The position numbers and the translations under genes are program-made. From the NCBI GenBank assembly GCA_046050355.1, contig JBJOPW010000004.1, positions 5,800 through 69,799 on the forward strand: DNA of 64,000 nucleotides, in the 5' to 3' direction. Below the pieces are notes generated by a model. It worked only from the letters and a program-made list of their open reading frames with translations. It was not told the origin of the DNA and did not search any database. Below, one piece after another: positions 1-64,000 of this stretch. The DNA is from Candidatus Parcubacteria bacterium. Its GTDB lineage: Bacteria > Patescibacteriota > Minisyncoccia > Phycocordibacterales > UBA918. Numbering within the stretch: position 1 is the first letter of the stretch; each line of letters opens with the position of its first letter.

Positions 1-1
1 C

Positions 2-1174
2 AGTATCCCCACGATTGAACGCGAACTCGAAACCCACCAAAAGCGCCTCAAGAAACTCCAGCGCAGTCGTCGTCTCCTCAAAGAAGAAGTCACTGAAGAA
101 GATATCGCGTCAGTGGTATCACGCTGGACTGGCATCCCAGTCTCACGCATGCTTGAAGCCGAGGCTGAGAAGCTTGCGCGGATTGAAGACGAACTAAAGA
201 AGAAAGTCGTGGGGCAAGATCATGCGATCAAGCTGGTCGCTGACGCTATTAAGCGTTCACGCGCTGGTATCGCTGATCCGAACCGCCCAATTGGTTCGTT
301 CCTCTTCCTTGGTCCAACTGGTGTTGGTAAGACTGAGCTCTCGCGAGCCTTGGCCGAATTCATGTTCAATGACCCCGACGCTATGGTGCGTATCGACATG
401 TCTGAGTTCATGGAAAAACACTCAGTCTCAAAGATCATTGGTTCGCCACCAGGCTATGTTGGTCACGAAGAGGGGGGTAACATCGCTGAGCGCGTTCGGC
501 ACCGACCATACTCGGTGATTCTCCTTGATGAAGTTGAGAAGGCGCACCCAGAGGTATTTAACGTCCTCCTCCAGGTACTCGATTCAGGACACCTCACGGA
601 CGCCAAGGGTCGCAAGATCAACTTCCGCAACACGGTTATCATCATGACCTCAAACATCGGGGCCGAACATATCGACCGCATGTCTAACTGGGGCTTTACC
701 CACGACCACGGCGAGAAGGCGCAGTACACCCAAGCCAAGGACAAGGTGATGGAAAGTCTCAAACACTTCTTCCGTCCAGAGTTTCTCAACCGTCTTGATG
801 AGATTATTATCTTCGATATTCTCTCACCGGAGACCGTGCGCAGTATTGTCTCACTCCAGGTGGAAGACGTGACCAAACGTCTCCGTGGTAAGGAAATTGC
901 GCTGTCTGTCAGTGATGCGGTCTTAGATTATCTCGCCAAAGAAGGCTATGATCCGAAGTTTGGTGCGCGACCTTTGAAGCGTGTCATTCAAAGTAAGATC
1001 TTGACCCCTGTGGCTAACATGATGATTCAAGAAGGGATGCTTCGTGGCGGCACGGTGCGTGTTGATATGAAGAAAGATGAACTATCCTTTGATGTGAAGA
1101 AAAAAGCTCTCTCTAAGAGTGCACAAGCCAAAAAAGAACCAGTACCAGCGCCGGTGGTATTGGCAACGAAATAA
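2..1174 (+). CDS. clpB: ClpB chaperone, C-terminal AAA+ (D2) portion; 5' end lies outside the window
   Basis: Frame 2 is open from the window edge. Translation shows VVGQDHAI, LFLGPTGVGKTE, SVILLDEVEKAH, and the RWTGIPVSRMLE sensor/linker motif typical of ClpB. Confidence 0.9.
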   Translation, partial: SIPTIERELETHQKRLKKLQRSRRLLKEEVTEEDIASVVSRWTGIPVSRMLEAEAEKLARIEDELKKKVVGQDHAIKLVADAIKRSRAGIADPNRPIGSFLFLGPTGVGKTELSRALAEFMFNDPDAMVRIDMSEFMEKHSVSKIIGSPPGYVGHEEGGNIAERVRHRPYSVILLDEVEKAHPEVFNVLLQVLDSGHLTDAKGRKINFRNTVIIMTSNIGAEHIDRMSNWGFTHDHGEKAQYTQAKDKVMESLKHFFRPEFLNRLDEIIIFDILSPETVRSIVSLQVEDVTKRLRGKEIALSVSDAVLDYLAKEGYDPKFGARPLKRVIQSKILTPVANMMIQEGMLRGGTVRVDMKKDELSFDVKKKALSKSAQAKKEPVPAPVVLATK

Positions 1175-1221
1175 ACAGAATTCATAAAACAAAACCTTTC
1201 GATTGATAGAAAGGTTTTGTT

Positions 1222-2880
1222 TTATTTTTCTCCATGTAATCTAAATTGTTTTGCTAGTAGTGGTTCCATACCAGGACGATTATCGGTAAAGGCTACTTCA
1301 TCAGCGAGTGTATCAGTGGGGAGTACTATCATCTGCTCGTTGAGGGGGTAGTCATAGGCATAGAGCCGATTTTTGATTCTTGTAGTTGTAGCAAATTTAA
1401 TTGGGTCGTTGTCGTGACGAACAATAATCATAATGTTTTGAATGCTTTTGCTGGTTGTGCTCGTGATTGGGACGAGGGTATGGTTGGGGAAAACAGTCGT
1501 GAGGGTCTTGATGAGTGATCCGGTCATGCTGGTGCCGTGGGTATCGAGACTCCCAATGTAATTGAGGTAGGCTACACCACCGGGGGCGAGCACCTTTTTA
1601 AAACTAGCAAAAAACTCAACCGTGAGAAGATGGGGAGGGATGTAGTGACCACTATTCATGACGTCAGAAAATATGACATCGTACGTCGTGGTGGAATGTT
1701 CAAGGAAAACTCGAGCGTCAATAGTGTGATTACGGAGCTGCGTTGAGGTAGGTAACTCAAAGTAGGTGGCAGCCATGGGAAGGAGATAGGGCTCAAGTTC
1801 GACAGTATCGATAGTAAGTGTGGGGTTGTCGAGGTGTACGTGACGGGGAATAGTAAATGCACCACCACCGAGGACGAGATACGACGAAGCATCCTTGATC
1901 ATGTCAGGATAGGTCAGTGCCAGTTCTGCGTACGGAAAGGCTATTTCGGTACTGCCAGGAATAATCGCTGATGAGTAGTTGCTATCGTTTTTTAAAAAGC
2001 GGTACGTCGTACCGCGAAATTCCTCCTCAAAAACGGTGAGTTTTGAGTAGAGACCATCTTGCTCGTAGACGAGCGTCCCGCGACTCTGTGGCGGAGTTTT
2101 GATAGTGGCGGCAGTAATCACTAGCGCAATGGTGACCAGCATGAGAGCCACTATATGTATCTGCAGGGTGATGGTTCTTGTACGCGCGTGGTGGGTGATA
2201 AGTACACTCATGCTCCAGAGGACTAAGAGAAGTCCAGTGACAGCCAAAGTGGTCGAAAGTCCAAGGTGCGGAATGAGGTAAAAACCAGCTGCGAGACTAC
2301 CAACAATACTCCCTATAGTACTGAGAAAAAAGACCGTGCCAACAACTGCACCTTCTTTGTCTTTGTCTTGGGCAAGTAGTTTTGAGACAAACGGTGAATC
2401 GGCGCCCAAGAGACAGGCGGGCAAAAAGAAAATTAAAAGCGAAATAAGTAGCGGGCCAGTGCTCTGCCCGAGGATCGGGGCGAGGGTAGGTAATAGGGAG
2501 AGGGCAGTATAAAGTAGGCCGAGCATCAAAAGGCCAGCGCCACCGATGATATACATGAGGAGTGGGAGATGCGGAGCGCGGTCGGCGAGCCGACCGCCAA
2601 AAAAATAGCCAAGACTGAGTGCAAGAAGAATGACCGAGAGGACGCTTGATACAACGGTGAGGGACGAACCATAGTAGGGGGCGAGGAGACGCATTGCGCT
2701 GACTTCAAATATGAGGACGGCTGCGCCAGTAATAAAGACGGTAGCGAGGAGGGAGTGGCGCGAGAGGGTAGTCATTGAGAGATAGTATAGCGTATTACAT
2801 GTTACGAAAAAAGAAAAGTTGCCCGCGCAAGCGCAGGCAGCAGTTTCAATTGTCGCTTTTTTCGATGAGTGGTCGAGCAA
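1222..2880 (-). CDS. Spermidine synthase-like (aminopropyltransferase fold) protein fused to an N-terminal polytopic membrane domain
   Basis: 552 aa. The N-terminal half is hydrophobic (multiple TM helices). The C-terminal half has a SpeE-like SAM-binding region (LAPGGVAYLNYIGSLD, DVIFSDVMNSG). Confidence 0.55.
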   Translation of the reverse strand: MLDHSSKKATIETAACACAGNFSFFVTCNTLYYLSMTTLSRHSLLATVFITGAAVLIFEVSAMRLLAPYYGSSLTVVSSVLSVILLALSLGYFFGGRLADRAPHLPLLMYIIGGAGLLMLGLLYTALSLLPTLAPILGQSTGPLLISLLIFFLPACLLGADSPFVSKLLAQDKDKEGAVVGTVFFLSTIGSIVGSLAAGFYLIPHLGLSTTLAVTGLLLVLWSMSVLITHHARTRTITLQIHIVALMLVTIALVITAATIKTPPQSRGTLVYEQDGLYSKLTVFEEEFRGTTYRFLKNDSNYSSAIIPGSTEIAFPYAELALTYPDMIKDASSYLVLGGGAFTIPRHVHLDNPTLTIDTVELEPYLLPMAATYFELPTSTQLRNHTIDARVFLEHSTTTYDVIFSDVMNSGHYIPPHLLTVEFFASFKKVLAPGGVAYLNYIGSLDTHGTSMTGSLIKTLTTVFPNHTLVPITSTTSKSIQNIMIIVRHDNDPIKFATTTRIKNRLYAYDYPLNEQMIVLPTDTLADEVAFTDNRPGMEPLLAKQFRLHGEK

Positions 2881-3397
2881 CAGGGTCTGTCATTAGTTTT
2901 TTTCGCAGTTCACCATCAAGGGTTGCAACTTCCTCAATTCGTACTTGGTAAATCTGACATTTCCCATTCGTTAGTGCCTTGAATTCTCCCATGCCAGTGA
3001 ATTGTGGCGAAGTAATATGAGCTGTTCCTATAATGCGGAAATTACCTTCCTTGGTGACTTCTACTGTATTGACGGTGAGGTCACGATACCGGTACTCCCC
3101 ACTTGGACTCTCGAAGGATGCCTTGAGTACGTTGGTAGCAGCTTTGATGGCAAGGGCTCGCTCTGCATCAGTTAGTGTTCGAAAATCTTGACCGAATGCC
3201 CGACGAGTGATTGATTCGATTGCTAGAAACTTCTCAGGGAAGCGACGTTCATTATAGGCAGAGAGGAGTTCGTTTGCACAAACCCTCGCTTCCTCAGTTG
3301 TGAGAGCCTGCACTCTAGTTGGTGCGATGAGTGCTAGCAGAAGAACGGCAAGGATCAAGCGCATATTTTCCCCTCGCGCTAGAGTGTTACAACTCAT
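2846..3397 (-). CDS. Hypothetical secreted protein with an N-terminal signal peptide
   Basis: 183 aa. MRLILAVLLLALIAPTRVQA is signal-like. No confident family assignment; possibly a lipid-binding periplasmic protein. Confidence 0.4.
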   Translation of the reverse strand: MSCNTLARGENMRLILAVLLLALIAPTRVQALTTEEARVCANELLSAYNERRFPEKFLAIESITRRAFGQDFRTLTDAERALAIKAATNVLKASFESPSGEYRYRDLTVNTVEVTKEGNFRIIGTAHITSPQFTGMGEFKALTNGKCQIYQVRIEEVATLDGELRKKLMTDPVARPLIEKSDN

Positions 3398-3467
3398 CTA
3401 ATCATACGCTTGTTTTTGGGAAAATGTAAGCTTCTATAGTGCTGTTGCTTGTAAGCTGTTATTTATG

Positions 3468-3550
<83 letters not shown>

Positions 3551-3627
3551 AATTATTCTTCTTGTAACGTGACCGCTACGTGGACTGTACGTTACCACAG
3601 ATTGTGGCTATTTTCAAAGGGGGTAAT

Positions 3628-4731
3628 ATGCTACCCTGTAGGTATCAATGTATGAAGCGGTTTTGGGGAATACTACTATTTTTGGGGTTGGCAGCTATAC
3701 CGCTTCTTAGCTACGCGGCCGGACTCGTGCCCTGCGGTGGTCCAAATGAACCGGCCTGCCAGACCTGTCATGTAATAGAGCTTGTCAACCGAGTCGTGTC
3801 GTGGCTGGTGCTCATCTTGGGTACGGTAGCCGCCATTATTATTGTGTATGCTGGTTTTAAACTCGTGACATCGGGTGGTAATCGTCATGCCAAAGAAGAT
3901 GCCAAATCAATGATCAGCAATATGATTATTGGGTATTGTATTGTCCTCGCGGGTTGGCTCCTTGTAGACACCGGAATGAAGATGTTGCTCACCGATGGAG
4001 AGACAGCTCTCGGCGTATGGAATCAGGTTAGTTGCACTGCTCAGCCAAAGCCAAAGAGTCGAACCTTTACCCCAACAGTATTTGAACCAGATACCTCGAT
4101 ACCATCGACACCGGGTGCTGGTGTAAACGTTGGTAATACACAAACTCTGGCTTGTTCGGTTCGTCCCAATGGTTCGGATATCTGTACCTACCAGCAAGAT
4201 CAATGTACTCGCAGTGGTGGGGTGCCGACCATAGATAGTTCTACGTCACCACGATCGGTTGTTTGTAAGTATTATGTGGCTGGTGGGGTAACTGGTAGTG
4301 GAGGTACCTTACCACCAAATATTTCGGGTACGGGTGCCTGTAACCCCTATACGATTGCCAAATATTTCCCCACTGGGCTGGTCGGGAGTGCGCAGTGCAT
4401 TATTGGGGCCGAAAGTTCCTGTGGTGCGCGGTCGCAGAGTATTACGGATGTCATGAATATAGATAAACGCCCATTCTCATTTGGTCCGATGCAAATCAAT
4501 CTTACTGTCCATGTGCTCCAGGGCTGTAGCGGTTATCCGGCGACGCTTAATTGTTACGCTGCATTTTCTGGCAAGAATTATAGCGCTCGGGTAGTTGATG
4601 AAGCGCTGTATCAAACTTGCGCCAAAGCCGCTCAAAATGTCGACTGTAATATTAAAAATGGTTATCGCATTTATCAAGAGGCGGGTAATCGTTGGAGTCC
4701 GTGGTCGACCGCTTCAGCGTGTGGTCTATAA
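3628..4731 (+). CDS. VirB2/TrbC-like membrane protein (signal peptide plus two TM helices) fused to a C-terminal lysozyme-like / lytic-transglycosylase-like domain
   Basis: GGGGG ribosome-binding site before the ATG at 3628. N-terminal signal, a Cys-rich loop, then two TM helices with YAGFKLVTSGGN between them. C-terminal half has AESSCGA ... FGPMQIN ... YRIYQEAG, resembling the SLT motifs ES / GLMQ / AYNAG. Confidence 0.5.
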   Translation: MLPCRYQCMKRFWGILLFLGLAAIPLLSYAAGLVPCGGPNEPACQTCHVIELVNRVVSWLVLILGTVAAIIIVYAGFKLVTSGGNRHAKEDAKSMISNMIIGYCIVLAGWLLVDTGMKMLLTDGETALGVWNQVSCTAQPKPKSRTFTPTVFEPDTSIPSTPGAGVNVGNTQTLACSVRPNGSDICTYQQDQCTRSGGVPTIDSSTSPRSVVCKYYVAGGVTGSGGTLPPNISGTGACNPYTIAKYFPTGLVGSAQCIIGAESSCGARSQSITDVMNIDKRPFSFGPMQINLTVHVLQGCSGYPATLNCYAAFSGKNYSARVVDEALYQTCAKAAQNVDCNIKNGYRIYQEAGNRWSPWSTASACGL

Positions 4732-4750
4732 TATGTGGTAGTATCGATGT

Positions 4751-5236
4751 ATGAGTAAATCATTTATTGTCACGATGTCGTTCCTCTTAGGTACTTTTTT
4801 AGTCGCTTTGGTATTTCTCTATACACTCAAAAACACAGACAATACACCAACTGAAACCACTCGTCCATTTGGCGGATCTGAAGGGGGTGTCGTCAGTAGT
4901 GGTAGTGGTGTACGATTTAATGACCCAAAAAATTCAACTGACTTTACCGACATCGGCGCAAATGTGTTTGTTAGTGATGAGCGTTCGCTTGGGACAGATG
5001 CCGGTTACAGCATTGCATACTTTGCCGATGATCAGTCTTTCGCGATTGATATTAGTGGTAAACCCATCGCCGTGTATCGAGACCAAGCCAGTAGACATTT
5101 GCTACAAATGCTACAGGTGAGTGAGACTGAGGCATGCAAATTGAATATTTACGTTGGCGTAACGTACGAAACAGATAATAAACTGTTTGGTAAGAATCTT
5201 GGACTCAGTTTTTGTCCGGGTAGTGTACAATTGTAG
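4751..5236 (+). CDS. Hypothetical membrane-anchored protein
   Basis: 161 aa with an N-terminal TM helix. Lies between the two paralogous VirB2-like genes. Confidence 0.35.
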   Translation: MSKSFIVTMSFLLGTFLVALVFLYTLKNTDNTPTETTRPFGGSEGGVVSSGSGVRFNDPKNSTDFTDIGANVFVSDERSLGTDAGYSIAYFADDQSFAIDISGKPIAVYRDQASRHLLQMLQVSETEACKLNIYVGVTYETDNKLFGKNLGLSFCPGSVQL

Positions 5237-5244
5237 ACATACGT

Positions 5245-6366
5245 ATGCGGATCGGTTTATTTCTTTCGATTTTCAGTTTTGTCTGCCTTGTTCCGATGAT
5301 GGTGCCGAGTGTCGCAGTGGCGCAGATATCGCTTGCTGAGTACGCTGGTTGTTCGGGGACTGACTGCTCGGCTTGCAATCTGGTTGATCTCGCAAATGGA
5401 CTCATCAAGTGGCTCATAGGCTTCCTGTTTCTCATTTTTGCCGTCATTTTGACCTATGCGGGCGTTGGTCTTGTGACCTCTGGTGGCAATCACCATGCCC
5501 TTGATGAAGCGAAGAATCGGTTCGTGAACGCACTGATTGGACTCATGATTGTGCTCGCGGCATGGTTGATTGTGGACACCATCATGCGTGGCCTGGTGGG
5601 TCAGTCTGGGGCAGAAGGACAGATTCCTACTGGGGGTGACGTATCTGGGTGGCTCTACTGGAGTGAAGTGCAGTGTTATACGCAAAAGACACCAACCCCT
5701 AAGACATTTACTCCTAATGTATTTGAACCAAATACATTTTGGCCGGGTGATTCTGGTAGTGCTGGTGGTCAGATAGTATCTGAGTCGCCTTGTGCATCGA
5801 CACCTGCTGGTAATGTCAATTGTATAGCAGCTGAAGCAAGCTGTCGGGCACAAGGCCTACAGCCGATTATCAATACTGAAAACCCAACCAACTATCTGGT
5901 GTCGTGTGTGCAAGTAGGAAGTTCATCAAATGGAGCAGATGGTACTGGCGGAGCAGGAAGTGGCTCAAGTGGATGTTCGGGTGGGACATGTATTGCGTTG
6001 ACTATTCCATGTTCAGCGCGAGGCTGTACTATTGCTCCAGATATGGTAAGTCGTCTTGAGCGGATGCATAATACTGCTGGTGTCTCTGGAGCTAGAGTTA
6101 CTGAGGCGATGCCGCCTTCACGTCAACATAAAAGTGCCTGCCATAGTAATGGTACCTGTGTCGATTATAGTAAGAGTGGCGGTATGTCTGCGTCTGAAGT
6201 GTCCCGTGTAGTAACAGCGGCATCGGCAAATGGATTGCGTGCAGTCTATGAGGTACAAACACAATCTCAAAAAGACAGCTTGGTCAGTGCTGGTGTGTCG
6301 GCGGGAAATATTCTTGTGCTTGGTAGCTGGATTAGTGCTCCGCACTTTTCTATTTATGGCTACTAA
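5245..6366 (+). CDS. Paralog of the 3628 gene: VirB2/TrbC-like N-terminus fused to a C-terminal LAS/M15-like (VanY/hedgehog-type) metallopeptidase-like domain
   Basis: Same N-terminal architecture (signal, Cys motif, YAGVGLVTSGGNHHALDEAKN, two TM helices). C-terminus has HSNGTCVD (the HxxGxAxD-like motif) and a terminal APHFS (HxH-like) motif. Confidence 0.5.
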   Translation: MRIGLFLSIFSFVCLVPMMVPSVAVAQISLAEYAGCSGTDCSACNLVDLANGLIKWLIGFLFLIFAVILTYAGVGLVTSGGNHHALDEAKNRFVNALIGLMIVLAAWLIVDTIMRGLVGQSGAEGQIPTGGDVSGWLYWSEVQCYTQKTPTPKTFTPNVFEPNTFWPGDSGSAGGQIVSESPCASTPAGNVNCIAAEASCRAQGLQPIINTENPTNYLVSCVQVGSSSNGADGTGGAGSGSSGCSGGTCIALTIPCSARGCTIAPDMVSRLERMHNTAGVSGARVTEAMPPSRQHKSACHSNGTCVDYSKSGGMSASEVSRVVTAASANGLRAVYEVQTQSQKDSLVSAGVSAGNILVLGSWISAPHFSIYGY

Positions 6367-6370
6367 GGTA

Positions 6371-6407
6371 AGAAAATACATCAGTAAGATACTGATGTAT
6401 TTTCTTA
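6371..6407. terminator. Perfect 17-bp-stem hairpin; probable bidirectional terminator
   Basis: aagaaaatacatcagta-aga-tactgatgtattttctt, lying between the 5245 gene and tRNA-Trp. Confidence 0.5.
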
Positions 6408-6415
6408 ACGAGTGC

Positions 6416-6486
6416 GGGCCCATTCCGACTCGAACGGAAGACGGCGGTTTTGGAGACCGCTGTTTTACCACTAAACTATAGGCCCG
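6416..6486 (-). tRNA. tRNA-Trp (anticodon CCA)
   Basis: Reverse complement is GGGCCTATAGTTTAGTGGTAAAACAGCGGTCTCCAAAACCGCCGTCTTCCGTTCGAGTCGGAATGGGCCCG. Anticodon loop is CTCCAAA; acceptor is 7 bp. Confidence 0.85.
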
Positions 6487-6526
6487 TGTGCGCACCATAG
6501 TACGCAAAAAACTAAAGAAAGGCAAA

Positions 6527-7438
6527 TTAATTGGTTGGGATTGGTGTGGTAAGAAACGATTCAATGTGAGTTGTGATGTTGTCAAAATCTTTGGGATCGA
6601 CCCAGACGATTGAGATGTCGCGTTTGAGCCAGGTGTACTGTCGCTTCGCGAATTGGCGGATTTTGGTTTCGAGTTCGGTGACCATGGTGTCGTGGTCGAT
6701 AAGTCCGCGCAGGAACCTACTGATATACCGGTACTCAAGACCAAGTGATTCTAAGCGCTCATGGGCTACACCACTGGCGAGAAGCCCTTCAACTTCAGCT
6801 ACCATACCTGCCTCAAGTCGCTCGAGGAGACGGACGTGAATATTGTGGTGGAGTGTCTCTTTATCGATTGAGATACCGAGGGTGAGTGGTCGGTATGGCG
6901 TGTCCGTCACGGTAGGTGTGGGGACGGACCCAAGAGCGGTCGCAATCTCAATCGCGCGGATAAGGCGATGTGGGTTGTCTCGATCAATAGTGCTCGCACG
7001 GACGGTATCAAGTGCCTCGAGTCGGGTGAGGAGGGTGTCGGTATCGAGCGAGAGGAGTTCCTCGCGTAGTGGCTCATTTGGTGGTACCTGCGGTAAGGAG
7101 ATGCGACCAAGGAGGCTATCGATGTAGAAAAATGTTCCACCAGCAATGATAGGGAGGTACTGTCTAGTGGCAATGTCTGTGATAGCGGCTTTGGCGTCAC
7201 GCACAAAATCGCTCGCATTGTAGACGGTCTCTGGGTCCGTGATATCAATGAGGTGGTGGGGAACACCTTGCATCTCAGCCTCTGTCACTTTACCGGTACC
7301 GAGATCCATGCCCCGATAGACTTGGCGGCTATCAGCCGAAATCACCTCACCTTGAAATGCTTTGGCGATTTTGATGGAGAGGGAGGTCTTGCCGGAGGCG
7401 GTTGGCCCGACAATGATGATTAATGGTTGTTTGTCCAT
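6527..7438 (-). CDS. miaA: tRNA dimethylallyltransferase MiaA
   Basis: IIIVGPTASGKTSLSIKIA P-loop and ISADSRQVYRGMDLGTGK are typical of MiaA. Confidence 0.9.
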   Translation of the reverse strand: MDKQPLIIIVGPTASGKTSLSIKIAKAFQGEVISADSRQVYRGMDLGTGKVTEAEMQGVPHHLIDITDPETVYNASDFVRDAKAAITDIATRQYLPIIAGGTFFYIDSLLGRISLPQVPPNEPLREELLSLDTDTLLTRLEALDTVRASTIDRDNPHRLIRAIEIATALGSVPTPTVTDTPYRPLTLGISIDKETLHHNIHVRLLERLEAGMVAEVEGLLASGVAHERLESLGLEYRYISRFLRGLIDHDTMVTELETKIRQFAKRQYTWLKRDISIVWVDPKDFDNITTHIESFLTTPIPTN

Positions 7439-7459
7439 ATTCGTAGCGGCAGTGTAGCA

Positions 7460-7506
7460 AATAAAACAAAAAAAGAAACGCCGCCCGAGGGTGAGCCAGG
7501 GCGGCG
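7460..7506 (-). terminator. Rho-independent terminator downstream of the PRTase C-terminal fragment
   Basis: GC stem cgccgccc...gggcggcg followed (on the minus transcript) by a U-rich tract from the plus-strand aataaaacaaaaaaagaaa. Confidence 0.55.
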
Positions 7507-7556
7507 GTAGATGGCCTGATGATCACTAAGTGATGACGATTTGTTCGCCCGCTTGC

Positions 7557-7982
7557 TCAGGCTACTTGATGAGCCTCGATCTCAGCTTTGACCTTAGCAA
7601 GACGGTCGCTGTCCCATCCCTTGATGTCGAGTTGTGATAAAACCCAAACGACGTCAAGGAGTTCGAAGAAGGAATGGATCGTGTATCCTTCATGACGAAG
7701 ATGAGTGACCTCTCCTTGCTGCCGATCCATGAAGACGAAGTGGGTCATCGCCTTCACATCATAACCGTCGTTCGATTCGAGACGTTCGAGGGCTTCGAGT
7801 AACGAGCCGCCACTGGTCACCACGTTCTCGATGGTGAAATAGATGTGATGTTCCGGGTTGGGACGGCCGTTGACCCAGTAGCCACGTTGTCCGGTGGCAC
7901 CGTGAGTCTCCTTGAGCTTTTCGCGCATAATGCGATAGCCTAGCCGATGTCGACCGAACGTTCGAGGATCATAGTGGGTCAC
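7557..7982 (-). pseudogene. 3' fragment of a host type-I phosphoribosyltransferase (OPRTase/pyrE-like) gene, separated from its 5' part by the inserted element
   Basis: KETHGATGQ is HGEGG-like. The PRPP-binding motif IENVVTSGGSLLEALE matches VDDVITTGGT. The first ~4 codons (GTG, then PPM) come from element DNA across the attL core. Confidence 0.6.
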
Positions 7983-9399
7983 CATCGGGGGCACTCAAGT
8001 CATTCTTGAGGTCCTGAAGCCAACTCTGTGGCTCCAAACATAACTCTCCTGGACTGAGGGTTCGGTACGAGAAGAGATTTTGCACCATCTGACGTTTTTC
8101 ATCGCCTATCGCCACTTTGTATTGCAGATCAAAGGTCGTTGCGAGTTCGAGGAAGTTCTGTACGTCCTGTTCTGTCGGAAGGTTTTCGGTCAGTCGTGAG
8201 CGTTCTTGGGTGAGGTCAGCGAGTTCAAGTGTCATGTTCTGCTTCTTCGCCTCGAAGTCTGGCTTTGAGATTGTGCCATCGATCAGTAGATCTGTAAGTC
8301 GATCCAAGCGCTGCTTCTGTTGTTCGATACGCAGGTCCAGCGACCGTCTGGTGCTGTTGAGGTCCGGATCATGGATGAACTCTAGTAACGACGCACGGAG
8401 TACCTCTGCCTCTTCCTGCCTGAGTGCAACTGTCCGGAAACACTTCTCGACGGCCTCTTCGATCTTGTCTTCTCGGATGGTTGTCGTTGGGCACGATGCT
8501 GTCTGGCATCGATAGTACACTCTGCCTTTCTGCCTCTCTGGAGAAAGTGGGCCGTTACACAACGCACAGCGAAAAAGCCCGCGATAGCGATGGTTGTGGC
8601 GGGTGACCTTTTTTCCCGCCTTACCGACTTTCACGTCTTGGATGTTTCGATACGTGCTCACAGTGATGAGCGGCTCGTGTATGCCGTCGTACGTCGCGCC
8701 GGTTTGCCTGATGCGCATGACCCCGCAGTAGAATGGGTTCTGCAGCATGGTTTCGATCCCATGCAATGAAAGACTTCTGCCCCGGTGGTTCTTTAGGCCG
8801 ATGCGCACGGCTTCTCGGTGCAAGCTGCGAAGTGAGTGCTGTCCTGAGGCGTATTTCTCCAGCAGGTCACGGACCAACGGAGCTTTCTCCGGGCAAGGAG
8901 TCTTTGGTTTTCCTCGCCCGTTGTCGAGATATCCCAAGGGTGCTTGGAAGGGATAGAGGCCCTGGCGCAGCCGACCGTCGATGCCCTTCTTCGTCTCTTC
9001 CCGGAGGTTTCGGATGTAGTCAGCTGCGATCACGGCTTGGATGTCCGCAGTTAGTCGCCCTCCGCGAGAACGGAAGTCGAGACTCTCAGTCGCGAAGTAT
9101 ACACCAACTCCCTTGTCGGAGAGTTCGCTGATGATCGCCCAATCCTTGAGATTCCGTGCGGACCTATCGATCTTGTGGATGATGAGGCCAGAAGCTTTTC
9201 CACGCTCCAACAATTTGAGCATCTTCGTGAACACTGGGCGGCCAGACTTCGCCGCCGTTTCCTTCTCTTCAAACCAGTCAGTAACTTGGAGATTGTTACG
9301 ACTCGCAAATGCCGTAATAGCGTCCTTCTGAGCTTCGAGAGAAACGCCTTCTCCCTGCTTCTGGGTGGAAACCCGTATGTATCCAAAACACGACTTCAT
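7969..9399 (-). CDS. Large serine recombinase (resolvase/invertase N-terminal domain plus recombinase and zinc-ribbon C-terminal domains)
   Basis: YIRVSTQKQ with catalytic Ser, then GLIIHKIDRSARN. 476 aa with a Cys-rich C-terminal region. The last 4 codons run across the attL core. Confidence 0.9.
   Translation of the reverse strand: MKSCFGYIRVSTQKQGEGVSLEAQKDAITAFASRNNLQVTDWFEEKETAAKSGRPVFTKMLKLLERGKASGLIIHKIDRSARNLKDWAIISELSDKGVGVYFATESLDFRSRGGRLTADIQAVIAADYIRNLREETKKGIDGRLRQGLYPFQAPLGYLDNGRGKPKTPCPEKAPLVRDLLEKYASGQHSLRSLHREAVRIGLKNHRGRSLSLHGIETMLQNPFYCGVMRIRQTGATYDGIHEPLITVSTYRNIQDVKVGKAGKKVTRHNHRYRGLFRCALCNGPLSPERQKGRVYYRCQTASCPTTTIREDKIEEAVEKCFRTVALRQEEAEVLRASLLEFIHDPDLNSTRRSLDLRIEQQKQRLDRLTDLLIDGTISKPDFEAKKQNMTLELADLTQERSRLTENLPTEQDVQNFLELATTFDLQYKVAIGDEKRQMVQNLFSYRTLSPGELCLEPQSWLQDLKNDLSAPDGDPL
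7974..7982. repeat. attL core: 9-bp direct repeat gtgggtcac (left junction of the element)
   Basis: Identical 9-mer at 37082..37090 and 32549..32557. The host PRTase reading frame resumes exactly here. Confidence 0.6.
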
Positions 9400-9605
9400 A
9401 GTTCGGTGTTGCTATCGTCGGATTCTATCAGATCTTTATTTTTTGGCGAATCACGCCACGGCCAAGATTGATCGCATAGCATCCGCAAGTAGATCTTCTT
9501 GCAGTGTTCAAGATGCGCTCTCAGAAATTCGTCGTGGTTCATCGAACCAGTCTATAACCTCCAATTTCTTCGAATAGTCCGCGAGGTTTCGAGCTATTGC
9601 CTCTT

Positions 9606-10760
9606 TCAATGCCGTGTCACCAGAGAGAACGGCTTCGAACGTTCACCTGAAACCATGATTTGTGCATAAGCATGATGGTTCGGAAGTCCAATGAGGTCCG
9701 CTGGAGATACCCCTTGCATTTGAGCGGCAATCACCGGGGCATCCAGTGCTCCGACACGAAATGCAAGCGTGCTGCCGACGTTCCCCATGATGGCCTCGAA
9801 CACCGTTCTGTCTGCCTGGAGGGTGTGTTGATGAGCCAACGTGATAGCCACACCGTACTTCCGTACCTCGGAAAGCATTCCTGCGAAGGCGGTCGTCGTA
9901 AATGAGTGGAACTCGTCCACGTATAGCATGAAGGGTCTCCGGCCACCTTCCGCGACACTCTGTCTGCTGAAGGCTGCGTTCATAACGGCTGATACGATCA
10001 GCCCTCCAAGAACGTTTGCGATGTCGCCACCGATTGCACCCTTGGCGAGGTTCACTACAAGAATTTCACCGTTGTCCATCAAGCGCCTGAACCGAATGGG
10101 CTCAACAGGTTCGCAGATCGCCGAGCGAACGACAGGATGAGACAGGAACGCCCCTAGCTTGTTGGCAATCGGGGCAACGCCATCGACGGCGTTCTTGTAG
10201 TTCATCGTCGGATATTCGACTTCCCAAAAGTAACGCACCTGAGGATCGGTTATGCGGTGAAGCACTCGCTTCTGAAATTCTCGCTCGATCAGCAACCTGA
10301 CGACTTCGCGGATGTCTGCCTGCGGCTGCTCAAGCAACGCCAGAATTGAGTAACGAAGTAGGTGCTCCATGCGGGCACCCCAAGCATCCTCCCATTGACG
10401 TCTGAGTGCTTCGATGAGGCCAGAGCATACGAGTGGGCGCAACGATGCCTGGACGGGACGAATAGGGTTGTAGCCCAGACCGCAGTTTGGGTCGGCAAGG
10501 TTCCAGAAGTGGAGCGGACGCTGCACAGTCGCTGATAGGCTCAGGGCGAGATCGCCGTGCGGGTCGATCACACAGAAACCGCGTCCCTCGGCAACATCTG
10601 CCTCAGCGAGGTTCCTGATCAGGGTAGACTTCCCGGTTCCGGTCTGACCGACAACGTACAGGTGAAGAAGCCGGTCCGAGAGTGCGATGGATACTGTTTT
10701 CCCGTCCTGGCGACCGGAAAGGAGCCCAAGTACGGACGCATTAGACTGTGTGTTGTTCAC
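9606..10760 (-). CDS. Type IV coupling-protein-like ATPase (TraD/TrwB/VirD4 family, soluble form)
   Basis: Walker A VVGQTGTGKST, a Walker B-like MLYVDEFH, and a C-terminal TLAHQ motif. Paralogous to the 13887 gene. Confidence 0.6.
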   Translation of the reverse strand: MNNTQSNASVLGLLSGRQDGKTVSIALSDRLLHLYVVGQTGTGKSTLIRNLAEADVAEGRGFCVIDPHGDLALSLSATVQRPLHFWNLADPNCGLGYNPIRPVQASLRPLVCSGLIEALRRQWEDAWGARMEHLLRYSILALLEQPQADIREVVRLLIEREFQKRVLHRITDPQVRYFWEVEYPTMNYKNAVDGVAPIANKLGAFLSHPVVRSAICEPVEPIRFRRLMDNGEILVVNLAKGAIGGDIANVLGGLIVSAVMNAAFSRQSVAEGGRRPFMLYVDEFHSFTTTAFAGMLSEVRKYGVAITLAHQHTLQADRTVFEAIMGNVGSTLAFRVGALDAPVIAAQMQGVSPADLIGLPNHHAYAQIMVSGERSKPFSLVTRH

Positions 10761-10980
10761 GCTGTCAGTCTGCCGGACTAAGCGCGAGATCCAAAGACTA
10801 TGGAAGCTCGGAGATCGACCTGTTCGGAAGCCCTGAGATGTGACTTAGCAAATTTCCAAGGACTTTTTGGAGGGCAAGCGGGCCCCGATAATGAGGGCAG
10901 ACCGATCTTTTGCTCATCGCCTTTCGTAGGGTCTGCCTGAAATCACTTCGGGCAGCGACCCAAGCGGAAGGAGATGAAGA

Positions 10981-11514
10981 ATGGGCTACGCTGTAGAAGA
11001 CGACGAACTGGGTGGTATCGGCTATACCCCGACCTGCAAGAGTTGCGGTTCCGAACATGTATCCAAGGATGCTTGGGCCTGTTGGAATCCGGCTACTGGG
11101 ATGTGGGAACTCGAAACCACTTTCGATCATGAGTACTGTCATGTGTGCGAGGCCGACACGTCGTTCACCTGGCAGCGAGTGGAGAGCGTTCCATCAAGGC
11201 GCGTTCGGGCCTTGAATGACAGGTTCCGCAAGGAAGGCGGAAAGGAACGGTCGGTGGTCGTCACCTCCGGCGTTCTGGCGCTCGGGACAGACTTCCTTGT
11301 CGCCGCGCTCGTAGCCATCCGGGACTTCGACAGCTTCACTGACGACAATGACCCCTGGGGCGAGCATGACTACGGGAAGGTCACCATCCACGGCCAGCCC
11401 GTCTTCTGGAAGATCGACTACTACGATCTCAACCTCGCGGGACGCTCATCCAATCCCGCCAACGACGGCGAGACGCATCGCGTACTGACCGTCATGTTGC
11501 CAAGCGAGTACTAA
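10981..11514 (+). CDS. Hypothetical protein, DUF3768-like (plasmid/ICE-associated)
   Basis: 177 aa with DPWGEHDYG...FWKIDYYD motifs, recalled from ICE-borne proteins. Weak assignment. Confidence 0.35.
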   Translation: MGYAVEDDELGGIGYTPTCKSCGSEHVSKDAWACWNPATGMWELETTFDHEYCHVCEADTSFTWQRVESVPSRRVRALNDRFRKEGGKERSVVVTSGVLALGTDFLVAALVAIRDFDSFTDDNDPWGEHDYGKVTIHGQPVFWKIDYYDLNLAGRSSNPANDGETHRVLTVMLPSEY

Positions 11515-11907
11515 GATCCCGCCTCCCACTGTGGAGGCGGTTTTCGCAATGGCATGTCCGAGACGTCAAGACCCTGAACGTGAAAGAGCACGGCCATGAG
11601 TTCGTCTTCACGAATAGACTGTGACCAGTGCTCAGCCGGTTCTTGTCGCTGTCTAGCCAAACGAGCGGGAATTTCGATATCCTGATACTCGGAACGATAG
11701 AAGGTAGCCTTGGCGTTCGTAGCAAGGTCGGACTGGCGTCAGCCGGAAGGGTGGCAACCCTTCCGGGGTGAAGCGCTGGTACGAGGCCTTGTCGACGACC
11801 GATCACCAAGGCCACCAAACATGCTGAACCGGCACATTGCGCCTTCTAGGTGCTGAGGGAGCATCGACATACACTGCTTGTATTATCAGCAGTAAGTCAC
11901 AAACCAA

Positions 11908-12258
11908 ATGTCCACCGAGTTTGCCCTGGACCTGCGCCTCGCGCGCCGGAAAGCAGGCTTCACGCAGCGCGACTGCGCACATTTATTAGCGATCTCTCCG
12001 TCGGTCTTGTCACAGATGGAAGGCGGCAAGCGCCTGCCGAGCATTCTTCAGATCTGCATGCTGTCCGTCATCTACGGTCGATCCTTCGAAAGCCTTTTTG
12101 GCTTTCTTCTTGACGAGGCTCGTGCCCAGCTCCGGACGCGCATTTTGAGCTTGCCTGAAGATGTCCGTCACTTCGCCGGGACTCGCAACCGCGACTACAG
12201 CATCGACCGACTGGCGCAGCGCTTAGCAGATGAGCAAGACGTACATGGCGGCGCTTAG
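11908..12258 (+). CDS. XRE-family helix-turn-helix transcriptional regulator
   Basis: LRLARRKAGFTQRDCAHLLAISPSVLSQMEGGKR is a canonical XRE HTH. Confidence 0.6.
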   Translation: MSTEFALDLRLARRKAGFTQRDCAHLLAISPSVLSQMEGGKRLPSILQICMLSVIYGRSFESLFGFLLDEARAQLRTRILSLPEDVRHFAGTRNRDYSIDRLAQRLADEQDVHGGA

Positions 12259-12727
12259 GATACTCTCCATTGCGGCAGCCACTGGTCGGATAGCGTACGT
12301 CTATTTGATCGGCGATCGGCTGATGGACTGGCGCATTTCAGACAAGGCTAGTTCGTCTGCGCAAGACGCGAGAGAAGCATCGGCCCATTGGATCGAGACG
12401 CTCCGTCCGGACGTCGTTGTTACGGAGATTCCGGTGTCGAAGACTCGAAAGGGCGACAACACCAGACAGTTGATCGAAGCAATGGCTAAAGTGGCCGAAG
12501 AAGCGGATGTACTGGACGTCAAAGTCACCCGAGAGCAATCCTATGCGAACAAGTACGAAGAGGCCGCTGCATTAGCAGAGAGCTATCCGGAGCTGCTGCC
12601 GTGGGTCCCACGCAAGCGCCGCTTCTTCGACAACGAGCACCGCAATACCGTGCTCTTTGAGGCTTTGGCCCTAGCGCAAGCAATCGTTCGGTCGCCTGCA
12701 ACTACCCTTGGGGCCGCGATGGGATAG
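12230..12727 (+). CDS. Hypothetical protein, co-transcribed with the XRE regulator
   Basis: 165 aa; overlaps the upstream gene by 29 nt; no recognised domain. Confidence 0.35.
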   Translation: MSKTYMAALRILSIAAATGRIAYVYLIGDRLMDWRISDKASSSAQDAREASAHWIETLRPDVVVTEIPVSKTRKGDNTRQLIEAMAKVAEEADVLDVKVTREQSYANKYEEAAALAESYPELLPWVPRKRRFFDNEHRNTVLFEALALAQAIVRSPATTLGAAMG

Positions 12728-12802
12728 TTCACAAAGACGAAATTGTTGACAGGCTGCAACATGGTGTTGCAGCTTTTTTGTACTGGTATTTAGGAGGTAC
12801 CC

Positions 12803-13357
12803 ATGCGCTCATATCATGCCGCTCGCGCGGTTTTTTCTCTCTTCTCTGGGTTGGCCTGGACCGTGATCCTCATCGGAATTCTTGCTGTGTTTCTAGGCAT
12901 TGCACGGGGACGCAGCATAAACCCGTACAATCCAGACCTAGGAGCTGCCGTGGTCGCAATACCCGGAGTCTTGGCTGTCGTATTTGGCTTGGTTATGCTG
13001 GTAATGGCTCAGATGGGCCGCGCCGGGGTTGATACCGCAGAGTATTCTCAGCAGATGCTGCAGGCATCGCGGGATCACATGGAAGTCTCACGACAACTGG
13101 TTCGCCAAGGCGAAAAACTCGAACAGGGCTATGCTGCTCTTGCGGCGAAACTCAGCATACCCCCGTCGGTTTCGTATGATGGTCGCATTTCCACAGCGGA
13201 AGCGTCTTCTTCTGCGGCACCCGCAGCTACACCGCTCTCCGCCACTGGCGAAGGTACGACGCAAAAGGTGGGCTACAGCGACCGGCTCCAGATCGAACAG
13301 GGTATCCCGATGACCACCCTCCAGGGTGCTGACGCGAAGTCTACCGCGTCGTCCTAA
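12803..13357 (+). CDS. Hypothetical membrane protein
   Basis: 184 aa with two N-terminal TM helices and a Ser/Ala-rich C-terminus. Confidence 0.35.
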   Translation: MRSYHAARAVFSLFSGLAWTVILIGILAVFLGIARGRSINPYNPDLGAAVVAIPGVLAVVFGLVMLVMAQMGRAGVDTAEYSQQMLQASRDHMEVSRQLVRQGEKLEQGYAALAAKLSIPPSVSYDGRISTAEASSSAAPAATPLSATGEGTTQKVGYSDRLQIEQGIPMTTLQGADAKSTASS

Positions 13358-13530
13358 TCCCCACACCGGAACACATCCTCTATGGGGACTCTGTATGGGG
13401 GTACATACCGACACATCCTTGGCCATAGCTTCTCAACTTCGTCCCTCAGATCATCCTGACATATGCCACCTTCGTGGCATAGGCTGGTCGGCACCTAGGC
13501 CGACCAGCCGCACCATTACCTGGAGCTTCG

Positions 13531-13890
13531 ATGCGAATTTCGATCTCTCACCATGATGTCCGTAAGGGACTATTGTTCAGGAAGACTATGCACGAAGTCC
13601 ACTTGTCGGTGGCCTTCACCCACGAAGAAAAGCAGATTGTGCGCCAGCGCCGTCTAGGGGATCAGGTCATCCTGCAGCGCCGTCCGGCGAACGCCAAAGT
13701 TGATGATCGCGACAGTAAGTTCGTCCTGCGACTAGGTGACCTGCTTGACGGTCGTACCGACCGCTTTCTCCTCGCAACACCATCTGCAGCAAAAATCTAC
13801 GAGGAAGACCTGATCCGAATGTTGGCCCAAGTGAAGCTTTGGATTTCAGACAATGCAGAGACCGCAGGTCGGACGGTGATTGAACTTTGA
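13531..13890 (+). CDS. Hypothetical protein
   Basis: 119 aa; its stop overlaps the start of the next gene. Confidence 0.3.
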   Translation: MRISISHHDVRKGLLFRKTMHEVHLSVAFTHEEKQIVRQRRLGDQVILQRRPANAKVDDRDSKFVLRLGDLLDGRTDRFLLATPSAAKIYEEDLIRMLAQVKLWISDNAETAGRTVIEL

Positions 13891-15971
13891 GCACAGAACG
13901 CGAGATCAAGGAGTTCTTCAACTCGACGCTCGGATTGGGCGTCCTTTTTGTTTTCCTCCTCCTCGGCGTGGTAGTTGCACCGATATTCCTCATAGGGGCA
14001 GCGGTCTATGTAGTGGGTCGCCTTTATCTTGAAAACCCCGCCAGACTGGAGCGGGTAGCGAGACGAGAGACAGAGATCCTATACAATCACGCGCTCGCCG
14101 GGCAAGTTATCTTGAGCCGTGATGATATTGATGAAATCTTGTCAGCTAGCTGGCCGGAAGAATTGCCATTTCCAACGCGTGCACAGCTGCTTGATCTTGG
14201 CTATGAGCTTTTCCGAGACGAGGGACTTAGTCCAGACATTCCACCAGTTCCGGCACTTTGCAACACGGTGGAAGGGGCAAGATACCGCGACCTGCTTGCG
14301 AGACTAGGACAAGCGCGAACGGATCGTGTGATGGTTACCGCCGCTCTTTCGCAAATTGGAGAAAGTCTTTCGGTCGTCGCGCGGGCAATTCCAAACCTTG
14401 ATGGAGATGTACTTGTTTCTGTCTCTCAGTTCTTGGAACCGGTTGGTCCGACCATCGAAGAGATCATTGCGCCCTTTTATAGGGAGACTGGCTATATCCA
14501 TTTCAAGGCTCTGAGGGAACGCCTCGATCAGAACTTGGAACGGACCCATCGGACAAACCCGGTCTTTCCCCGCGACTACAAGGGTACTGATGCGGTTGAA
14601 ACCTACTTGGCTGGTACCCGGCTCAAAGCTCTCTTCAGCATCAAGACGCCCTTTGAGATCCCCGAAGCTTCACGCTTCGAGCATGTGCACATGGTTGCGG
14701 GAACCGGTCACGGGAAGACTCAGACGCTCCAATACTTCATCGCTAAAGACCTCCTCGACGTCGCGCGGCGTGACAAGTCCATTGTCGTCATTGACAGTCA
14801 GGGCGACCTGATCAGAACGATCCTCGCAGCCAAGCACCTTCCCCCCGAGCGCATCGTCTTGATCGATCCGGAGGACATTGCGTTCCCGGTAGCTCTCAAC
14901 TTGTTTTCGGTCGGCCAAGAACGTCTCACGGGCTACAGCGCGGTCGATCAGGAACGGCTCACCAACTCGATCCTGGAGCTCTATGACTTCGTGCTGGGGT
15001 CACTCCTTGGGTCGGGGATGACGTCGAAGCAGAACGTCATCTTCCGCTATGTCACCAGGCTCATGCTTCATATACCGGACGCTACGATCCACACCCTTCG
15101 GGAGCTCATGGAGCCTGGAGGGACGGTGAAGTATCAAGACGCTATCGACCGGCTGGATGGAACCGCGCGCAAGTTTTTCGCCAGCGAGTTTGACGGCAAG
15201 GAGTTCACGAACACAAAAGCGCAGGTCCTACGTCGCCTCTATGGTGTGCTGGAGAACCGTACCTTCGAACGGATGTTCTCGCACCCAACTTCACGCTTCG
15301 ACATGTTCACCGAGATGAACGCGGGGAAGCTCATTCTGATCAACACGGCGAAATCTCTGCTGAAAGAACAAGGCACGGAGATCTTCGGCCGCTTCTTCAT
15401 CGCCCTGATCGCTCAGGCCGCGCAAGAACGTGCCACCCTGCCAGAGTACGACCGGCTCCCGTGTATGGTTTTCGTGGATGAGGCCCAGGACTACTTCGAC
15501 GAAAACATCGGGATCATCCTCAGTCAGGCACGCAAGTATCGGGTCGGCATGACACTGGCACACCAATATCTTGGACAACTGTCTTCCTCGCTTCAGGAGG
15601 GCGTTGAGGCGAACACGGCAGTCAAACTTGCAGGCGGTGTCTCGGCTCGGGACTCCCGTGCTCTTGCAGGACAAATGGGGGCTGACCCCGACATGATCGC
15701 CCGACAGCCAAAGGGAACGTTTGCTGCCTTTATCCGTGGCGTCACAGAGAAAGCAGTCCCGATCTCGTTCCCGTTCTTTGTCCTAGAGAAATCAGAGAAG
15801 ACGACAGACCAAGAGCGGGCCGAAATCCGGACTTTCAGCCGCAATGCCTATGCGCACGCCTGGGATCGTCCCGAAGAAGACCAACAGCCGACGGAAGCGA
15901 ACAGCGACATTCCTTCCGGAGGTTCAAGAGACGACCGCATAGACCCACTTTCTCCTTCCACAGAGCTATGA
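13887..15971 (+). CDS. Type IV coupling protein (VirD4/TraG/TraD family) with an N-terminal membrane anchor
   Basis: N-terminal TM helices, Walker A VAGTGHGKTQ, Walker B MVFVDEAQDYFD, and TLAHQYLGQL. Confidence 0.7.
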   Translation: MSTEREIKEFFNSTLGLGVLFVFLLLGVVVAPIFLIGAAVYVVGRLYLENPARLERVARRETEILYNHALAGQVILSRDDIDEILSASWPEELPFPTRAQLLDLGYELFRDEGLSPDIPPVPALCNTVEGARYRDLLARLGQARTDRVMVTAALSQIGESLSVVARAIPNLDGDVLVSVSQFLEPVGPTIEEIIAPFYRETGYIHFKALRERLDQNLERTHRTNPVFPRDYKGTDAVETYLAGTRLKALFSIKTPFEIPEASRFEHVHMVAGTGHGKTQTLQYFIAKDLLDVARRDKSIVVIDSQGDLIRTILAAKHLPPERIVLIDPEDIAFPVALNLFSVGQERLTGYSAVDQERLTNSILELYDFVLGSLLGSGMTSKQNVIFRYVTRLMLHIPDATIHTLRELMEPGGTVKYQDAIDRLDGTARKFFASEFDGKEFTNTKAQVLRRLYGVLENRTFERMFSHPTSRFDMFTEMNAGKLILINTAKSLLKEQGTEIFGRFFIALIAQAAQERATLPEYDRLPCMVFVDEAQDYFDENIGIILSQARKYRVGMTLAHQYLGQLSSSLQEGVEANTAVKLAGGVSARDSRALAGQMGADPDMIARQPKGTFAAFIRGVTEKAVPISFPFFVLEKSEKTTDQERAEIRTFSRNAYAHAWDRPEEDQQPTEANSDIPSGGSRDDRIDPLSPSTEL

Positions 15972-15989
15972 TTTTGCTAGCATTTCCTT

Positions 15990-16871
15990 ATGGGAAAGCT
16001 GGATGCTCTCGGTCGCGCAACATTCCATCACATAGCTGAACAATCAGCTGTGCGGGTGACGAATCGCGAGCTTGCTTGGCTCGCGCACATCCATCGACAT
16101 GGCCCCCAGTCGTCCACAGCGCTGTATGATTTGACGGTTTCCACGCACCGCTGCCGCGACACTAGTCTCCGCGCCCTTCAGCGGCTTCGTGCTGGCGGTG
16201 TCCTTTCACTCCCTCGCCAACAGCGCATGACCGAAAGAGCGGAGTTCAATCCGTACATTTACGATGTCACTGAGTTGGGCAAAGGCCACTTGGAAAATCG
16301 CGATCTGCTTGAACCCACTCTCCGCCCAAGTGGGCATTGGTGGCACGCTTACGGTGTCGGTGCGATCACAGCCGCCATCGAGCGCCGCGGTGCCGAGAAA
16401 GGCATTCGCTACATACCGCCTCAGTCAATCTTGGCGCGGGCAAGATGCGAACTTCCGCTACCCACACCTGCTGGCATGGTCATTCCGGATCAGCTATTCG
16501 CCTTGGACTACGGCGGCACCTTCAGAGCCTTTATGCTGGAGCATGACCGTGGGTCTGAACCGCTGTCTTCAAAGGCAGCACGTGAAAGCCTGGAACGAAA
16601 ACTTCATCGATACTCGACGGCTGCATCCAGCGATTTGCATCGTCGGCACTATGGCCTGAAGTCGCCGCTTGTCTTGATGTTCACCTTTGCGTCACGAGCG
16701 CGAGCCGCGCGGTTCTTAGACCTTGTCACCACGAAGTACCCGGTACTGTCTTCCATCGTCATCTTCGCCATTCTGAACGACGATGATCCACTGCTTCTGT
16801 GTTCTCGGGACATTGTCTTGGGTCCCTGGCAACGCGGGTCCGGTGGAACTTTCGAGCTATTCCAATCCTAG
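15990..16871 (+). CDS. Replication-relaxation family protein (putative)
   Basis: 293 aa with an N-terminal wHTH-like region; similarity recalled from the Replic_Relax family. Moderate. Confidence 0.4.
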   Translation: MGKLDALGRATFHHIAEQSAVRVTNRELAWLAHIHRHGPQSSTALYDLTVSTHRCRDTSLRALQRLRAGGVLSLPRQQRMTERAEFNPYIYDVTELGKGHLENRDLLEPTLRPSGHWWHAYGVGAITAAIERRGAEKGIRYIPPQSILARARCELPLPTPAGMVIPDQLFALDYGGTFRAFMLEHDRGSEPLSSKAARESLERKLHRYSTAASSDLHRRHYGLKSPLVLMFTFASRARAARFLDLVTTKYPVLSSIVIFAILNDDDPLLLCSRDIVLGPWQRGSGGTFELFQS

Positions 16872-17025
16872 GCCTAACTGGGGAACTTCGCCCAAGCAGA
16901 AGTTCCACTGTCTAGGGCAGGATGCGGCACGACCGTATTCTGAGCCTGGACCGTTCCTTATCAGAGCTATGCCGCAAGGCCTGCTCACTAGGCATGTGTC
17001 CTTTCCCAGAAACGTGGAGATACCC

Positions 17026-17739
17026 ATGACCCTTATGCTGCACACTGGCGGCGAAGCCATCGACTTCGATGACCTTCGTCTGCTTCCAACACCAGAACCA
17101 ACGGCGAGCCATGTCCCGATACCGCACCACTCGGTGGTGGATATGGTCCGCTACGCGCTCGGCTTCTTCGGTCACGAACTGCTCGAAGAGCATCATGCCG
17201 TCACACCCGACGGGATGAACTACTTCGGCGTCCTGTCTCTGCGGTCGCCATATGGTGACTACACCGACATGGTAGGCCTCAGGAACAGCCACAAAAAGCA
17301 GTTTCCAATTGGCATCGCCATCGGAAGCAGGGTGTTCGTCTGCGACAACCTAGCCTTCCATGCTGACCATGTGATCCGACGAAAGCACACGGCGAACGCC
17401 AAACGAGATCTTCCTGGCCTCGTCAGTGAAGTGATCGAGCCGTTGCATTTGGCACGGCGCGACCAAGCGCAGAGAATTGAAAGATACAAAGCCTTGGCGC
17501 TACCCGATGCACTGGCTGATCAAGCCATCATGGCCATGTACCGTCGCGGGGTGATCAACTTGACCCGCATCGGCGACGTTCTGACGATCTACGAGGAGCC
17601 ACCGCATGATTGGGGTGACAAGACGCCATGGCGACTCTTCAATGCTGCGACGTTCGCCTTAATGGGCAAGGTGGCAGAAAATCCCACCCATACCAAACGT
17701 CTACACGATGTAATTGATGGGATATGTGCAAAGGCATGA
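17026..17739 (+). CDS. DUF932-family protein (ICE/plasmid-associated)
   Basis: GGAG ribosome-binding site before the ATG at 17026. Motifs recalled from DUF932. The longer ORF starting at 16783 overlaps the upstream gene. Confidence 0.5.
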   Translation: MTLMLHTGGEAIDFDDLRLLPTPEPTASHVPIPHHSVVDMVRYALGFFGHELLEEHHAVTPDGMNYFGVLSLRSPYGDYTDMVGLRNSHKKQFPIGIAIGSRVFVCDNLAFHADHVIRRKHTANAKRDLPGLVSEVIEPLHLARRDQAQRIERYKALALPDALADQAIMAMYRRGVINLTRIGDVLTIYEEPPHDWGDKTPWRLFNAATFALMGKVAENPTHTKRLHDVIDGICAKA

Positions 17740-17771
17740 AGGAAAAGGACGGCTCTTGAGCCGTCCTTATT

Positions 17772-20765
17772 CTAGACGTGCTTCATAACTACATCGACAG
17801 AGGTGGCTTTAATGAAGCGAGCCGGGTTCGGTTCAGTGGCAATGGCCTGGAAATGCTTCTCGCCGCATTTGATTTTAGCGCCCTCATGGTGGCGTAGATC
17901 ATCCCACCAGCCGCTGCTCTTCGTTTCGACAACGAAATAGAGCTTTTCCTCGCCGTCCTGGTCGATGAGCACCGCCCAGTCGGGGTTGTAGGTGCCGAGC
18001 GGGGTCGGAACTTTGAACCATGCGGGCAGCTTGGCGTAGACTTTCACGGCCTCGTTGGCTTCAAGGTCTTCAGCGAAGGACTTCTCAGTGCCCTCGGAAT
18101 CGTAGACCACGTACTCGAAGACCGACTTTTGCGCCGGGATGGCGTTCTTGAGGTAGGTTTTCAGCTCTTCCTGCTCGAACAGCTCCTGGCAGTAGTAGTC
18201 ATCGTCGCCAATGCGGCGGTACTTGATACCGTCCACCAGGGCGAGGCGCTTGGTGCGGTTGATGGCTTCGGCGGCCTGGTCAATAAACTGCTGCGGGTTG
18301 CGCTTGAAGTCCTCGATGCGGTCGCTCTTGAGCAAAATATCGACAATGCTGCCGCGCGTGAGCTGGGTCTTGTCCTGAAGCTCGGTGATGATGTCCGGCA
18401 GCTCGATGTCATCTTCATTTATCGTGGTGTAGGCGCTCTTGGCCCCGTCTTCCTTCGTCGAAACACCGCCCTTGCCGATTTCCAGTCCAGCCTTGCGGAA
18501 GCGCGCGCGGGTCTTGGTTATCGGTTCGGAATTGCGGATGTTCTCCGCGCAGTCCTCGATCAGTTTGGCGTTATCGAATTCCACCCGGTAGGTGGTCTTG
18601 TGCTTGATGCGCTCCCAAAGGGCCTTGAACTCGGGGCTTTGCAAGATGGCCTCGCGGGTCTTGATGACCTTGCGGTCGTCGGCGTTCTTGATGTCGAGGC
18701 GACCGGCGAGCTTCTTGAGGATGGCGCTGATCTCGCCAGCCTGGGCGGTGAACTCTTCGGGTAGCGCAAGGGTGCCAGCCTTGAGGGCCGTGCGCAGGCT
18801 GTCCTGAACCCGTCCCTTGGCGTCAATCAGCTCTGCGGCCTTGAGATGCTCCCAAAGCTTCTCGGAAGCAGTCGCGCCAAGCGGCTTAGCTTCGCCATCT
18901 TCCGACTGCACCATGATCGCAGCGAACTGATGCGGTTCGACGACGCCGAACTTGATGCCGGTATCCTGCTCGATCTCGCTCTGGAGGTTCTTGGCGAAAT
19001 CCTCGTAGCTTTCCGTGGCAATCACGGTGAGCGTGTTGACTTCGTGGCCCCGCAAGCGTTGGCCGCTCTGGTCAACACAAAGGCGAAGCCCGCGACCGAT
19101 GGTCTGCCGACGCTCGCGCTCGGTTCCCATGTCGCGCAGGGTGCAAATCTGGAAGACATTGGGGTTGTCCCAACCTTCGCGGAGCGCGGAGTGCGAGAAG
19201 ATGAACTTCAGCTTCGTGTCGAAGCTGAGCAGCTTCTCCTTTTCCTTCATAATCAGGTTGTAGGCCCGCTCGGCGTTGTCGCGGTTGGACTGGTTGTTTT
19301 CTGCCGTGTCCGTCCAGCCCCCCTTCTTGTCGATGGAGAAATAGCCGTTGTGTAGCTCTTCGGCGTCCTGACCGGGGTCGATCTGGGCGAACAGCGTATT
19401 GTAGGCCGGGCTCTTGGCGAGCTTCTTGTATTCCTCTTCGAACATGACAGCATACTTGCCCTTGTGGGCGTTTCCGGCTTCGTCGTACTGGCGGTAGTGC
19501 TCGACGCTGTCGATGAAGAAGAGGCTGAGCACCTTGATCGGGCGGCCTGTCTCTTTGAAGCGAAGCTCCTTGTCGAGGTGCTCCTTGATGGTGCGGCGGA
19601 TCATGAGCCGTTTTTGCTCATCAGGATCGACACCACCGTAGGACATGCCAGGCTTAAGTACCTTGTCTAGGCCAGGTCCCTGAAGCTCGATAGTTTGCTC
19701 GGGGCCAACGGTGATTGTTGCGATCTGCATGTTCTCGTAGAGGGAACGGTTGGTGAGCTGCTCCAGGTCGTCACCATCCTCGACGGTCACAATCTTGCGC
19801 TTCACATCCTTGCCGCTGGCGATGTCGAGCTCGACCTTGGCGGTGATGGAGCCTTGCCTATTGTGCGTCGAAAGCAGCTTCACGTAAGGCTTGTTGTGGC
19901 CGCCCTCTATCTCAAGCGAAGCAACCTCGATTTGCTTCACTAGGCCGCGCTCGTAGGCGTCCACGGCATCGAGCCGGTAGACCATGTGGTGCTTTTGCAA
20001 GTGAGTGGCTGAATAGCGAAGGGTACAAAGCGCGTTCATATCCTTTAGTGCCTGTCGCCCTGCACCTTGCAGACCGCCATCGACGCTTTGAGGCTCATCG
20101 ACGACAATGATGGGGTTGGTCGCCTTAATCAGGTCAATAGGCTTTTCCCCGCCTGTGTTCTCGCTTTCCCGATAGATAACATTCGTCTGGCGGGACAGAG
20201 CCTGAATGGTGGACACCATTATCTGAATAGTCGAGCTTGTAGCGAAATTGCGAACCTGCCCAAGCTTCGATGATTCATAGAGGAAATACTCGTAGCCCTT
20301 GGCCTTGGGGTAGAGGTTCTCGAAGTGGTCGCGGGTGATCTCCAGCGTCTTGTAGACGCCTTCTTTGATGGCGACAGACGGCACCACGATGACGAACTTC
20401 GTGAAGCCGTACTCGCGATTAAGCTCGAAAATCGTCCTGAGATAAACGTAGGTCTTCCCGGTTCCCGTCTCCATCTCGACGGTGAAGTCGCCGGATTGCA
20501 GCAGCTTGTCCTGGGCCAGGCCATTGCGTAGCTGCACCTCTGCCAGGTTATCCAGCAATTCTTCATCGATCAGCTGAAGCCGATTGCCCACGCCAAGATC
20601 ACTCTCGATAAGCCCAAGCGTGGCCTGAGACCCGGTCTGCGGACGGTAGGTCACGGTGAACTCTGAACGGGACACTTCCTGCCCCTTGAACAGCTCAACA
20701 ACCGATGCAATCGCCGCTTGCTGGTAATCAAGGTTGTCTTCGAAATGTAGTTTCATTGCAGGCAT
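17772..20765 (-). CDS. res: Type III restriction-modification Res subunit (helicase-nuclease)
   Basis: 997 aa. Helicase motif I is METGTGKTY and motif II is VVDEPQ. Located directly downstream of Mod. Confidence 0.85.
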   Translation of the reverse strand: MPAMKLHFEDNLDYQQAAIASVVELFKGQEVSRSEFTVTYRPQTGSQATLGLIESDLGVGNRLQLIDEELLDNLAEVQLRNGLAQDKLLQSGDFTVEMETGTGKTYVYLRTIFELNREYGFTKFVIVVPSVAIKEGVYKTLEITRDHFENLYPKAKGYEYFLYESSKLGQVRNFATSSTIQIMVSTIQALSRQTNVIYRESENTGGEKPIDLIKATNPIIVVDEPQSVDGGLQGAGRQALKDMNALCTLRYSATHLQKHHMVYRLDAVDAYERGLVKQIEVASLEIEGGHNKPYVKLLSTHNRQGSITAKVELDIASGKDVKRKIVTVEDGDDLEQLTNRSLYENMQIATITVGPEQTIELQGPGLDKVLKPGMSYGGVDPDEQKRLMIRRTIKEHLDKELRFKETGRPIKVLSLFFIDSVEHYRQYDEAGNAHKGKYAVMFEEEYKKLAKSPAYNTLFAQIDPGQDAEELHNGYFSIDKKGGWTDTAENNQSNRDNAERAYNLIMKEKEKLLSFDTKLKFIFSHSALREGWDNPNVFQICTLRDMGTERERRQTIGRGLRLCVDQSGQRLRGHEVNTLTVIATESYEDFAKNLQSEIEQDTGIKFGVVEPHQFAAIMVQSEDGEAKPLGATASEKLWEHLKAAELIDAKGRVQDSLRTALKAGTLALPEEFTAQAGEISAILKKLAGRLDIKNADDRKVIKTREAILQSPEFKALWERIKHKTTYRVEFDNAKLIEDCAENIRNSEPITKTRARFRKAGLEIGKGGVSTKEDGAKSAYTTINEDDIELPDIITELQDKTQLTRGSIVDILLKSDRIEDFKRNPQQFIDQAAEAINRTKRLALVDGIKYRRIGDDDYYCQELFEQEELKTYLKNAIPAQKSVFEYVVYDSEGTEKSFAEDLEANEAVKVYAKLPAWFKVPTPLGTYNPDWAVLIDQDGEEKLYFVVETKSSGWWDDLRHHEGAKIKCGEKHFQAIATEPNPARFIKATSVDVVMKHV

Positions 20766-20776
20766 ACTCGATCAGG

Positions 20777-22639
20777 TTACAGGCTGCGAACGTGGCTGAT
20801 GCCGTTCTGCTCAAGGATGGCCACCATGTTGGTCTTGGCGATGTCATCGGCGAAGGCACTGTCCCGGAAGAAGACATGGGAGTCAGTCTCAGGCTCGAGC
20901 TCCCTGTGCCAATCCAGAATACCTTGAGCGAGACTGTCCACGAGGGTTGCTTCAACTGAGGTATCAAGACATGCGAATAGCACGCCATAACCGACGCTGT
21001 AGACTGATTTTCCGGCAACTTTCCGTTCTTCTATTGGGGCAGTCAGCTCTATTCCACGCTTCAACAAAAGTTCGCATAGTATATCTGCTTCGGACCGACC
21101 TTCAACAAGGTGATCCTTATTTAGAAGCAAGGCTCCCTCCATATCATTGCGATCTGGGGTCCAGGCTTTGATACCAGATCGATTCAGCTGGAAATAGCGA
21201 AAGCCTAGATCCTTCACCTTTCCTTGCATTGTTTTTCCAGCTCTCCTAATTCTTTCAGCCGACAGCTTTGCTATGTTTTCGTATCCGGCAGCTCCAGCTA
21301 CAGAACTTTTGTCAATTTCCTCTGGCAACTGAATCTGGATAAACCTACGCGTCCCGCCATCTTCTGCATTGGCGGAGAGGACAGCATGGGCCGTGGTCGA
21401 AGAGCCGGCAAAAAAATCTATAATCAGATCATCTTTGCTGTCACTCTGTGACAACTGAATCATCCGACGAATCAATCTTGTGGGCTTGGGATTGTCGAAC
21501 ATTCCGGCCATTCCTAAGGCCTTCAATTCACTATTGGATTCGTGATTATGGCCGACTTCGTCATATGGCCACAATGTCGTTGGCGTAACCCCATCTTTTA
21601 TTTCGCTCAGAAAGCTTTTTCTTGATGGAGTCTGGTCTCCTTTTTCTCCAAACCAAATCTCATCACCTTCATCCATCATTTTCATAGATGCATCATTGAA
21701 ACGTCGATAGGTTCCAGCAGGTGGGGTCCATGTGACCCCATTTTTGAAGGTGTAGCTCGAGTTATTTGTTCCACTCTTGGCGTGCAAAGGCGTTGCCTTC
21801 CACGGTCCTTTGGGGTGACCATCTGGGTTCTTATAGGCACTTACTTGGTCTTCCGTGCGAGGAAGTTGATTTAGGACAAAACTATCTTTGTTTTTGGCGT
21901 AGCATAGGACATGATCATGATTTGATGAAAACCACTTAGCGTCGTTGGCGCGAGTGTATTTCTTTTGCCAAACGACATTAGCAATGAAGTTCTCTTCGCC
22001 AAATATTTCATCACAAATTTTTCGCAGGTTCGCCTGTTCCGTGTCATCTATTGTAACGAAAATTACGCCCTCATCGGATAGTAGGGTTCTTGCGAGGCGG
22101 ATTCTGGGATACATCATATTCAACCAATTGGTGTGTAATCTCCCGCCCGTTTCCATATTGGATGAAAATTTCATTCCATCCGAGGCAATCTGGCCGGTAT
22201 ACTTAAGGTAGGTCTCAAGATTGTCTTGGAATCTGTCGGGATAGATGAATTCATTCCCAGTGTTATAGGGCGGATCGATAAAAATCATTCTAGCTTTTCC
22301 TGCATAACTTTTTTGCAGGAGCTTCAGCGATTCAAGGTTATCCCCCTCAATAAAAACATTCCGAGTTGTGGCCCAATCGACACTTTCATCCTTTCGCGGT
22401 ACGAGCGTCCCTGTGCTTGGCGTGAGAGCAATTTGTCGCGCTTGCTTCTTGCCATGCCAGGTTAGGCCATACTTTTCCTCACCCTCATCTAGCACTTTTG
22501 CATCGCCAAGCAGCTGGCGAAGAACGTCAATATTCATCCCGCCTTCGGTGAAAGCGTCGGGAAACAGCGCCTTTAGCTTGGCAATGTTCTCGGCGATGAT
22601 GTTGGCGCTCTGGCCGTCTTCGTGGGTGACTTTTTTCAT
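20777..22639 (-). CDS. mod: Type III restriction-modification Mod subunit (N6-adenine DNA methyltransferase)
   Basis: Catalytic motif IV is IFIDPPYNTGNEFIY (DPPY). 620 aa. Confidence 0.85.
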   Translation of the reverse strand: MKKVTHEDGQSANIIAENIAKLKALFPDAFTEGGMNIDVLRQLLGDAKVLDEGEEKYGLTWHGKKQARQIALTPSTGTLVPRKDESVDWATTRNVFIEGDNLESLKLLQKSYAGKARMIFIDPPYNTGNEFIYPDRFQDNLETYLKYTGQIASDGMKFSSNMETGGRLHTNWLNMMYPRIRLARTLLSDEGVIFVTIDDTEQANLRKICDEIFGEENFIANVVWQKKYTRANDAKWFSSNHDHVLCYAKNKDSFVLNQLPRTEDQVSAYKNPDGHPKGPWKATPLHAKSGTNNSSYTFKNGVTWTPPAGTYRRFNDASMKMMDEGDEIWFGEKGDQTPSRKSFLSEIKDGVTPTTLWPYDEVGHNHESNSELKALGMAGMFDNPKPTRLIRRMIQLSQSDSKDDLIIDFFAGSSTTAHAVLSANAEDGGTRRFIQIQLPEEIDKSSVAGAAGYENIAKLSAERIRRAGKTMQGKVKDLGFRYFQLNRSGIKAWTPDRNDMEGALLLNKDHLVEGRSEADILCELLLKRGIELTAPIEERKVAGKSVYSVGYGVLFACLDTSVEATLVDSLAQGILDWHRELEPETDSHVFFRDSAFADDIAKTNMVAILEQNGISHVRSL

Positions 22640-22655
22640 GGTCTTCTTCTTGAAT

Positions 22656-23420
22656 TTAGTTGCTAAAGTTCAGGCGAGCTTCGAGCTTGAGTATAGCATC
22701 TTTTCGTTCCCTGATCATGCTGTTCAGGGTGATCTTGCTTCCCATCTGGTGCTCGCGATTCAGCGTGGTCCGGAGCTCAGCAATCTCGCGTTCCAGTTTG
22801 TGAATCTCCCCGAGAATGACAGTGTGTTCCTTGGATGCCGAGATCGAGGCCGAAACGAACGTCCCGGTCCTGTCCGAGGTGATCAGCCCGATGACCTGGC
22901 TCTGGAATGCTTCATAGAGGGCATAAAAGTTGGTGGCGGGAAGCCGGTGAAGCTGAATGGCCTCCAGGAAGGCCGCCTGTGATGTCGAAGGCTTGTTCGG
23001 ATCGATCCATTCGGTCTGCCAACGATCCACCAACACGAGCTTGGACTTGTCGGCCTGGTTGATCCGCTTTTCCGCAACACTGATGGCGATCTTGCCCGCG
23101 TGCTCGAACGCCAGGATCAGCGGATATGGAATGGCCCGGTGCATGAAGGCTGCGACGCGATTGAGGCGAGCAGGATTCGACAGCTCGACCGAAAGGACGG
23201 CGATCTCCAGGTATTCTCGCTCGCTGTCCTGGAAGGGTGCGATGTTGATGGTGTCGGGCTTGAGCGTGTATTGCCAGCGGATGCGCCCGACATCCTCGCT
23301 CAGCGCCTTCCTGTCGGTCTGGTCTAGCTCTGCGTGATCGAGGAACATCTTCTTGTAGACCGGCTTGTCGAGCAAGCAGGCTTCAGGGATGCCAAGGCTG
23401 GAGAGGAAGGCGTCGATCAT
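22656..23420 (-). CDS. DUF4391-domain protein
   Basis: 254 aa. Sits between the SNF2 helicase and Mod in the same operon, a recurrent DUF4391 neighbourhood. Its start overlaps the helicase stop. Confidence 0.55.
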   Translation of the reverse strand: MIDAFLSSLGIPEACLLDKPVYKKMFLDHAELDQTDRKALSEDVGRIRWQYTLKPDTINIAPFQDSEREYLEIAVLSVELSNPARLNRVAAFMHRAIPYPLILAFEHAGKIAISVAEKRINQADKSKLVLVDRWQTEWIDPNKPSTSQAAFLEAIQLHRLPATNFYALYEAFQSQVIGLITSDRTGTFVSASISASKEHTVILGEIHKLEREIAELRTTLNREHQMGSKITLNSMIRERKDAILKLEARLNFSN

Positions 23421-26400
23421 GCTGCGGCTTGGATAACGAGGAAGCTCACAACCTCAAAATCGTCTCCGCCCTTGAGGTGATCTTTGGTGAGCGCCGTACC
23501 GCCACGGGAAAAGAGGCTCTCGACGCCCTTTTCTTCAGTCTTGCCGACGACGCTCTCTATGGCGCGATCCAGCAGCTCTCGATAGGCGCTCATATCGCGC
23601 CCGTTCTTGGTTTTGGTGTTAAGGGCGTCGATGCTGGCGCGGTCTAGCTCAGTCGCAGACGCGGCGAGCTTCTTGTATACGTCCAGGCTCTTTTTGGCCT
23701 GAAGGTGATTGAACACGATGGTGCCCGCCTCGGAGACATAGATGAGGTAGAATGGCGTGAGCGCGTAGCTGTCTTCGTTCTGCACCTTACCCTTAAGGTC
23801 GCGCAGGCAGAAGATCACGCCTGGCACGGCTTGGTCAATGTTGGGCGACACAACCGCGTGAAAGCCGGTTGGTGAGCCTTCCAGGCGCTTCAGGTTTTCC
23901 TTCATGAAGCTGGACAAATCCATGCGGAAGTCGTTCAGCGTCATGTCGGTGATGGAGACGCTGCCATCCATGTCCTCAAGATCGATGACGGCATCTTGGA
24001 GCTGCTGCATTTGTTTGCGACGGTATTCCAGATCGTTCATCTGCTTGTTTTCGTCATATTCGATGACGTTCTCTTCGCCGGTCGCGGAGATGTCCAAGAG
24101 CACCATGCGACCGCTCACGCGGGCTTCGAGGTTGATATACTCGTCGAGCTGCATGTTAGGCCAGAAATTGGTGAGCTGGATCGCGGCGTTCTTCGATCCT
24201 AAGCGGTCCACGCGCCCGAAGCGCTGGATGATCCGCACCGGGTTCCAGTGGATGTCGTAATTGACTAGCATGTCGCAGTCCTGAAGGTTCTGGCCTTCCG
24301 AAATGCAGTCCGTGGCGATCAGGATGTCGATGTCAGTCGTGGCATCGGGGTCGATCTTGTCGCGCTCTTTTGAAACCGGCGAAAAATTAGTCAGGATGCT
24401 GTTGAGGTCGCGCGGCAAGCCGTCGATGGTGCAGCGGTTGGTTCCACTACCCGTCACGAGCGCGCTGTGGAGGCCAAATTCCTTCAGCGCCCAGGTGTGT
24501 ATGTGCTTGAAAAGATATTCAGCCGTGTCGGAGAAGGCGGTGAAAACGATGACCTTGTTGTTGCCAGGGTTGATCGGCGTTTTGAGCTTGGCGGCAATGG
24601 TGTCCTTCAGCTTTTGGAGCTTGGCATCGTCCGCAGCCGCAATCTTCCGCGCCTCGTCGAGCAGGTAGCCTAAAAGGATGTGATCGGCTTCGAGGTCCTG
24701 ACGCATCCGGATGAGGTCCAGGTCCTGGATCAGCACCTTGACCTTTCGGCCAATCATAAGGTCTTCGAGTTCGGGAGAATCTGCCTCGATGTCCTCGATG
24801 AGCAATTCCTCGATTTCCGTAGCCTCATGAGCATCGATCTTCGCGAGGAAGTTGCCGACCTGAGCATGAATCTTCTCGACGGTGAGAGCGAAGGAATGGA
24901 TCGAGCTCTCCATCCGCTTAAGCATGTTGACGCGCATGAGGTGGATCAGGCTGCGCTCCCGGTCCACCTGCTTGAGCGTCGATTTCCCACCTTTGACTTG
25001 TTGGTCGTACTTGCGGCTGTAATCGTCCTGCTTGTCGGCGCGCACATAATCCAGGGGCGCGTAGGCCGCCAGAGAAAGCTTCTTGATTGAGCGGTTGATG
25101 TCCTTGAGCGGCGGGAACCGGCCATCCTTGTCGATGTCCGACTTCACATTCTGCGGCTTCAGACGCTCGGGGAATTTCCCGATTTCCGCAGTGTCGTAAT
25201 ACTTCTCGATATGCCGCCGCGACCGCGCGATGGTAAGCAGGTCGAGTAGCTTGAAATAGCCGAAGTTAAGGCTTTCGAGCAGCCCTTCGGTGGTGCGGCT
25301 TTCAGCCGGTAGCTTCAGCCAGGTGTTGAACTGCGTCTGCGCGCGACGGAGTGTAACTTCTATGCTTTGAATGCCCGCATCGGCTAGCGCTTTGTCCTGC
25401 CCTTCGGTGATGAAGGCGACCTGGTTCTTCAGGTCATTCAGGCGATTGTTCACCGGGGTGGCGGAGAGCATCAGGACTTTGGTTTTGACGCCTTTCCGGA
25501 TTACCTCGTCCATCAGCCGCTGGTAGCGAGTGATCTTGTCTTTGCTCGGGTTGTTGTTTCGGAAATTGTGGGACTCGTCGATGACGATGAGGTCGTAGTT
25601 GCCCCAGTTGATCGTCTCCAGGTTAATCTCACCGGAGCGACCCGTCTCGCGGCTCAAGTCTGTGTGGTTCAGGACATCAAAGTTGAAGCGATCAGCCGCA
25701 AGCAAGTTGCGCTTGTCGTTGATCGTGTAGACAGTCCAGTTTTCTCGGAGCTTCTTGGGCGCGAGCACCAGAACGCGGTCATTGCGCAGTTCGTAGTATT
25801 TTATGACGGCCAGCGCCTCGAACGTCTTACCCAAACCGACGCTGTCGGCGATGATGCAACCGTTGTAACGCTCAAGCTTGTCGATAGCGCCGAGAACGCC
25901 GTCTTTCTGGAACTTGTAGAGCTTGTTCCAAACTAACGTGTCCTTAAAGCCAGTCTTCGACCGTATGATGCTTTCCTCATCGATTTCCTCGATGAAGTCC
26001 CTGAAGATATTGAACAGGGTGATGAAGTAGAGAAGGTTCGCAGGCTTATCGGAGGCGAGGAAATCAAGGCTTTCAAGCACCGCATCCTTTGCATTGCGAA
26101 CGGCAGTTGGATCATTCCAGATTGTCTCGAACCAGTTGAGCAACTGCTTCGTTGCCTCCGGGTCTTTCGCCACGGTGTTCATCGCAAAGCTGTTGGATCG
26201 CACAACGCCAAGACCAGCGGCTGTAAAGTCCGAAGTGCCAGCGACGGCAACCACTTCACCAAGGGGTGGTTGAATGTGAAAAATATTCTGCGCGATAGGC
26301 GCTCCTGCGAGCTGTCGGACCTGAGCCTTCTTTCGAACCCATTCCGCACACTCGGCGGCGATGCGCTGGAGGTTCAGCTCATTCTTCAGGCCAATCTCTT

Positions 26401-26668
26401 CAGTGGTCCCGGCTAGAGGCAGCGGGAGAGCGGCATCAGGTCGCGCCAAGAGAATGCGCAAGTCCTGAACCTTGTTGAGCTCTGACTTCAGGGCGGAATA
26501 ACCAAAAACGGAAAACCAGGCGGTCAAAACCAACATTTTCGAGTCTGGGCTCAAGGCCGCTCGAAGTTCGTCTACGACCTTGCCGTGGACCTTGTTATCT
26601 AGAAGCATGTGGACTTTTGCCTTGCCTGAAGAGTCGTCGTATGTGGTTGATTTTTTATGGGAATCCAT
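23417..26668 (-). CDS. SNF2-family helicase with an N-terminal PLD-like nuclease domain
   Basis: SNF2 motifs I (ADSVGLGKT), II (DLIVIDESHNFRN), and V/VI (QRFGRVDRLGS). The N-terminal ~250 aa are PLD-like. Start placed at 26668 from an internal ATG with an AAAGG ribosome-binding site. Confidence 0.75.
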   Translation of the reverse strand: MDSHKKSTTYDDSSGKAKVHMLLDNKVHGKVVDELRAALSPDSKMLVLTAWFSVFGYSALKSELNKVQDLRILLARPDAALPLPLAGTTEEIGLKNELNLQRIAAECAEWVRKKAQVRQLAGAPIAQNIFHIQPPLGEVVAVAGTSDFTAAGLGVVRSNSFAMNTVAKDPEATKQLLNWFETIWNDPTAVRNAKDAVLESLDFLASDKPANLLYFITLFNIFRDFIEEIDEESIIRSKTGFKDTLVWNKLYKFQKDGVLGAIDKLERYNGCIIADSVGLGKTFEALAVIKYYELRNDRVLVLAPKKLRENWTVYTINDKRNLLAADRFNFDVLNHTDLSRETGRSGEINLETINWGNYDLIVIDESHNFRNNNPSKDKITRYQRLMDEVIRKGVKTKVLMLSATPVNNRLNDLKNQVAFITEGQDKALADAGIQSIEVTLRRAQTQFNTWLKLPAESRTTEGLLESLNFGYFKLLDLLTIARSRRHIEKYYDTAEIGKFPERLKPQNVKSDIDKDGRFPPLKDINRSIKKLSLAAYAPLDYVRADKQDDYSRKYDQQVKGGKSTLKQVDRERSLIHLMRVNMLKRMESSIHSFALTVEKIHAQVGNFLAKIDAHEATEIEELLIEDIEADSPELEDLMIGRKVKVLIQDLDLIRMRQDLEADHILLGYLLDEARKIAAADDAKLQKLKDTIAAKLKTPINPGNNKVIVFTAFSDTAEYLFKHIHTWALKEFGLHSALVTGSGTNRCTIDGLPRDLNSILTNFSPVSKERDKIDPDATTDIDILIATDCISEGQNLQDCDMLVNYDIHWNPVRIIQRFGRVDRLGSKNAAIQLTNFWPNMQLDEYINLEARVSGRMVLLDISATGEENVIEYDENKQMNDLEYRRKQMQQLQDAVIDLEDMDGSVSITDMTLNDFRMDLSSFMKENLKRLEGSPTGFHAVVSPNIDQAVPGVIFCLRDLKGKVQNEDSYALTPFYLIYVSEAGTIVFNHLQAKKSLDVYKKLAASATELDRASIDALNTKTKNGRDMSAYRELLDRAIESVVGKTEEKGVESLFSRGGTALTKDHLKGGDDFEVVSFLVIQAAA

Positions 26669-26774
26669 GCCTTTTCTAGTCTCATTATCATTCCACAGAT
26701 CGAGACTACAAGCAAAGGTTGGGTGACCGGATTCTGCAGACCCGGCCACCCGCGCTCCCACAAGGGGAGGGTCG

Positions 26775-26960
26775 TCAGGTCTCGCGGCGCGTGATCCGCT
26801 CTTGGAGCCATTCCAGCACTTCGCTTTCGACCCATCCGACCCGGTTCGGCCCGAGGTTTACCCGCTTGGGGAATGCTCCGACCTTTTCCAGCCTCGCGAC
26901 GTGTTGCGGCGAGTACAGGACCAACTCTTTGAGCTGGCGCTTTGAAAGTATCCTCATCAC
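26775..26960 (-). CDS. alpA: AlpA-family phage/island transcriptional regulator (Xis-like HTH)
   Basis: 61 aa; LSKRQLKELVLYSPQHVARLEKVGAFPKRVNLGPNRVGWVESEVLEWL is the AlpA motif. Confidence 0.7.
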   Translation of the reverse strand: MMRILSKRQLKELVLYSPQHVARLEKVGAFPKRVNLGPNRVGWVESEVLEWLQERITRRET

Positions 26961-27142
26961 GATCTCTCCATGGTGAAGAGCATCGCGATGCCCAGGGTTA
27001 CGACGTTCCTAGGTGTGAGGAGAGTAGTGCGAGATTAGTTGCCATGCCATAGAGTTGTGCCGCTCTTGATCCGTTCCTGCATGGCCAGTGTGCGCTTTGA
27101 TTGAACCGGGATAGGGTTTTCGATTAGACTCCTGCACATGAA

Positions 27143-27472
27143 ATGGAGGTACGAATGAGCAGTATTGACTTGAACGCTCTCGACTTGGCTGAACTCAAGC
27201 AGTTAGCCAAGGACGTGTCGAAGGCGATTTCGGGGTTTGAGGATCGGAAGAAGTCGGAGGCTCGGGCTGCGCTCGAAGCTCAAGCCAAAGAGCTTGGCTT
27301 CACGCTGAGCGAGCTACTCGGGACTGGTAGCGGAAAGACGCGCGCACCGACCGTCGCCAAGTACCGCCATCCCGAGAATGCTTCGATTACATGGTCTGGC
27401 CGTGGCCGTAAGCCGCACTGGTTTTCAGACGCGATCGCAAAAGGTGTCTCTCCCGAGTCGTTAGCGGTATAG
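27143..27472 (+). CDS. H-NS-family nucleoid-associated protein (xenogeneic silencer-like)
   Basis: N-terminal coiled coil. C-terminal TWSGRGRKPHWF is an H-NS DNA-binding motif. Confidence 0.7.
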   Translation: MEVRMSSIDLNALDLAELKQLAKDVSKAISGFEDRKKSEARAALEAQAKELGFTLSELLGTGSGKTRAPTVAKYRHPENASITWSGRGRKPHWFSDAIAKGVSPESLAV

Positions 27473-27800
27473 TCTCGTGGTGCGATCATACTCTCAGGCG
27501 CGGCCACGGCTGCGCTTGGGCCGCCTAGATCGTTGATCGACCGGAGGTGGTCTAGAAGGTGGACCGGATTCTCAGCGCTCTACAAAAGCTATATTTTTCA
27601 GTGCATTGGAAAATTTAGTGGTGCCCAGAGCCGGAATGGGATTGCCGGAACATTCCAACACATAGCCTTGCATTTTCAATTTCTTAGACCAAGTCGCGGC
27701 TCCAAGGGCAACACATCGCCGAACATCGCTGAACATACAATCACAACCCTTGAGGTGGACTAAAAGGTGGACTAGAAAAGGTGGACTGCGGGAGGATTCG

Positions 27801-28961
27801 ATGGTTCTCTTGAACAGCCTGAACCCACTGAAAGCAAAGAACCTAGTCGCAGGAAAGCACGCTGACGGCCAAGGACTTTGGCTAGTGAAGAGTGAGCGCA
27901 CTCGGGGAAAGTGGGTTCTCCGCGTTGTCGTCCAAGGAAAGCGTCGGGAAATGGGTTTGGGCCGGTGGCCTGACGTCTCCATTGCTGAAGCGCGTGAGTT
28001 GGCCGCGGAGGCGCGGAGGAAGCTCCGGACAGGCATCGATCCGATAGCTCAACGTGTTGAAGGCCGGAAGAAAGTCGTACGCCTAACGGTACAACAAGCA
28101 GTGGACGCGTGCTTCGAGGCACGAAAAGCAGAACTCAAGAGCGACGGCGAGGCGGGTCGCTGGATGTCTCCGCTCTCAGTCCACGTGCTGCCGGTGATTG
28201 GAAAGACTGCGATAGAGGACGTCGATCAACATGTGCTGAAGAAAGCTTTGGAGCCCATCTGGCACTCAAAGGCCGACACAGCTCGAAAAGCTCTAAACCG
28301 CCTCAGCTTGACCCTAAAGCATGCGGCTGCACTTGGACTGGAAGTAGACCTCCAGGCAACGATGAAGGTCCGGGCTCTCCTAGGCAAACAAAGGCACGTG
28401 TCCGAACACATTCCTTCGATGCCATACAAAGACGCACCGGCCTTCTATCGCTGGCTCTCCGAACAGACCTCGGCGGCAGCCCTACCGCTTCGCTTCCTCA
28501 TTTTGACAGCTGCCCGAACTGGAGAGGTGCGCTATGCTCGGCATAGCTACATTGAGGACAAAGTTCTTACACTCCCTCCCGAGATCACAAAGACCGGGCG
28601 TGAACACAAAATTCCGCTTACATCGGAAGCCGCAGCAGTGATCAACGCTGCGAAGCTGCAAGACAGCCAGGACCTGTTGTTCCCTTCCCCAACCGGAAAG
28701 ACCTTCTCTGATGCGACAATGTCACGATTAATGCAGCGTGAAGGCCTAGTTTATAGGCCCCATGGCTTCAGGGCCACATTCCGGACGTGGGTCGAAGAAC
28801 AAACTGACACTCCTCTCGAAGTGGCTGAGGCCGCACTCGGGCACGTCGTAGAGGGACAGGTCATCCGGGCCTACCAACGATCTGATCGACTTGAGAAACG
28901 ACGATCCTTGCTAGTCAAATGGAGCAAGTATCTGCAAGACACAGGACACCCCAACCCATAG
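27801..28961 (+). CDS. int: Tyrosine site-specific integrase (P4-like phage integrase family)
   Basis: GGGAGGA ribosome-binding site before the ATG at 27801. The C-terminal catalytic region HGFRATFRTW ... LGHV ... RAYQR has the R..HxxR..Y signature. Confidence 0.85.
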   Translation: MVLLNSLNPLKAKNLVAGKHADGQGLWLVKSERTRGKWVLRVVVQGKRREMGLGRWPDVSIAEARELAAEARRKLRTGIDPIAQRVEGRKKVVRLTVQQAVDACFEARKAELKSDGEAGRWMSPLSVHVLPVIGKTAIEDVDQHVLKKALEPIWHSKADTARKALNRLSLTLKHAAALGLEVDLQATMKVRALLGKQRHVSEHIPSMPYKDAPAFYRWLSEQTSAAALPLRFLILTAARTGEVRYARHSYIEDKVLTLPPEITKTGREHKIPLTSEAAAVINAAKLQDSQDLLFPSPTGKTFSDATMSRLMQREGLVYRPHGFRATFRTWVEEQTDTPLEVAEAALGHVVEGQVIRAYQRSDRLEKRRSLLVKWSKYLQDTGHPNP

Positions 28962-28976
28962 CAACCAAAAATACGG

Positions 28977-29738
28977 TCAAAGCCTGATTATTGTATCCTG
29001 AACCTGCAGAGCGCTCATCGCCGAGCAGAACTCAGTCAAGCCAAAGTCTCGATTAAATCGGTCATTAGACTCATGAACCAAAAGCGTCTTCGCCGCGAAG
29101 ACAGCGCCCGAATCACGTGCGAGTACTATAGCTCTCAAGTACTTCCGGTCCAAATCTCCAGAAATGCTACCAGACACAACCCGAAGATAACTGGTGTCTG
29201 CTCCTACAACATAGACACGATCTGCCTGGCAAAAGTAATAACCCTGATGATCGGGGTCAACGCTTTTCCGAGCAACTTGGAATGGAGAAACGTCATCATC
29301 ACCGATCGATCTGTAAGCGTCAAAGAACTTATCGAAGTTCTTGCGCTTAATGAAATTCATGAACCGGAATAGACCACAGTACTCAAAGAAAATTAACCCT
29401 CCAGAAACTAAGTCCCCAAACCCATCCGACCGGTAATAACGAAATGCACCAAGCAGAGTCCGTGCCTGCTGAATAGACTGACTATCTATCCCCAGACTCT
29501 CGCTAAGCGCTGAGTACGTTCTAAATTGCCTGTTTGGAACTCTCAAACACACGTCAACTTTTGCAAGAGACGAAAGTTCAACTTCTTCCCCCCTATAGAT
29601 TTTTTCAAGTGTCGCAATGTCTGGCGCACGCGAGCCAAAGACCTTCTTGAACGCCCGAGCAGTCTTGAAGCCGTCCGCTACCGCTCTAGCCAAAACTTCA
29701 TCACCGACCAACGTTCGAGCGCCTGACTTCAACACCAC
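28977..29738 (-). CDS. Hypothetical protein (orphan gene in an AT-richer patch)
   Basis: 253 aa; no recognised motif. Local GC is lower than the surrounding element. Confidence 0.4.
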   Translation of the reverse strand: MVLKSGARTLVGDEVLARAVADGFKTARAFKKVFGSRAPDIATLEKIYRGEEVELSSLAKVDVCLRVPNRQFRTYSALSESLGIDSQSIQQARTLLGAFRYYRSDGFGDLVSGGLIFFEYCGLFRFMNFIKRKNFDKFFDAYRSIGDDDVSPFQVARKSVDPDHQGYYFCQADRVYVVGADTSYLRVVSGSISGDLDRKYLRAIVLARDSGAVFAAKTLLVHESNDRFNRDFGLTEFCSAMSALQVQDTIIRL

Positions 29739-29943
29739 TACCCACTCCCGAATCTAACGATTCCTCATCAAATCGCAAGATTCTCATACCAGTCCCGGCA
29801 CTGCAAGATCAAGTCGCACGAGCGAGGTAACGATCCCAACAAACAACTGAAAATCGGTGTTTTACCAGTGACTCGTAGGCGTGCGACCATGGAGCCGCAG
29901 ATGAGAGCAACTGATCTGCGCGAACGTAGACGGGAGGAACAGA

Positions 29944-31272
29944 ATGCGCATCGCAATGGTTTACCCAGAAGTCTTCGACCTTGCACGGTTCAATGAAAAG
30001 CGGAAAGAGTTTCCGCCTTTTGGGGTAATGTACCTATCCGCCATGATGGAGCAGGCAGGGCACGTTGTCCAAGTATTTGCCATATCCTTCGAAACGAGTG
30101 CGATCGATTTCCGAGGCTTCGATGCAGTAGGATACTCCATCCCATCATCAGCAACTTTTGGTATAACAAAGAAGGTACGGTTTGCTAGTAAGTACGACGA
30201 GGGGGCACTGATCATGGCTGGTGGAGTACACGCAAACCTTTACCCACTGCAGACTCTGGATGAATTGGAACCGGACGTTGTTGGCATTGGTGAGTGCGAA
30301 CAGACCATACTCGACATCTTGGAGAGGGGTAAGAATGCGGATTTTGGTAACATCCTCGGAGTCGCCTTTAAGAAGAACGGGGAAGCAGTGAAGACACCTC
30401 CTCGTCGAGTAGATAAAGACATTGACTGGCTTCCACTTCCATCCCGACACCTCCTGCCTCGGTCAGACATTGTGATGAGCAATCGACTATCTAACACGGA
30501 CATCGAAATGGCCCACGTCATGTTCACACGTGGATGCCCGTTTCCGTGCAGGTTCTGTGCAGTTGCGCAAACTAAGATACAGTATCGCTCAGGCGCCAGC
30601 GCAAGACGTGAAATAGTTCACCTAATGGAAACTTATGGAATAGGTGGTTTCGCCATTGTCGATGACAATTTCATCGTTGACAAGCGTAAGGTTCATGACG
30701 TAGCCGAAAGCATCCAAGACCTCGGTGTAAAATGGTCGGCTCTTTCCCGAGTCGACACCATTGACAAAGAACTGCTCACGGCAATGGCCTCATCCGGATG
30801 CATCGAAATTAAGTTTGGAATGGAGTCAGGGAGTCAGAGAATTCTTGATGCAATGCAGAAAAACACGACCCCGGAACAGATCCTAGAGGCCGCAAGGCTT
30901 TCATATGAAGCCGGCATCAAGGCCAAGTTCTTTATTGTTCATGGTTATCCTGGTGAAAACATGGAGACCACAGCCGAGACAATCGCCCTCCTTGATAGAG
31001 CTAAAAGATATGTAGATCGAGTTTCGCTCTTCAGGTTTGCCCCATTGCCGGGGACATATGTCTACAATCACCCTGAAGAGTTCGGCCTCCGGGGAACGGA
31101 CCGGCAAGCAGACTGGGATGGCAACTGGGATAAATATCATATTTATCACAATGCGTACCACTGGTGGGGAACGGATGATCAATTTGAAGAGCTGAACAGG
31201 GCGCACACGGAGATCTCCAACTATATTGACGAAACTTGGCCAGCGACTTTTCAACCGCCCCAAAATGTGTAA
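29944..31272 (+). CDS. B12-binding-domain radical SAM protein (class B radical SAM family)
   Basis: N-terminal B12-binding-like Rossmann region, then FTRGCPFPCRFCAV (CxxxCxxC). 442 aa. Confidence 0.8.
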   Translation: MRIAMVYPEVFDLARFNEKRKEFPPFGVMYLSAMMEQAGHVVQVFAISFETSAIDFRGFDAVGYSIPSSATFGITKKVRFASKYDEGALIMAGGVHANLYPLQTLDELEPDVVGIGECEQTILDILERGKNADFGNILGVAFKKNGEAVKTPPRRVDKDIDWLPLPSRHLLPRSDIVMSNRLSNTDIEMAHVMFTRGCPFPCRFCAVAQTKIQYRSGASARREIVHLMETYGIGGFAIVDDNFIVDKRKVHDVAESIQDLGVKWSALSRVDTIDKELLTAMASSGCIEIKFGMESGSQRILDAMQKNTTPEQILEAARLSYEAGIKAKFFIVHGYPGENMETTAETIALLDRAKRYVDRVSLFRFAPLPGTYVYNHPEEFGLRGTDRQADWDGNWDKYHIYHNAYHWWGTDDQFEELNRAHTEISNYIDETWPATFQPPQNV

Positions 31273-31282
31273 AACTTAGAGA

Positions 31283-32029
31283 ATGGAGAGGATTGGAACT
31301 GTAGAAGCGGTGTTCCTACGCAAGGCACATGGCCGTGCTGTTGAGGAATCAACAGTCCTCAACTTAGTGGCTGATTTCGGGATCGTAGGGGATATCAACT
31401 TCTCGGCTTCGTCGCCTCGCCATTTGCTACTTAAGAGGATTGGACGTCCAGGCGATTGGACGGACAACGCCGGTTACTTCAATGAAAACGTTTCTTTCAC
31501 TTCTGAAAGTCTGAATTCGCTTCGTCCGGGAGACATCGTAAGAGTTGGCTCCGCAACTCTCCTCGTTCGTTCAAAAAATGAGCGGTGCAACATTTTTGCG
31601 CCAGAGGTCCGCGTGGCACGAGGCCTTCATTGTGTTTGCATAGACGCCGGATCCATTCGTCGTTCGGATGACATCATAAAGCTCGGTAGCGTTTCTATCG
31701 CAGAGGACAGTCGCGCGGCACTATTGGTAACGGGCCTCAGGGCTGTTCCGCTCGGAAGAGTGGTGACTTTTGAAGATGCATGCACTATGATTGGTGGCAG
31801 CCGCCCACACTTGCGGATCATTCCAAGACTGCTAAAGATTGCAATTACTTTGCATCCAACTGGGGTTCCATTTCACAGGTTAGTCAAATCTAAGGGTGAT
31901 CTAATTGACAACATTGTCACTGATCAGATGCTCCTCCTGGCGGCGGAAGGTATATCGACTTCAAACGGAAGAACTGTAAATCTTCAGTTCCGTCATGTTT
32001 TCGGGAGAAACCCATTTTGCGAAATGTAA
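31283..32029 (+). CDS. MOSC-like beta-barrel domain protein (putative)
   Basis: 248 aa. GD...PGDIVRVGSATLLVRSKNERCNIF resembles the MOSC PCxxL Cys motif. Moderate. Confidence 0.4.
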   Translation: MERIGTVEAVFLRKAHGRAVEESTVLNLVADFGIVGDINFSASSPRHLLLKRIGRPGDWTDNAGYFNENVSFTSESLNSLRPGDIVRVGSATLLVRSKNERCNIFAPEVRVARGLHCVCIDAGSIRRSDDIIKLGSVSIAEDSRAALLVTGLRAVPLGRVVTFEDACTMIGGSRPHLRIIPRLLKIAITLHPTGVPFHRLVKSKGDLIDNIVTDQMLLLAAEGISTSNGRTVNLQFRHVFGRNPFCEM

Positions 32030-32433
32030 GCTGCTTTGTCTCGATGGCAATTGAAGCTCGTGAAGCACTTAGTGAAGAGCTCTCCGCAATTAAGAGTGTG
32101 TGCAGTAGATTTGGTGTTAGAGCCCATGTCTTCCTAGATGAATACTCATTTGAGAAAGGCAAAGAATCCCAAATGATGGCGGAGGTCGTTTCGTGTATTA
32201 ATGGCTGTGATTTCTTGATTGCTGAAGTAAGCAAGAAGGCGATTGGGGTGGGGTGTGAGGTTGGCATCGCTGCAGCATTGGGAAAGCCGGTGATCTATTG
32301 TCGGCAGGCAGGGAGTCCAGCTTCGCTGACGGTTGGCGGACTGGCAAGTTTTACTCTGACTTATAGTGAAGCCAACGAACTTGCGCGGAAACTAAGTTTC
32401 GTATTAGAGAACAGGTTCTTCGAGTCCGACTAG
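32017..32433 (+). CDS. Nucleoside 2-deoxyribosyltransferase-like (NDT/SLOG-fold) protein
   Basis: CDFLIAEVSKKAIGVGCEVGIAAALGKPVIY matches the NDT-family D..IA..G...E.G.A.A.GKPV motif. An alternative start at 32044 is possible. Confidence 0.5.
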   Translation: MRNVSCFVSMAIEAREALSEELSAIKSVCSRFGVRAHVFLDEYSFEKGKESQMMAEVVSCINGCDFLIAEVSKKAIGVGCEVGIAAALGKPVIYCRQAGSPASLTVGGLASFTLTYSEANELARKLSFVLENRFFESD

Positions 32434-32548
32434 ATTTCGATGCTACTTGGACCGGATCCCGATCTTTTATCTGGGTGTCCGGCATCTAGTGTCTTAGTCA
32501 AGGCAATGAGAATTCATTGAAGTGAGGAAGTTTGAGAAGTGTTTCGAA

Positions 32549-32557
32549 GTGGGTCAC
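32549..32557. repeat. Internal third copy of the att core gtgggtcac, embedded in a ~25-bp att-arm-like sequence
   Basis: gagaagtgtttcgaagtgggtcaca (32534..32558) versus gagaagtgttccgatgtgggtcaca at the right junction: ~23/25 identical. Confidence 0.55.
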
Positions 32558-32811
32558 ATTTTGGAAGTTTCGGAGCCTTCCTCGTTGCTCCGGCTCATTG
32601 TTTAACTTGATGACGGTCGCCGTCACGGGTCAGTGTGTTGATCGTACAGGATCCATGAGTGGGGTTTCGAAGCGGTCCCTGCATACCTTGGAGTTCCGGG
32701 TAGCTCGGGTGGAGGATAGTGATATTCGAGGCGCTCTCCCGTGTGGAGTGCTCGCCAATGACAGTTTGGTCGCGCATGCTGTCAGGCGCAGGACGCTAGA
32801 AGACCCTCATT

Positions 32812-32846
32812 GACAACTCATGGTATAGTATCTATGTCTTACTAGC
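32812..32846 (+). promoter_or_regulatory. Putative sigma70-like promoter for the Ubl-E2-E1 operon
   Basis: TTGACA, a 17-bp spacer, then TATGTC; an AGAGG ribosome-binding site 7 nt before the ATG at 32865. Confidence 0.3.
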
Positions 32847-32864
32847 TAAATGTAGAGGTAAACC

Positions 32865-33107
32865 ATGTCCGAGAAATACAAATTCAAAGTTGAGAATGAA
32901 ACCTACGAGTGGGGCGATGCAACCATCACCGCAGCGGAAGTACGCGGGGTCGGTCCAGGGATTCCTGATAGCATGGATCTCTTTGTGAAGCTTCCCGGAA
33001 AGCCTGCGCGCTTAGTGTCGGATCCAGGCGAAGTCTTTGATCTCTCGAAGCCGGGAATCGAGAAATTCTTTGCGCAGAACTCATCGTCGGAAGCGGGCGC
33101 CAACTAA
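32865..33107 (+). CDS. Ubiquitin-like beta-grasp protein (Multiubiquitin-type single domain)
   Basis: 80 aa. Pattern KFKVENETYEWGDATITAAEVRG...PGIEKFF resembles prokaryotic Multiubiq/Ubl partners of E1/E2/JAB operons. The stop is 2 bp before the E2 gene. Confidence 0.45.
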   Translation: MSEKYKFKVENETYEWGDATITAAEVRGVGPGIPDSMDLFVKLPGKPARLVSDPGEVFDLSKPGIEKFFAQNSSSEAGAN

Positions 33108-33109
33108 TT

Positions 33110-33517
33110 ATGCCGTTATTGTTCGAAGATGACTACGAGTACTTGAAAAGTACTGGGCTAAAGTACGATGAGTACACGGACCAGCGCTTCTTGGTGGTCA
33201 GGGCTTACCCCGTTCCGGAGGGTAAGTACATCTTCGAAGGACAACCGGTTCGGACGGTCGATGTCCTGTCCATTATCCCGCCAAACTACAACACCGAAGG
33301 CTGCGACATGTTCTGGGTGCACCCAGCGATATCGCGTGCTGATGGAAAGCCCATTCCGGCAACTGGCGGCGACGACAGAGTCTTCGACAACACGACCTTC
33401 GTTCGTTGGTCCAGGCACTGGCCTGCCGGTCGATGGAGACCCAAGGTTGATACAATAGAGACCATATTGAGCCGTATCGACTGGGCCTTGCATAACCCAG
33501 ACCCTGCTGAAGCATGA
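33110..33517 (+). CDS. Prokaryotic E2-like (UBC-fold) protein
   Basis: 135 aa. IIPPNYNTEGCDMFWVHP has the HPN-like ... Cys arrangement. Overlaps the E1 gene by 4 bp (ATGA coupling). Confidence 0.5.
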   Translation: MPLLFEDDYEYLKSTGLKYDEYTDQRFLVVRAYPVPEGKYIFEGQPVRTVDVLSIIPPNYNTEGCDMFWVHPAISRADGKPIPATGGDDRVFDNTTFVRWSRHWPAGRWRPKVDTIETILSRIDWALHNPDPAEA

Positions 33518-34965
33518 GCCAACCCCGCATCACCCTCCTGCAATCACATCGAGAGCGCTTGGAGCGTTGGTTACCGTCTCATCCAGAGCATCACGAACGT
33601 GCCGCTGTAGTACTGTTCCGCTCGTTTGCACGAGAGGTACTGGAACAGACTCAATCAGAACGGCTCGTCTCGGTCGACGTGATCGAAATGACTGATGACT
33701 GGCTCGTGGAGAGCTCAGTCATCAGTGTCAAAGTCAACCTTCGAAAGCTTGTGGATCTGTATTTCCGCTGTGAGCAGGAGGGCTTACACTTAGGCTTCGT
33801 ACATAGTCACCCACTTGGTGCTGACGCCTTCTCGGGTCAGGACGATCAGAACGAACAAAACATCTTGCGGGGCTACGCTGGCTGCAATGGACGAGACTCA
33901 AGATTGGTGGCTCTTGTCTACGTCGACGGCGAGTGGATTGGTCGGGTGCGTTATGCGACCAAGCCAACCGAGAGCTCGCCTGTTCGTCACATACTTACAC
34001 TGGGGGAAACCCTTGCTGTACACCATTTGACCAACCCGGAGGGTGATCTGGCTACACTGGAGCGACAGGCGGCCGCTTTCGGTCGACCATTTAATCAAAA
34101 GCTTCAGTCTCTTAGAGTTGCAGTGGTTGGGTGCGGAGGTACCGGCTCACCAACTGCTACCCTTCTGGCTCGCGCAGGTGTCGGCGAACTTATTCTCATT
34201 GATGGTGACAACCTAGAGGAAAGCAATCTCAACCGGGTTCGAGGCTTGCGGAGAGATGATGTCGGACACAACAAGGCAGAGAGGCTGTGTTCGTACATCC
34301 GCTCCTTATCCCTGCCAACATCCGTGTCGTTTGTCCCCAATTATCTTGAGGACAATCGGGCAGCTGTCGACGCACTTTCCTCAGCCGATGTCGTATTCGG
34401 CTGCACCGACACCGTGGCAAGTCGAGAACTCTTAAACGAGGCTCTGTACTATTATGGGTTTGTGCTCATTGATTGCGGACTGTCGGGAGAAGTTGCCAGC
34501 ACTGCTGATGGGAAACCAAGGCTCATTGAGCATCGCGGTCGCGTAAGCACCGTGCAGCCCGAAACTGGAGCTTGCCTGCGCTGCCAAGGGGTCGTCACAG
34601 ACAACAAACTGAGATACGAGAGAGCGGTCAACGAGAACCCAGAGCTCAAGAAGCTCGACGCCAAAACGCTGCTCCGCGAACATTATCTAGTTGGCGGAGG
34701 CGAAGCCGCTCCGGGGGTCGGACCGTTCACTAGCGCAACTGCCGATCTTGCTGTCTCCTCACTATTTGAACTCATTCATCCATACAGACAACTGGGCGGC
34801 GATTTCCGTCCTGACAATATTTGGCAAGATTACTTGCATATGACTTATCACAGTAACGAGCCCCGAAACCTTTCTGCCGATTGTTATTGCTGTGGCACGC
34901 GCGCGATCCTACTGAAGCGTGAGCGTCAAGTTCTACTGGACAGACCGGCACTTGGTACGATTTGA
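33514..34965 (+). CDS. JAB/MPN (JAMM) metalloprotease fused to an E1-like ThiF/MoeB adenylyltransferase
   Basis: JAMM motif HLGFVHSHPLGADAFSGQD (HxHx7Sx2D). ThiF Rossmann motif VAVVGCGGTGSPTATLLARAGVGELILIDGD. C-terminal CxxC pairs. Confidence 0.8.
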   Translation: MSQPRITLLQSHRERLERWLPSHPEHHERAAVVLFRSFAREVLEQTQSERLVSVDVIEMTDDWLVESSVISVKVNLRKLVDLYFRCEQEGLHLGFVHSHPLGADAFSGQDDQNEQNILRGYAGCNGRDSRLVALVYVDGEWIGRVRYATKPTESSPVRHILTLGETLAVHHLTNPEGDLATLERQAAAFGRPFNQKLQSLRVAVVGCGGTGSPTATLLARAGVGELILIDGDNLEESNLNRVRGLRRDDVGHNKAERLCSYIRSLSLPTSVSFVPNYLEDNRAAVDALSSADVVFGCTDTVASRELLNEALYYYGFVLIDCGLSGEVASTADGKPRLIEHRGRVSTVQPETGACLRCQGVVTDNKLRYERAVNENPELKKLDAKTLLREHYLVGGGEAAPGVGPFTSATADLAVSSLFELIHPYRQLGGDFRPDNIWQDYLHMTYHSNEPRNLSADCYCCGTRAILLKRERQVLLDRPALGTI

Positions 34966-34966
34966 T

Positions 34967-35401
34967 ATGAATCTAGGCATTCCCAAGATATTTCTAAACT
35001 TCTGGAAGAAAGCACGGCTTCCAGAAATCCAAGAACCTACCAATCATGTGAGGCACTATCAAGCTGCCCTGATCTTGGAAAGAACACCAAGCAACTCGGC
35101 AATCGGAGATCGCGATTTTGTATTCGTGATCTATGAGACCGTTCCACGGTGGGCACTGTTTCGATGCCCCTGCGGCTGTAGCGAAGTCATCAGCCTACCC
35201 CTAGCTGCTCCACACAATCCTCGATGGGCCGTCTATGTCGACGAGGATGGCTTCGCTTCTCTGTATCCATCCGTTTGGCGCAACACTGGCTGCATGAGTC
35301 ACTTTGTAATTCGCTCAGGATGTGTATTCTGGGCGAATAAGAGCGGGGTCAGCCCATTTGAAGCCAGCCCAAATTTCTATAAGCCTCGCATTCCCAAGTA
35401 G
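34967..35401 (+). CDS. Cys-rich putative zinc-binding protein, fourth gene of the Ubl operon
   Basis: CPCGC...GCMSHF...SGC cysteine clusters. The ATG at 34967 lies 1 nt after the E1 stop; a longer ORF from 34919 is possible. Confidence 0.4.
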   Translation: MNLGIPKIFLNFWKKARLPEIQEPTNHVRHYQAALILERTPSNSAIGDRDFVFVIYETVPRWALFRCPCGCSEVISLPLAAPHNPRWAVYVDEDGFASLYPSVWRNTGCMSHFVIRSGCVFWANKSGVSPFEASPNFYKPRIPK

Positions 35402-35415
35402 AAGGGACGTGAGCT

Positions 35416-36837
35416 CTAGTATTCCCAGCGAACAAAATAGCCAGACCGTCCATAGCAGTCGTATCCGCGCTTGTCCTTATGTGCCTTGAGCATTGTCCCG
35501 GAGCTCTTCCTCTTGAACTCTTTTCCGCAGTAGGTACATGCGATCACCTGAAGGGGTCCACCAGAGTAGGTTGAAGGCCTGCGATTCACTCGACCCGCCG
35601 AACTTCCTCCTCGCTTTGTCTGGGCACCAAGCCGACCGCCTCCTCCAAAGTAGGAATTTTCTGGCAGCTCACCTGCTTTTGACAGTTCGACCTCGAAGCG
35701 CGGTTCGAACTTTTCTTCAAGTATCTGTGGCTTCTCAACTTTTGGATTAACCAGGGACTTGATTCCGGTTGACCCTGAGGCACCTCCAGTTCGATCCCAC
35801 ACATAGAAGTATTCGCGCGGAGACCCGTCCGATGGACGTTTGTAGCTTAGAGCGTAAGGTTCGACGACCCTCTCGTATCCGTCATAGGTTAGTCGGATAA
35901 GCCGTTGTTGAGACCCGGCTTCCAAGAAGACGTTACGAAGTTCTGCCGGAAAGAAGGCATCGCTTATGCGATCTGCCATACCGCTCGTTTCGAATACACT
36001 ATCGACGAACCGCGTGTACGCTTCTGTCGCGGTGTCGAAGTCTATTTTGCTTGCTGCCGGGCAAACTATGTATTTCTCCCATGCCGCCCGGAAGAAGGCC
36101 ATGGGGAGACCAAGGAGTATTTGCCGAGCTGAACCCGGACTTCGTTCAAAGATGGTCTTCTTGAGAAAGACGCTTGCAATTGTTGATCGATCAAGGTCAA
36201 TCCGATCATCAAAGAACGCAGCGTAAACTAGATCGTAGAGATCATGGGAGTGACGACGTTGCAGCAAGCATTTGAGCTTAGATGCCATGCCCTCTTCGAG
36301 AGCAACACATCTAAGATTTACTCTGCAGACATCTGAATCCGAATATGGATGAATAAGTGGAACCGTGCTCACTGGAAGATACAAGCGGTCGAACTCTGTC
36401 ACATCCATCCGAACTGAAATTTCCAGCGCGCTTTTCTGGCCATAGAAATCTTCGAAGAAGACCTTTCCCTTGTAGATTTTTCTGTCGGTGTTTTTGCCGA
36501 GATTGGCCCGTGCGGCTTCTTTGAAAGAGCTTCTCTCACTTACAAACTTGATACCCGATACAGCTTGAGCCATCTTGCAGCTACGTTCAATTTGAGCAGT
36601 CAGTTCATCCAAGTCAACTGCACGTTCAGTTGAGAAATCCAGGTCAGAGGAGAACCTGGTGTTCGGAAAGTACGCTTTTCGGAAGCAGTTTCCGCCCTTT
36701 AGGATGAGAAGGTCACTGAGATACTCATTTTGGTATATTGCAAACAGGAGCCAGCCGAAGACGTAGTCACGCTGAACATTCGAGGTATTGATCTCGAATT
36801 CAGCAGATTTCTGGTCGATTTCATCTCTCTCGATCAT
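35416..36837 (-). CDS. AbiEii/DUF1814-type nucleotidyltransferase fused to a WYL-like domain and a C-terminal zinc ribbon
   Basis: NTase motif LKGGNCFRKAYF...SSDLDFS. WYL-like LIRLTYDGYERVVEPYAL...EYFYVWD. C-terminal CTYCGKEF...C. Confidence 0.7.
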   Translation of the reverse strand: MIERDEIDQKSAEFEINTSNVQRDYVFGWLLFAIYQNEYLSDLLILKGGNCFRKAYFPNTRFSSDLDFSTERAVDLDELTAQIERSCKMAQAVSGIKFVSERSSFKEAARANLGKNTDRKIYKGKVFFEDFYGQKSALEISVRMDVTEFDRLYLPVSTVPLIHPYSDSDVCRVNLRCVALEEGMASKLKCLLQRRHSHDLYDLVYAAFFDDRIDLDRSTIASVFLKKTIFERSPGSARQILLGLPMAFFRAAWEKYIVCPAASKIDFDTATEAYTRFVDSVFETSGMADRISDAFFPAELRNVFLEAGSQQRLIRLTYDGYERVVEPYALSYKRPSDGSPREYFYVWDRTGGASGSTGIKSLVNPKVEKPQILEEKFEPRFEVELSKAGELPENSYFGGGGRLGAQTKRGGSSAGRVNRRPSTYSGGPLQVIACTYCGKEFKRKSSGTMLKAHKDKRGYDCYGRSGYFVRWEY

Positions 36838-37081
36838 GTGACTACTCTACACCAAATCCCAAGCTACGGCACCTTAAGGCGATGATGACGGTTTGGCCAA
36901 GGAACACAACCCGTATGGCACCTCTATGCTGCATCTGCTGTGTCTTGAGGCTTTTGATACTTCAAATTGTACTGCCACTGCGGGATCTTATTTGGAGTAC
37001 ACGCTGGTCTTTTAGGACAGAAGGTTAGAAGGTGGCTCAGGGACGTCTTCATCTCCTTTAGAGTTCGAGAAGTGTTCCGAT

Positions 37082-37090
37082 GTGGGTCAC
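37082..37090. repeat. attR core: 9-bp direct repeat gtgggtcac (right junction)
   Basis: Matches 7974..7982. Host PRTase sequence (AASVTH codons) starts here on the minus strand. Confidence 0.6.
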
Positions 37091-37495
37091 ACTGGCGGCA
37101 AAACCGGTGGCGGCAGTGGGGATGCCGATGATGATGGGTTGACGCCTTTCATCATCGGACAAAATGTCGCAGATGCGTTTGCCGATGAATCGTCCGCACC
37201 GCTCAGTCAGGGATGGGTTGTCGGTCAGGTCGCCACGACCATTGAAGTAGATGTGGCTCGCTACACCGCTTTTCAGTGTGAACGGATCTTCTGTCCACAC
37301 CAACATTCCATATTTGACCATTTCACGGATCAGGTCGATCTCCTCGTTTTCGAAGCGACGACCTGCACCGAATGGTGAAGTAAGTTCTGGCAAAGTACTA
37401 ATCCTTCCTGTTTGGGCCACTCCATCACGTATGGTGTGGCGGTTTGGCGATGGGGGTAGAGTACGCTTTGGCAAGTAAAAATGCAAGTACAGCAA
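37082..37495 (-). pseudogene. 5' fragment of the split host PRTase (OPRTase-like) gene; the ORF continues into element DNA to a stop at 37058
   Basis: KSGVASHIYFNGRGDL matches the OPRTase KSGRKSPYFFN motif. IIIGIPTAATGFAA is the GIPxAT region. It ends where the 7557..7982 fragment begins. Confidence 0.6.
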
Positions 37496-37532
37496 AGAAA
37501 ATGAGTAATCTCATGCTACTATTTACATATAC

Positions 37533-38672
37533 ATGAAAGCGCCTGAAGTAAGTACAATGAATGAGGCTCGCGCGGCTCATGCGGAGTTCACTTTGCAACG
37601 TGCCGCTTTTTCATTTTTTCAAGAAAATATAGAACTGTGTTCCAAACCACCTCGTGATGTAATGCCAGAGATTATTGCAGAGTTGCCAGAGTCGCCCAAA
37701 TTACTCTCGAAACAAGAGATGGATCTATGGCTCAAAGAGAATACCTCAATGAGCGGTCAGCGGTTACATATGGACGTCGGGGCGCCATCAAAATTGGAAT
37801 CCTATATTTTGTTTTTACTCATGACAACCAGTCCAAAAAGTACACAATTTGAAACAACGGATATAGAAACTACAGGTGACAGATTTTCATTAGTTGATAG
37901 TATACAAATTTTGCGTGATGAGGTACGAACTAAGCGTTTCCTGATGGGTATCAAAGAGGCAGTTGCAAACCTTCTTACAACCAAAGATAATATACTTGTT
38001 TGCGATGCCGGTTGCGGAGCGATTCCTATTTTAGGTATACAAGCAGCATTGCAATCGCCAAATGTGCAGGTTGTTTGTATTGAGAGCAATCCCGAATCGG
38101 TTATTATGGCGCGTGAATGTATTAATGCGTTTAATCTTGGTAATCAAGTGTTGGTTATAGAAGGAGACGCACGTGAATATAAGCCAAAGAGAGAAATTGA
38201 TCTTGTTATTTCTGAGACAATGGATATTGGCTTACTTAATGAGCCAATGTGTGACATTATGTCGAGTTTAAAACCTTTCACATCAAATGATAGCATTTTC
38301 ATTCCAGAACAAGTAGAAGTATTGGCAACAGCATTAACAGCGTCTGATTATGATAGTGCTGATAGTTACGCCCTTATTGATAAGGATTGTTGGCCAGTTA
38401 TTCAAACAAAGTGGCAAGTTATCGGTAGCTACAAAGCAGGTGATTTGAGTCCGTATTTTGAAAGTGATATTTCGGTACCGCAGAATAATGAAGCAAAAAT
38501 TCCACTAATAAGTTCAAGGGTAAAAATTCATGATTCAGTGCCAACTCTCGATTTTTGCGAAAGCCGCCTTACAGCATTTTTGCCTTTGCCTGGAAGCCTC
38601 CAGTCGCGTGATAGTAAACTACATATTTCGTATCGAGCGGGTGATTCGATCAAAGAAGTACAAATAGCATGA
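37533..38672 (+). CDS. Class I SAM-dependent methyltransferase, PRMT-like
   Basis: Motif I VCDAGCGAIPI; post-I IDLVISETMDIGLLNEPM resembles the PRMT motif. Confidence 0.5.
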   Translation: MKAPEVSTMNEARAAHAEFTLQRAAFSFFQENIELCSKPPRDVMPEIIAELPESPKLLSKQEMDLWLKENTSMSGQRLHMDVGAPSKLESYILFLLMTTSPKSTQFETTDIETTGDRFSLVDSIQILRDEVRTKRFLMGIKEAVANLLTTKDNILVCDAGCGAIPILGIQAALQSPNVQVVCIESNPESVIMARECINAFNLGNQVLVIEGDAREYKPKREIDLVISETMDIGLLNEPMCDIMSSLKPFTSNDSIFIPEQVEVLATALTASDYDSADSYALIDKDCWPVIQTKWQVIGSYKAGDLSPYFESDISVPQNNEAKIPLISSRVKIHDSVPTLDFCESRLTAFLPLPGSLQSRDSKLHISYRAGDSIKEVQIA

Positions 38673-38700
38673 CCAGCATAAATGTATACATAGCAATGTT

Positions 38701-39318
38701 ATGCAATACGGCGTAGATGTGGCGAGCACCCGGCTTGATGATCTCGATAAACGAGTGTTGGCAGATGTGCGTGAACGTATCGGTCGTGTGGAGGAGGTGT
38801 CAGTGCTTGATGTTGGGTGCGGGCAGGGTGGCTTGGCGCTGGTACTGACTCAAGCTGGAGCCATTGTTACTGCACTTGATATTCCTGACTACAGTTCGGC
38901 CTTTCAAAATGAGACTGCTGCGACAATTGAATTTGTTCAGGCAGATGTCCGTGAGTGGATACAAAATAATACTGTTCAGTTTGATATGGTCGTGCTGCAA
39001 CGCGTACTCCATTATCTACCGAATCATGAAGCTAAGAAGCTTCTGAGAGCACTGCGAGATGTGACCGCTACACTCTATCTGTCAGTGACCGGCACGACGA
39101 CTGCCATCGCGAGTCACTATGACAAAGTCCACGAGCTAATCGAGAGGCGGTGGGGTGTACTTGATACAGTGGGGCAGGAATTATTTTCTATCACTGCACC
39201 GGTGTGTCTCTATAGTAAGGAGGAGTTACTTGAGCTCCTCAAGGACTGTGGGTGGGAGGTAGTGTGGTCGCGAGTGTCTGATTTTGGGAATATTAAGGTG
39301 GTGGCTCGAGGGAGTTAA
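38701..39318 (+). CDS. Class I SAM-dependent methyltransferase
   Basis: VLDVGCGQGGLALVLTQAGAIVTALDI motif I; 205 aa. Confidence 0.6.
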   Translation: MQYGVDVASTRLDDLDKRVLADVRERIGRVEEVSVLDVGCGQGGLALVLTQAGAIVTALDIPDYSSAFQNETAATIEFVQADVREWIQNNTVQFDMVVLQRVLHYLPNHEAKKLLRALRDVTATLYLSVTGTTTAIASHYDKVHELIERRWGVLDTVGQELFSITAPVCLYSKEELLELLKDCGWEVVWSRVSDFGNIKVVARGS

Positions 39319-39324
39319 GTACAA

Positions 39325-39356
39325 ACGTAAAAGTCCCCAATCGGGGACTTTTACGT
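39325..39356 (+). terminator. Rho-independent terminator after the methyltransferase gene
   Basis: acgtaaaagtcccc-aatc-ggggacttttacgt followed by a T-rich run. Confidence 0.5.
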
Positions 39357-39367
39357 TTACGTGTAGG

Positions 39368-39389
39368 GTGCCGGAGATAGGACTTGGTC
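39368..39389. repeat. Partial duplicate of the tRNA-Leu 3' end (T-arm plus acceptor), ~178 bp from the tRNA
   Basis: gtgccggagataggacttgg versus the tRNA's gtgccggaggagggacttga. Confidence 0.5.
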
Positions 39390-39546
39390 ACAGATAATTT
39401 CTTGCAGAAATTTCCGCGACCCCGCCTCATAGTCGCAGAGCGACATATTCCGGCTTTCAAGTCCCTCACGAAAGTAAAGCAGTTTGCTTTCTCTCCGGCT
39501 CATTAAAATCAAAATGCGCCATAAAGCGCATTAAGATTTTATATTG

Positions 39547-39627
39547 TGCCGGAGGAGGGACTTGAACCCTCACACCTTGCGATAATGGGTTTTGAATCCA
39601 TCGCGTCTACCATTCCGCCACTCCGGC
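39547..39627 (-). tRNA. tRNA-Leu (anticodon CAA)
   Basis: Reverse complement GCCGGAGTGGCGGAATGGTAGACGC...TTCAAAA...GGGTTCAAGTCCCTCCTCCGGCA closely parallels bacterial tRNA-Leu(CAA) with a long variable arm. Confidence 0.8.
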
Positions 39628-39820
39628 AATATTTCTCTTTCTATACTCGGCAAATATGAGGTATTTCCTCAATCGCTAGAGCATACCAGATAATCCAAAA
39701 CTTATAAACACCCATGGCCGGGGAAGGGTGTGGTAGAATAGAGGGACGAGCAACCGCGTTAGAACGGTTTTGGAGGTCATTCTTGCTCGGCTTTTTCCGT
39801 GTTAATTAGTATTCTGTCTT

Positions 39821-41188
39821 ATGGCATTTCAAGCTGATTCCATCTTCTGGGTAGAAGTAGAAAAAATTGTCCCAAACCCCTTCCAGCCACGTCGTGAGTT
39901 TGATGAGGCGAAGCTCAAAGAGTTGGCTGAATCAGTGCGGATGTACGGTATCTTGCAACCTCTGACAGTCACCCGCAAAGAAATCCAAGGGGAAGATGGA
40001 TCGTTCCGTAGTGAATACGAACTGATCGCTGGTGAACGACGCTTGCGCGCGAGTAAGCTGGCTGGACTGCAACTGGTGCCGGTCATTATCCGTGACGGTG
40101 AGCAGACAGAACAAGAGAAGCTTGAGCTTGCTATCATCGAAAACCTCCAGCGCGAGGATCTTAATGCAGTCGATCGAGCGCTCGCTTTTCGGCAGCTGGC
40201 TGATGTATTTGGACTCTCTCATAGTCAGGTAGGAGTGAAGGTAGGGCGTAGTCGCGAGTATGTTTCAAACTCAATTCGACTCTTAGCGCTCCCCGACTAC
40301 ATGCTTGATGCGCTGCGGAGTAACGACATCACCGAGGGGCATGCGCGTACACTCCTCATGCTGAACGACCGACCCGAAGAGCAGGACGTAGTCTTCCGTG
40401 AGATTCTTCTCAAGAAGTTGTCCGTACGTGAAGTAGAAAAGATTGCCCGTGGCATCGCAACGGAGAAAGTGCGCAAGAAAGAACTAGTGGATGATGGACT
40501 CCTCGAGATGGAAAAAGAATTTAGTAGCACTCTCGGTACGCGCGTTAGTATCACCAAAACAGAATTTGGTGGACGTCTGACCATTGATTACTTTTCACTT
40601 GAAGACCTGGAGTCAATGCTTGAACGGATGCGGCAGGAGAAGCTCGGTAGTGTTCGCACTCCAGTTCCGGCTGACTACCGTGATGAGTCAAACGACACCG
40701 TTGTCAGTGATGCGGTTGACGAAGAAATGTCGACACTAGCTGAGTTGGCGCGCGCGACTGGGCTTGAACCAATTGTACCGAGCCAGGTTCCTTCCGAGTC
40801 TGTTGAGGCTCTAGAAGAGCGTGCGGCAGTGCTGGCGGAAGTAGTAGCGGAAGCGATGCCTCAGGTTGAGGAGTCGGTTGTCGCGGTGGAGCCGGTCATG
40901 CCGGACGCTAAGGAACCGGAGTCACTGATGGTGCCGGTAGCTCCATCGCCAGCCGCTGCGGACACTCCTACACCAACCGCTGATCTGAGTGCTAAGCCAA
41001 GCTTACGCGATCAACTAGCCTTACTCCTTGGTAATCGAGTACCGACACCGACGCCTCTGTCACCATCCACGGAAGAAATTACTCCTCTTGGTGACGACAC
41101 AAAGCCAGCTGAAACGGCTACTGCTCCTCTCCGTGCTAAGTCAGCGACGGACGATGATTTGTATTCGGTGACAAAATTCACCATCTAA
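39821..41188 (+). CDS. parB: ParB/Spo0J-family partition protein with a long low-complexity C-terminal extension
   Basis: ParB box GERRLRASKLAG, an HTH region, and a C-terminal Pro/Ala/Glu-rich tail. Confidence 0.8.
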   Translation: MAFQADSIFWVEVEKIVPNPFQPRREFDEAKLKELAESVRMYGILQPLTVTRKEIQGEDGSFRSEYELIAGERRLRASKLAGLQLVPVIIRDGEQTEQEKLELAIIENLQREDLNAVDRALAFRQLADVFGLSHSQVGVKVGRSREYVSNSIRLLALPDYMLDALRSNDITEGHARTLLMLNDRPEEQDVVFREILLKKLSVREVEKIARGIATEKVRKKELVDDGLLEMEKEFSSTLGTRVSITKTEFGGRLTIDYFSLEDLESMLERMRQEKLGSVRTPVPADYRDESNDTVVSDAVDEEMSTLAELARATGLEPIVPSQVPSESVEALEERAAVLAEVVAEAMPQVEESVVAVEPVMPDAKEPESLMVPVAPSPAAADTPTPTADLSAKPSLRDQLALLLGNRVPTPTPLSPSTEEITPLGDDTKPAETATAPLRAKSATDDDLYSVTKFTI

Positions 41189-41190
41189 AT

Positions 41191-41224
41191 AAAAACGAGC
41201 GACTCAAGAGGGTCGCTCGTTTTT
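41191..41224. terminator. Bidirectional rho-independent terminator between parB and rel
   Basis: aaaaacgagcgac-tcaagagg-gtcgctcgttttt; an A-run before and a T-run after the stem. Confidence 0.6.
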
Positions 41225-42779
41225 ATTTGCCAATCGCTGGAAGGCCGAGTTCGCTCCGGATATGGCGGCGAGCAATTGAGGTCTTCGCGATATCGAGCCA
41301 CTTTTTGGAAGGCTTGGCTGATTCTTTGGTTTCGATTTCGACGATATCACCATTCTTCAATTCAGTTTCGAGTTGGACAAATTTGCGATTGACCCGTGCG
41401 CCCGAGATATGGTTCCCAATTTCGGAGTGGATGGCATATGCAAAATCAATGGGGGTAGCGCCAAGCGGGAGATCGACCACATCACCATTGGGGGTAAAGA
41501 CGAAGATGCGGTTCATAAAGAAGTCTTGTCGCATATCAGCCATAAACTGACTACTCATCTCGTCCTTGGTATACATGTCACCAATCTGGCTAATCCATTG
41601 CGGTATCTTTTGCTTGTGGTCAGGGATCTTGGCATCAACAACCTCTTCTGGCATGGCGCGTTTGGAAAATGGCCGAAAGAGACTCGGGATTAGGTTAGAA
41701 AAACGTCCGCTGGTAGTGGTGTTGTTGTTTTGCGGGAGGGCCTGCTCTTTGTACAGGAGGTGTGATGCGATACCGAATTCAGCCTCTTGGTGCATTTGGT
41801 GAGTACGGATTTGGATTTCCATAATTGTGCCATGGTTTGAAGTCACTGTAGTATGGATTGATTGGTAGCCGTTTGGCTTCGGGAAGGCGATGTAATCCTT
41901 CATCCGACCTGGTAACGGCCGCCAGAGGTCATGGATGATACCTAGTGTTCGGTAGCAGTCTTCGACGGTGGGTACAACGATACGCATAGCCATGAGATCG
42001 TAGACGGCATTGATATCCCAGTCCTTGCGGATCAGTTTGTGGTAAAGACTGTAGAGACCTTTGACTCGATACGATGTATGAAAATCAAGTAATTTGGCTT
42101 CAGCGAGTCGCTTCTGGATTGACTTTCGTTCTCGTTCGAGCACTTCACTACTTTTACCAGCCCGCTGTTCGAGGAGGTGCTTTACGCGTTTGTGCTCTTC
42201 GGGGTAGACATAGAAAAAGGCGATATCTTCAAGCTCCTTACGGAGCTTACCCATACCAAGTCGGTGGGCAACGGGCACATAGATCTCAAGTGTTTCGCGC
42301 GCAATACGGAGCTGCTTCTCAGCCGGCACATGATTAAGCGTCTCCATATTATGGAGTCGATCATTCAGTTTGATGATGAGGACCCGGATATCTTGACTGG
42401 TTGCGACGAAGAGCTTTCGTAATGATTCATTGTGTCTATCTTTACCGTAGTAGCGCACTGAAGAAAGTTTGGTGACTCCCTCAACTAGGTAGAGAACTTC
42501 TTCCCCAAATGTCTCTTTTATTTCTTCTGCTGTGGCATCGGTATCTTCGATGGTGTCGTGGAGAAGGGCGGCCGCGACCGTTCGTGGCCCGAGACCCATA
42601 TCAGCAATTTTGTAGGCTACTTCAGCCAAATGCATCATGTATGGTTCTCCAGAATAACGGGTTTGACTAGCGTGCTTGGTGGCGGCAAACGCATAGGCCT
42701 GTTTGATAAGCTCCTCATTTTGTTGAGTGAGCTTTGGCATTTTACCAATGATGTCTGCAGCGGTGCGCATAAAACTCAT
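41223..42779 (-). CDS. rel: Bifunctional (p)ppGpp synthetase/hydrolase Rel (HD + synthetase + TGS; short form)
   Basis: HD motif LLHDTIEDT, a RelA/SpoT synthetase region, and a TGS domain. 518 aa with no ACT/RRM tail. Confidence 0.85.
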   Translation of the reverse strand: MSFMRTAADIIGKMPKLTQQNEELIKQAYAFAATKHASQTRYSGEPYMMHLAEVAYKIADMGLGPRTVAAALLHDTIEDTDATAEEIKETFGEEVLYLVEGVTKLSSVRYYGKDRHNESLRKLFVATSQDIRVLIIKLNDRLHNMETLNHVPAEKQLRIARETLEIYVPVAHRLGMGKLRKELEDIAFFYVYPEEHKRVKHLLEQRAGKSSEVLERERKSIQKRLAEAKLLDFHTSYRVKGLYSLYHKLIRKDWDINAVYDLMAMRIVVPTVEDCYRTLGIIHDLWRPLPGRMKDYIAFPKPNGYQSIHTTVTSNHGTIMEIQIRTHQMHQEAEFGIASHLLYKEQALPQNNNTTTSGRFSNLIPSLFRPFSKRAMPEEVVDAKIPDHKQKIPQWISQIGDMYTKDEMSSQFMADMRQDFFMNRIFVFTPNGDVVDLPLGATPIDFAYAIHSEIGNHISGARVNRKFVQLETELKNGDIVEIETKESAKPSKKWLDIAKTSIARRHIRSELGLPAIGK

Positions 42780-43007
42780 TGTAGGGTAAAAATAGAGAAT
42801 AGGGAATAGAAGGATATTGAAAATAGAATAGAGAAGATTGAAGATGGAAGATTGAGAGTGGCTTCACTCAACAAAACTTGCTTCATTTACAATCCTGTGG
42901 TTAAATATTGTCCTGCCGTTTGGGACAACGGTGGGCCGAAATCCGCGGGCTCTTGCGGATAAAAACAACACCCGCGTGAAGCGCGGGAAGAGAAGAAAGA
43001 AGAAAAG

Positions 43008-43232
43008 ATGCGCGAAATCACTACCGACGAAGCCAACCGCAGCTCTGGTGGATTCCCTGTCTGGCTCGACGTCATTGGGCCCGACAACAAGCCCACTGGG
43101 GAAAAACTCCACCACTTAACCAAACAGCGGGCGGTCGTCGCTACCTACGGCCAGGTCCTGGAAGACACGACCAAGCGAGGGCGCGGACGTTCACATCCCG
43201 ACCAAAACATTGTGGTCGGACGGCGCGAGTAG
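43008..43232 (+). CDS. Small hypothetical ORF in a GC-rich intergenic patch
   Basis: 74 aa with a purine-rich ribosome-binding region. Local GC is higher than the neighbouring host genes. Low confidence. Confidence 0.2.
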   Translation: MREITTDEANRSSGGFPVWLDVIGPDNKPTGEKLHHLTKQRAVVATYGQVLEDTTKRGRGRSHPDQNIVVGRRE

Positions 43233-43400
43233 AAGCCCGAGCAGGCCGCGAAGGTGGGCGGTGATCGCCCTCCTTCGACTAGTTCTTTAATGAGTGCAAG
43301 CAGTACAACATAATCGCGCATTTCGCGCGATCATCTAAGGCGCCTACTTTGGCGCCTTTGTTCTGTATTGATGAATCTAACTTCGAGGCAAGACCTCGTA

Positions 43401-45806
43401 CTATTGCTTAAGCAGTTCGACAGCGACTTCAAGGGTGATGTCTTCAGTCTTCATGTTATCGGGGATACTGATCCGTTTGAAACCCTTGCGGAAGTAGCGA
43501 CCAGACTTTGATTCGTAGAGGTTGATGAGCTTGCGGGTACGGGGATGGATACCAATTTGTTTGAGGAGCGTCTCTCCTTTACGACCTTGCTTTGGTTCTT
43601 TCAATATTTCAAGTGCGCGTTTGAAGGTGATGGTGTACGGGTCGTCATTGCCCTTCAGTGAACGAAAATCGCCGGCATGTGCAATATACGGACCATACTG
43701 ACCAGTATTTGCCATGACTGGCTCGCCAGTATCGGGATGTTGGCCGAGTTCGCGTGGCAGTATGAGATACTTTGTCGCCATCAGGAGGGTGACATCTTCC
43801 ATCTTCACACCAGTCGGTAAGCTTGCACGTTTTGGCGCAACCGCTTTTTTGCCCTTTACTTTTTCTGGGGTAGCACCGAGCTGGACATAGGGACCGTATT
43901 TGCCATTAAGCACATAGATGTCTTCACCGGTCTCGGGGTGTTTGCCAATTGGAGCCTCTGCCTTTAGCTCACTCCCGTCAATGAGGCGAGAGCCTTCACA
44001 ATCTGGGTACTGTTCACAAGAGAGGAAGGTGCCCGAGCGACCGAGCTTTATGACCATCCCAGCACCACAGGTTGGGCAGGGGAATTGCTTTGGGCCGGCG
44101 CCGAGGTTCGTGAGCTTCGGAATATCTTCTTTGGCGGCCACATCTTTACTAAATGGGGTGTAGAAATCCTTGAGGGTCTTTTCATACGTACGCTTGCCTT
44201 CGGCGATTTCGTCGAGCTCGTCTTCCATATCACTCGTGAAGGTGTCACTTATGTATTCGCCAAAGTATTGCTCGAGGAACGTAGATACGACATCACCGGT
44301 ATCAGTTGGGATGAGGGTGCGACCGTCTTTAGTGACGTAACCACGCTCGGTGATAGTGTTCATGATACTCGCGTATGTTGATGGACGACCGATACCACGC
44401 TTTTCTAGTTCTTTGATAAGACCAGCTTCGGTATAACGGTTTGGCGGTTGGGTTTGTTTGGCTTCGACCATAATGTCTGTCACGGTAAGTGCCGTACCAA
44501 TGGCGAGTTTTGGCACTTCGACATCCTCACCCCGCGAGGCGGTGTCTACTTTGAGCCACCCGTCAAAGGTGATACGGGCACCAGTGACCGCGAAGTCTGG
44601 AATAGTTTCTTTACCGGCAATATTCGCTACCACTTTGGTGCGAGCAAATAGGGCTTCACTCATTTGTGAACTTACGGTACGACGCCAAATGAGTTCATAA
44701 AGCGCCTTTTGGTCTTGGGTGAGACCAGCGCTTTTAACCGCGATGTTTGTCGGGCGAATTGCTTCGTGCGCTTCTTGGGCTGACTTACTCTTTGTCTTGT
44801 ACTGTCGGGGAGCGAGGTAGTCTTTACCGTACTCGGCGCTGATGTGCGCGATGATTTGCTTTTGCGCGACTTGGCTGATGGTTGTACTGTCGGTACGCAT
44901 GTACGTGATATGTCCCGCTTCATAGAGCTTCTGCGCCGCTCCCATCGTCCGTGATGGCGAAAAGCCCAGGCGAGTAGACGCCGCCTGTTGAATAGTTGAG
45001 GTCGTAAACGGCGCCCGTGGTGCACGACGAGCCTCGGTCTCTTTGAGATCGGTTACCGTCCAGGTACCTTTCTCGCCAACTTTTTTGATACGGTCCGCTT
45101 CAGCGCTTTCGGTTGGTTCGATACTACAGGTGAGCGGCAGCGTCATCTTACCTGCTTTGGCTTCGGTGGTGAGGACAAAAAAATCGTCTGGCACAAAGGC
45201 GCGGATCTCACGCTCACGCTCCATGATAATACGGAGGGCTGGCGACTGTACGCGACCAGCTGAGAGACCGTACCGTACCTTTTTCCAGATAAGACCAGAG
45301 AGGTCGTAGCCGACGAGACGATCAAGGACGCGACGGGCTTCCTGGGCTTCCTTGAGATTTTCGTCGATGGCACGTGGATGGGTGATCGCTTCCTTCACCG
45401 CCCCTTCAGTGATTTCGTGAAAGACGACTCGCTTGAGGTTTTTGTTTGCGCCTTTAATCAGTTCAGCCACATGCCAGGCAATGGCTTCTCCTTCACGGTC
45501 TGGGTCGGAGGCAAGGAGGACAAGGTCAGCAGCTTTCGCCGCTTTTTGGAGACCAGCAATCACTTTTTCTTTACCGGGCGAAATGATGTAGCGGGGGACA
45601 AAACCGGCTTCAATATCAACCGCATCCTTATTTGTTTTGGGTAAATCACGAACATGCCCAATCGAGGACATAACGGTGTAGCCTTTCCCGAGATATTTTT
45701 CAATGGTTTTGGCTTTGGCTGGTGACTCAACGATAACAAGGGTACTCATCCCGTTAGCGGCTTTTGGGGTTGTTGATGTCTTAGTTTTAGTCCCGGTTGT
45801 CGTCAT
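43401..45806 (-). CDS. topA: DNA topoisomerase I
   Basis: Toprim LVIVESPAKAKTIEKYLG, active-site Tyr region, and C-terminal zinc ribbons. 801 aa. Confidence 0.9.
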   Translation of the reverse strand: MTTTGTKTKTSTTPKAANGMSTLVIVESPAKAKTIEKYLGKGYTVMSSIGHVRDLPKTNKDAVDIEAGFVPRYIISPGKEKVIAGLQKAAKAADLVLLASDPDREGEAIAWHVAELIKGANKNLKRVVFHEITEGAVKEAITHPRAIDENLKEAQEARRVLDRLVGYDLSGLIWKKVRYGLSAGRVQSPALRIIMEREREIRAFVPDDFFVLTTEAKAGKMTLPLTCSIEPTESAEADRIKKVGEKGTWTVTDLKETEARRAPRAPFTTSTIQQAASTRLGFSPSRTMGAAQKLYEAGHITYMRTDSTTISQVAQKQIIAHISAEYGKDYLAPRQYKTKSKSAQEAHEAIRPTNIAVKSAGLTQDQKALYELIWRRTVSSQMSEALFARTKVVANIAGKETIPDFAVTGARITFDGWLKVDTASRGEDVEVPKLAIGTALTVTDIMVEAKQTQPPNRYTEAGLIKELEKRGIGRPSTYASIMNTITERGYVTKDGRTLIPTDTGDVVSTFLEQYFGEYISDTFTSDMEDELDEIAEGKRTYEKTLKDFYTPFSKDVAAKEDIPKLTNLGAGPKQFPCPTCGAGMVIKLGRSGTFLSCEQYPDCEGSRLIDGSELKAEAPIGKHPETGEDIYVLNGKYGPYVQLGATPEKVKGKKAVAPKRASLPTGVKMEDVTLLMATKYLILPRELGQHPDTGEPVMANTGQYGPYIAHAGDFRSLKGNDDPYTITFKRALEILKEPKQGRKGETLLKQIGIHPRTRKLINLYESKSGRYFRKGFKRISIPDNMKTEDITLEVAVELLKQ

Positions 45807-46067
45807 AATGTTTTTAATATACTTAAATCAATAGCTAAGCCTCTAACGGGGCTCATATATATGTGTGCCGTAACAAATACTAGGTTTCTACAGTTCTGTC
45901 AAATCTGTAGAACATTGCCAAAATGTCCGGATACGGCGTCACTGCTCGCTCGTCAATACTCACCGTATCATCAATACGGCTCGCATTTCCTTACTCGCGC
46001 TTCTTGTCTGCGAACATTTTTACAGCGTTCTAACGCGGATAAATTGACGTGGGGATAGTAGATAAGA

Positions 46068-47033
46068 TCAGAGATGAGTAAGTGGGGTATAGATACCCCC
46101 TTCGGCGTCAATATGACCTTCAAGTTCCACCTGCATGAGGACAATATTGGCGGCAGCCGTCGGGAGGTCAAGACGGGTGATAAGGGTGTCTCTGTCTGTT
46201 GGTTCCCTGAGGTGAGTAAGGACAAGTATAGCTTCGGGTGAGAGATCACTCTCGGCCGCAACTTTCGATTCCGTACTGGTTGGTTCGATATTGAGCGCAT
46301 CGAGAATATCCGCCGCCGAGGTCACCGGTGTCGCGCCGAGTCTAAGGAATTGGTGACACCCCCGTGAGGTGGGTGAGAAGATACTACCAGGTACCACGAG
46401 GAGTTCGCGATTGTAGTCTACGGCCATGCGAGCGGTGATGAGGGTACCAGACTTTTCACCTGCTTCAATGAGGAGGGTGGCTCTACATATACCAGCCATG
46501 ATGCGGTTCCGTTGCGGGAAGGTCCACTGTGCCGCCTGAGTATCAGGGGCAAGCTCAGAGAGAAGTCCGCCACCAGCATCGATAATCCGCCGGGCCAAGC
46601 GACGATTGGTCGCTGGGTAGATAACTCGTTCGCCAAGGCCACTGCCAGGGACCGCCAGGGTATAGAGTCCGGCCTTGAGAGCTGCCTCATGGGCAAGCGC
46701 ATCAATGCCAAGTGCGAGGCCAGAAACGATACCAATAGGGTAGCCAGCGAGACCGCCAATCAATTGCTCCACTGCCTGTTTGCCGTAGGTAGTGTATTGA
46801 CGAGAGCCAACAACAGCGAGAAGAGCAAGATCGGATGGTGGGAGATTGCCTTCGGCCCAGAGGGTCTTCGGTGGTTGGGGGATTTCCGCCAAAAGAGCCG
46901 GGAACTCGTCCCGTAGTAACTGCCGTAATGGCAAGGTACTCATAGAAAAATTGTAGCATAGAGCGTAGCTATTTTGACAGCATTTAAAAAATGTGGCAAT
47001 ATAAAGAAAGATGCAACAAGCGCTTACGCGCAA
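46068..47033 (-). CDS. dprA: DNA processing protein DprA (Smf)
   Basis: GLALGIDALAHEAALKAG and the Rossmann-like DprA core. Confidence 0.85.
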   Translation of the reverse strand: MRVSACCIFLYIATFFKCCQNSYALCYNFSMSTLPLRQLLRDEFPALLAEIPQPPKTLWAEGNLPPSDLALLAVVGSRQYTTYGKQAVEQLIGGLAGYPIGIVSGLALGIDALAHEAALKAGLYTLAVPGSGLGERVIYPATNRRLARRIIDAGGGLLSELAPDTQAAQWTFPQRNRIMAGICRATLLIEAGEKSGTLITARMAVDYNRELLVVPGSIFSPTSRGCHQFLRLGATPVTSAADILDALNIEPTSTESKVAAESDLSPEAILVLTHLREPTDRDTLITRLDLPTAAANIVLMQVELEGHIDAEGGIYTPLTHL

Positions 47034-47050
47034 AACACGGAGGCAGTTCT

Positions 47051-47419
47051 ATGCAGCGTATGCTTTCGGCCGTGATGGCCTTTTTTTTGCTGGTTCCCAT
47101 GCCGGCCCAGGCTGAAAAGTCGGTTTGGCAAGGTCCGCACCTGAGCTATGGTGTGCCGATACAAACCGGCAGTCATGACTTCACCCTCAGTCACAAGGAC
47201 TGGGGTGAGTATGTGGTCTGGACCCTGCCACTTTCTGGGCAAGGCGCGGTCGGCGAGCTTGGATACCGCTGGCAGCTTGGAAATTCGGCCCTGACGACTG
47301 CGCTTACCGCGAGGTGTATCGGGGCGTGGTCGGGGAGCTTGCCACGGGAGAAGTGTACGTCAACCTCTCAATCGGCTATCAGTTCTGACGTTTGTCCGTA
47401 CCGCTTGGAGGGCCCTTAA
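47051..47419 (+). CDS. Hypothetical secreted protein
   Basis: Signal peptide MQRMLSAVMAFFLLVPMPAQA. Confidence 0.3.
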   Translation: MQRMLSAVMAFFLLVPMPAQAEKSVWQGPHLSYGVPIQTGSHDFTLSHKDWGEYVVWTLPLSGQGAVGELGYRWQLGNSALTTALTARCIGAWSGSLPREKCTSTSQSAISSDVCPYRLEGP

Positions 47420-47497
47420 GTATCTTTGGGGCCCTTTTCTTTATCTATTGTGAAAGTCGTGTATAATTTTTTCACATTATTTAGTTAAGAACGCACC

Positions 47498-48760
47498 ATG
47501 CTCGATATCAAATTCATACGTGAGAACCTTGACCTCGTCAAAGCCGCTGCTATCAAAAAGAAAATCAAAGTCGACCTCGACCGACTGGTCGTTCTTGATG
47601 ATAGTCGTCGGTCTTTGATGACGAGTATCGAGGGTAAAAAAGCCGAGCAAAACCGTGTGTCTGACGAAATCGCCAAGGCCAGCGATACGAGCGTGCGTGA
47701 ACCTCTCATTGCCTCAATGCAGACGGTGAAGGCCGCTATCCAGGCTGAGGAAGAAGCGTTGAAGCCGGTCCTTGATGAGTGGAAGGCCTTGATGCTCCAG
47801 GTGCCAAATATTCCCGATATGACCGTCCCTGATGGAGAGAGTGATGCCGATAATGTTGAGGTGCGGACCTGGGGCGAACAGACCAAATTCCCATTTGCGG
47901 CAAAAGACCATATCGAACTCATGCTCGCGCACAAGATGGTTGATTTTGAGCGGGGGGCGAAAGTCCACGGCTTCCGTGGGTACTACATGCTTGGCGATGG
48001 AGCGCGACTGATGTGGGCGATTTGGAACTATGCGAATGATTTCTTTGGTGCTCGTGATTTCGTGCAGATGTTGCCACCAACCATTGTCCGCAAGCAAAAC
48101 CTCTATGGTACCGGACATCTCCCGAACGACGCCGACGACGTCTTCCGGACCCAAGATGATGACTACCTGATTGGTACGAGTGAAGTATCGGGCATGGGCT
48201 TTTATAGTGACGAAGTACTTGATAAGAGTGAACTACCGGTCAAGTTCCTCGCTTTCTCACCGTGTTATCGTCGCGAGGCGGGGAGTCACAGTAAAGACGT
48301 GAAAGGACTCATTCGTGTGCATGAATTTTATAAAGTAGAGCAGATTGTCCTCTGTGAAGCCTCACACGAAGAAAGTGTGAAATGGCACGAAGAAATCACG
48401 AAGAACACCGAAGACTTTATGCAATCTCTTGGTATCCCGTACCATGTTGTACTCAACTGTGGGGCTGATATCGGCCAGGGGCAGGTGAAGAAGTATGATA
48501 TCGAAGCGTGGGTACCAAAAGAAGGCAAGTACCGCGAGACGCACTCGGCTTCGTACTTCCACGACTTCCAGACCCGTCGCTTTAATATCCGCTACAAGGA
48601 TACTGACGGGATTGTGCGCTACGCTCACTCACTCAATAACACCGCGGTGGCAGCACCTCGTATTCTGGTCTCACTCGTCGAGAACCTGCAGCAAGCAGAC
48701 GGATCAATCAAGATTCCTGATGTGCTGATACCGTACTTCGGCAAGTCCAAAATCGGGTAG
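47498..48760 (+). CDS. serS: Seryl-tRNA synthetase
   Basis: N-terminal coiled coil and class II motifs (FRxE, GLIRVHEF). 420 aa. Confidence 0.9.
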   Translation: MLDIKFIRENLDLVKAAAIKKKIKVDLDRLVVLDDSRRSLMTSIEGKKAEQNRVSDEIAKASDTSVREPLIASMQTVKAAIQAEEEALKPVLDEWKALMLQVPNIPDMTVPDGESDADNVEVRTWGEQTKFPFAAKDHIELMLAHKMVDFERGAKVHGFRGYYMLGDGARLMWAIWNYANDFFGARDFVQMLPPTIVRKQNLYGTGHLPNDADDVFRTQDDDYLIGTSEVSGMGFYSDEVLDKSELPVKFLAFSPCYRREAGSHSKDVKGLIRVHEFYKVEQIVLCEASHEESVKWHEEITKNTEDFMQSLGIPYHVVLNCGADIGQGQVKKYDIEAWVPKEGKYRETHSASYFHDFQTRRFNIRYKDTDGIVRYAHSLNNTAVAAPRILVSLVENLQQADGSIKIPDVLIPYFGKSKIG

Positions 48761-48778
48761 AGCTTCTATCAGGTATAT

Positions 48779-48816
48779 CTCGGGGTTGGACCCCTAGTTA
48801 GGGGTCCAACCCCGAG
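48779..48816 (+). terminator. Perfect 16-bp palindromic hairpin after serS, with a second hairpin just downstream
   Basis: ctcggggttggacccc-tagtta-ggggtccaaccccgag. Confidence 0.5.
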
Positions 48817-48911
48817 ATGCATTGGCAGAAATAAATGTAAGGGGTCAGACCCCTTACTTATAGCTACAAACCGCCTTCAGGAGTATTGCTTCCGGGGCGG
48901 TTTGCCCGTTT

Positions 48912-49889
48912 TTGATATGCTACACTACCACCATGTTTAAGCAGAAGTCTCCGGTTAAAAAGAAGTTTGCCCAACCACTAAAAGCGAAGAAACCCCGTCG
49001 ACAATGGGATCCGCGTACCCGTGCGATTTTGCGGCAGATTATCATCGGTCTTGGTATCTTGACCATGATTGGACTTCTGGTCACCGCGGTGTGGTACGGT
49101 ACACGGGTACAGTTTTTGACCATCACCACAGTCACGGTCGGGGGTGGAGAAACTATCAATCACGAGACAGTCAAAAAAGCTGTAGAGGAAGTGCTCCTCG
49201 GCGACTATGTCGGTCTCGTGCCACGACGCTTTGCGTGGACGTATCCTCACGAGGAGATACTGAAGCGCGTGGTAGAGATTCCACGACTCAAAGATCCGAT
49301 ACTCAAACGCGTGAGTGGTACCGAACTCCACCTCAATTTCAGTGAATATATTCCCCACGCACTCTGGTGCAAAGGACGAGGGAGTGATGATTGTTACTTT
49401 ATTGATAGTACTGGCTACGCTTTCACCAAAGCCCCCAAGCTCGACGGTGGAACGTTGCCCCGTTTTCATACGATTGGTACAGATGCTACAGAGCGCACAA
49501 TGATGATTCCGACCGAAGATCTCCGTGCTATCGAGGTGATGCGCGAAGCCTTGCGTGAAGAACTCGATTTTCCGATTGCTTTTGTAGAAACAGATATGGT
49601 GCGTGACGTATTTTTAGGTCTGGCGGGCGGTGGTGAGATTAAGGCGACTTTGCGCATGACTCCAGAGGAGACTGTCTCAAATCTCAAGAGTATCCTCGCT
49701 TCGAAAGAATTTTCTGATATCAAATCGGGTAGTTTTCAATACATTGACCTTCGTTTCGGGAACAAAGTATTTATTAACGAAGAAGCACCAGGAAGTAGAG
49801 CGACCACTACCGCCACGAGTAGTGACTCCGTCAGTGAAATGACAGAGCCGGCAAATGAGGGAAGTGCCGATACCACTGATGATGCCTAA
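48912..49889 (+). CDS. FtsQ/DivIB-like cell-division protein (single TM helix plus POTRA-like domain)
   Basis: Basic N-terminus, one TM helix, and an extracytoplasmic domain. Family-level call. Confidence 0.5.
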   Translation: MICYTTTMFKQKSPVKKKFAQPLKAKKPRRQWDPRTRAILRQIIIGLGILTMIGLLVTAVWYGTRVQFLTITTVTVGGGETINHETVKKAVEEVLLGDYVGLVPRRFAWTYPHEEILKRVVEIPRLKDPILKRVSGTELHLNFSEYIPHALWCKGRGSDDCYFIDSTGYAFTKAPKLDGGTLPRFHTIGTDATERTMMIPTEDLRAIEVMREALREELDFPIAFVETDMVRDVFLGLAGGGEIKATLRMTPEETVSNLKSILASKEFSDIKSGSFQYIDLRFGNKVFINEEAPGSRATTTATSSDSVSEMTEPANEGSADTTDDA

Positions 49890-49929
49890 AATGGAACACC
49901 CGCCTGTCGGAGGATGTTCCGAGGCGGGT

Positions 49930-50253
49930 TTAGATTGGCCGGACATACAGAGTCAGATATATTGCCCGACAGACAGCGAGTGCTCGTTCCTGGCTGATGA
50001 CGCCAATTAGTCCGCTAACTGCAATGATACCGATTGCAAAAGTAGCCAATGAATAGAATTCCCCCAACCAGAGCAAAGCTTCGGCATTGATGAGGAGGAA
50101 GATAATAATAAAGGGCGATTTAATGGCCCAACCTAAGAATAATGTCAGTACAACTGTCTCAAAGAGACGCGTCGATTCAGTTGTTTGTTGCATGTTCCAC
50201 CTTGAGCTTTTTATACTATCGTGTACAGTACAACAATTATGAATTTCTGGCAA
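49930..50253 (-). CDS. Small hypothetical membrane protein
   Basis: 107 aa with three predicted TM helices. Confidence 0.3.
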   Translation of the reverse strand: MPEIHNCCTVHDSIKSSRWNMQQTTESTRLFETVVLTLFLGWAIKSPFIIIFLLINAEALLWLGEFYSLATFAIGIIAVSGLIGVISQERALAVCRAIYLTLYVRPI

Positions 50254-51330
50254 CGGTTCCCAACGCCATTTCTTGCTATCGCCCCGATGGCGGATGTGAC
50301 CGATGCTGCCTTTCGCCAGATGATAGCGAAGTACTCACGCCATGCCCGCGCGGATGGTACAGAAGGTGGTGCCGATATCACCTGGACTGAGTTTGTGGCG
50401 GCCGATGGCCTCGTCCGTGCTACCCCGGAGGGTAAGGTAAAACTGATGGCTGACCTCATTTACAGTGAGGAAGAACGACCGATTATCGCGCAGTTATTTA
50501 CCCGGCACCCTGAGCACATGGAGTATGCCGCTCGTCTCTGTCTTCAACTTGGGTTTGACGGGATTGATATCAATATGGGCTGTCCGGCAGGGGCAATCAT
50601 TGACCAGGGCTGTGGCGCTGCGATGATTAAAACCCCAGATATCGCTCGCGCCGTTATCCAGGCAGCGAAGCGGGGAGCAAAGAGCGACGAGGGCGGTATC
50701 CCCGTCTCGGTGAAGACCCGTCTCGGGTACAATACCGATCAAGTCGAAGACTGGATACCAGTAATCCTTAGTGAAAAGCCTGCGGCACTCACGGTCCATG
50801 CTCGTACCCGCAAAGAGATGAGTAAGGTCCCTGCCCGGTGGGAACGTCTCAAGCGTGTGGTCGAACTCCGCAATGAACTGTCGCCTGAGACCAAAATCAT
50901 CGGTAATGGTGATGTTCTCTCCGCTGCAGATGGTCGTGCGAAAGCCATCGAATACGGCCTTGATGGCGCGATGGTGGGGCGAGCGCTCTTTGGCAATCCG
51001 TGGTTCTTCCATCCCACTCGTCGCCTCCCGACTCGTCTCACGGCCTTGCCAACGCATGGGGTCAATCGCGATACCATAATGACCACGGATACCAGTGCGG
51101 CGGATATCGAATACATCAGTATCGAAGAGCGCCTCCGCGTGCTCGTTGAGCACACAAAGCTCTTTGTCGAGCTCTTACCGTTCAAGAACTTCGCCGTCAT
51201 GAAAAAACACTACAAAGCCTATGTCGGCGGCTGGCATGGTGCCGCTGAACTCCGTCACCTCCTCATGGAGCAGGACACACCCGAGGCGGTTGCCCGGGTG
51301 GTAGATGAGTACCTTGCGTCCCAGAAATAG
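50221..51330 (+). CDS. dus: tRNA-dihydrouridine synthase
   Basis: APMADVTDAAFR ... DINMGCPAG ... catalytic Cys; TIM-barrel Dus family. Confidence 0.85.
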   Translation: MYSTTIMNFWQRFPTPFLAIAPMADVTDAAFRQMIAKYSRHARADGTEGGADITWTEFVAADGLVRATPEGKVKLMADLIYSEEERPIIAQLFTRHPEHMEYAARLCLQLGFDGIDINMGCPAGAIIDQGCGAAMIKTPDIARAVIQAAKRGAKSDEGGIPVSVKTRLGYNTDQVEDWIPVILSEKPAALTVHARTRKEMSKVPARWERLKRVVELRNELSPETKIIGNGDVLSAADGRAKAIEYGLDGAMVGRALFGNPWFFHPTRRLPTRLTALPTHGVNRDTIMTTDTSAADIEYISIEERLRVLVEHTKLFVELLPFKNFAVMKKHYKAYVGGWHGAAELRHLLMEQDTPEAVARVVDEYLASQK

Positions 51331-51378
51331 AGGCGTATAGTATTTTGTAGTCAAAAACACCAACAGTGGGGGTAGTAC

Positions 51379-51939
51379 ATGAGCAGGTTCTTTCCGCCGT
51401 CAGAATACGTGCAGGAGATGGTGGGTGTCTTTAACTTGACGCTGACATCCAAACAGTTGGACGATTACTGCGCCGCTGTGATGATGATTCAGAGTGCAGA
51501 CAAAAATTCAGTCGATCTCGTTTGCCTTCATAAGACACTATGTGCTCGCGAATCAACAGCCGGTCAATACCGTACAGGTACGTTGTTCTCGTTACGTGGT
51601 AGCATGATGGTCAAGCGTCCGTACCCGCGTGCAACCGCAGTCAGTCAGCTTCTCTTCAGTTTCCGCCAGGCATACAAACGAGCCTTGCGTGGAGAAATTC
51701 CTGAAGAAGTTGTGAATATCGAGGCGTTGGCGTGGCAAGTCGCAGCCACGGGACGGTGTATCCATCCGTTTTCTGTCGGGAACACCCGACTTTTCACCTT
51801 GATCGAAAACCATATCAGGCAAGCACATGGTCTGCCGTGGCGAATCGATTTCTGTGAGAAAGAAAAATTCGATGCCTTCCGTCGACTCTACATCATTCGT
51901 CATAAGGAGTTCTATGGAGAAATCGCGGGCGCCCCCTAG
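51379..51939 (+). CDS. Fic/DOC-family protein
   Basis: HPFSVGNTR matches the Fic core motif HPFx[DE]GNGR. Confidence 0.6.
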   Translation: MSRFFPPSEYVQEMVGVFNLTLTSKQLDDYCAAVMMIQSADKNSVDLVCLHKTLCARESTAGQYRTGTLFSLRGSMMVKRPYPRATAVSQLLFSFRQAYKRALRGEIPEEVVNIEALAWQVAATGRCIHPFSVGNTRLFTLIENHIRQAHGLPWRIDFCEKEKFDAFRRLYIIRHKEFYGEIAGAP

Positions 51940-51996
51940 GCGCCCGTTTCTGTGTATTGCGAGCGGGGCGACTGAGCTACGTCCTGTACAATAGAT

Positions 51997-52290
51997 ATGA
52001 TGAACGAAGTACTACACGCTAACATTTTCTTTATCATTGCGAGTGTGGCCACGGTTGCTTTTGCAATCATGGTCTGTATTGCTCTGTACTATGTGATCAA
52101 AATCCTCGCTTCAGTACAAGCGATTGTAGCTCGAGTCGAAGAGGGGAGCGATGTCATTGCTGAAGATGTTGCTGCTATGCGCGAATTTGTCAAAGGCGGT
52201 GGTCTCGTTTCGTCACTAGTAAGTTTTGTATCAGGAAAGCCGCGCTCGCATAGACGAGCGAGACGCGCAAAAGATGCAACAGAGGACTAA
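51997..52290 (+). CDS. Small hypothetical membrane protein
   Basis: 97 aa with one TM helix. Confidence 0.3.
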   Translation: MMNEVLHANIFFIIASVATVAFAIMVCIALYYVIKILASVQAIVARVEEGSDVIAEDVAAMREFVKGGGLVSSLVSFVSGKPRSHRRARRAKDATED

Positions 52291-52308
52291 TGGTATAATC
52301 TATTTCAT

Positions 52309-52770
52309 ATGGCAGTAAAGAAAAATAATGGTTTGAGTGATAAAGAAAAAATGAGCATTGGCGTGGGACTAACAGCCGCAGCGGTGGCAGCAGCTGGCGC
52401 GTACTTTCTCGCTGGGAGTAAAAAGGCTGCCCAAAATCGCAAGGCGGTAAAAAGTTGGATGCTTAAAGCTAAAGCCGAAGTGCTTGAAGGACTCGAGAAG
52501 GCGCAAGAAATGTCTCAAAAGGAGTACGAAGCGTTGATTGAACAAGTAGGAGCAGCCTATACGCAAGTCCAAAGTGCCTCAAAGGCCGATCTCTCAGGAT
52601 TCAAAAAAGAAATGAAAGACCATTGGCAGAAGATTGCCAAAGCAGCCGCACCAAAGAAGAAGTCAGTTAAGAAAGTAGTAGCGACCAAGGCTGCCGCCGC
52701 TGCGACCAAGGCAGCGACGAAGGCGGTCGCTAAGAAGGTAGCGAAGGTCGCCAAAAAAGCGGCAAAGTAG
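52309..52770 (+). CDS. Histone H1-like Lys/Ala-rich DNA-binding protein (putative)
   Basis: C-terminal AKK/KAA repeats (KKAAK...KVAKKAAK) typical of H1/HC1-like bacterial proteins. Confidence 0.45.
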   Translation: MAVKKNNGLSDKEKMSIGVGLTAAAVAAAGAYFLAGSKKAAQNRKAVKSWMLKAKAEVLEGLEKAQEMSQKEYEALIEQVGAAYTQVQSASKADLSGFKKEMKDHWQKIAKAAAPKKKSVKKVVATKAAAAATKAATKAVAKKVAKVAKKAAK

Positions 52771-52853
52771 GGGACTACGAGTCAAAACACAAAACACCAC
52801 TTGGGGTCTACCGACCGTTGGTGGTGTTTTGATTTGGTACTATAGAGAGAGTC

Positions 52854-53756
52854 ATGCAGAAAGCCGTTTTTGTACACATTTTTGTTTGGTGTCTGTTTGT
52901 GACCATAATTATGGGTTTTTTGGTCTGGTCTGTTGGTTCGGTGACGGCCACCAATCGTGAGATTTCTGCAATTTACCAGTATGTAATCACTCCGACAGCA
53001 CCAGTGCCGGGTGTTGCTGGCTACATTGTCCTCGATGAAGAAACAGGTGAGGTATTGCTCTCTCTGGCACCTGATGTAGCGCGGCCAACTGCTTCGGTGG
53101 TAAAGCTTGTCGTAGCGGCCGCGGCGCTACGGTCTGGGCTCCTTGAGGCTACTACCACCATCACCAGCAGTGATGTAGCTGCTCCCGAAGATTTTGGCAA
53201 ACTTACGGTGGGGGAGGTGTACACCCTCCGTGAACTCCTCTTTCCGTATCTGATGGAATCTTCCAATGATGCCGGAGCGGTGATTGAGCGCACCTGGGGT
53301 GAGGAGCTTTCACCAATCATCGCCGAGGTACTTGCAGCGGCTGGTGTGAGTCACTCGATCACGGCAGCTGACTTTAATGGACTCCGTCACGAAACTACTG
53401 CCACGCCGGCAGCGCTTGCCCGCCTGACCAAGTCACTTGTCAAGATCACACCAACCGTTTTTGATATCACAACACTTCCACAGTATCTTGGTCACCAGCC
53501 ACTCGTGAATAATAGTCCGTTTATTGGAGCTAGTGACTATGAGGGTGGTAAACACGGTTATACACCTGAGGCGGGGAAGACCGCCGTGGTTCGTTTCCGC
53601 ACCACTTATCCTGATGGCGAGCGAACTCTCATCGCTGTTCTGCTTGGGGCCGAGGATAGTAAGATCGCACTTGAAGCAATGAAGACAGTGCTCCGTGAGT
53701 CGGTTGCCCGCATTCCCCAGAGTACTGAAGATTCTGTTATAATACCTGCGACTTAA
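52854..53756 (+). CDS. Serine-type D-Ala-D-Ala carboxypeptidase (peptidase S11 / PBP5-like)
   Basis: SxxK (ASVVK), SxN (ESSND) and KTG-like (KHG) motifs; N-terminal TM/signal. Confidence 0.7.
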   Translation: MQKAVFVHIFVWCLFVTIIMGFLVWSVGSVTATNREISAIYQYVITPTAPVPGVAGYIVLDEETGEVLLSLAPDVARPTASVVKLVVAAAALRSGLLEATTTITSSDVAAPEDFGKLTVGEVYTLRELLFPYLMESSNDAGAVIERTWGEELSPIIAEVLAAAGVSHSITAADFNGLRHETTATPAALARLTKSLVKITPTVFDITTLPQYLGHQPLVNNSPFIGASDYEGGKHGYTPEAGKTAVVRFRTTYPDGERTLIAVLLGAEDSKIALEAMKTVLRESVARIPQSTEDSVIIPAT

Positions 53757-53766
53757 TATAAGAATT

Positions 53767-54804
53767 ATGACCGAATCGACCGCTCTCTATCGTAAATACC
53801 GTCCAGACACCTTTGCGGCTGTCCGTGACCAGGATCACATCGTCTCGGTCCTTGAAGGTGCCATCAAAAAGGGCAGTATCCCACACGCACTCCTTTTTTC
53901 AGGTTCGCGAGGGACCGGAAAAACGACCATGGCGCGTATTTTTGCCCACGCGATTGGCGCCAAGGATATTGATATCTACGAAATGGACGCTGCGAGTAAT
54001 CGTGGCATTGATGATATTCGCGCACTCCGCGATGCGGTGCATACGGCACCCTACGAGTCACCGTTTAAGGTCTACATCATCGACGAGGTGCACATGCTCA
54101 CAAAGGAGGCTTTTAATGCGCTTTTAAAGACCCTCGAGGAACCACCAGCGCATGTCGTCTTTATCCTTGCCACTACCGAAGAGGAGAAGCTTCTCGATAC
54201 GATTTTGTCTCGCTGCCAGGTGTTTCGCTTCCGCTCACCATCACGTGCGGTCTTGGTCGCTACCGTGACTGATGTCGCCAAGCAAGAAGGCTTCACCCTT
54301 GAGCCAGCCGCGGCTGACCTCATCGCGATTGCCGCCGATGGATCATTTCGTGATGCGCTTTCAATTACCCAGAAGGTTCTCTTGGCCTCAGGGGATAAAG
54401 TTGGGACGGCGGACGAGGTCGCCATCATCATTGGTGCCCCAAAGGTGACCCTCATGGTCAATCTGCTCGGAGCCCTCAATAAAAAAGATACGCCGGTCGC
54501 CCTCGCTGCTGTACGCGAAGCAACTCAGCTCCATCTCGAGATGAAACTCTTTTTGCGACTGCTGCTTGAATCCGTACGCGCCGTAATGGTCATTCGTAAT
54601 GACAAATCAGCCACCGAAACCATCCTCGGAAGTTTCAGTGGGGAACTGGCGACCGCACTGGCCGGCTTTAGTGCCGAAGCCAACTCGACCCTCAACTCGC
54701 ATCTCCTTCTGAAGCTCCTCCGTGCCGCTGATGATGGTGCCCGCTCACCACTCCCATACCTGCCCCTTGAAGTAGCGATTGTGGAGCACTGCGGTGGGCA
54801 GTAA
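53767..54804 (+). CDS. dnaX: DNA polymerase III clamp-loader subunit (DnaX gamma/tau-like, short)
   Basis: YRPDTF, Walker A GSRGTGKTT, DEVHML, SRCQVFRF (SRC motif). Confidence 0.65.
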   Translation: MTESTALYRKYRPDTFAAVRDQDHIVSVLEGAIKKGSIPHALLFSGSRGTGKTTMARIFAHAIGAKDIDIYEMDAASNRGIDDIRALRDAVHTAPYESPFKVYIIDEVHMLTKEAFNALLKTLEEPPAHVVFILATTEEEKLLDTILSRCQVFRFRSPSRAVLVATVTDVAKQEGFTLEPAAADLIAIAADGSFRDALSITQKVLLASGDKVGTADEVAIIIGAPKVTLMVNLLGALNKKDTPVALAAVREATQLHLEMKLFLRLLLESVRAVMVIRNDKSATETILGSFSGELATALAGFSAEANSTLNSHLLLKLLRAADDGARSPLPYLPLEVAIVEHCGGQ

Positions 54805-54811
54805 ATATTGT

Positions 54812-55414
54812 ATGGATATCTATTTTGTACGGCACGGCCAAACAGATGGGAATGTCGCTCGGCGTCACCAGCATCCGGATATTGAGCTCAATGAAATGGG
54901 GAAGCTCCAGGTCGCCCGCTTAGCGAAACTGATCAAAGGACTAAAGCCGACTCATCTGATTACTAGCACAAATAAACGAGCAATGTTGACCGCTGTCGCT
55001 ATTGGTCGCGAGTGTGATTTGATTCCCGAAACTTATCCGAACTTTGAAGAAATGCGGCGACCTAATTTTTTGATTGGGAAGCGCTTCCTCGAATGGACAG
55101 CTCTCAAATACGTTTGGGGTTGGCTCTTTGGACTAAAAACTGCGTCGATGCACGATGGTGAGTCGTATGACGATTTTCTTGCTCGTATCCTGGCGGCCAA
55201 AGCGCAGTTAGCAGCGTTGCCAAAACAGAGCAAAGTGGTAGTGGTTTCACATACGGTCTTCATCAATTTCTTTTTGGAGCACATGCGTCGTCCAGAAAAA
55301 ATGGGTATCATTCGGGCCACCCTTCGCTTTTTTGCCATTTTACGCCTCAAAAATACCGCAGTGACCAAAGTGACGGTGAAAGACGGTAGTTGGCGTATCG
55401 CTGACCGCTTTTAG
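54812..55414 (+). CDS. Histidine phosphatase family protein (phosphoglycerate mutase-like)
   Basis: IYFVRHGQTDGN is the RHG catalytic motif. Confidence 0.7.
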   Translation: MDIYFVRHGQTDGNVARRHQHPDIELNEMGKLQVARLAKLIKGLKPTHLITSTNKRAMLTAVAIGRECDLIPETYPNFEEMRRPNFLIGKRFLEWTALKYVWGWLFGLKTASMHDGESYDDFLARILAAKAQLAALPKQSKVVVVSHTVFINFFLEHMRRPEKMGIIRATLRFFAILRLKNTAVTKVTVKDGSWRIADRF

Positions 55415-55577
55415 TTGGGGTAGACAAGAGAGCTTCACTTTTTTGTCTTTTTCTGGCACTATATGGCCTGCTGTGGCGTGTGTGTCCCCCACTCTCGCTG
55501 CAGCAGACGCAAGGAGGGCTTCATTCGCCCTCCTCGCCCTCCTTGCGTCACCCAAGGGTCAATCGACCCTTACTTTT

Positions 55578-55648
55578 TGCCCGATCGTCTAATGGTAGGA
55601 CTCTGGTTTCTGGCACCAGCTATCGAGGTTCGAATCCTTGTCGGGCAG
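55578..55648 (+). tRNA. tRNA-Gln (anticodon CTG)
   Basis: U1:A72 first pair (typical of bacterial tRNA-Gln), 7-bp acceptor, anticodon loop TTCTGGC, T-loop GGTTCGAATCC. Confidence 0.8.
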
Positions 55649-55806
55649 CACGAGAGAATTAAGCGCTTTATAGCGCTTTTTCTCGTGCTGCCCGAAGGAG
55701 TGATTCAATATCACTCCGTCAAGGATTCGAAGCCTGATTGAGCATAATTTGTGACTGAAAGGAAACAAATTATCCAATCAGGATACTGCTCCTGTAAGGA
55801 GAGAAA

Positions 55807-55822
55807 TTCCTTGTCGGGCAGC
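55807..55822. repeat. Direct repeat of the tRNA-Gln 3' end (tccttgtcgggcagca), 172 bp downstream of the tRNA
   Basis: 16/16 identity with 55635..55650. The intervening segment starts with a gcgctttatagcgc hairpin. Confidence 0.55.
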
Positions 55823-55923
55823 ATAGAGATATAAACACTCATCATCACACGGTCACATAATTCGGTGCCATACTTAGTGTGTACAATCATAGAGTCGTTC
55901 TTTATTTCAATAGTTCATTTTTT

Positions 55924-56382
55924 ATGCAATATAAAAGTGTACGGACGGTTGAAGGAAGAGGATTTACTTTAATTGAATTGCTGGTTGTCATTGGCGTCAT
56001 CGCTATTCTGGCTTCGATTGTGGTGGTAGCACTTAATCCGGCGAGACAATTCGCTCAAGCGCGTAACACTGAGCGCGAAGCCCACGTTACTACTATACTT
56101 GACGCGATTGGACAAAATGTCGTCGATAACCAAGGGATCTTCACCTGTAGTGGTGTGACCATACCAAGTACCGCTACTCCGATTGGTACCGGGAGTGGAA
56201 TGTTGATCTTGGTTCTTGTCTCGTGCCAACCTATATCCCAACAGCGATACCCCAAGATAGTGCGGGTGGTTCAGCTAGTGATACGAAATACACGGTTCGG
56301 GTTGATAGTAACGGCCGGTTTACTGTCTGTGCACCTAATCATGCCGAAGCGGCAATTGCGGGCAGTGTGGCGTACTGCTTGA
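55924..56382 (+). CDS. Type IV pilin / pseudopilin (prepilin N-terminal methylation motif)
   Basis: GFTLIELLVVIGVIAILASIVVVAL class-III signal with the conserved Glu at +5. Confidence 0.65.
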   Translation: MQYKSVRTVEGRGFTLIELLVVIGVIAILASIVVVALNPARQFAQARNTEREAHVTTILDAIGQNVVDNQGIFTCSGVTIPSTATPIGTGSGMLILVLVSCQPISQQRYPKIVRVVQLVIRNTRFGLIVTAGLLSVHLIMPKRQLRAVWRTA

Positions 56383-56481
56383 CAAGGTAACGAAGTGTAG
56401 GTCAATTATTACCGCCGGTAACGTTTGTGGTCATTTATCACATATACTACGTGAAGCCGTTTATTTGTGTAAATATTTTTT

Positions 56482-57279
56482 ATGAAGCAGTTACCAATGT
56501 ACTTACTCATGTTGCCACTGATGGTTATGCTCGTGCTGGCTCCGGCAGTAGTCTCAGCAAGAGAGGATGATGATTGGGAGGAAAGGGAGGATGAAGATGA
56601 GAGTAGTCTTGAAGTTGAGGCATCTGTCTTTACCGATACTACGATTGTGAAAGTGGAAGTTAATGATCGTAAAACAATCTTTGCTACTGAAGCAGACACC
56701 AAGGAAGAAGTGGTGACGGTTGTGTCCGAGAAATTTAAGCTCACCAAAGAGGCAGTTAATGCCGTACTCGAATTTGAGCTTGAAGATCGTGCCAGTCGTC
56801 CACAGGATCGCGGTAAGCTTAATCGTGAAATAAAACACGAAAAGAAAGAGAAGAAGGACAAGAAATGGTGGGGCGAACATGCGTCTACTACACCAAAAGT
56901 ATGTCGCGATAATGACACGAAGCTCCAAGTAGAGGCTGATGTTTTTACGGACAAAACTGTCGTCAAAGTAGAGTTCGTTAATGCCAAGGACGTGGTCTTT
57001 ACTACCAATGCTACTACCAGTGCTGACATCATCGCTGCCGTAACAAGTCGCTACAGTACACTGTCAACCAGTAGTATTGCCTCTGCACTAGACATTGAAG
57101 TAGAGGATAGAGCAAGTCGACCAGATGACCTCACCGTTGATAATGATTGTAAAGAGTGGGTGCGGTCAACCAGTACACCAAATGAAACGACCGAAGCCAA
57201 ATTAGCCGAACTCCGTGCTCGTATTGCTGAATTGCAGAGCATTCTCGATCGGATTCTGAACCTGATGCGAGGGAGTTAA
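56482..57279 (+). CDS. Secreted protein with two ~80-aa tandem internal repeats
   Basis: Signal peptide. The motif EVEASVFTDTTIVKVEV... recurs as QVEADVFTDKTVVKVEF...; both copies end in EDRASRP. Confidence 0.4.
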   Translation: MKQLPMYLLMLPLMVMLVLAPAVVSAREDDDWEEREDEDESSLEVEASVFTDTTIVKVEVNDRKTIFATEADTKEEVVTVVSEKFKLTKEAVNAVLEFELEDRASRPQDRGKLNREIKHEKKEKKDKKWWGEHASTTPKVCRDNDTKLQVEADVFTDKTVVKVEFVNAKDVVFTTNATTSADIIAAVTSRYSTLSTSSIASALDIEVEDRASRPDDLTVDNDCKEWVRSTSTPNETTEAKLAELRARIAELQSILDRILNLMRGS

Positions 57280-57449
57280 ACACACAGTGCAGTAAATAAA
57301 AGGCCTTTACAGGCTTTTTATTTTGTCACCTGGTCGGGTTAGACTCTTACCTTATTGTAATTGGGAGTAAGAATATGAGAGTTGACATAATAAATAAAGT
57401 GTGATAGTATGCAAATGGTTAGCTTTTACTAGCAAGTATCTATCATTTT

Positions 57450-57776
57450 ATGAAATTTATTATTGCAATTGCCATTATGCTCATGGTTATGCCGTTTGGT
57501 ATGGCCGAGGCATCCACTACAAAGGCGGTAAGCAACGAAGCCAAGTTGTATGAAATCGAACAGAAGATTTCACATATTCGTATGCTTATTATGTCTCGTG
57601 TATTGGGAGCGAGTACTTCAAATTACTTTATGGTTACCAGCAATGGTAACATTATCGCTCAGAGTTATGTTCCGGTGACAGTGGCGGTGGCCCAGTCATG
57701 GTGTGCTGATATGAAAGCGATTAATTCGTTTAAGAACACTACCATTGTGTGTACACAAAACGGTGTAGTTTTTTAA
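57450..57776 (+). CDS. Small secreted hypothetical protein
   Basis: 108 aa with a signal peptide. Confidence 0.3.
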   Translation: MKFIIAIAIMLMVMPFGMAEASTTKAVSNEAKLYEIEQKISHIRMLIMSRVLGASTSNYFMVTSNGNIIAQSYVPVTVAVAQSWCADMKAINSFKNTTIVCTQNGVVF

Positions 57777-57794
57777 TCAACACAAAGAATTTCA

Positions 57795-57832
57795 CAAACA
57801 AAACAACCTCTTGCTGAGGTTGTTTTGTTTGT
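57795..57832 (+). terminator. Long-stem rho-independent terminator
   Basis: caaacaaaacaacctc-ttgc-tgaggttgttttgtttg. Confidence 0.5.
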
Positions 57833-57910
57833 GAAATCTTACTCTAGCAGGATTTGCAGTTACAGTCCGACTATAAATTCCACTGTGCGTAGTGTGATAC
57901 AATACGAACT

Positions 57911-58444
57911 ATGCAAAAAATACTACTGCTTTGTATGATGATGGTTGGTGTCTACTCATTTTGGACAACTGCCTCGGCAGCCACCTCGACTGCAGACCGT
58001 ACTATAGCTACTGCAACAGTGGATAAGAGCACGGTTGTTGAAACAAAGCCGCCTCCGGTCGTGATTGAGGCGGTGGTCACATCATACTTTGCTGATACAC
58101 CAGTCATGATTGAGATCGCAAAGTGTGAGTCGAAGTTCAGACAGTACACTGACGCTGGCAATGTGTTTTATGGCGGGGCAGGGGGTGGTATGGTTGGGAT
58201 TTTCCAGTTTTATGAATCGATACACAAGACCACCGCTGCCGCTCTCGGGTATGACTTAGCGACTGTTGATGGCAATATCGCGTATGCGAAGCACCTCTAC
58301 AAAGAGCAGGGTGTCACTCCCTGGCAATCATGTGTACCTACTACACCGATACTTGATGCCAATACGCAAAAGCGAATAGAGCTCATGAAGCAGATTATTG
58401 GGTTGCTCCAGCAGCTCCTCGCACTGAAGTTGGCGGAGGAATAG
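57911..58444 (+). CDS. Hypothetical secreted protein
   Basis: 177 aa with a signal peptide. Confidence 0.3.
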   Translation: MQKILLLCMMMVGVYSFWTTASAATSTADRTIATATVDKSTVVETKPPPVVIEAVVTSYFADTPVMIEIAKCESKFRQYTDAGNVFYGGAGGGMVGIFQFYESIHKTTAAALGYDLATVDGNIAYAKHLYKEQGVTPWQSCVPTTPILDANTQKRIELMKQIIGLLQQLLALKLAEE

Positions 58445-58540
58445 AAAGGTGTGTCTAGGTGATATTCATTAAATAACCTTAATCTAACGAGTTTAAGTGT
58501 AACTTTAGAAAACCTTAGTGAGTATTACTTTATATGACCC

Positions 58541-59875
58541 ATGAATATCATGAATGAATATTTTAAAAATCAGCCAAAGAATCATCTGACCGGTAAGTTG
58601 CTTATACTAGCTGTTCTCATGACGATTACTTGGGTAGCCACTATGTTTGTGTGGGGGATAATTCAAGAGCGTCAGAGTAGGCAAACAGATGCTTCTAACG
58701 AAATTTCAGAGCAATGGAGCCGTCCACAGTTGATTGCTGGACCCGTCCTCACTATTCCGGTTGAGAGAACCACAATAGATTCAGTTGGTGGAAAAATCAA
58801 CAGTATTACAAGTTTGACGTTACTTCCAAAAGATCTCGCACTATCCAGCCAGATTGATACACAGCTTTTAAAAAGAGGTGTGTATGAGACTCCGGTATAT
58901 ACAACTACGATTGGTAGCAGTGGCAGTTTTGATCTATCAAATTTAGAGCAAGTGCCAACGGACGCACGTATTCTTTGGGACCAAGCCGTGATTTCAATTC
59001 ATGTCTCTGATTCAAGAGGAATTGCAACCATGTTTGATTTTACGCTCAATGGTGAAAAGTTTAAAATGTTACCCGCGTCAAAATTTGCAGCTTTGGACGC
59101 GAGTGGTGTTCATGCGGATGTGAAAATTGATCCGAAAGTAACAGATTATCAGTTCTCATTTGATTTACCGCTGAAGGGAAGTAGGGAAATTTCATTCTTA
59201 CCGCTGGGTGAAAATACAAAGGTGCAATTGAGTTCAAGTTGGAATGCACCTAGTTTTATTGGAGAGTTCTTACCCGAAAGTCGATCAATAACCGAAAATG
59301 GCTTTGAGGCGACTTGGCAGATTCCTTCATATGCCAAAGACCTTCCACAATCTTGGATCGGGTCCTCAATTATTTCAGCAGAAAATATTGTTGCAAAAGC
59401 TTTTGGTGTTGGCCTCTACCAAGAAGTTGACTTTTACACCATGGTTGACCGTTCAACTAAGTACTCGATACTTTTCATCGGTCTAACATTCCTTACATTC
59501 TTTATGTATGAAGTGCTCGCTGGTCTGAGAATCCATCCCGTTCAATATTTGCTTGTTGGTATGGCAATAGCACTGTTCTATCTTCTACTCCTATCACTGG
59601 CTGAAATTATTGGTTTCCTACCGGCATATCTTCTGGCTGCTACCGCTACCACGGGATTAATTGCAGGGTATTGCTTTACTGTACTTAAGGCTAATTCACG
59701 AGCATTGACCATTGTGGGACTACTAACTGCACTCTATGGGTACCTGTACATACTTCTGCAGATGGAACAGTACTCTCTTCTGTTTGGCTCGATACTCTTA
59801 TTCTGTGTTCTTGGAATCGTTATGTTCATCACACGCAATCTAGATTGGTACAAGCTTAACAACACGGACTCATGA
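58541..59875 (+). CDS. Cell-envelope integrity inner-membrane protein, CreD-like
   Basis: N-terminal TM helix, a large extracytoplasmic domain, and a C-terminal cluster of TM helices (CreD-like topology). 444 aa. Confidence 0.5.
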   Translation: MNIMNEYFKNQPKNHLTGKLLILAVLMTITWVATMFVWGIIQERQSRQTDASNEISEQWSRPQLIAGPVLTIPVERTTIDSVGGKINSITSLTLLPKDLALSSQIDTQLLKRGVYETPVYTTTIGSSGSFDLSNLEQVPTDARILWDQAVISIHVSDSRGIATMFDFTLNGEKFKMLPASKFAALDASGVHADVKIDPKVTDYQFSFDLPLKGSREISFLPLGENTKVQLSSSWNAPSFIGEFLPESRSITENGFEATWQIPSYAKDLPQSWIGSSIISAENIVAKAFGVGLYQEVDFYTMVDRSTKYSILFIGLTFLTFFMYEVLAGLRIHPVQYLLVGMAIALFYLLLLSLAEIIGFLPAYLLAATATTGLIAGYCFTVLKANSRALTIVGLLTALYGYLYILLQMEQYSLLFGSILLFCVLGIVMFITRNLDWYKLNNTDS

Positions 59876-60222
59876 AGTGGTGGTATTTATTTGCTACCTT
59901 CACTGCCTTTATTATTCTGGTAATAGTTGGTGCCTACGTTGACATTATTCCCACAACAATTGCAACTGTCCCGATGTATGATTCGCTCGGACATTTTGGA
60001 TTGTATGGAATATGGACTTTCTTGCTACATCAAGCCTTGAACCAAAAAACAATAGCAAGTATTCCATTGGCGATTATTATTCTATTTCCGATTGTCGCTT
60101 TAGAAGAATTTGCTCAAACACTAGCAGCGACAAGAACTTTCAGTTTGATTGATTTGTTTTGGGGATTTGCTGGGATGGTGACGTTTCTGGTTTTGTCGAA
60201 AGTGATATATCGAAACAATTAA
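59872..60222 (+). CDS. Small membrane protein (VanZ-like?)
   Basis: 116 aa with four TM helices; overlaps the upstream stop. Confidence 0.3.
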   Translation: MKWWYLFATFTAFIILVIVGAYVDIIPTTIATVPMYDSLGHFGLYGIWTFLLHQALNQKTIASIPLAIIILFPIVALEEFAQTLAATRTFSLIDLFWGFAGMVTFLVLSKVIYRNN

Positions 60223-60833
60223 ATTATTTCTAAACCATCGTCATTGATGAGCAATGCTTGCTTATCGTTCAAGAAAGTGACCACAAGTCCATCAGTTTGG
60301 TATTTTTGAGCAATGTCGGCCGCTAGCTGACTGTATTTTGCATTATCTGCGTGTGGGATAATTGCTTGTGTAAGTAAACCAAGTCCAGGACATATTGCTG
60401 GTGCTTTTATACGGTCGTCTGCGGTGGCAAAGTGTTCGATATTGTCCATGAGGATTATGGCGCCAGCACTACTACCGACATACACGCCGCCACTATTGAT
60501 GTAATCAACTAACTTTTTGTCCCAACCGGTCTTGTGTAACTGATACGCTAAATAAAACGTATTGCCGCCACTGACGTAGATAAAATCGTACGACTGTAGA
60601 TCGCCCGGTAGGTAACTACCGTCCTCAAGAGTGGTTTCTTCTAGTTCGTCACAGATAGCCCATAGTGGTGTAAAAGCTCGCTCTAGCCACTCGGGCTTTG
60701 GGCTCAGTCCATAGGGAACAGCAGCAGTGGTAATCACGAGTGCCTTGCTGGCTCTGGACTTACCGACTAATTCTAGTAGTCGTTGTAATTGGGTGGTGTT
60801 CAAGTCAGGAGAAGAAGCTAAAAGTAGTTTCAT
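60219..60833 (-). CDS. Peptidase E (S51 family dipeptidase)
   Basis: GGNTFYL ... YVGSSAGAII is the catalytic Ser motif of S51. Confidence 0.7.
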   Translation of the reverse strand: MKLLLASSPDLNTTQLQRLLELVGKSRASKALVITTAAVPYGLSPKPEWLERAFTPLWAICDELEETTLEDGSYLPGDLQSYDFIYVSGGNTFYLAYQLHKTGWDKKLVDYINSGGVYVGSSAGAIILMDNIEHFATADDRIKAPAICPGLGLLTQAIIPHADNAKYSQLAADIAQKYQTDGLVVTFLNDKQALLINDDGLEII

Positions 60834-60839
60834 AATGAA

Positions 60840-61412
60840 CTAGTCAATGTATCCAACCACCTTTTGAATCGGCAAAGCGTGAAATTTGATACCTACACCG
60901 TTTACCTTCAGTCCCACGGTTGGGTTTGGTAGTTGGTCACCCTCGGCATGTGGTTCATCTTCGGAGTACGAATACTCCACTTTTAGTTTCTCTATATCTA
61001 ACTGTGGGAATGTATCGATAAAGGCCTGACGCACACCAGCCATAGTGTTCTCGACTACATTGAGTACAAACTCGACATGTTCCCAACCGTCCTCGTAATT
61101 GTGATTAGGCTTAGGGTTGGGTAACTCAACACCAAATGTCTGCCAGTCTCCTAGGTTGATTGGTTCTGTTAGTTGTATTATCGATATTTCACGACCATTA
61201 ACCTGCACGGCAGAAATAATGTGACCAACCGCTTCCAGTTCGGTTTTGAGGTTGGCTACAGCAGCAGTATTTTTGAGTCGCACACAAATATGATCAATCG
61301 GGAGGTCTTTGCAGATAGCTCGAATACCGAGCTCATCGAGGGCTGCGTTCAGTTTTTCGGTAAACGATGGGGTAGTGGCTTGGAGGTTGTTCCAGGTGAT
61401 GTTTGTGTCCAT
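60840..61412 (-). CDS. Hypothetical protein
   Basis: Start placed at the internal Met (MDTNITW); the N-terminal extension of the longer ORF is low-complexity. Confidence 0.35.
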   Translation of the reverse strand: MDTNITWNNLQATTPSFTEKLNAALDELGIRAICKDLPIDHICVRLKNTAAVANLKTELEAVGHIISAVQVNGREISIIQLTEPINLGDWQTFGVELPNPKPNHNYEDGWEHVEFVLNVVENTMAGVRQAFIDTFPQLDIEKLKVEYSYSEDEPHAEGDQLPNPTVGLKVNGVGIKFHALPIQKVVGYID

Positions 61413-62265
61413 GATGGAGTGATTATAGCAAAAGAAAAGACCGCCCTCCAACGGTCCCTCTAAAAAGAAGAAGTTGGTGGGCGGTCTACCGACGCGCTGC
61501 GCCCGAGACGATGTCGTCCCTGGTGCTGCTGGTGATAAGGCCGTCGATGTAGTCGCTCTCGGCTTTTTCGGCCTGGGTTTCACCGCTGTACCGAAAAAGC
61601 GTCTTGATCAATTTCCACAAAGATCTCACTGTAGCCTCCAGCTTCTGTCGTTAACTATTCGAGTGTACTTTAACACTCATAATCGTATTTGTCAAACAAA
61701 ATCATACAAAGTTTGATGTCGTAAAACCAAAATCACACCCGTGGGGTGTGATTTTGGTATCAGCTAAGCTGCCTCTTAGTGCTTTGCTTCGTTTGGTGAG
61801 ACTACTTTCGACCCTTTTTCTCAGCCTTCTTGGCGAGCATTTCCTGCTTCTTGGCGAGACGCTTTGGTGACTTGTAAGGCGGGGTCTTGGTCTTCTTCTT
61901 TGGACTCAGTGCAATGATTCGTGTCATATGGGCGCTATTATACAGTAAATTCGGATTTAGGTAAGGGGGGTAGCCGATAGGATTCGAACCTTACAGGTTC
62001 AGTACACCTTGTCGCTATTTAATTTCCTATCGTCATAAAATAGCTGGCAAGGTCTTCGAATCCTGACGAAAGTGCTCCCATAAAGGATTCGGTCACGCTC
62101 ATGGATAATTTATGTCACTACGTTCATAAATTATACTCATTCGCCCGACCCGGAATCGCTGATTCCTCGCTTTGGAAAAAACTCCTCATATCGCGATTCT
62201 TTCGAATCCTGGTCGCGGAGCATATAAAAGTAAAGGCCACATTACTGTGGCCTAAACTTTTAATG

Positions 62266-62573
62266 CTCCGCGACCAGGATTCGAACCTGGAACCAACTCC
62301 TTACACGTATCCTCTAATTCCTTAAAGGGGTGGACTATATCATCATCCGACGCATTTGCGTTGAGGATGGAATGCGCTTCGACGAACACTTTGTTCGGCT
62401 ACTCCCCGAGGGGATAGTCTCTGAACCTTCAACATCAATTAAGATGAAGCTTGGCTGCTGATTACCCGCGTCAACACGTTAGGGCTTCCAGCAATTCACA
62501 TTCTTTTCATTCCGGAGTTACCTCCGGAAGCTGCCTTTGACAGGGAGCTGCTCTACCGTTGAGCTATCGCGGA
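62266..62573 (-). tRNA. tRNA-Asn (anticodon GTT) interrupted by a 236-nt group I intron in the anticodon loop
   Basis: 5' exon 62540..62573 reads TCCGCGA-TA-GCTCAACGGTAGAGC-A-GCTCC-CTGT. 3' exon 62266..62303 reads TAA-GGAGT-TGGTT-CCAGGTTCGAATCCTGG-TCGCGGA-G. It has a U1:A72 pair and a G73 discriminator. Confidence 0.6.
62304..62539 (-). ncRNA. Group I self-splicing intron (no ORF)
   Basis: P AATTGCTGGAA, Q AATCAGCAGCC, R GTTCAGAGACTA, S GATATAGTCC. P1 pairs CTGT with GCAG, giving a U.G at the 5' splice site. The intron ends in G. Confidence 0.6.
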
Positions 62574-62701
62574 AGATAGCTACTCGTTTCCGTACCTGGA
62601 AACGAGTGCATGTATTGTACAGAAATTTCTATAATATTCAACCCAAGGATATTTGGGTATTGGGGAGGGCATTTTGGTAGCTGCTTGCTATAATTATCTA
62701 T

Positions 62702-62989
62702 ATGCTTAACCTGTATTATAAACCGAGCTGTCCGTATAGTCAGCGGGTACTCAAGGCAAATGAGGATATTAAGGCGCCATTACTCCTCCTGGATGTGCGG
62801 GCGGACGATACCGCCATGGATGAACTTATCAAGAAAGGTGGTAAAGCCCAGGTACCGTACCTCGAGGATACTGAACGAGGAATATCGATGTATGAATCTA
62901 TCGATATTATCGATCATTTGGCCAAGCACTATGGTAATGGTAAGGCGCCAGAGACGGCAGATCCAGGTAATGTCTGCCCGATTGAGTAG
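62702..62989 (+). CDS. Glutaredoxin-family protein
   Basis: CPYS active-site motif near the N-terminus; thioredoxin fold, 95 aa. Confidence 0.6.
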   Translation: MLNLYYKPSCPYSQRVLKANEDIKAPLLLLDVRADDTAMDELIKKGGKAQVPYLEDTERGISMYESIDIIDHLAKHYGNGKAPETADPGNVCPIE

Positions 62990-63110
62990 GTAGACACAAC
63001 CGATTGCTACCTGGTCGCACGCCCTTGGGTTATACTGAAGTGGAGGGGAGTACGGTAGACTGCGAACACCTCAAGGAGGACGTTTATCAGGAATAACCAC
63101 AGAGCAATCT

Positions 63111-63476
63111 ATGACATTTCCAACCATAACGTTTACTCATAAAAATGTGGCGCCAGACCAAACCTTGCAGACCTTGGTGACCACTAAATTGACCTCACTG
63201 CAAAAATACCTTGAAGGTGCCCGGAGTATCCGGTGTGAAGTAGAAATCGAACGACTAACTGCTCATGCCAATGGTCCAATCTGCCGTATTGAAGCGAATC
63301 TGTGGCGTGGCGATCGCCTCGCTCGAGCTGAGGCCACTGAAGAGACATTTGAAAAAGCGGTGGATGAAGTTCGTCGCAATCTCGAACACGAACTCGAACG
63401 AGCACATGATAAGCGAGTTAGTATGTTCCGCAAAGGAGCAAGAAGGATAAAAGACATGATGCGCTTTGGACGATAA
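63111..63476 (+). CDS. hpf: Ribosome hibernation promoting factor / RaiA (YfiA family)
   Basis: Beta-alpha-beta-beta-beta-alpha fold signature and the conserved basic C-terminus; 121 aa. Confidence 0.75.
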   Translation: MTFPTITFTHKNVAPDQTLQTLVTTKLTSLQKYLEGARSIRCEVEIERLTAHANGPICRIEANLWRGDRLARAEATEETFEKAVDEVRRNLEHELERAHDKRVSMFRKGARRIKDMMRFGR

Positions 63477-63763
63477 CTATGCCAGAAAGATTTGTCGTGG
63501 TTGATGGAGGGAAGAGTAAGGAATGTCCTGAAACTGTTACGCTGAATTCGGCGCTTAAAAAGATAACAGAGGCAATCAAGCCGTTCTCGTACTTTGAAGG
63601 TGTGAATCCTGACATGGCTGATTAGCGAGGTATCAACATCTGTCAAATGAAGGCCTGGCTTATGAAGCTGAACGATTAAGTCAAGCAATAGTAGGTCCAT
63701 CAATTGATGTGGCTACTATCCTTGAACAAGCTATAGCGCTGCAAGCCACTATACAAACTAGAA

Positions 63764-64000
63764 TTAGAACTGCTCCCAATTGATTTCATTTTTGCCTTCA
63801 GGCACAATGCGGAGAATCTCAAGTGCGCCGGCCTCAGTGAGGAAGGCAGATTTGATTTTGATGCGCTTGCCGTTGTGGATGAAAAAGGTCTCAGGCCAGC
63901 CGTCAAAGGCGCAGATTTTGCGGTATACCGCGAGGGCTTCCTCGCCGGTGGGGAGATGGTGTGGGTCAATGGAGAGCTCGGCCATGTCCTTGGTGATTTT
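63764..64000 (-). CDS. fmt: Methionyl-tRNA formyltransferase, C-terminal portion (gene continues past the window end)
   Basis: GWPETFF...GKRIKI...EGKNEI matches the Fmt C-terminal domain. The reading frame is open to the window edge. Confidence 0.6.
   Translation of the reverse strand, partial: KITKDMAELSIDPHHLPTGEEALAVYRKICAFDGWPETFFIHNGKRIKIKSAFLTEAGALEILRIVPEGKNEINWEQF

Follow-up and report, generated by a model that had tools for sequence, protein, structure and literature searches.

A serine-recombinase element splits an OPRTase-like gene in a Candidatus Parcubacteria genome

Two pieces of a phosphoribosyltransferase (PRTase) gene lie about 29 kb apart in a 64-kb stretch of DNA, the window, from a Candidatus Parcubacteria metagenome-assembled genome (MAG). 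Are they halves of one gene cut by a mobile element, and if so, what is the element and how did it enter? That serine-recombinase elements can split genes is well known. Such elements include skin with SpoIVCA in sigK and SPbeta with SprA in spsM of B. subtilis, the Listeria A118-type prophages in comK, and the Anabaena fdxN element with XisF. The present case is a clean and testable one.

The C-terminal part of the gene (7557-7973, minus strand; residues ~105-242) is annotated in the MAG as RLZZ360_361 and carries the flexible loop REKLKETHG and the PRPP loop ENVVTSGGS. By alignment to homologues, the N-terminal part (residues 1-~101) occupies 37091-37393 on the same strand; in the MAG it is RLZZ360_386, a 111-aa ORF that runs on into the element, and both fragments are listed as hypothetical proteins. 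When we removed positions 7983-37081 in silico, a single continuous minus-strand ORF of 242 aa resulted, probably starting at the TTG at 37393, which is preceded by the ribosome-binding site AGGAAGG. The earlier note had recognized the N-terminal half correctly but assigned it the ORF 37082-37495, whose limit at 37495, also that of the mechanical ORF (37058-37495), is further upstream than the probable start codon. Its pairing with the ORF at 7557-7982 as the matching C-terminal half holds: intact homologues of 242 and 241 aa align with the restored ORF over its whole length and without gaps. The ORF is gapless against 14 homologues, with the junction falling in a conserved GFAASVTHY segment. 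The insertion splits the gene after codon ~104, and neither fragment contains an internal stop or frameshift.

We then asked what the restored protein is. A family profile of the ORF matches human OPRTase 2wns with an E value of 5.5e-18 over positions 35-232, which span both halves. An AlphaFold (AF2) model has a pLDDT of 88.7 and a pTM of 0.87 and shows a type I PRTase fold with an OPRTase hood; in a Foldseek search of the PDB the top 40 matches were all OPRTases, 2wns among them with TM scores of 0.69/0.82. The full-length comparison with OPRTases that the earlier note had proposed therefore came out in its favor. At the same time, the ORF did not reach the curated pyrE threshold (TIGR00336, 52.1 bits vs. 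a cut-off of 106.8) or that of Pfam Pribosyltran (23.1 vs. 26.3). The family has the flexible loop REKLKE(T)HG and a PRPP loop of the form (E/D)-N-VVT(S/D)G, with Asn in 15/15 members where canonical OPRTases carry a second acidic residue. The OPRTase-like label of the earlier note is thus right as to profile match and fold, but the protein belongs to a divergent OPRTase-like family that lies below the NCBIfam pyrE cut-off.

Uninterrupted alleles, which had also been suggested as a check, are present in two related Parcubacteria contigs, L001 (86% aa identity) and L074 (90%), both with miaA downstream in conserved synteny; attB is intact in L001 and L074 (8/9 of the core). In L001 the intact gene is flanked by pyrF, purE and purC, with pyrF (OMPdecase) 1.7 kb upstream; none of the three is found anywhere in the 64-kb window. 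Because these genes of the L001 locus are missing from the window, the split gene may be dispensable in this host.

Both junctions carry a 9-bp direct repeat, GTGGGTCAC, at exactly the positions first reported: 7974-7982 (attL core) and 37082-37090 (attR core). The bases flanking the two copies differ, which sets the length of the repeat at exactly 9 bp. The 9-mer occurs three times in the window against 0.50 expected, a count attained in 0/100 shuffles; the third copy is at 32549-32557. On the element side, the left core adjoins a P' arm (7983-8012) that lies within the coding sequence of the large serine recombinase (LSR), and the right core adjoins a P arm (37062-37081, AGTTCGAGAAGTGTTCCGAT) with the same sequence as the P arm of L002/L003. 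The P' arm is contiguous with core and P arm in the relatives L002-L005, L031 and L006, and homology to element relatives ends exactly 20 nt past the core, at the P arm. Written on the LSR strand, the attP form reads ...CCCCGATG-GTGACCCAC-ATCGGAACACTTCTCGAACT...; its predicted context is TTCCGATGTGGGTCACCATCGGGG, and that of the reconstructed attB is TCATAGTGGGTCACACTGGCGG. The partial dyad symmetry claimed for the element-side arms is real, appearing as CCGATG...CATCGG in the reconstructed attP. Read by eye, the spacing between the core and TCGAAC is 13 nt in the P arm, 8 nt in the B' arm of the PRTase gene, and about the same (to within 1-2 nt) in the B' arm of a tRNA-Glu site; the remaining two half-sites showed no clear motif in this comparison. 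attL recurs, 99.98-100% identical, in one JGI and two Logan assemblies from different runs, and ORFs spanning attR are recorded in Logan. A search for attP or an empty site from the same population found neither, the intact alleles being those of 86-90% identical relatives and not of the same strain.

The recombinase is encoded at the left junction (7969-9399, minus strand; 476 aa as integrated). Its catalytic domain matches Pfam Resolvase (PF00239) with 110.8 bits over residues 5-147 and contains YIRVS, the motif of the Ser nucleophile, at residues 7-11; the Recombinase (PF07508, 40.4 bits) and Zn_ribbon_recom (PF13408, 41.5 bits) domains are both above their cut-offs. The gene had been described as abutting the junction. 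It is indeed located there, but the ORF crosses attL and ends in a stop codon (7969-7971) that is host DNA. Translation of the circular form gives a protein of 527 aa, with attP located inside the 3' end of the gene. Integration therefore exchanges the last ~51 codons for one codon and the host stop, leaving the catalytic, recombinase, zinc-ribbon and coiled-coil parts unaffected. The predicted attP is contiguous in relatives, matching at 41/41 nt in L002/L003, 40/41 in L005 and 39/41 in L004; in L031 the P' arm and core are unchanged and the 20-nt P arm has one change. With L006, this makes attP intact in L002-L005, L031 and L006, and all relatives whose LSR is at least 89% identical are in the attP state. 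Only the 9-bp core is common to attP and attB, and the hybrid sites attL and attR flank the element, as is typical of a serine integrase. No recombination directionality factor (RDF) was identified.

We consider it very likely that a circular island of ~29.1 kb integrated via its attP into a look-alike attB in the OPRTase-like gene of this Ca. Parcubacteria bacterium, by means of its own LSR. From sequence comparison, LSR-type attP × attB integration appears well supported, because in close relatives the two ends of the element are united in an intact attP. In the proposed reaction, the attP of an integrative, probably mobilizable island would meet attB in the gene, the island's LSR would presumably catalyze crossover inside the common 9-bp core, and the products would be attL (7974-7982) and attR (37082-37090), with the gene cut after codon ~104. 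Precise excision should then be able to restore the OPRTase-like gene. The restored ORF, the empty-site alleles and the intact attP of relatives bear out the earlier claim of a precise intragenic integration with a reconstructable attB.

Could the junctions instead be an artifact, an assembly or binning chimera of an alphaproteobacterial element and a CPR contig? The source is a MAG, the element has relatives in Alphaproteobacteria, and one of its segments matches a Ruegeria sRNA family. However, the two sides have just 9 bp in common, less than an assembler needs for a join; each junction coincides exactly with att arms that relatives define independently, and the ORF is restored in frame. 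The finding of attL in three further assemblies from different runs and of a second family member integrated in another CPR contig effectively refutes a chimera. We give equally little credence to the idea that the island merely lies between two PRTase genes that are separate by nature, or between the parts of an old pseudogene. The MAG annotation does list two hypothetical proteins, but the gapless alignment with its junction in a conserved segment, the modeling of the restored protein as a single OPRTase domain and the clean reading frames of both fragments all speak for one continuous gene.

The enzyme might also be different: the element encodes a P4-like tyrosine integrase (27750-28961), an intact protein of Arm-DNA-bind/Phage_integrase type that has an AlpA partner and is conserved in relatives. 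This gene is about 8 kb away from one element end and about 20 kb from the other, the junctions are the two halves of a site in the 3' end of the relatives' LSR gene, and the module is internal in relatives with an intact LSR attP; it is very unlikely to have inserted the island. A regulated switch, in which conditional excision would restore pyrimidine metabolism in the manner of the sigK skin element or the comK prophages, has in its favor that precise excision would rebuild the ORF and that the LSR appears intact. Still, we regard it as very improbable: this is a single occurrence, relatives use a tRNA gene or stay in the attP state, the PRTase site resembles a fortuitous pseudo-attB, and the gene is perhaps dispensable here, given the missing pyrF, purE and purC.

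What does the island carry? Its backbone comprises, besides the LSR, a coupling-protein-like ATPase (9606-10760, minus strand; TrwB_AAD_bind and a weak TraG-D_C match) that is 63-93% identical at the aa level in relatives. On the plus strand follow, assigned by domain matches and relatives, DUF3768 (10981-11514), an XRE-type HTH protein (11908-12258), orf165 (12230-12727) and orf184 (12803-13357), and then a 694-aa DNA-translocase/T4CP-like ATPase (13887-15971), a Replic_Relax relaxase-like protein (15990-16871) and orf318 (16783-17739). The Replic_Relax match scores 67.6 bits vs. a cut-off of 25.3; the coupling-protein assignments are weak (TrwB_AAD_bind, 24.9 bits vs. 20.5; T4SS-DNA_transf, 22.3 bits vs. 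20.1). Variable defence cargo comes next on the minus strand (17772-26761): a type III restriction enzyme (17772-20765), a methyltransferase (20777-22639), DUF4391 (22656-23420) and an HKD/SNF2 helicase (23417-26761). The second integration module (26729-28961) consists of an AlpA-like ORF (26775-26960, minus) under a match to Rfam RF02649, "Ruegeria trans44 sRNA" (26729-26990), an H-NS-like gene (27143-27472, plus) and the tyrosine integrase (plus), 81-88% aa identical in L002-L004. A further cargo block (28977-32433) holds orf253 (28977-29738, minus), a B12-binding radical SAM enzyme (29944-31272), orf248 (31283-32029) and a nucleoside 2-deoxyribosyltransferase-like protein (32017-32433).

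Among the element ORFs we found no VirB4, VirB6 or pilin family, the mating-pair-formation genes expected of an ICE, and no oriT was identified on the element. We rejected a prophage identity, as no Pfam or PHROGs families for capsid, portal, terminase or tail are present in the element; weak P-loop matches of the ATPases to terminase are its sole matches to such families. By gene content the element is probably of the mobilizable-island type, and it would presumably be transferred by mobilization. Integrative mobilizable elements (IMEs) with serine recombinases occur, for example, in Firmicutes. The present element resembles them in combining a site-specific recombinase, a relaxase-like protein and coupling-protein-like ATPases without mating-pore genes; it differs in its extra P4-type tyrosine integrase/AlpA module and in its backbone (DUF3768, Replic_Relax, and the 384-aa and 694-aa ATPases), an undescribed family found here in Rhodobacterales-type genomes and CPR. 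With the known gene-splitting LSR elements it shares an LSR gene at one end, a short identical core at both junctions, and an intragenic insertion whose precise excision would rebuild the ORF. Unlike them, it is not a phage or phage remnant and has a relaxase/coupling-protein backbone with defence cargo, its attP lies inside the LSR 3' end, and its host is a CPR bacterium.

The earlier note had treated the insert as one ~29-kb serine-recombinase element. Insert and LSR stand, but the insert is composite, and the third core copy had been overlooked. It consists of a 24.6-kb LSR element (7983-32557) and a 4.5-kb defence cassette, S (32558-37081, or 32558-37061 up to the P arm). Their boundary is an internal half-att site (32529-32557) made of a P-arm variant (32529-32548) and the third core (32549-32557), matching 37062-37091 at 27/30 positions. 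Cassette S encodes Multi_ubiq (32865-33107), E2_E (33110-33517), a JAB+ThiF E1 (33514-34965), DUF6527/BubE (34919-35401) and AbiEii (35416-36837, minus). It is 95.5% identical at the nucleotide level to L079 3585-8150 over 4566 nt, with identical boundaries and homology stopping exactly at the internal site, whereas the L079 LSR is only 63% identical to ours. L078 has five core+P-arm sites separating units of 1-2 genes. Tandem units with repeated att cores, including a recombinase-less unit common to two elements, are thus present.

The outermost 4.5 kb is a cassette in its own right, delimited by a second copy of core and P arm, and we lean toward a refinement of LSR integration in which two tandem or nested units, the LSR element and the integrase-less cassette S, became linked through site-specific recombination at the core. 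The internal site, the same core+P_S and X+core+P ends around S in L079 near a diverged LSR, and the five sites of L078 favor this, as does the precedent of SCC/SCCmec composite islands and psiSCC cassettes, in which staphylococcal Ccr serine recombinases mobilize tandem defence cassettes (PMC11470126). Against it, the left flank (X) of the internal site is unlike the P' arm or the host arms, which would not fit a canonical attP × attB reaction; homologous recombination between repeats of 30-160 nt could yield the same pattern; and no circular form of S was seen. As in SCC, the cassettes are LSR-associated, lie in tandem between repeated att cores, some of them recombinase-less, are rich in anti-phage defence, and one sits beside different recombinase-bearing elements. 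They differ presumably in LSR lineage, in target (tRNA-Glu or the PRTase gene rather than rlmH, also called orfX), in a repeat unit of core plus P arm (up to 160 nt of LSR 3' tail) instead of a symmetric ISS, and in stacking within the mobile element, beside attP. The cassette structure suggests that SCC-style tandem mobilization of defence systems extends beyond staphylococci.

LSRs need no host factors and serve as genome-engineering tools. With this locus, an uncharacterized LSR lineage gains an attP/attB pair that is resolved to the base pair and open to experiment. The locus also records a mobile island with defined att sites in a CPR genome; its element family occurs in alphaproteobacterial isolates as well as in two or more CPR chromosomes, which bears on defence-gene acquisition by ultra-small symbionts and possibly on the identity of their hosts. 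Genomic islands and cross-phylum gene transfers have been reported in Patescibacteria MAGs, those from Pseudomonadota being rare (PMC12455944). Our island, too, measures tens of kb and lies in a Paceibacteria/Parcubacteria genome; it stands apart in that its att sites are resolved to the base pair, its recombinase is identified, an empty-site allele exists and its relatives include named isolates.

Where did the element come from? Its backbone is syntenic with that of an Albidovulum sediminis isolate and other contigs, and a second family member with a 69%-identical LSR is integrated in the same configuration by a tRNA-Glu in another CPR contig. The LSR subclade containing the window has no named isolate, and the alphaproteobacterial link of the closest relative, L031 (LSR 89% identical), rests on MAG binning. 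We infer that the element lineage came from Alphaproteobacteria. A broader idea, tentative at this point and rather doubtful, is an SCC-like or integron-like capture system, in which defence cassettes ending in core+P arm would stack by attP and swap between elements site-specifically, and the elements would move between Alphaproteobacteria and possible CPR (Parcubacteria) episymbionts. If this is true, shared elements could be used as a marker for Parcubacteria hosts. The GC contrast between element and host is modest (0.54 vs. 0.49). The host flanks consist of housekeeping genes, and a Ca. Paceibacteria MAG falls in the 90%-identity cluster of topA. Also belonging to the host are the T4SS pilin genes (3580-4731 and 5245-6366).

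The earlier note had proposed that a phosphoribosyltransferase gene of the window is split by a large serine recombinase (LSR) element, and deletion of 7983-37081 in silico indeed restores a single unbroken minus-strand ORF of 242 aa. In the protein search that the note had called for, the restored ORF found an intact 242-aa homologue, P0001, with 86% identity and 100% coverage, in another Candidatus Parcubacteria MAG. Among the results was also the C-terminal fragment of the window, which stands as its own 142-aa protein in MAG RLZZ360. Uninterrupted alleles, which the note had wanted sought in related genomes, thus exist both as P0001 (contig L001) and as P0143 (contig L074). The L001 DNA aligns with that of the window without a gap over the junction, and miaA follows the gene in both. 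P0143 (90% protein and 89% DNA identity) remains collinear with the window as far as miaA, and its attB core is GTCACCCAC; the attB predicted by reconstruction from the window contains GAGGATCATAGTGGGTCACACTGGCGGCAAAACC. In an alignment of 15 family members, the junction falls within GFAASVTHY, a conserved stretch in which there is no indel. The likely start of the restored ORF is a TTG at 37393, preceded by AGGAAGG, and the intact gene of L001 has the same TTG start. Directly upstream of that intact allele lie pyrF-purE-purC (L001 2429-4847), in whose place the window holds a gene for a 379-aa methyltransferase (37533-38672); pyrF, purE and purC are all absent from the 64-kb window.

The family profile matches OPRTase structures only (2wns, E 5.5e-18, positions 35-232), and a model of the restored protein (pLDDT 88.7, pTM 0.87) gave OPRTases for all of the best 40 Foldseek matches in the PDB. 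The PRPP loop, (E/D)-N-VVT(S/D)G, is present in 15/15 members and occupies residues 153-161 of the restored protein. In this alignment, an invariant Asn of the loop replaces the second acidic residue of canonical OPRTases. Because of this Asn, and because the protein falls below the cut-offs of the pyrE equivalog (52 bits against 106.8) and of Pfam Pribosyltran (23.1 against 26.3), we call it OPRTase-like. All 15 members score far under the pyrE thresholds, and the substrate or activity of the family may differ from that of canonical PyrE.

The 9-bp repeats reported at both junctions are borne out: the 9-mer GTGGGTCAC is found at 7974-7982 (attL) and 37082-37090 (attR). The direct repeat, or core, is exactly 9 bp, since the bases flanking the two copies differ. 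The window holds three copies of this 9-mer against 0.50 expected, and 0/100 shuffles reach three; the third copy, at 32549-32557, was absent from the earlier note. We rejected the explanation that the junctions are an assembly chimera: independent assemblies reproduce the attL region, namely the Logan assemblies SRR35355747 and SRR35179846 and the JGI assembly 3300043408, all with 99.98-100% identity, and a fragment ORF crossing attR is also recorded in Logan. The sequence common to the two sides of the insertion is 9 bp only, and both junctions coincide exactly with att arms defined independently by relatives of the element. The host flanks carry housekeeping genes, namely clpB, miaA, parB, relA/spoT, topA, dprA, serS, dus and a holB-like gene, and the 90%-identity cluster of topA contains a Ca. 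Paceibacteria MAG.

The LSR gene does lie at the left junction. ORF 7969-9399 (-) encodes Resolvase, Recombinase and Zn_ribbon_recom domains and even continues across the core; the final sense codon spans the core-host boundary, and the stop codon consists of host DNA. The predicted LSR is 527 aa on the circularised element versus 476 aa when integrated, and integration would exchange a tail of about 51 codons for one codon and a host stop. The closest relatives of this LSR are 97%, 91% and 90% identical and lie on metagenomic contigs L005, L004 and L002/L003 (L002 is 30,063 bp), which also carry the adjoining coupling-protein-like gene; an 89% identical LSR is found on L031, a 70.6-kb Rhodobacteraceae MAG contig. 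In all of these contigs, the left element arm (P') runs directly into the 9-bp core, and the core into exactly 20 nt of the right arm (P), giving GTGCCCCCGATG GTGACCCAC ATCGGAACACTTCTCGAACT. The match covers 41/41 positions in L002/L003, 40/41 in L005 and 39/41 in L004, and homology to the window ends right after the 20-nt P arm. The arms had been described as attP-like, and the attP predicted from the window, which contains GTTCGAGAAGTGTTCCGATGTGGGTCACCATCGGGGGCACTCAAG, is thus found independently and contiguous in relatives. This attP lies within the 3′ end of the LSR gene (window 7969-8012). The C-terminal motif GDPxRxTSRT, the translation of core and P arm, ends most of the 44 LSR homologues; the overlap of attP with the LSR 3′ end is therefore typical of much of the family.

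The element lacks phage structural genes, and we rejected the reading that it is a prophage. Its backbone consists of the LSR, a 384-aa coupling-protein-like ATPase, DUF3768, an XRE HTH protein, two unknown ORFs, a 694-aa translocase-like ATPase, Replic_Relax and orf318. Most backbone genes are conserved at 75-93% aa identity in L002 (orf184, 65%), at 62-84% in L008, a 1.9-Mb contig with a GC content of 0.59 (orf184, 47%), and at 46-81% on the chromosome of the isolate Albidovulum sediminis FT324 (orf184, 31%). Judged by gene content, the element would be IME-like at best, since it has no mating-pore genes. Two host genes with T4SS_pilin domains, 3580-4731 (+) and 5245-6366 (+), are found just outside the insertion and adjoin tRNA-Tyr and tRNA-Trp. 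The GC contrast between element and host is modest (0.54 vs 0.49). All named LSR homologues (57-64% identity) are from Alphaproteobacteria, and in the LSR tree the window's subclade comprises unnamed metagenomic sequences only, including P0022, which is integrated in a CPR genome. Members of the family clearly occur in both Alphaproteobacteria and CPR. The only matches among PLSDB plasmids were weak and alphaproteobacterial (for a Sulfitobacter plasmid, LSR 48%), and the family is therefore not mainly plasmid-borne.

P0022, an LSR 69% identical to that of the window, belongs to a relative caught in the integrated state. On its contig, L072, the P' arm and a GTGACCC core are joined to the 3′ end of tRNA-Glu(CUC) (11417-11490). 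The nearest relatives of TruB on L072, at about 70% identity, are Ca. Kaiserbacteria, Patescibacteria and Minisyncoccia sequences; this host is therefore also a CPR bacterium, a second one for the family. Reading the sequences by eye, we place the motif TCGAAC at a distance from the core of 13 nt in the P arm and 8 nt in the B' arm of the OPRTase-like gene; in the tRNA-Glu B' arm, the distance is similar to the latter, within 1-2 nt. In serine integrases, a shift of about 5 bp is known to distinguish attP from attB half-sites. Since the displacement of TCGAAC fits this difference, it suggests that the site in the OPRTase-like gene may mimic a tRNA T-arm target by chance. Another member, on L073 (LSR 61%), is truncated directly past the GD codons of the core region (L073 1900-2000, 8380-9798), and its low-GC flanks (0.39-0.45) carry a diversity-generating retroelement (RVT_1 and bAvd). 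This is probably a third integrated copy, in a different target. An exact-pattern scan of genome contigs for P' arm plus core gave 45 matches, of which 43 were chance occurrences in unrelated coding sequence; the true ones, A. sediminis and one Rhodobacteraceae MAG, are both in the attP state, and the scan found no further copy integrated in this gene. The pattern had 0 matches in metagenome contigs, core plus P arm had 0 in viral contigs, and an LSR-based locus search returned uninformative recombinases of only 22-29% identity.

Together with a 20-nt variant of the P arm, the third core forms an internal half-att site at 32529-32557 (27/30 match to the attR side), which bounds a discrete 4.5-kb cassette, S (32558-37081), made up of a Multi_ubiq/E2/JAB-E1/BubE operon and AbiEii. 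The right flank of this site, X, has no similarity to the P' arm or the host arms. The window and L079 (3585-8150) share 95.5% identity over 4566 nt, a stretch that runs from the attR core through the internal P arm; in L079, cassette S has core and variant P arm on one side and the same X sequence with core and P arm on the other. There it lies 98 nt past the attP of an LSR only 63% identical to that of the window. L078 covers the far end of the element integrated at tRNA-Glu and has five direct copies of core plus P arm, at 5247, 6577, 9491, 10103 and 12047. Between them lie cargo units of one or two genes; one such unit includes an AbiEii gene 93% identical to the window's. The repeats reach 160 nt, the 3′ tail of an LSR ORF. 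The cargo end of the family is thus an array of cassettes bounded by half-att sites, SCC-like or integron-like in L078. Such an array could have arisen by LSR action on non-canonical site pairs, by tandem accretion followed by deletion, or by homologous recombination at the repeats. The nearest described analogue, alike in its tandem stacking of defence cassettes, is the group of SCC-like cassettes that Ccr serine recombinases mobilise (PMC11470126).

Most of the cargo is related to defence. It includes a type III R-M system, DUF4391, an HKD/SNF2 helicase, AbiEii and, at 32865-35401, a complete prokaryotic ubiquitin-like conjugation operon of Multi_ubiq, Prok-E2_E, a JAB-ThiF E1 fusion and DUF6527 (BubE in newer Pfam labels). 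A further operon (29944-32433) encodes a B12-binding radical SAM enzyme, a 248-aa protein with weak MOSC and DNA_binding_1 matches, and a nucleoside 2-deoxyribosyltransferase-like protein; its products may serve to modify nucleosides or DNA.

Genes split by serine-recombinase elements are known from skin/sigK, SPbeta/spsM and the comK prophages. The insertion in the window is like these, a well-supported further instance of a known event. Its added interest lies in the attP inside the LSR gene, the SCC-like stacking of cassettes and a host range over Alphaproteobacteria and CPR. Genomic islands and rare transfer from Pseudomonadota to Patescibacteria have already been reported (PMC12455944); in the literature, we found no description of this element family or of an att-resolved LSR island in CPR.

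The element also carries a tyrosine-integrase module. Rfam RF02649, "Ruegeria trans44 sRNA", matches 26729-26990 (-) with 174.6 bits and overlaps a 61-aa AlpA-like ORF (26775-26960), after which come an H-NS-like gene and then a P4-type tyrosine integrase. What Rfam lists as an "sRNA" family may be no more than alpA mRNA from islands of this type. The H-NS-type protein (Histone_HNS, 61.5 bits; 27143-27472 (+)) is encoded on an island resident in CPR, and H-NS proteins are typical of Proteobacteria. No tRNA genes or fragments that would account for the P4-type integrase lie inside the element. Elsewhere in the window, GC falls to 0.41-0.44 at 57000-61600, where CreD (58541-59875), Peptidase_S51 and YecM are encoded. 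These proteins are known mainly from Proteobacteria, and the region may be another acquired segment.

Follow-up and report, generated by a model that had tools for sequence, protein, structure and literature searches.

A type III restriction–modification pair linked to a SNF2-family ATPase and a DUF4391 protein: a possible DISARM-like, two-ATPase defence cassette

Restriction by one-dimensional diffusion, triggered by ATP and running between two sites, is classically illustrated by type III enzymes such as EcoP15I and EcoP1I, which hemimethylate short asymmetric sites and need a pair of unmethylated sites in inverse orientation for cleavage. Recent surveys, the lactococcal defensome paper among them, take one M and one R to make up a type III system. 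Class 1 DISARM is composed of the SNF2 helicase DrmD, the methylase DrmMI (reported as pfam13659) and DrmA, DrmB and DrmC, and deletion of drmD plus drmMI nearly abolished its protection against one phage (bioRxiv 10.1101/2021.12.28.474362). MANTIS (Gao_RL; BREX-related type 2) comprises MtsA (AAA+, DUF499), MtsB (DUF3870), the methyltransferase MtsC and the PLD-helicase MtsD; it requires two ATPases together with the methyltransferase, its methylation requires an ATPase and a small partner (MtsA and MtsB load the methyltransferase), and its authors liken its logic to that of type III systems (bioRxiv 10.64898/2026.09.23.753747). Hma consists of a Snf2-nuclease (HmaA), a methylase (HmaB) and a DUF499 ATPase (HmaC), and C3a139, or 'HKD+Snf2' (PADLOC PDLC01075), is a protein cluster listed as a type III CRISPR-cas accessory candidate, seen in the vicinity of such cassettes in 4 genomes (Shah et al. 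2019).

Here we examined a locus in a window of 64,000 nucleotides from a Candidatus Parcubacteria bacterium (contig JBJOPW010000004.1), where four tightly packed minus-strand genes at window positions 17772–26668 encode a SNF2-family ATPase, a DUF4391 protein and the type III subunits Mod and Res. The SNF2 gene comes first (23417–26668; 1083 aa from ATG 26668), with an open reading frame that extends upstream to GTG 26761 (23417–26761 in full); its start is ambiguous between ATG 26668 and an alternative ATG at 26608, and its relatives are mostly ~1063 aa long and start at an MLLDN motif. The SNF2 stop codon (23419–23417) is overlapped by the DUF4391 start codon (23420–23418) in a 4-nt ATGA, and the DUF4391 gene (22656–23420; 254 aa) is followed after 16 nt by mod (20777–22639; 620 aa) and, after a gap of 11 nt, by res (17772–20765; 997 aa). 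Three nucleotides past the Res stop, a terminator-like hairpin can be read directly from the sequence (17745–17768, minus strand; a G+C-rich 10-bp stem, the loop CAAG, then TTTT), which is probably the operon end, common to the convergent open reading frame at 16783–17739; it was not among the matches of a terminator consensus scan, because its T run is short. The initial annotation had placed a co-oriented, tightly packed Mod (DPPY)–Res pair with a SNF2 protein and a DUF4391 protein in this interval, just inside the integrase–AlpA end of an island taken to be mobile, and both the layout and the setting were borne out by the open reading frames and profile matches: the operon is adjoined by an AlpA-family helix-turn-helix gene (26775–26960, minus strand, 106 nt upstream of the SNF2 start; Pfam Phage_AlpA, 6e-11), an H-NS-like gene (27143–27472) and a tyrosine integrase gene (27750–28961). 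Across the homologous loci described below, an AlpA homologue was found upstream of the SNF2 gene only in the three closest relatives, with a weak match in one further locus, and the AlpA-family gene belongs to the surrounding island and not to the core of the cassette.

Both type III subunits were readily assigned. Mod, an N6-adenine DNA methyltransferase, matched the PADLOC MTase_III model (2e-208) and was homologous to solved type III Mods (6K0W, 9e-81; EcoP15I Mod, 2.6e-57), with the DPPY and AdoMet-binding motifs (IDPPYNTG and DFFxGS, also written DFFAGS) at least 90% conserved in a family alignment and a variable middle region that is presumably the target-recognition domain. Res matched PADLOC REase_III (E = 0, 1271 bits), Pfam ResIII and RE_endonuc (1.7e-36) and EcoP15I Res (3.9e-64), and its superfamily 2 (SF2) ATPase motifs and C-terminal PD-(D/E)xK endonuclease motif (GTGKT, DEPQ, GWDNPN, GRGLR and NPDWA...FVVExK) were at least 90% conserved in the family alignment. 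Its score against the classical NCBIfam family was 390 bits, below the 564-bit cutoff, which sets its clade apart from classical Res. As judged from these alignments, the pair holds every motif required to methylate and cleave DNA and to hydrolyse ATP.

The SNF2 protein carries an ATPase core with both RecA-like lobes (24197–25906, from Pfam coordinates converted to the 1083-aa numbering), identified by SNF2-rel_dom (8.6e-12), Helicase_C (2.5e-13) and also ResIII, with RapA, ISWI and Snf2 as its nearest solved relatives. SNF2-family motifs I, II, III, V and VI were present, the motifs GLGKT, DESH, SAT and QRFGRxDR being at least 90% conserved among 75 relatives, and conservation along the protein was highest in this core. 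The best PADLOC match was C3a139 (1.7e-137); similarity to DrmD was lower in PADLOC (5e-40) and fell below the NCBIfam cutoff (165 versus 610 bits), so that on profile scores the protein is kin to DrmD, not an equivalog. Upstream of the core, an N-terminal PLD-like domain (26024–26608; about aa 21–215) had led the initial annotation to call the protein a nuclease-helicase, in which case it would be an active second restriction effector beside Res. PLD-helicase effectors do exist (for example, MtsD of MANTIS, and PbeA), the best PADLOC model is itself labelled 'HKD+Snf2', PF13091 is precomputed on some close homologues, and Pfam PLDc_2 reached E-values of 0.1 or lower in 17 of 34 diverse relatives (best, 2e-6). 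However, the match in the window protein was weak (E = 0.049; 13.9 bits versus a 27-bit cutoff), the domain was the least conserved part of the protein, and the catalytic signature HxK(x)4D...GSxN was absent from all 75 family members and 5 distant plasmid versions examined; by a manual placement of the HKD motif, glutamine (Q127) stood at the expected catalytic histidine in 72 of the 75 sequences, and the Lys, Asp and Asn positions were unconserved. The PLD-like domain therefore looks catalytically degenerate and inactive, the nuclease part of the initial claim was not supported, and we consider a second PLD nuclease effector extremely improbable. With the HKD signature gone, the sole nuclease predicted in the cassette is the C-terminal PD-(D/E)xK domain of Res.

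The DUF4391 protein matched PF14335 over nearly its full length (profile positions 1–229 of 232; 5e-63; 213.5 bits versus a gathering cutoff of 29.9). It had been described at the outset as having no known function, and this stands: no PADLOC model matched it, no relevant paper was found in the literature searched, and its structure model, although confident, had no convincing solved relative. The family is large (about 2,100 clusters at 50% identity) and shows a second arrangement on at least 6 contigs, where DUF4391 forms the C-terminal part of a fusion with a RecB-like nuclease/SF1 helicase; the fused gene lies directly upstream of Mod–Res, and the SNF2 gene is divergent.

Whether these two genes belong with Mod and Res was assessed by their linkage across genomes. 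A DUF4391-seeded scan (one genome per species; seeds were two conserved peptide motifs) recovered 80 genomic loci, from Alpha- and Gammaproteobacteria, Bacteroidota, Ignavibacteriales, Cloacimonadota, Spirochaetia, Planctomycetota, Chloroflexota and Hydrogenedentota; other DUF4391-seeded searches gave a further 11 annotated plasmid or phage records, with hosts including Enterococcus faecium, Lactococcus lactis, Citrobacter, Acinetobacter, Bacillus cereus and one archaeon, Methanomethylovorans. The order SNF2, DUF4391, Mod, Res was found in the 11 records and, on one strand, in all 80 loci except truncated or decayed ones and one in which no SNF2 open reading frame was detected; among DUF4391-seeded loci with enough flank, none had SNF2–DUF4391 without Mod–Res downstream. 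A motif-seeded scan may miss very divergent DUF4391 genes in other contexts, and the plasmid tblastn matches, which are free of the peptide-motif bias, gave a result that agrees with it. The SNF2 stop and DUF4391 start shared the 4-nt overlap in 30 of 54 loci, with nearly all others no more than 14 nt apart. The reverse test, seeded with Res, was less uniform: among 29 metagenomic loci in which the DNA upstream of Mod spanned at least 4 kb, a SNF2 motor was found in 24 (the full cassette in 19, and a DrmD-type SNF2 directly upstream of Mod–Res, without DUF4391, in 5), and the remaining 5 had Mod–Res alone, as does Thiodictyon pTs485, which carries a stand-alone Mod–Res of the same clade. Unlinked SNF2 and DUF4391 genes in homologous loci would have counted against the initial annotation; the two were linked to Mod–Res in essentially every homologous locus examined. 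HMM annotation with PADLOC labelled only Mod and Res, leaving DUF4391 without a matching model.

Pairwise identities correlated strongly within each pair (Spearman, 0.88 for SNF2–DUF4391 and 0.85 for Mod–Res) and less across pairs (0.47–0.69), and SNF2/DUF4391 and Mod/Res are two co-evolving modules; the weaker cross-module correlation fits module swapping and speaks against very specific inter-module contacts. Because Mod–Res of the same clade occurs alone, the pair can probably function unaided, and basic restriction might not require the add-on. These data, together with the completeness of Mod and Res and the unrelated defence genes that are often inserted within the cassette, would fit a self-sufficient type III system beside an independent SNF2 and DUF4391 defence system, the two co-travelling in defence islands. 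We regard such independence as decidedly unlikely, since SNF2–DUF4391, given enough flank, always accompanies a Mod–Res of the same strand and order in many phyla and one archaeon, since a second SNF2 protein, of DrmD type, takes the same position before the same Mod–Res clade, and since neither SNF2 nor DUF4391 has a recognisable effector now that the PLD-like domain has lost its HKD motif.

Two further readings accept the coupling and differ on its purpose. SNF2–DUF4391 might be a control module that loads or stimulates Mod, or restrains Res, allowing the element to establish without killing a new host; SNF2 and DUF4391 are the leading genes of the operon, the cassette is carried by plasmids, integrative elements and one phage-like element, and MANTIS offers a precedent in its dependence on an ATPase and a small partner for methylation. 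This reading seems unlikely, as the type III Mods that have been characterised need no partner to methylate and the Mod here retains all motifs, the stand-alone Mod–Res relatives imply that methylation in general has no need of the add-on, and in some versions of the cassette a small helix-turn-helix gene lies upstream and could already act as the controller. It is very unlikely, in our judgement, that SNF2–DUF4391 is a back-up sensor that responds when a phage inhibits or evades type III restriction by triggering a second response: restriction systems are known to be paired with back-up modules (for example, PrrC with EcoprrI), and the accessory module here is strictly dependent on Mod–Res, but a toxic or effector domain was not detectable in either the SNF2 or the DUF4391 protein.

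Taken together, we judge the case evenly balanced that the four genes form a conserved, co-transcribed defence cassette of mobile islands, in which a type III restriction–modification pair is joined by a SNF2–DUF4391 accessory module in a DISARM-like, two-ATPase arrangement; functional coupling between the modules is inferred from gene order. In such a cassette, Mod would provide site recognition and self-marking and Res the sole nuclease, while SNF2 and DUF4391 would form a complex, devoid of nuclease activity, that uses ATP to translocate on or remodel double-stranded DNA and that shares its unmethylated target DNA with Mod2Res, the SNF2 motor taking the role that DrmD is thought to have beside DrmMI in class 1 DISARM. 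Its contribution could be to license or stimulate cleavage, to clear or reach sites, or to control methylation. DUF4391 may serve as an adaptor that perhaps binds to the dead PLD-like domain or dimerises via its helical hairpin, a role that is a guess because the protein has no recognisable fold relative. A more tentative proposal, which we think less likely than not, is that the cassette represents an unrecognised, widespread, DISARM-related class of motor-assisted type III systems, in which DUF4391, as a new-fold adaptor, tethers a helicase-type motor to Mod2Res, giving the second ATPase a part in licensing or driving cleavage or in controlling methylation.

Were such a class to exist, most members of this Res clade would be more than the simple two-gene type III systems they are currently annotated as, and if the clade nearly always has a dedicated SNF2 motor, many 'type III' systems would work unlike EcoP15I. 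The DUF4391 family would gain a function, and SNF2 helicases such as DrmD in DISARM, and those of BREX-related systems and MANTIS, a simple four-gene model. As PADLOC-type annotation labels Mod and Res only, cloning these two genes alone may misreport the activity of a locus; and, given that plasmids of Enterococcus faecium, Lactococcus lactis, Acinetobacter and Enterobacteriaceae carry the cassette, it may also bear on how plasmids are transferred and on how dairy starters resist phages.

Among described systems, no paper in the literature searched reported the set SNF2–DUF4391–Mod–Res, and only Shah et al. 2019 named the helicase family of the SNF2 protein, as C3a139, its best PADLOC match; a link to DUF4391 and type III Mod–Res was not described there. 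The locus shares with classical type III systems a contiguous mod upstream of res, the DPPY and FxGxG-type motifs of Mod, the SF2 and C-terminal PD-(D/E)xK motifs of Res, and homology of both subunits to EcoP15I, but differs, as first proposed, in the two additional genes strictly linked upstream, and in the separate clade of its Res. With MANTIS it shares four genes, methylation-based logic, two ATPases and a small partner protein of unknown fold, whereas the protein families are different throughout (no cassette protein matched DUF499, DUF3870 or a PLD-helicase with the catalytic His), the PLD domain is predicted to be inactive and sits on a non-nuclease ATPase, and the nuclease is the PD-(D/E)xK Res. 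Hma likewise pairs a Snf2-type ATPase with a methyltransferase and has other defence genes inserted within its operon, but HmaA bears an active C-terminal PD-(D/E)xK nickase, and Hma lacks a type III Res and DUF4391. The claim that the locus resembles DISARM without being DISARM also stood. Class 1 DISARM, too, is a methylation-based defence operon with a SNF2-family ATPase beside an adenine methyltransferase and a PLD-type domain; the cassette differs in its type III Res and DUF4391, in a PLD-like domain that is degenerate and fused to SNF2, and in a methylase that is a type III Mod (PF01555), and DrmA, DrmB and DrmC were found neither among the window neighbours nor in the other roughly 90 loci tested, with phmmer queries of Bacillus cereus DrmA and DrmB likewise recovering nothing in the window or the other loci. 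The two architectures meet in a sister variant, in which a strong DrmD match stands in front of the same Mod–Res clade, and in one B. cereus operon, where DrmA and DUF1998 (DrmB) directly precede SNF2, DUF4391, Mod and Res and the genes overlap.

The four long minus-strand open reading frames that the initial annotation had grouped as an operon at 17772–26668 are all present there: SNF2 (23417–26761, encoding 1083 amino acids from the ATG at 26668), DUF4391 (22656–23420; 254 amino acids), Mod (20777–22639; 620 amino acids) and Res (17772–20765; 997 amino acids). In the window, the SNF2 stop and the DUF4391 start overlap by 4 nt, 16 nt separate DUF4391 from Mod and 11 nt separate Mod from Res, and the Res stop is followed by a 10-bp hairpin and a short T run; a promoter and terminator consensus scan inside the operon returned no more than shuffled sequence yields. 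The SNF2 start is ambiguous between ATG 26608 (MLLDN motif) and ATG 26668, with the MLLDN start (approximately 1063 amino acids) found in most homologues and the 20-residue extension from ATG 26668 common to a few close relatives. Res matches the PADLOC type III endonuclease model over its full length (E = 0, 1271 bits), carries the Pfam ResIII and RE_endonuc domains and is homologous to EcoP15I Res (3.9e-64), and Mod matches the PADLOC type III methyltransferase model (2e-208) as well as solved type III Mods. DUF4391 was assigned by a full-length profile match (5e-63). Alignments of 64–75 relatives revealed at least 90% conservation of the Walker A, Walker B, motif VI and PD...ExK nuclease motifs of Res, of the DPPY and AdoMet motifs of Mod and, in the SNF2 protein, of motifs I, II, III, V and VI. 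The SNF2 protein itself is a genuine SNF2-family ATPase (closest solved relatives RapA, ISWI and Snf2; related to DrmD with a score under the equivalog cutoff).

SNF2–DUF4391 depends strictly, and in one direction only, on Mod–Res, as seen in a neighbourhood census that sampled about 90 DUF4391-seeded and 80 Res-seeded loci. For the DUF4391-seeded scan, one genome per species was searched with two conserved peptide motifs, and the resulting 80 loci, from many phyla, were annotated by comparison with the four proteins of the window. Wherever sufficient intact DNA was available, SNF2, DUF4391, Mod and Res lay on one strand in that order; apart from loci cut by contig ends, the exceptions were a locus in decay (L062) and one in which no SNF2 reading frame was detected (L006). 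The linkage of SNF2 and DUF4391 to each other and to the type III pair, on which the initial annotation had staked its reading, thus held in essentially all intact DUF4391-seeded loci. A tblastn search against plasmids, which is free of motif bias, placed DUF4391 in 52 records, and the cassette was found in each annotated plasmid record inspected. Annotated records with the cassette came from Acinetobacter sp. NEB149, Citrobacter, Photobacterium, the archaeon Methanomethylovorans hollandica, E. faecium, Phaeobacter, Aeromonas media, Lactococcus lactis, Bacillus cereus (found via its Res match, not DUF4391) and a 90-kb record named Erysipelothrix phage phi1605.

In the Res-seeded scan of metagenomic contigs (80 loci, 39–95% identity to the window Res, annotated with family HMMs), 29 loci had ≥4 kb of sequence ahead of Mod, and 19 of these held the full cassette; Mod–Res stood alone in 5, and a different SNF2 gene lay directly upstream of Mod, without DUF4391, in another 5, so that an SNF2 motor usually precedes this Res clade. 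Three further loci with a shorter flank had the same different SNF2 gene and lacked DUF4391. This second helicase (approximately 960 amino acids) has no N-terminal PLD-like domain and strongly matches the PADLOC DrmD model (3e-205); in the three-gene variant that it forms with Mod–Res (for example, L152 5177–13036; also L148, L157, L159, L169 and L174, all metagenomic contigs), Mod and Res match the same PADLOC models as those of the window, and neither DrmA nor DrmB was found near these loci. Thiodictyon pTs485, for example, carries a true stand-alone Mod–Res relative. Aeromonas hydrophila pK533-strA (L082 6169–12006) was considered as another and rejected: its Mod lacks the first 95 residues and an IS630 element lies immediately upstream, so that the pair is what remains of a longer, truncated operon. 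That SNF2–DUF4391 is an independent neighbour of Mod–Res, a reading to be set beside both the stand-alone Mod–Res loci and the invariable company that DUF4391 keeps, is unlikely in our estimate. In the Res-seeded sample, DUF4391 and the PLD-like domain were jointly present or jointly absent, which hints that the two may work together, or could reflect merely two helicase lineages.

Across 59 complete loci, pairwise-identity matrices correlated at 0.88 for SNF2 and DUF4391 and at 0.85 for Mod and Res, with values of 0.47–0.69 across the two pairs; judged by these correlations, SNF2/DUF4391 and Mod/Res are two co-evolving modules, sometimes re-assorted. The 4-nt overlap between the SNF2 stop and the DUF4391 start recurs in 30 of the 54 loci compared (nearly all the rest lie within ≤14 nt), which points to translational coupling and suggests an SNF2–DUF4391 complex. 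Defence genes unrelated to the cassette commonly interrupt it on either side of Mod but seldom separate SNF2 from DUF4391. Judging from N-terminal sequences and record annotations, the genes that have entered this insertion hot spot include a 567-aa DUF262/GmrSD-like gene (about ten loci), RhuM-like and Fic-like genes, a Gabija-like ATPase and UvrD-like pair, a nucleotidyltransferase toxin–antitoxin-like pair and an AAA ATPase with DUF4276. Insertions between Mod and Res occur in loci L004, L020, L025, L033, L034, L036, L042 and L050, and further insertions in L060 (6306–10003), L009, L045 and L089.

The active PLD nuclease that had initially been ascribed to the N terminus of the SNF2 protein was not borne out. 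Pfam gave no significant PLD match for the window protein. When 34 diverse family members were scanned individually over their first 230 residues, PLDc_2 was detected in 17 of them (best 2e-6; window protein 0.049), and some close homologues carry precomputed PF13091 assignments; on the strength of these sequence-profile matches, the domain probably belongs, in diverged form, to the PLD-like superfamily. With the HxK(x)4D...GSxN signature positioned manually on the alignment, a near-invariant Gln occupies the expected His position (72 of 75 SNF2 sequences), hydrophobic residues occupy the Lys position and the Asp and Asn positions are unconserved. The same HKD loss is present in distant plasmid versions (Acinetobacter, Citrobacter, Photobacterium, Methanomethylovorans and E. 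faecium). This domain is the least conserved part of the SNF2 protein, and a profile search of PDB sequences with its alignment returned nothing meaningful. An active PLD nuclease is rejected on motif grounds and ranks as highly improbable; we conclude from the motifs that the domain is no phosphodiesterase and hence that the cassette has a single predicted nuclease, Res.

AlphaFold modelling of DUF4391 from 18 aligned sequences gave a confident prediction (pLDDT 91, pTM 0.89) of an alpha/beta domain (residues 1–160) followed by three long helices. Foldseek comparison of the model with the PDB gave a best E of 0.035 with TM below 0.2, searching PDB sequences with a profile of the DUF4391 alignment found nothing meaningful, and no model in NCBIfam or in PADLOC, the check suggested by the initial annotation, matches the protein. 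Among 1.84 billion representative proteins, 2,103 clusters matched the DUF4391 profile (E ≤ 0.001), and all but two of the best 150 of these are stand-alone proteins of at most about 310 amino acids. A 1419-aa fusion joins a RecB-like nuclease (RNase_H_2) and an SF1 helicase (AAA_11/12) to a C-terminal DUF4391 on at least 6 contigs, including the JGI metagenome loci L176 (4649–17344) and L177. Mod–Res lies directly downstream of the fusion gene, and beside it is a divergently oriented SNF2 gene with the PLD-like domain (53% identity to the window SNF2 over its full length); at least one lineage therefore carries DUF4391 and a helicase as a single polypeptide, in which DUF4391 keeps its position beside Mod. 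Homology between DUF4391 and the C terminus of the DrmD-type helicase was considered and dropped, the only match being one of 8 bits in the helical, probably coiled-coil part.

We propose that SNF2 and DUF4391 assemble into an ATP-driven DNA motor or adaptor without nuclease activity, which would act jointly with the Mod2Res complex on unmethylated DNA, with Mod supplying specificity and self-marking and Res performing cleavage. Such a motor might stimulate or license cleavage, reach or clear sites, or control methylation during establishment. That it merely relaxes the two-inverted-site rule seems unlikely; in classical type III systems this rule shields newly replicated host DNA. A control module is a somewhat unlikely alternative, and a back-up sensor is quite improbable; among the rivals, we rank the control module first, then the independent neighbour, the back-up sensor and the active PLD nuclease.

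The cassette lies in an island (about 7.5–29 kb of the window) with 53–58% G+C, versus 42–50% in both flanks, that also encodes a serine recombinase, two HerA/TrwB-like ATPases, a DUF3768 protein, a Replic_Relax protein, AlpA, an H-NS-like protein and a tyrosine integrase. Just left of it are a gene with a type IV secretion pilin domain (5245–6366, plus strand), tRNA-Trp (6414–6485) and miaA (IPP transferase; 6527–7438, minus strand). No direct repeats of ≥13 bp were found between 1–12000 and 27000–34000, around the island ends. The closest operon relatives are in Rhodobacteraceae and Sphingomonadales metagenome-assembled genomes (MAGs; up to 95% identity; for locus L001, SNF2 is 95% and Res 93% identical to the window), and an identical DUF4391 protein is on record from a MAG labelled Candidatus Parcubacteria; composition and relatives indicate that the island was acquired recently by horizontal transfer or else that the contig is mis-binned or chimeric. 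The two HerA/TrwB-like P-loop ATPases (9606–10760, minus strand; 13887–15971, plus strand) weakly match PADLOC 'mad8' of MADS (1.7e-21 and 8.9e-9, respectively), and with Replic_Relax (15990–16871) look more like island transfer genes than defence genes. AlpA was considered as a core fifth gene and rejected: only in the closest relatives does it precede SNF2, and it is therefore part of the element, not the cassette. Between AlpA and the integrase, the H-NS-like gene (27143–27472, plus strand; C-terminal domain 6e-17) could be a xenogeneic-silencing gene borne by the island. In the Firmicutes versions of the cassette, a small helix-turn-helix regulator gene lies directly upstream of SNF2 (L086 5449–5649, E. 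faecium; L175 4478–4681, Lactococcus lactis pUL021B), and may encode a controller protein for the cassette.

No published description of the cassette was found in the full-text library searched, a scope that leaves aside subscription journals; there, "PF14335" gave no hits and "DUF4391" appeared in just two papers, neither of them relevant, in one as an entry of a gene-content table and in the other as a likely misprint for DUF7941. No near-identical DNA was found in E. coli genomes. A recent lactococcal defensome and methylome study treats type III systems as one M plus one R, with the SNF2 gene unmentioned. The best PADLOC match of the SNF2 protein is C3a139 "HKD+Snf2", a protein cluster that a survey of the neighbourhoods of type III CRISPR-cas cassettes recorded in four genomes (Shah et al. 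2019). Identity with Gao_RL was rejected, that system, now MANTIS (DUF499, DUF3870, methyltransferase and PLD-helicase), being a distinct four-gene system; Hma is also distinct. Membership of DISARM was likewise rejected, with DrmA, DrmB and DrmC absent from the window and most relatives. We infer that the cassette may be a DISARM-like, two-ATPase variant of type III restriction. In B. cereus plasmids, DrmA, DUF1998 (DrmB), SNF2, DUF4391, Mod and Res form one operon of overlapping genes, a DISARM/type III hybrid with no annotated DrmC (L094 12724–26457; pMRY14-0057_1, NZ_AP022875.1 274723–288456). About 18 B. cereus plasmids gave a Res match at the same identity (41.2%); nothing similar was seen in the other loci examined, and the hybrid is rare. 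This operon directly ties the cassette to DISARM, with SNF2 occupying the place that DrmD would take.

Follow-up and report, generated by a model that had tools for sequence, protein, structure and literature searches.

A B12-binding radical SAM gene, a MOSC-ATL fusion gene and an NDT-fold gene form a conserved operon, a rare variant of a widespread mobile cassette

Viperins are radical SAM (rSAM) enzymes that turn a nucleotide into a polymerase-interfering analogue, and they are often paired with a nucleotide kinase. OxsB, a B12-binding rSAM enzyme encoded by plasmid-borne genes together with the phosphohydrolase OxsA, acts on dAMP, dADP or dATP, and the two enzymes yield the antiviral nucleoside oxetanocin A. 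The pre-replicative route of T4 employs a dCTPase, a dCMP hydroxymethylase and a dNMP kinase, and in the MilA/MilB and BcmA/BcmB pairs the NMP-modifying enzyme is followed by an NDT-fold N-glycosidase. The experimentally unproven PADLOC candidate PDC-M51 consists of two proteins, the rSAM M51A and the P-loop kinase M51B; we found no mention of it in the literature searched. Ophion is a three-gene defence system composed of the rSAM OpnA, the PHP protein OpnB and the phosphoribosyltransferase OpnC, for which nucleic-acid or nucleotide chemistry has been proposed (10.1101/2025.09.30.679545), and a validated defence system carries thymidylate synthase and dNMP kinase domains (10.1101/2025.01.08.631726).

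The locus described here lies in a metagenome-assembled genome annotated as Parcubacteria; the window, that is, the whole stretch of DNA analysed, is 64,000 nucleotides long. Three genes in it, encoding a B12-binding rSAM enzyme, a MOSC-ATL fusion and an NDT-fold protein, form a genuine, conserved operon (Table 1). The layout given in the initial annotation holds for co-orientation and overlap, while the first intergenic gap is 10 nt (31273-31282) rather than 11 bp. The overlap of the second and third genes amounts to 13 nt and is conditional on a TTG start of the NDT gene. The automatic gene call starts this gene at ATG 32044; we favor the TTG because GGGAG lies 9 nt before it (32003-32007) and because the added residues, SCFVSMA, match the N-terminal strand retained in homologues (CFFSVS, AFISIS). 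An integrase gene and a ubiquitin-like (Bub) cassette do flank the trio, as had been noted, and the element also carries AbiEii, a type III-like restriction-modification system and conjugation genes. Scans for sigma-70 promoters and terminators gave nothing above shuffled background, and a search for att sites as direct repeats gave nothing convincing. A divergent upstream gene (253 aa) was rejected as a fourth component: its product has no Pfam match and does not resemble what is encoded at the corresponding place in two related loci (L002, L004).

Table 1. Positions of the operon, its protein domains and the flanking modules in the window.
Feature	Position	Strand	Details
Shine-Dalgarno-like GGGAGG	29932..29937	+	6 nt upstream of the rSAM start codon; read off the sequence
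rSAM gene	29944-31272	+	442 aa
MOSC-ATL gene	31283-32029	+	248 aa
MOSC beta-barrel, N-terminal domain of the 248-aa protein	31283..31693	+	residues ~1-137
ATL (MGMT-fold) winged-helix, C-terminal domain of the 248-aa protein	31712..32029	+	residues ~144-248
NDT gene	32017-32433	+	138 aa from TTG start; 129 aa if ATG 32044
Integrase	27750-28961		flanks trio; Pfam
Multi_ubiq/E2/JAB-E1/DUF6527 (Bub) cassette	32865-35401		flanks trio; Pfam

The domain calls made at the outset (an rSAM with a B12 domain, MOSC, NDT) proved right, with Pfam matches for the rSAM and NDT proteins. In the rSAM enzyme, the Pfam B12-binding family (PF02310) matches residues 22-123 (E=3e-11, 43.6 bits against a cutoff of 32.1) and Radical_SAM matches residues 193-350 (E=6e-20). 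The CxxxCxxC motif of rSAM enzymes, which holds the [4Fe-4S] cluster (C198-x3-C202-x2-C205), is unchanged in 17 homologues. Motif and B12 domain together make this a class B (cobalamin-binding) rSAM enzyme, predicted to use cobalamin. Its family counts over 1,500 homologues, which are 50-71% identical and spread across phyla. None of the named B12-rSAM equivalogs (ApyD, HpnJ, BchE, MgmA, PhpK, BzaD and others) scored above its NCBIfam cutoff: the best, ApyD, reached 149 bits against a cutoff of 750, and all 25 listed were far below theirs. The nearest solved structures are likewise distant, with 9ccb first (E=2e-14), followed by AprD4 and TokK. By both comparisons, no rSAM of known substrate is similar enough for its function to be transferred. 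The B12-rSAM relatives matched in NCBIfam are mostly C-methylases or rearrangement enzymes.

The working logic that we propose resembles that of the viperins, with an rSAM-made nucleotide analogue and a kinase, but the window rSAM is not a viperin homologue: it is of the class B type with an N-terminal B12-binding domain, and in PADLOC it matched no viperin (pVip) model, only PDC-M51A and PDC-S05, both weakly. The cassette partners, moreover, speak for deoxynucleotides and for recognition in DNA, two features absent from viperin systems. OxsB with OxsA offers another analogy, as we propose for the cassette, too, a B12-rSAM and a nucleotide-processing partner working on deoxynucleotides. However, OxsB is not among the solved-structure sequence matches of the window rSAM at E≤1e-3, OxsA is an HD-domain enzyme whereas the cassette has an NDT-fold, MazG or NUDIX partner, and the cassette also encodes a DNA-lesion reader. 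PDC-M51, a defence-island candidate and the nearest entry on record, shows the same pairing of an rSAM with a nucleotide kinase. M51A matches the cassette rSAM (E=2e-11 in the window, 1e-12 in L028; 41-46 bits, profile positions 181-383 of 420) and M51B matches the thymidylate-kinase-like partner of L028 (E=4e-8, 31 bits). These matches are weak, however, and extend over the rSAM core without reaching the B12 domain; a kinase, furthermore, is missing from the window trio. The T4, Mil and Bcm routes have equal enzyme roles (dNTP pyrophosphatase, NMP-level modifier, dNMP kinase or NDT-fold N-glycosidase), but their modifier is ThyA-like where that of the cassette is a B12-rSAM, and the cassette resides in cells or on integrative and conjugative elements, while phage collections yielded no copy of it. 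Ophion differs in its partners, as no PHP or phosphoribosyltransferase gene was found in the cassette, and the term 'B12' is absent from the Ophion paper (10.1101/2025.09.30.679545).

The 248-aa protein had been read as MOSC alone, and its C-terminal ATL domain had been overlooked. The N-terminal part belongs to the MOSC beta-barrels; its MOSC-motif cysteine, C102, is invariant in 72 homologues, while the nearby C99, with a conservation of at least 90% across the MOSC-ATL family, is replaced by Asn in the rSAM-linked subclade. The C-terminal part has the ATL signature: an MGMT C-terminal fold that has lost the acceptor cysteine (PFHR instead of PCHR) and keeps the HTH as well as residues at the positions of the Arg finger and the HR motif. 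Across the 72 homologues the acceptor position is V, A, L or F, and H198 and R199 are invariant. In contrast to described ATL proteins, this domain is fused to a MOSC barrel. A word-indexed search with the MOSC-ATL protein returned only itself, while an exhaustive HMMER search returned 107 representatives. The broad alignment of the family had too little conservation in any stretch for scanning metagenomes, and a narrower one added only two loci, one of which is the same element as L004. Strict linkage of the fusion to the rSAM gene is ruled out: three distant members adjoin a peptidase M3, an Ig-like protein or a uracil-DNA glycosylase (UDG), and rSAM linkage is confined to the N-E-x-C subclade.

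The third protein matches Pfam Nuc_deoxyrib_tr (PF05014) with 35 bits against a cutoff of 28.8, and its best solved relatives are Rcl/DNPH1. The catalytic glutamate is kept (GVGCEVG aligns with GVGYELG of Rcl/DNPH1). In the TQPSLG stretch of Rcl the serine binds phosphate; this stretch aligns with SKKAIG in the window protein, and because the serine position is Ala there, the substrate class, dNMP or nucleoside, is uncertain. A second NDT-fold partner family (c6) was recognized by structure prediction, with MilB among its structural matches; profile comparison with the window NDT protein gave an hhalign probability of only 3.7%.

Co-occurrence of the three genes across genomes, on which the initial proposal depended, was found. 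The trio recurs in three or four further unrelated elements: in Verrucomicrobiales (L002, L007, L008), in a metagenome element (L004/L092) and in L093. Its order, orientation and tight spacing are repeated in these independent elements despite strongly diverged partners, the MOSC-ATL proteins being ~30-35% identical against ~70% for the rSAM. To place the trio in its wider family, we counted partners within 3 kb of the rSAM gene in 80 species-representative genomes. Partners are conserved family-wide in 75 of the 80 loci, with the rSAM as the conserved core. A DNA-lesion reader is present in 62 (AlkZ-like in 60, MOSC-ATL in 2), a non-canonical-nucleotide hydrolase in 63 (MazG 41, NUDIX 10, NDT 3, c6 9) and a kinase in 42 (thymidylate kinase 40, dNK-like 3). 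The commonest architecture, thymidylate kinase, rSAM, AlkZ-like and MazG, accounts for 33 loci. Other arrangements include a Ham1 gene directly after the rSAM gene (L072), a variant in Candidate Phyla Radiation (CPR) bacteria with the rSAM and an NDT-fold gene only and no DNA reader, and nine loci with an NDT-fold partner but no DNA-binding one. Most loci are actinobacterial; the others include Verrucomicrobia, CPR bacteria and conjugative elements. The window trio, which has no kinase, is a rare variant of a widespread mobile cassette in which a thymidylate-kinase-like gene is usually present as well.

The partners themselves are informative. The nearest relatives of the MazG partner are small all-alpha NTP pyrophosphatases, dCTP pyrophosphatase 1 among them, and those of the kinase partner are true thymidylate kinases; in L090 the kinase gene and the start of the rSAM gene share 4 nt. 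In the AlkZ-like partner a G-L-H-A-A-R stretch is conserved in 44 of 44 well-aligned sequences, and H51, A53 and R54 do not vary among 20 sequences aligned; its counterpart in AlkZ (5uuj) is Q37-A-Q39. The catalytic motif of AlkZ/YcaQ is (Q/H)-phi-(Q/D) (PMC9040887). The rSAM-linked clade has H-A-A-R in its place, matching neither this motif nor that of AZL2, and the second catalytic residue is missing. Judged by their residues, both the ATL domain and the AlkZ-like partner look more like readers of lesions than like standard enzymes. At one and the same position, different loci carry unrelated proteins that serve equivalent roles, which points to one pathway around a modified deoxynucleotide that is recognized in DNA. 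The same swap bears on the idea that MOSC is a self-protection enzyme, which does not hold as the conserved principle: 60 of the 80 related loci have instead an AlkZ-like HTH_42 protein without a MOSC domain, and what the two partners share is the binding of DNA lesions rather than MOSC chemistry. A modified nucleotide with built-in protection, as a general idea, does fit the wider family.

The genomic contexts of the cassette are mobile or defence-type at several loci. Two copies (L002, L091) lie among conjugative-transfer genes beside RadC or ArdC-RadC proteins, one (L004) is close to OLD/UvrD (Gabija-like) genes, one (L005) sits between PglX and PglY/PglZ in a BREX/Pgl locus, and in L090 a Shedu nuclease-domain gene is inserted between the AlkZ-like and MazG genes. 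On the other hand, the 105 nearest large neighbors span 140 Pfam families, among which no defence-related one recurs and many are ordinary metabolic genes. Because these flanks are heterogeneous and without a dominant defence family, the case for a defence role, as first proposed, is only suggestive. A functional link to the Bub operon was rejected: of ~85 loci, the window and L018 alone show it nearby, so that the adjacency reflects island co-location. Phage origin, or a phage hypermodification pathway, was likewise rejected: IMG/VR gave no relative, INPHARED gave a single distant, partial match (Streptomyces phage SF3, 31% identical), no PHROG was informative, and plasmids gave no close match.

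The combination still appears to be undescribed: the MOSC-ATL, AlkZ-like, MazG and NDT partners have no PADLOC model, and we found no NCBIfam entry or literature account of the whole. Literature searches for an rSAM with AlkZ, MOSC, ATL, DNPH1, MazG or thymidylate kinase gave no description, although a 2013 base-modification paper from the Aravind laboratory might predict one; no report pairing an AlkZ-like or ATL fold with an rSAM was found in the searchable literature, nor any description of a B12-rSAM in an anti-phage setting.

Our leading, tentative reading takes the trio as a single operon and as one version of a mobile cassette of three or four genes organized around a B12-rSAM that acts in deoxynucleotide chemistry. 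The substrate, chemistry, direction of flux and biological role that we infer are as follows. The rSAM would modify a deoxynucleotide at carbon, most likely by C-methylation, with a pyrimidine dNMP as a plausible product. Where present, the thymidylate-kinase-like or dNK-like kinase would drive this product toward the triphosphate and hence into replicating DNA, while the hydrolase would cap its level in the pool: here a DNPH1-like dNMP N-glycosidase, elsewhere MazG, NUDIX, Ham1 or another NDT-fold protein. The DNA-binding partner, MOSC-ATL here and elsewhere an AlkZ-like protein lacking the second catalytic residue, would read the modified base in DNA. The whole would be a poison-nucleotide or marking-nucleotide module with built-in control, used against invading DNA and traveling as cargo of integrative and conjugative elements and defence islands. 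The more specific proposition, that the B12-rSAM creates a new C-alkylated deoxynucleotide or DNA base detected by dedicated readers (glycosylase-dead AlkZ-like proteins or the MOSC-ATL fusion), is possible but doubtful. Several points count against the leading reading: the window variant is without a kinase and the CPR variant without a DNA reader, no defence-related family recurs among the sampled neighbors, no rSAM of known substrate is close enough to lend its function, the MOSC domain is given no role, making and destroying one nucleotide in one operon requires regulation and none is visible, and to our knowledge Parcubacteria-type organisms are not expected to make cobalamin or the molybdenum cofactor.

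The same partners raise the question of whether the modification takes place in the DNA itself. Here the rSAM would alkylate a base presented by its base-flipping ATL or HTH_42 partner, and the mark would shield the mobile element from restriction or label self DNA. Both DNA partners are indeed lesion- or base-recognition modules without standard catalytic residues, and the cassette occurs between conjugative-transfer genes beside ArdC/RadC anti-restriction-type proteins as well as inside a BREX/Pgl locus. Nevertheless, we consider this unlikely: the most conserved partners, the hydrolase (63/80) and the kinase (42/80), are free-nucleotide enzymes, and nine loci combine an NDT-fold partner with no DNA-binding one.

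Free-nucleotide enzymes also suggest sanitation, in which the partners would clear one non-canonical base from pool and DNA while the rSAM repairs or degrades that base. MazG, NUDIX, Ham1 and DNPH1-like proteins, all present in these loci, are classic house-cleaning families. AlkZ/YcaQ and ATL are damage-recognition proteins (PMC9040887), and the MOSC-ATL member beside a UDG gene outside the cassette fits as well. We judge this explanation distinctly unlikely, since a dNMP kinase translationally coupled to the rSAM poorly suits pure disposal, the patchy, horizontally transferred, mobile-element distribution is unusual for repair genes, and the B12-rSAM relatives are mostly C-methylases or rearrangement enzymes. 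Another reading is an alternative, thymidylate-like synthesis of 5-methyl-pyrimidines, with a MazG or NUDIX dUTP/dCTP pyrophosphatase supplying the dNMP, the rSAM methylating C5 and the thymidylate-kinase paralogue phosphorylating the product. The commonest architecture, with its kinase paralogue and its MazG related to dCTP pyrophosphatase 1, has this form, and thymidylate synthase with dNMP kinase modules occur in phages and in at least one validated defence system. Yet a DNPH1-like N-glycosidase and a DNA-lesion reader would be superfluous for thymidylate and there is no similarity to ThyA or ThyX, which makes this route improbable.

A small biosynthetic cluster whose product is a secreted genotoxic nucleoside antibiotic and whose self-resistance is of the AlkZ type has a precedent: AlkZ-like glycosylases confer self-resistance in Streptomyces gene clusters (PMC9040887), and most cassette loci are actinobacterial. 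It is nonetheless highly improbable, as there are no conserved exporter or tailoring genes (MFS in 4 of 105 neighbors), the AlkZ clade linked to the rSAM is without the second catalytic residue, and CPR bacteria, Verrucomicrobia and conjugative elements carry this cassette too; no recognizable biosynthetic gene cluster, which would have counted against the initial proposal, appeared in the contexts inspected. Chance adjacency of three unrelated accessory island genes, for which nothing but island heterogeneity speaks, is refuted by the co-occurrence data, both the repeated arrangement in independent elements with diverged partners and the partner conservation in 75 of 80 loci.

If the more specific proposition of a new base with dedicated readers is true, the cassette would be a new nucleotide-based immunity or DNA-marking system spread on conjugative elements among Actinobacteria, Verrucomicrobia and CPR bacteria. 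If the proposed function is right, a family of more than 1,500 rSAM enzymes would have a deoxynucleotide or DNA base as substrate. We know of very little B12-rSAM chemistry on deoxynucleotides or DNA bases, OxsB being the sole precedent known to us, and of almost nothing on defence in CPR bacteria. The cassette gives a first functional context to the AlkZ-like clade with the altered motif, to the MOSC-ATL fusion family and to an unannotated NDT-fold family of ~500 proteins. It may also, should the proposed function hold, lead to a natural nucleotide analogue or DNA modification that is new, to new reader domains for it, and to a new form of chemical immunity or anti-restriction on mobile elements, those of CPR bacteria included.

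The ORF listing of the window confirms the three co-oriented genes of the initial annotation. They code for a B12-binding radical SAM enzyme (rSAM), a MOSC protein with an alkyltransferase-like domain (MOSC-ATL) and a nucleoside-deoxyribosyltransferase-fold protein (NDT). The first gap measures 10 nt instead of the 11 bp originally given, and the reported MOSC-ATL/NDT overlap amounts to 13 nt, provided that NDT starts at TTG. An automatic gene call from elsewhere places this start at the ATG at 32044; judging from the sequence we would prefer TTG, because GGGAG lies 9 nt upstream of it and because the added residues SCFVSMA match an N-terminal strand that homologues conserve (CFFSVS and AFISIS in the related loci L004 and L002, respectively). 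Read directly, the sequence has GGGAGG upstream of the rSAM start codon; a consensus scan for promoters and terminators gave nothing exceeding shuffled background.

Positions of the genes and loci discussed
Locus	Feature	Position	Strand	Remarks
Window	DUF87/TrwB-like coupling ATPase	9606-10760	-	
Window	T4CP-like, DUF87/TrwB-like coupling ATPase	13887-15971	+	
Window	Replic_Relax relaxase	15990-16871	+	
Window	Putative type III-like restriction-modification or defence block	17772-26761	-	Four genes, upstream of integrase
Window	rSAM	29944-31272	+	442 aa
Window	MOSC-ATL	31283-32029	+	248 aa
Window	NDT	32017-32433	+	138 aa from TTG
Window	Bub-type ubiquitin-like operon	32865-35401	+	Complete
Window	AbiEii nucleotidyltransferase toxin	35416-36837	-	PADLOC E=2.5e-44
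Window	Two SAM-dependent methyltransferase genes	37533-39318	+	One PRMT5/TRM5-like match
Window	tRNA-Leu(CAA)	39546-39627	-	Just after methyltransferase genes, then parB
L005/L006	rSAM, AlkZ-like, NUDIX cassette within BREX/Pgl locus	3742-17338		
L028	AlkZ-like gene	8348-9532		
L059	c6 gene	8387-8785	-	
L089	MOSC-ATL member unlinked to rSAM	2546-4076		Directly upstream of UDG-family gene, near NrdR
L090	Shedu nuclease-domain (SduA_C) gene	12548-13744	-	

The rSAM protein combines the Pfam B12-binding and Radical_SAM domains, and its CxxxCxxC motif is invariant. Its homologues number over 1,500; the top 120, 53-71% identical at full length, are found in Streptomyces, Nonomuraea, Verrucomicrobia and numerous metagenomes. 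All NCBIfam B12-rSAM equivalogs were missed widely (ApyD, the best, gave 149 bits where the cutoff is 750), and the nearest solved structures are all distant: 9ccb (E=2e-14), then AprD4 and TokK. A literature search with the PDB code 9ccb led to work on MgmA, the MCR glutamine methylase, and to a review of B12-rSAM enzymes.

In MOSC-ATL, Pfam finds MOSC and DNA_binding_1 below threshold only, and an AlphaFold model (72 homologues, pLDDT 93) resolves two domains. The MOSC-like barrel with a conserved Cys, proposed at first reading, is borne out: C102, the MOSC cysteine, does not vary. The second domain has invariant H198 and R199, preceded by a variable residue (F in the window protein); it is therefore an alkyltransferase-like reader, not an alkyltransferase. 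The protein evolves fast. A word-indexed search returned only the protein itself, annotated as deriving from a Candidatus Parcubacteria MAG, and an exhaustive search returned 107 representatives, nearly all of ∼250 aa and matching over both domains. The third protein is indeed NDT-like, with Nuc_deoxyrib_tr above the Pfam threshold; its closest relative is Rcl/DNPH1, and the catalytic Glu is kept.

The co-occurrence proposed for the three genes also holds: the order rSAM, MOSC-ATL, NDT recurs around the closest rSAMs, in Verrucomicrobiales elements (L002, L003, L007, L008), in an unrelated metagenome element (L004, the same as L092) and on a short contig (L093). The MOSC-ATL proteins of these loci, which have in common an N-E-x-C motif specific to this subclade, show just ∼30-35% identity to that of the window. 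More distant members do not adjoin rSAM. One lies beside a UDG gene (L089), and its UDG-family and NrdR neighbours hint that the wider fusion family acts in DNA base repair.

We scanned one genome per GTDB species for rSAM, yielding 80 loci, and clustered all neighbouring ORFs, searched them with family HMMs and checked identities with Pfam. Within 3 kb of rSAM, 60 of the 80 loci carry an AlkZ-like HTH_42 protein and 2 carry MOSC-ATL; MazG is present in 41, NUDIX in 10, NDT of the window type in 3, and c6, a 133-aa family without a Pfam match, in 9; a thymidylate-kinase paralogue (TMK) occurs in 40 and a dNK-like kinase in 3. The most frequent architecture is TMK, rSAM, AlkZ-like, MazG (33 loci), and in L090 TMK overlaps the rSAM start by 4 nt. 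The five loci lacking any of these partners hold the most distant rSAMs, one of which is followed by Ham1. Small all-alpha NTP pyrophosphatases, dCTP pyrophosphatase 1 among them, are the nearest relatives of the MazG partner, and genuine thymidylate kinases those of TMK. Together, these counts and relationships indicate that three roles are retained, with different proteins replacing one another in each at the same position: a DNA-lesion reader, a hydrolase of a type that removes a non-canonical (d)NTP or dNMP, and a dNMP kinase. The c6 family (P0228-P0347; ∼133 aa, ∼495 sequences, mostly from Patescibacteria) has no Pfam or PHROG match; its fold is predicted at high confidence to be that of a nucleoside 2-deoxyribosyltransferase, and its gene is convergent, directly after rSAM, in the nine loci.

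The AlkZ-like proteins (L028 and 43 other loci) form a distinct clade within AlkZ/YcaQ-family HTH_42 that always adjoins rSAM. G-L-H-A-A-R is found in 44/44 well-aligned rSAM-linked sequences, its H, A and R are invariant in a 20-sequence alignment, and profile alignment to the AlkZ structure puts it on Q37-A-Q39. For AlkZ-family proteins the catalytic motif is published as (Q/H)-phi-(Q/D), and for AZL2 as (H/Q)-phi-(S/T)(D/E) (PMC9040887). The clade matches none of the YQL, AZL and AZL2 motifs, and with G-L-H-A-A-R where (Q/H)-phi-(Q/D) would stand it lacks the second catalytic residue. This altered motif, together with the Cys-less ATL domain, makes both partners look like altered-base binders rather than classical repair enzymes.

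What would such a set of partners do? Because they act on deoxynucleotides and DNA, rSAM itself most likely has a deoxynucleotide or DNA base as its substrate. The four hydrolase folds of the cassettes have one property in common: MazG, NUDIX, Ham1 and DNPH1 all clear a non-canonical nucleotide from the pool available to polymerases. A coupled dNMP kinase works in the opposite direction, moving a dNMP toward the triphosphate. In this scheme rSAM would produce a modified dNMP, the kinase would activate it, the hydrolase would limit it, and the DNA reader would recognise the modified base once incorporated. The simplest reading that uses every part is a nucleotide that poisons or marks and comes with its own control, and we consider it possible, at somewhat less than an even chance; it leaves the MOSC domain, the lack of a kinase in the window trio and the source of cofactors in a CPR host unaccounted for. 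Its rivals are direct DNA modification, a role purely in sanitation or repair, thymidylate-like synthesis, and the making of a secreted nucleoside antibiotic. In its logic the poison- or marking-nucleotide scheme can be compared with viperin and kinase pairs and with OxsB/OxsA. Similar too are the T4 route (dNTPase, modifying enzyme, dNMP kinase) and the MilA/MilB route, where an NDT-fold N-glycosidase follows an NMP-modifying enzyme.

The settings of related cassettes are diverse. In L002 and L091 the cassette has conjugative-transfer genes on one side and RadC or ArdC-RadC proteins on the other; in L004 it is near OLD-family/UvrD genes and an HD protein; in L005/L006 (Streptomyces aidingensis, Streptomyces sp. 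YIM 98790) it is inserted between PglX (Eco57I-type methylase) and PglY/PglZ of a BREX/Pgl locus; in L018 (Lacunisphaera) it sits beside a Bub operon, a PIN protein and an M78 peptidase; and in L090 (Solihabitans fulvus) the Shedu gene lies between AlkZ-like and MazG on the opposite strand. Among ∼85 loci, only the window and L018 have a Bub operon by the cassette. No cassette relative was found in IMG/VR and no close one in the plasmid collection, and INPHARED gave one distant partial match only. A Pfam census of the 105 nearest large neighbours (∼65 loci) comprised 140 families, many of the neighbours being ordinary metabolic genes; recurrence was confined to XRE-type HTH domains (9 and 6) and MFS (4). 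The cassette is therefore an autonomous unit within variable neighbourhoods, and its association with defence, based on a handful of inspected contexts and not on statistics, is suggestive.

The window element has a GC content of 55-58%, versus 42-48% in the distal flanks (53-58% versus 42-48% for the region at ∼7-36 kb). This excess, with conjugation-type genes of the same class as those flanking the L002 and L091 cassettes, is suggestive of an integrative conjugative element residing in a CPR genome. The element also carries AlpA, an H-NS-like gene, an integrase, the trio, the Bub operon (Multi_ubiq, 80 aa; Prok-E2_E, 135 aa; JAB-ThiF E1 fusion, 483 aa; DUF6527/BubE, 160 aa) and AbiEii, whose long C-terminal extension has weak WYL and zf-BED matches and for which no clear AbiEi partner was identified. 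The block upstream of the integrase, apparently a type III-like module for restriction-modification or defence, consists of a Res-type helicase-endonuclease (997 aa, RE_endonuc), an N6_N4 DNA methylase (620 aa), a DUF4391 protein (254 aa) and an SNF2-family helicase (1114 aa). The tRNA-Leu(CAA) gene is a possible integration site for the island; a direct repeat supporting this was sought, with nothing convincing found.

PADLOC has no models for MOSC-ATL, NDT, AlkZ-like, MazG or c6; its two-protein candidate PDC-M51, with no mention in the searchable literature, is weakly matched by the cassette rSAM and kinase. The three-gene rSAM system Ophion (10.1101/2025.09.30.679545) differs in its PHP and PRTase partners. 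Nucleotide-modification modules can act in defence, as shown by a validated E. coli system that has domains of thymidylate synthase and dNMP kinase (10.1101/2025.01.08.631726). The initial annotation knew of no defence system with the trio's combination, and we likewise found no description in the literature searched. The trio would be one more nucleotide-chemistry conflict system built on an rSAM enzyme, with a real chance that the chemistry itself is new.
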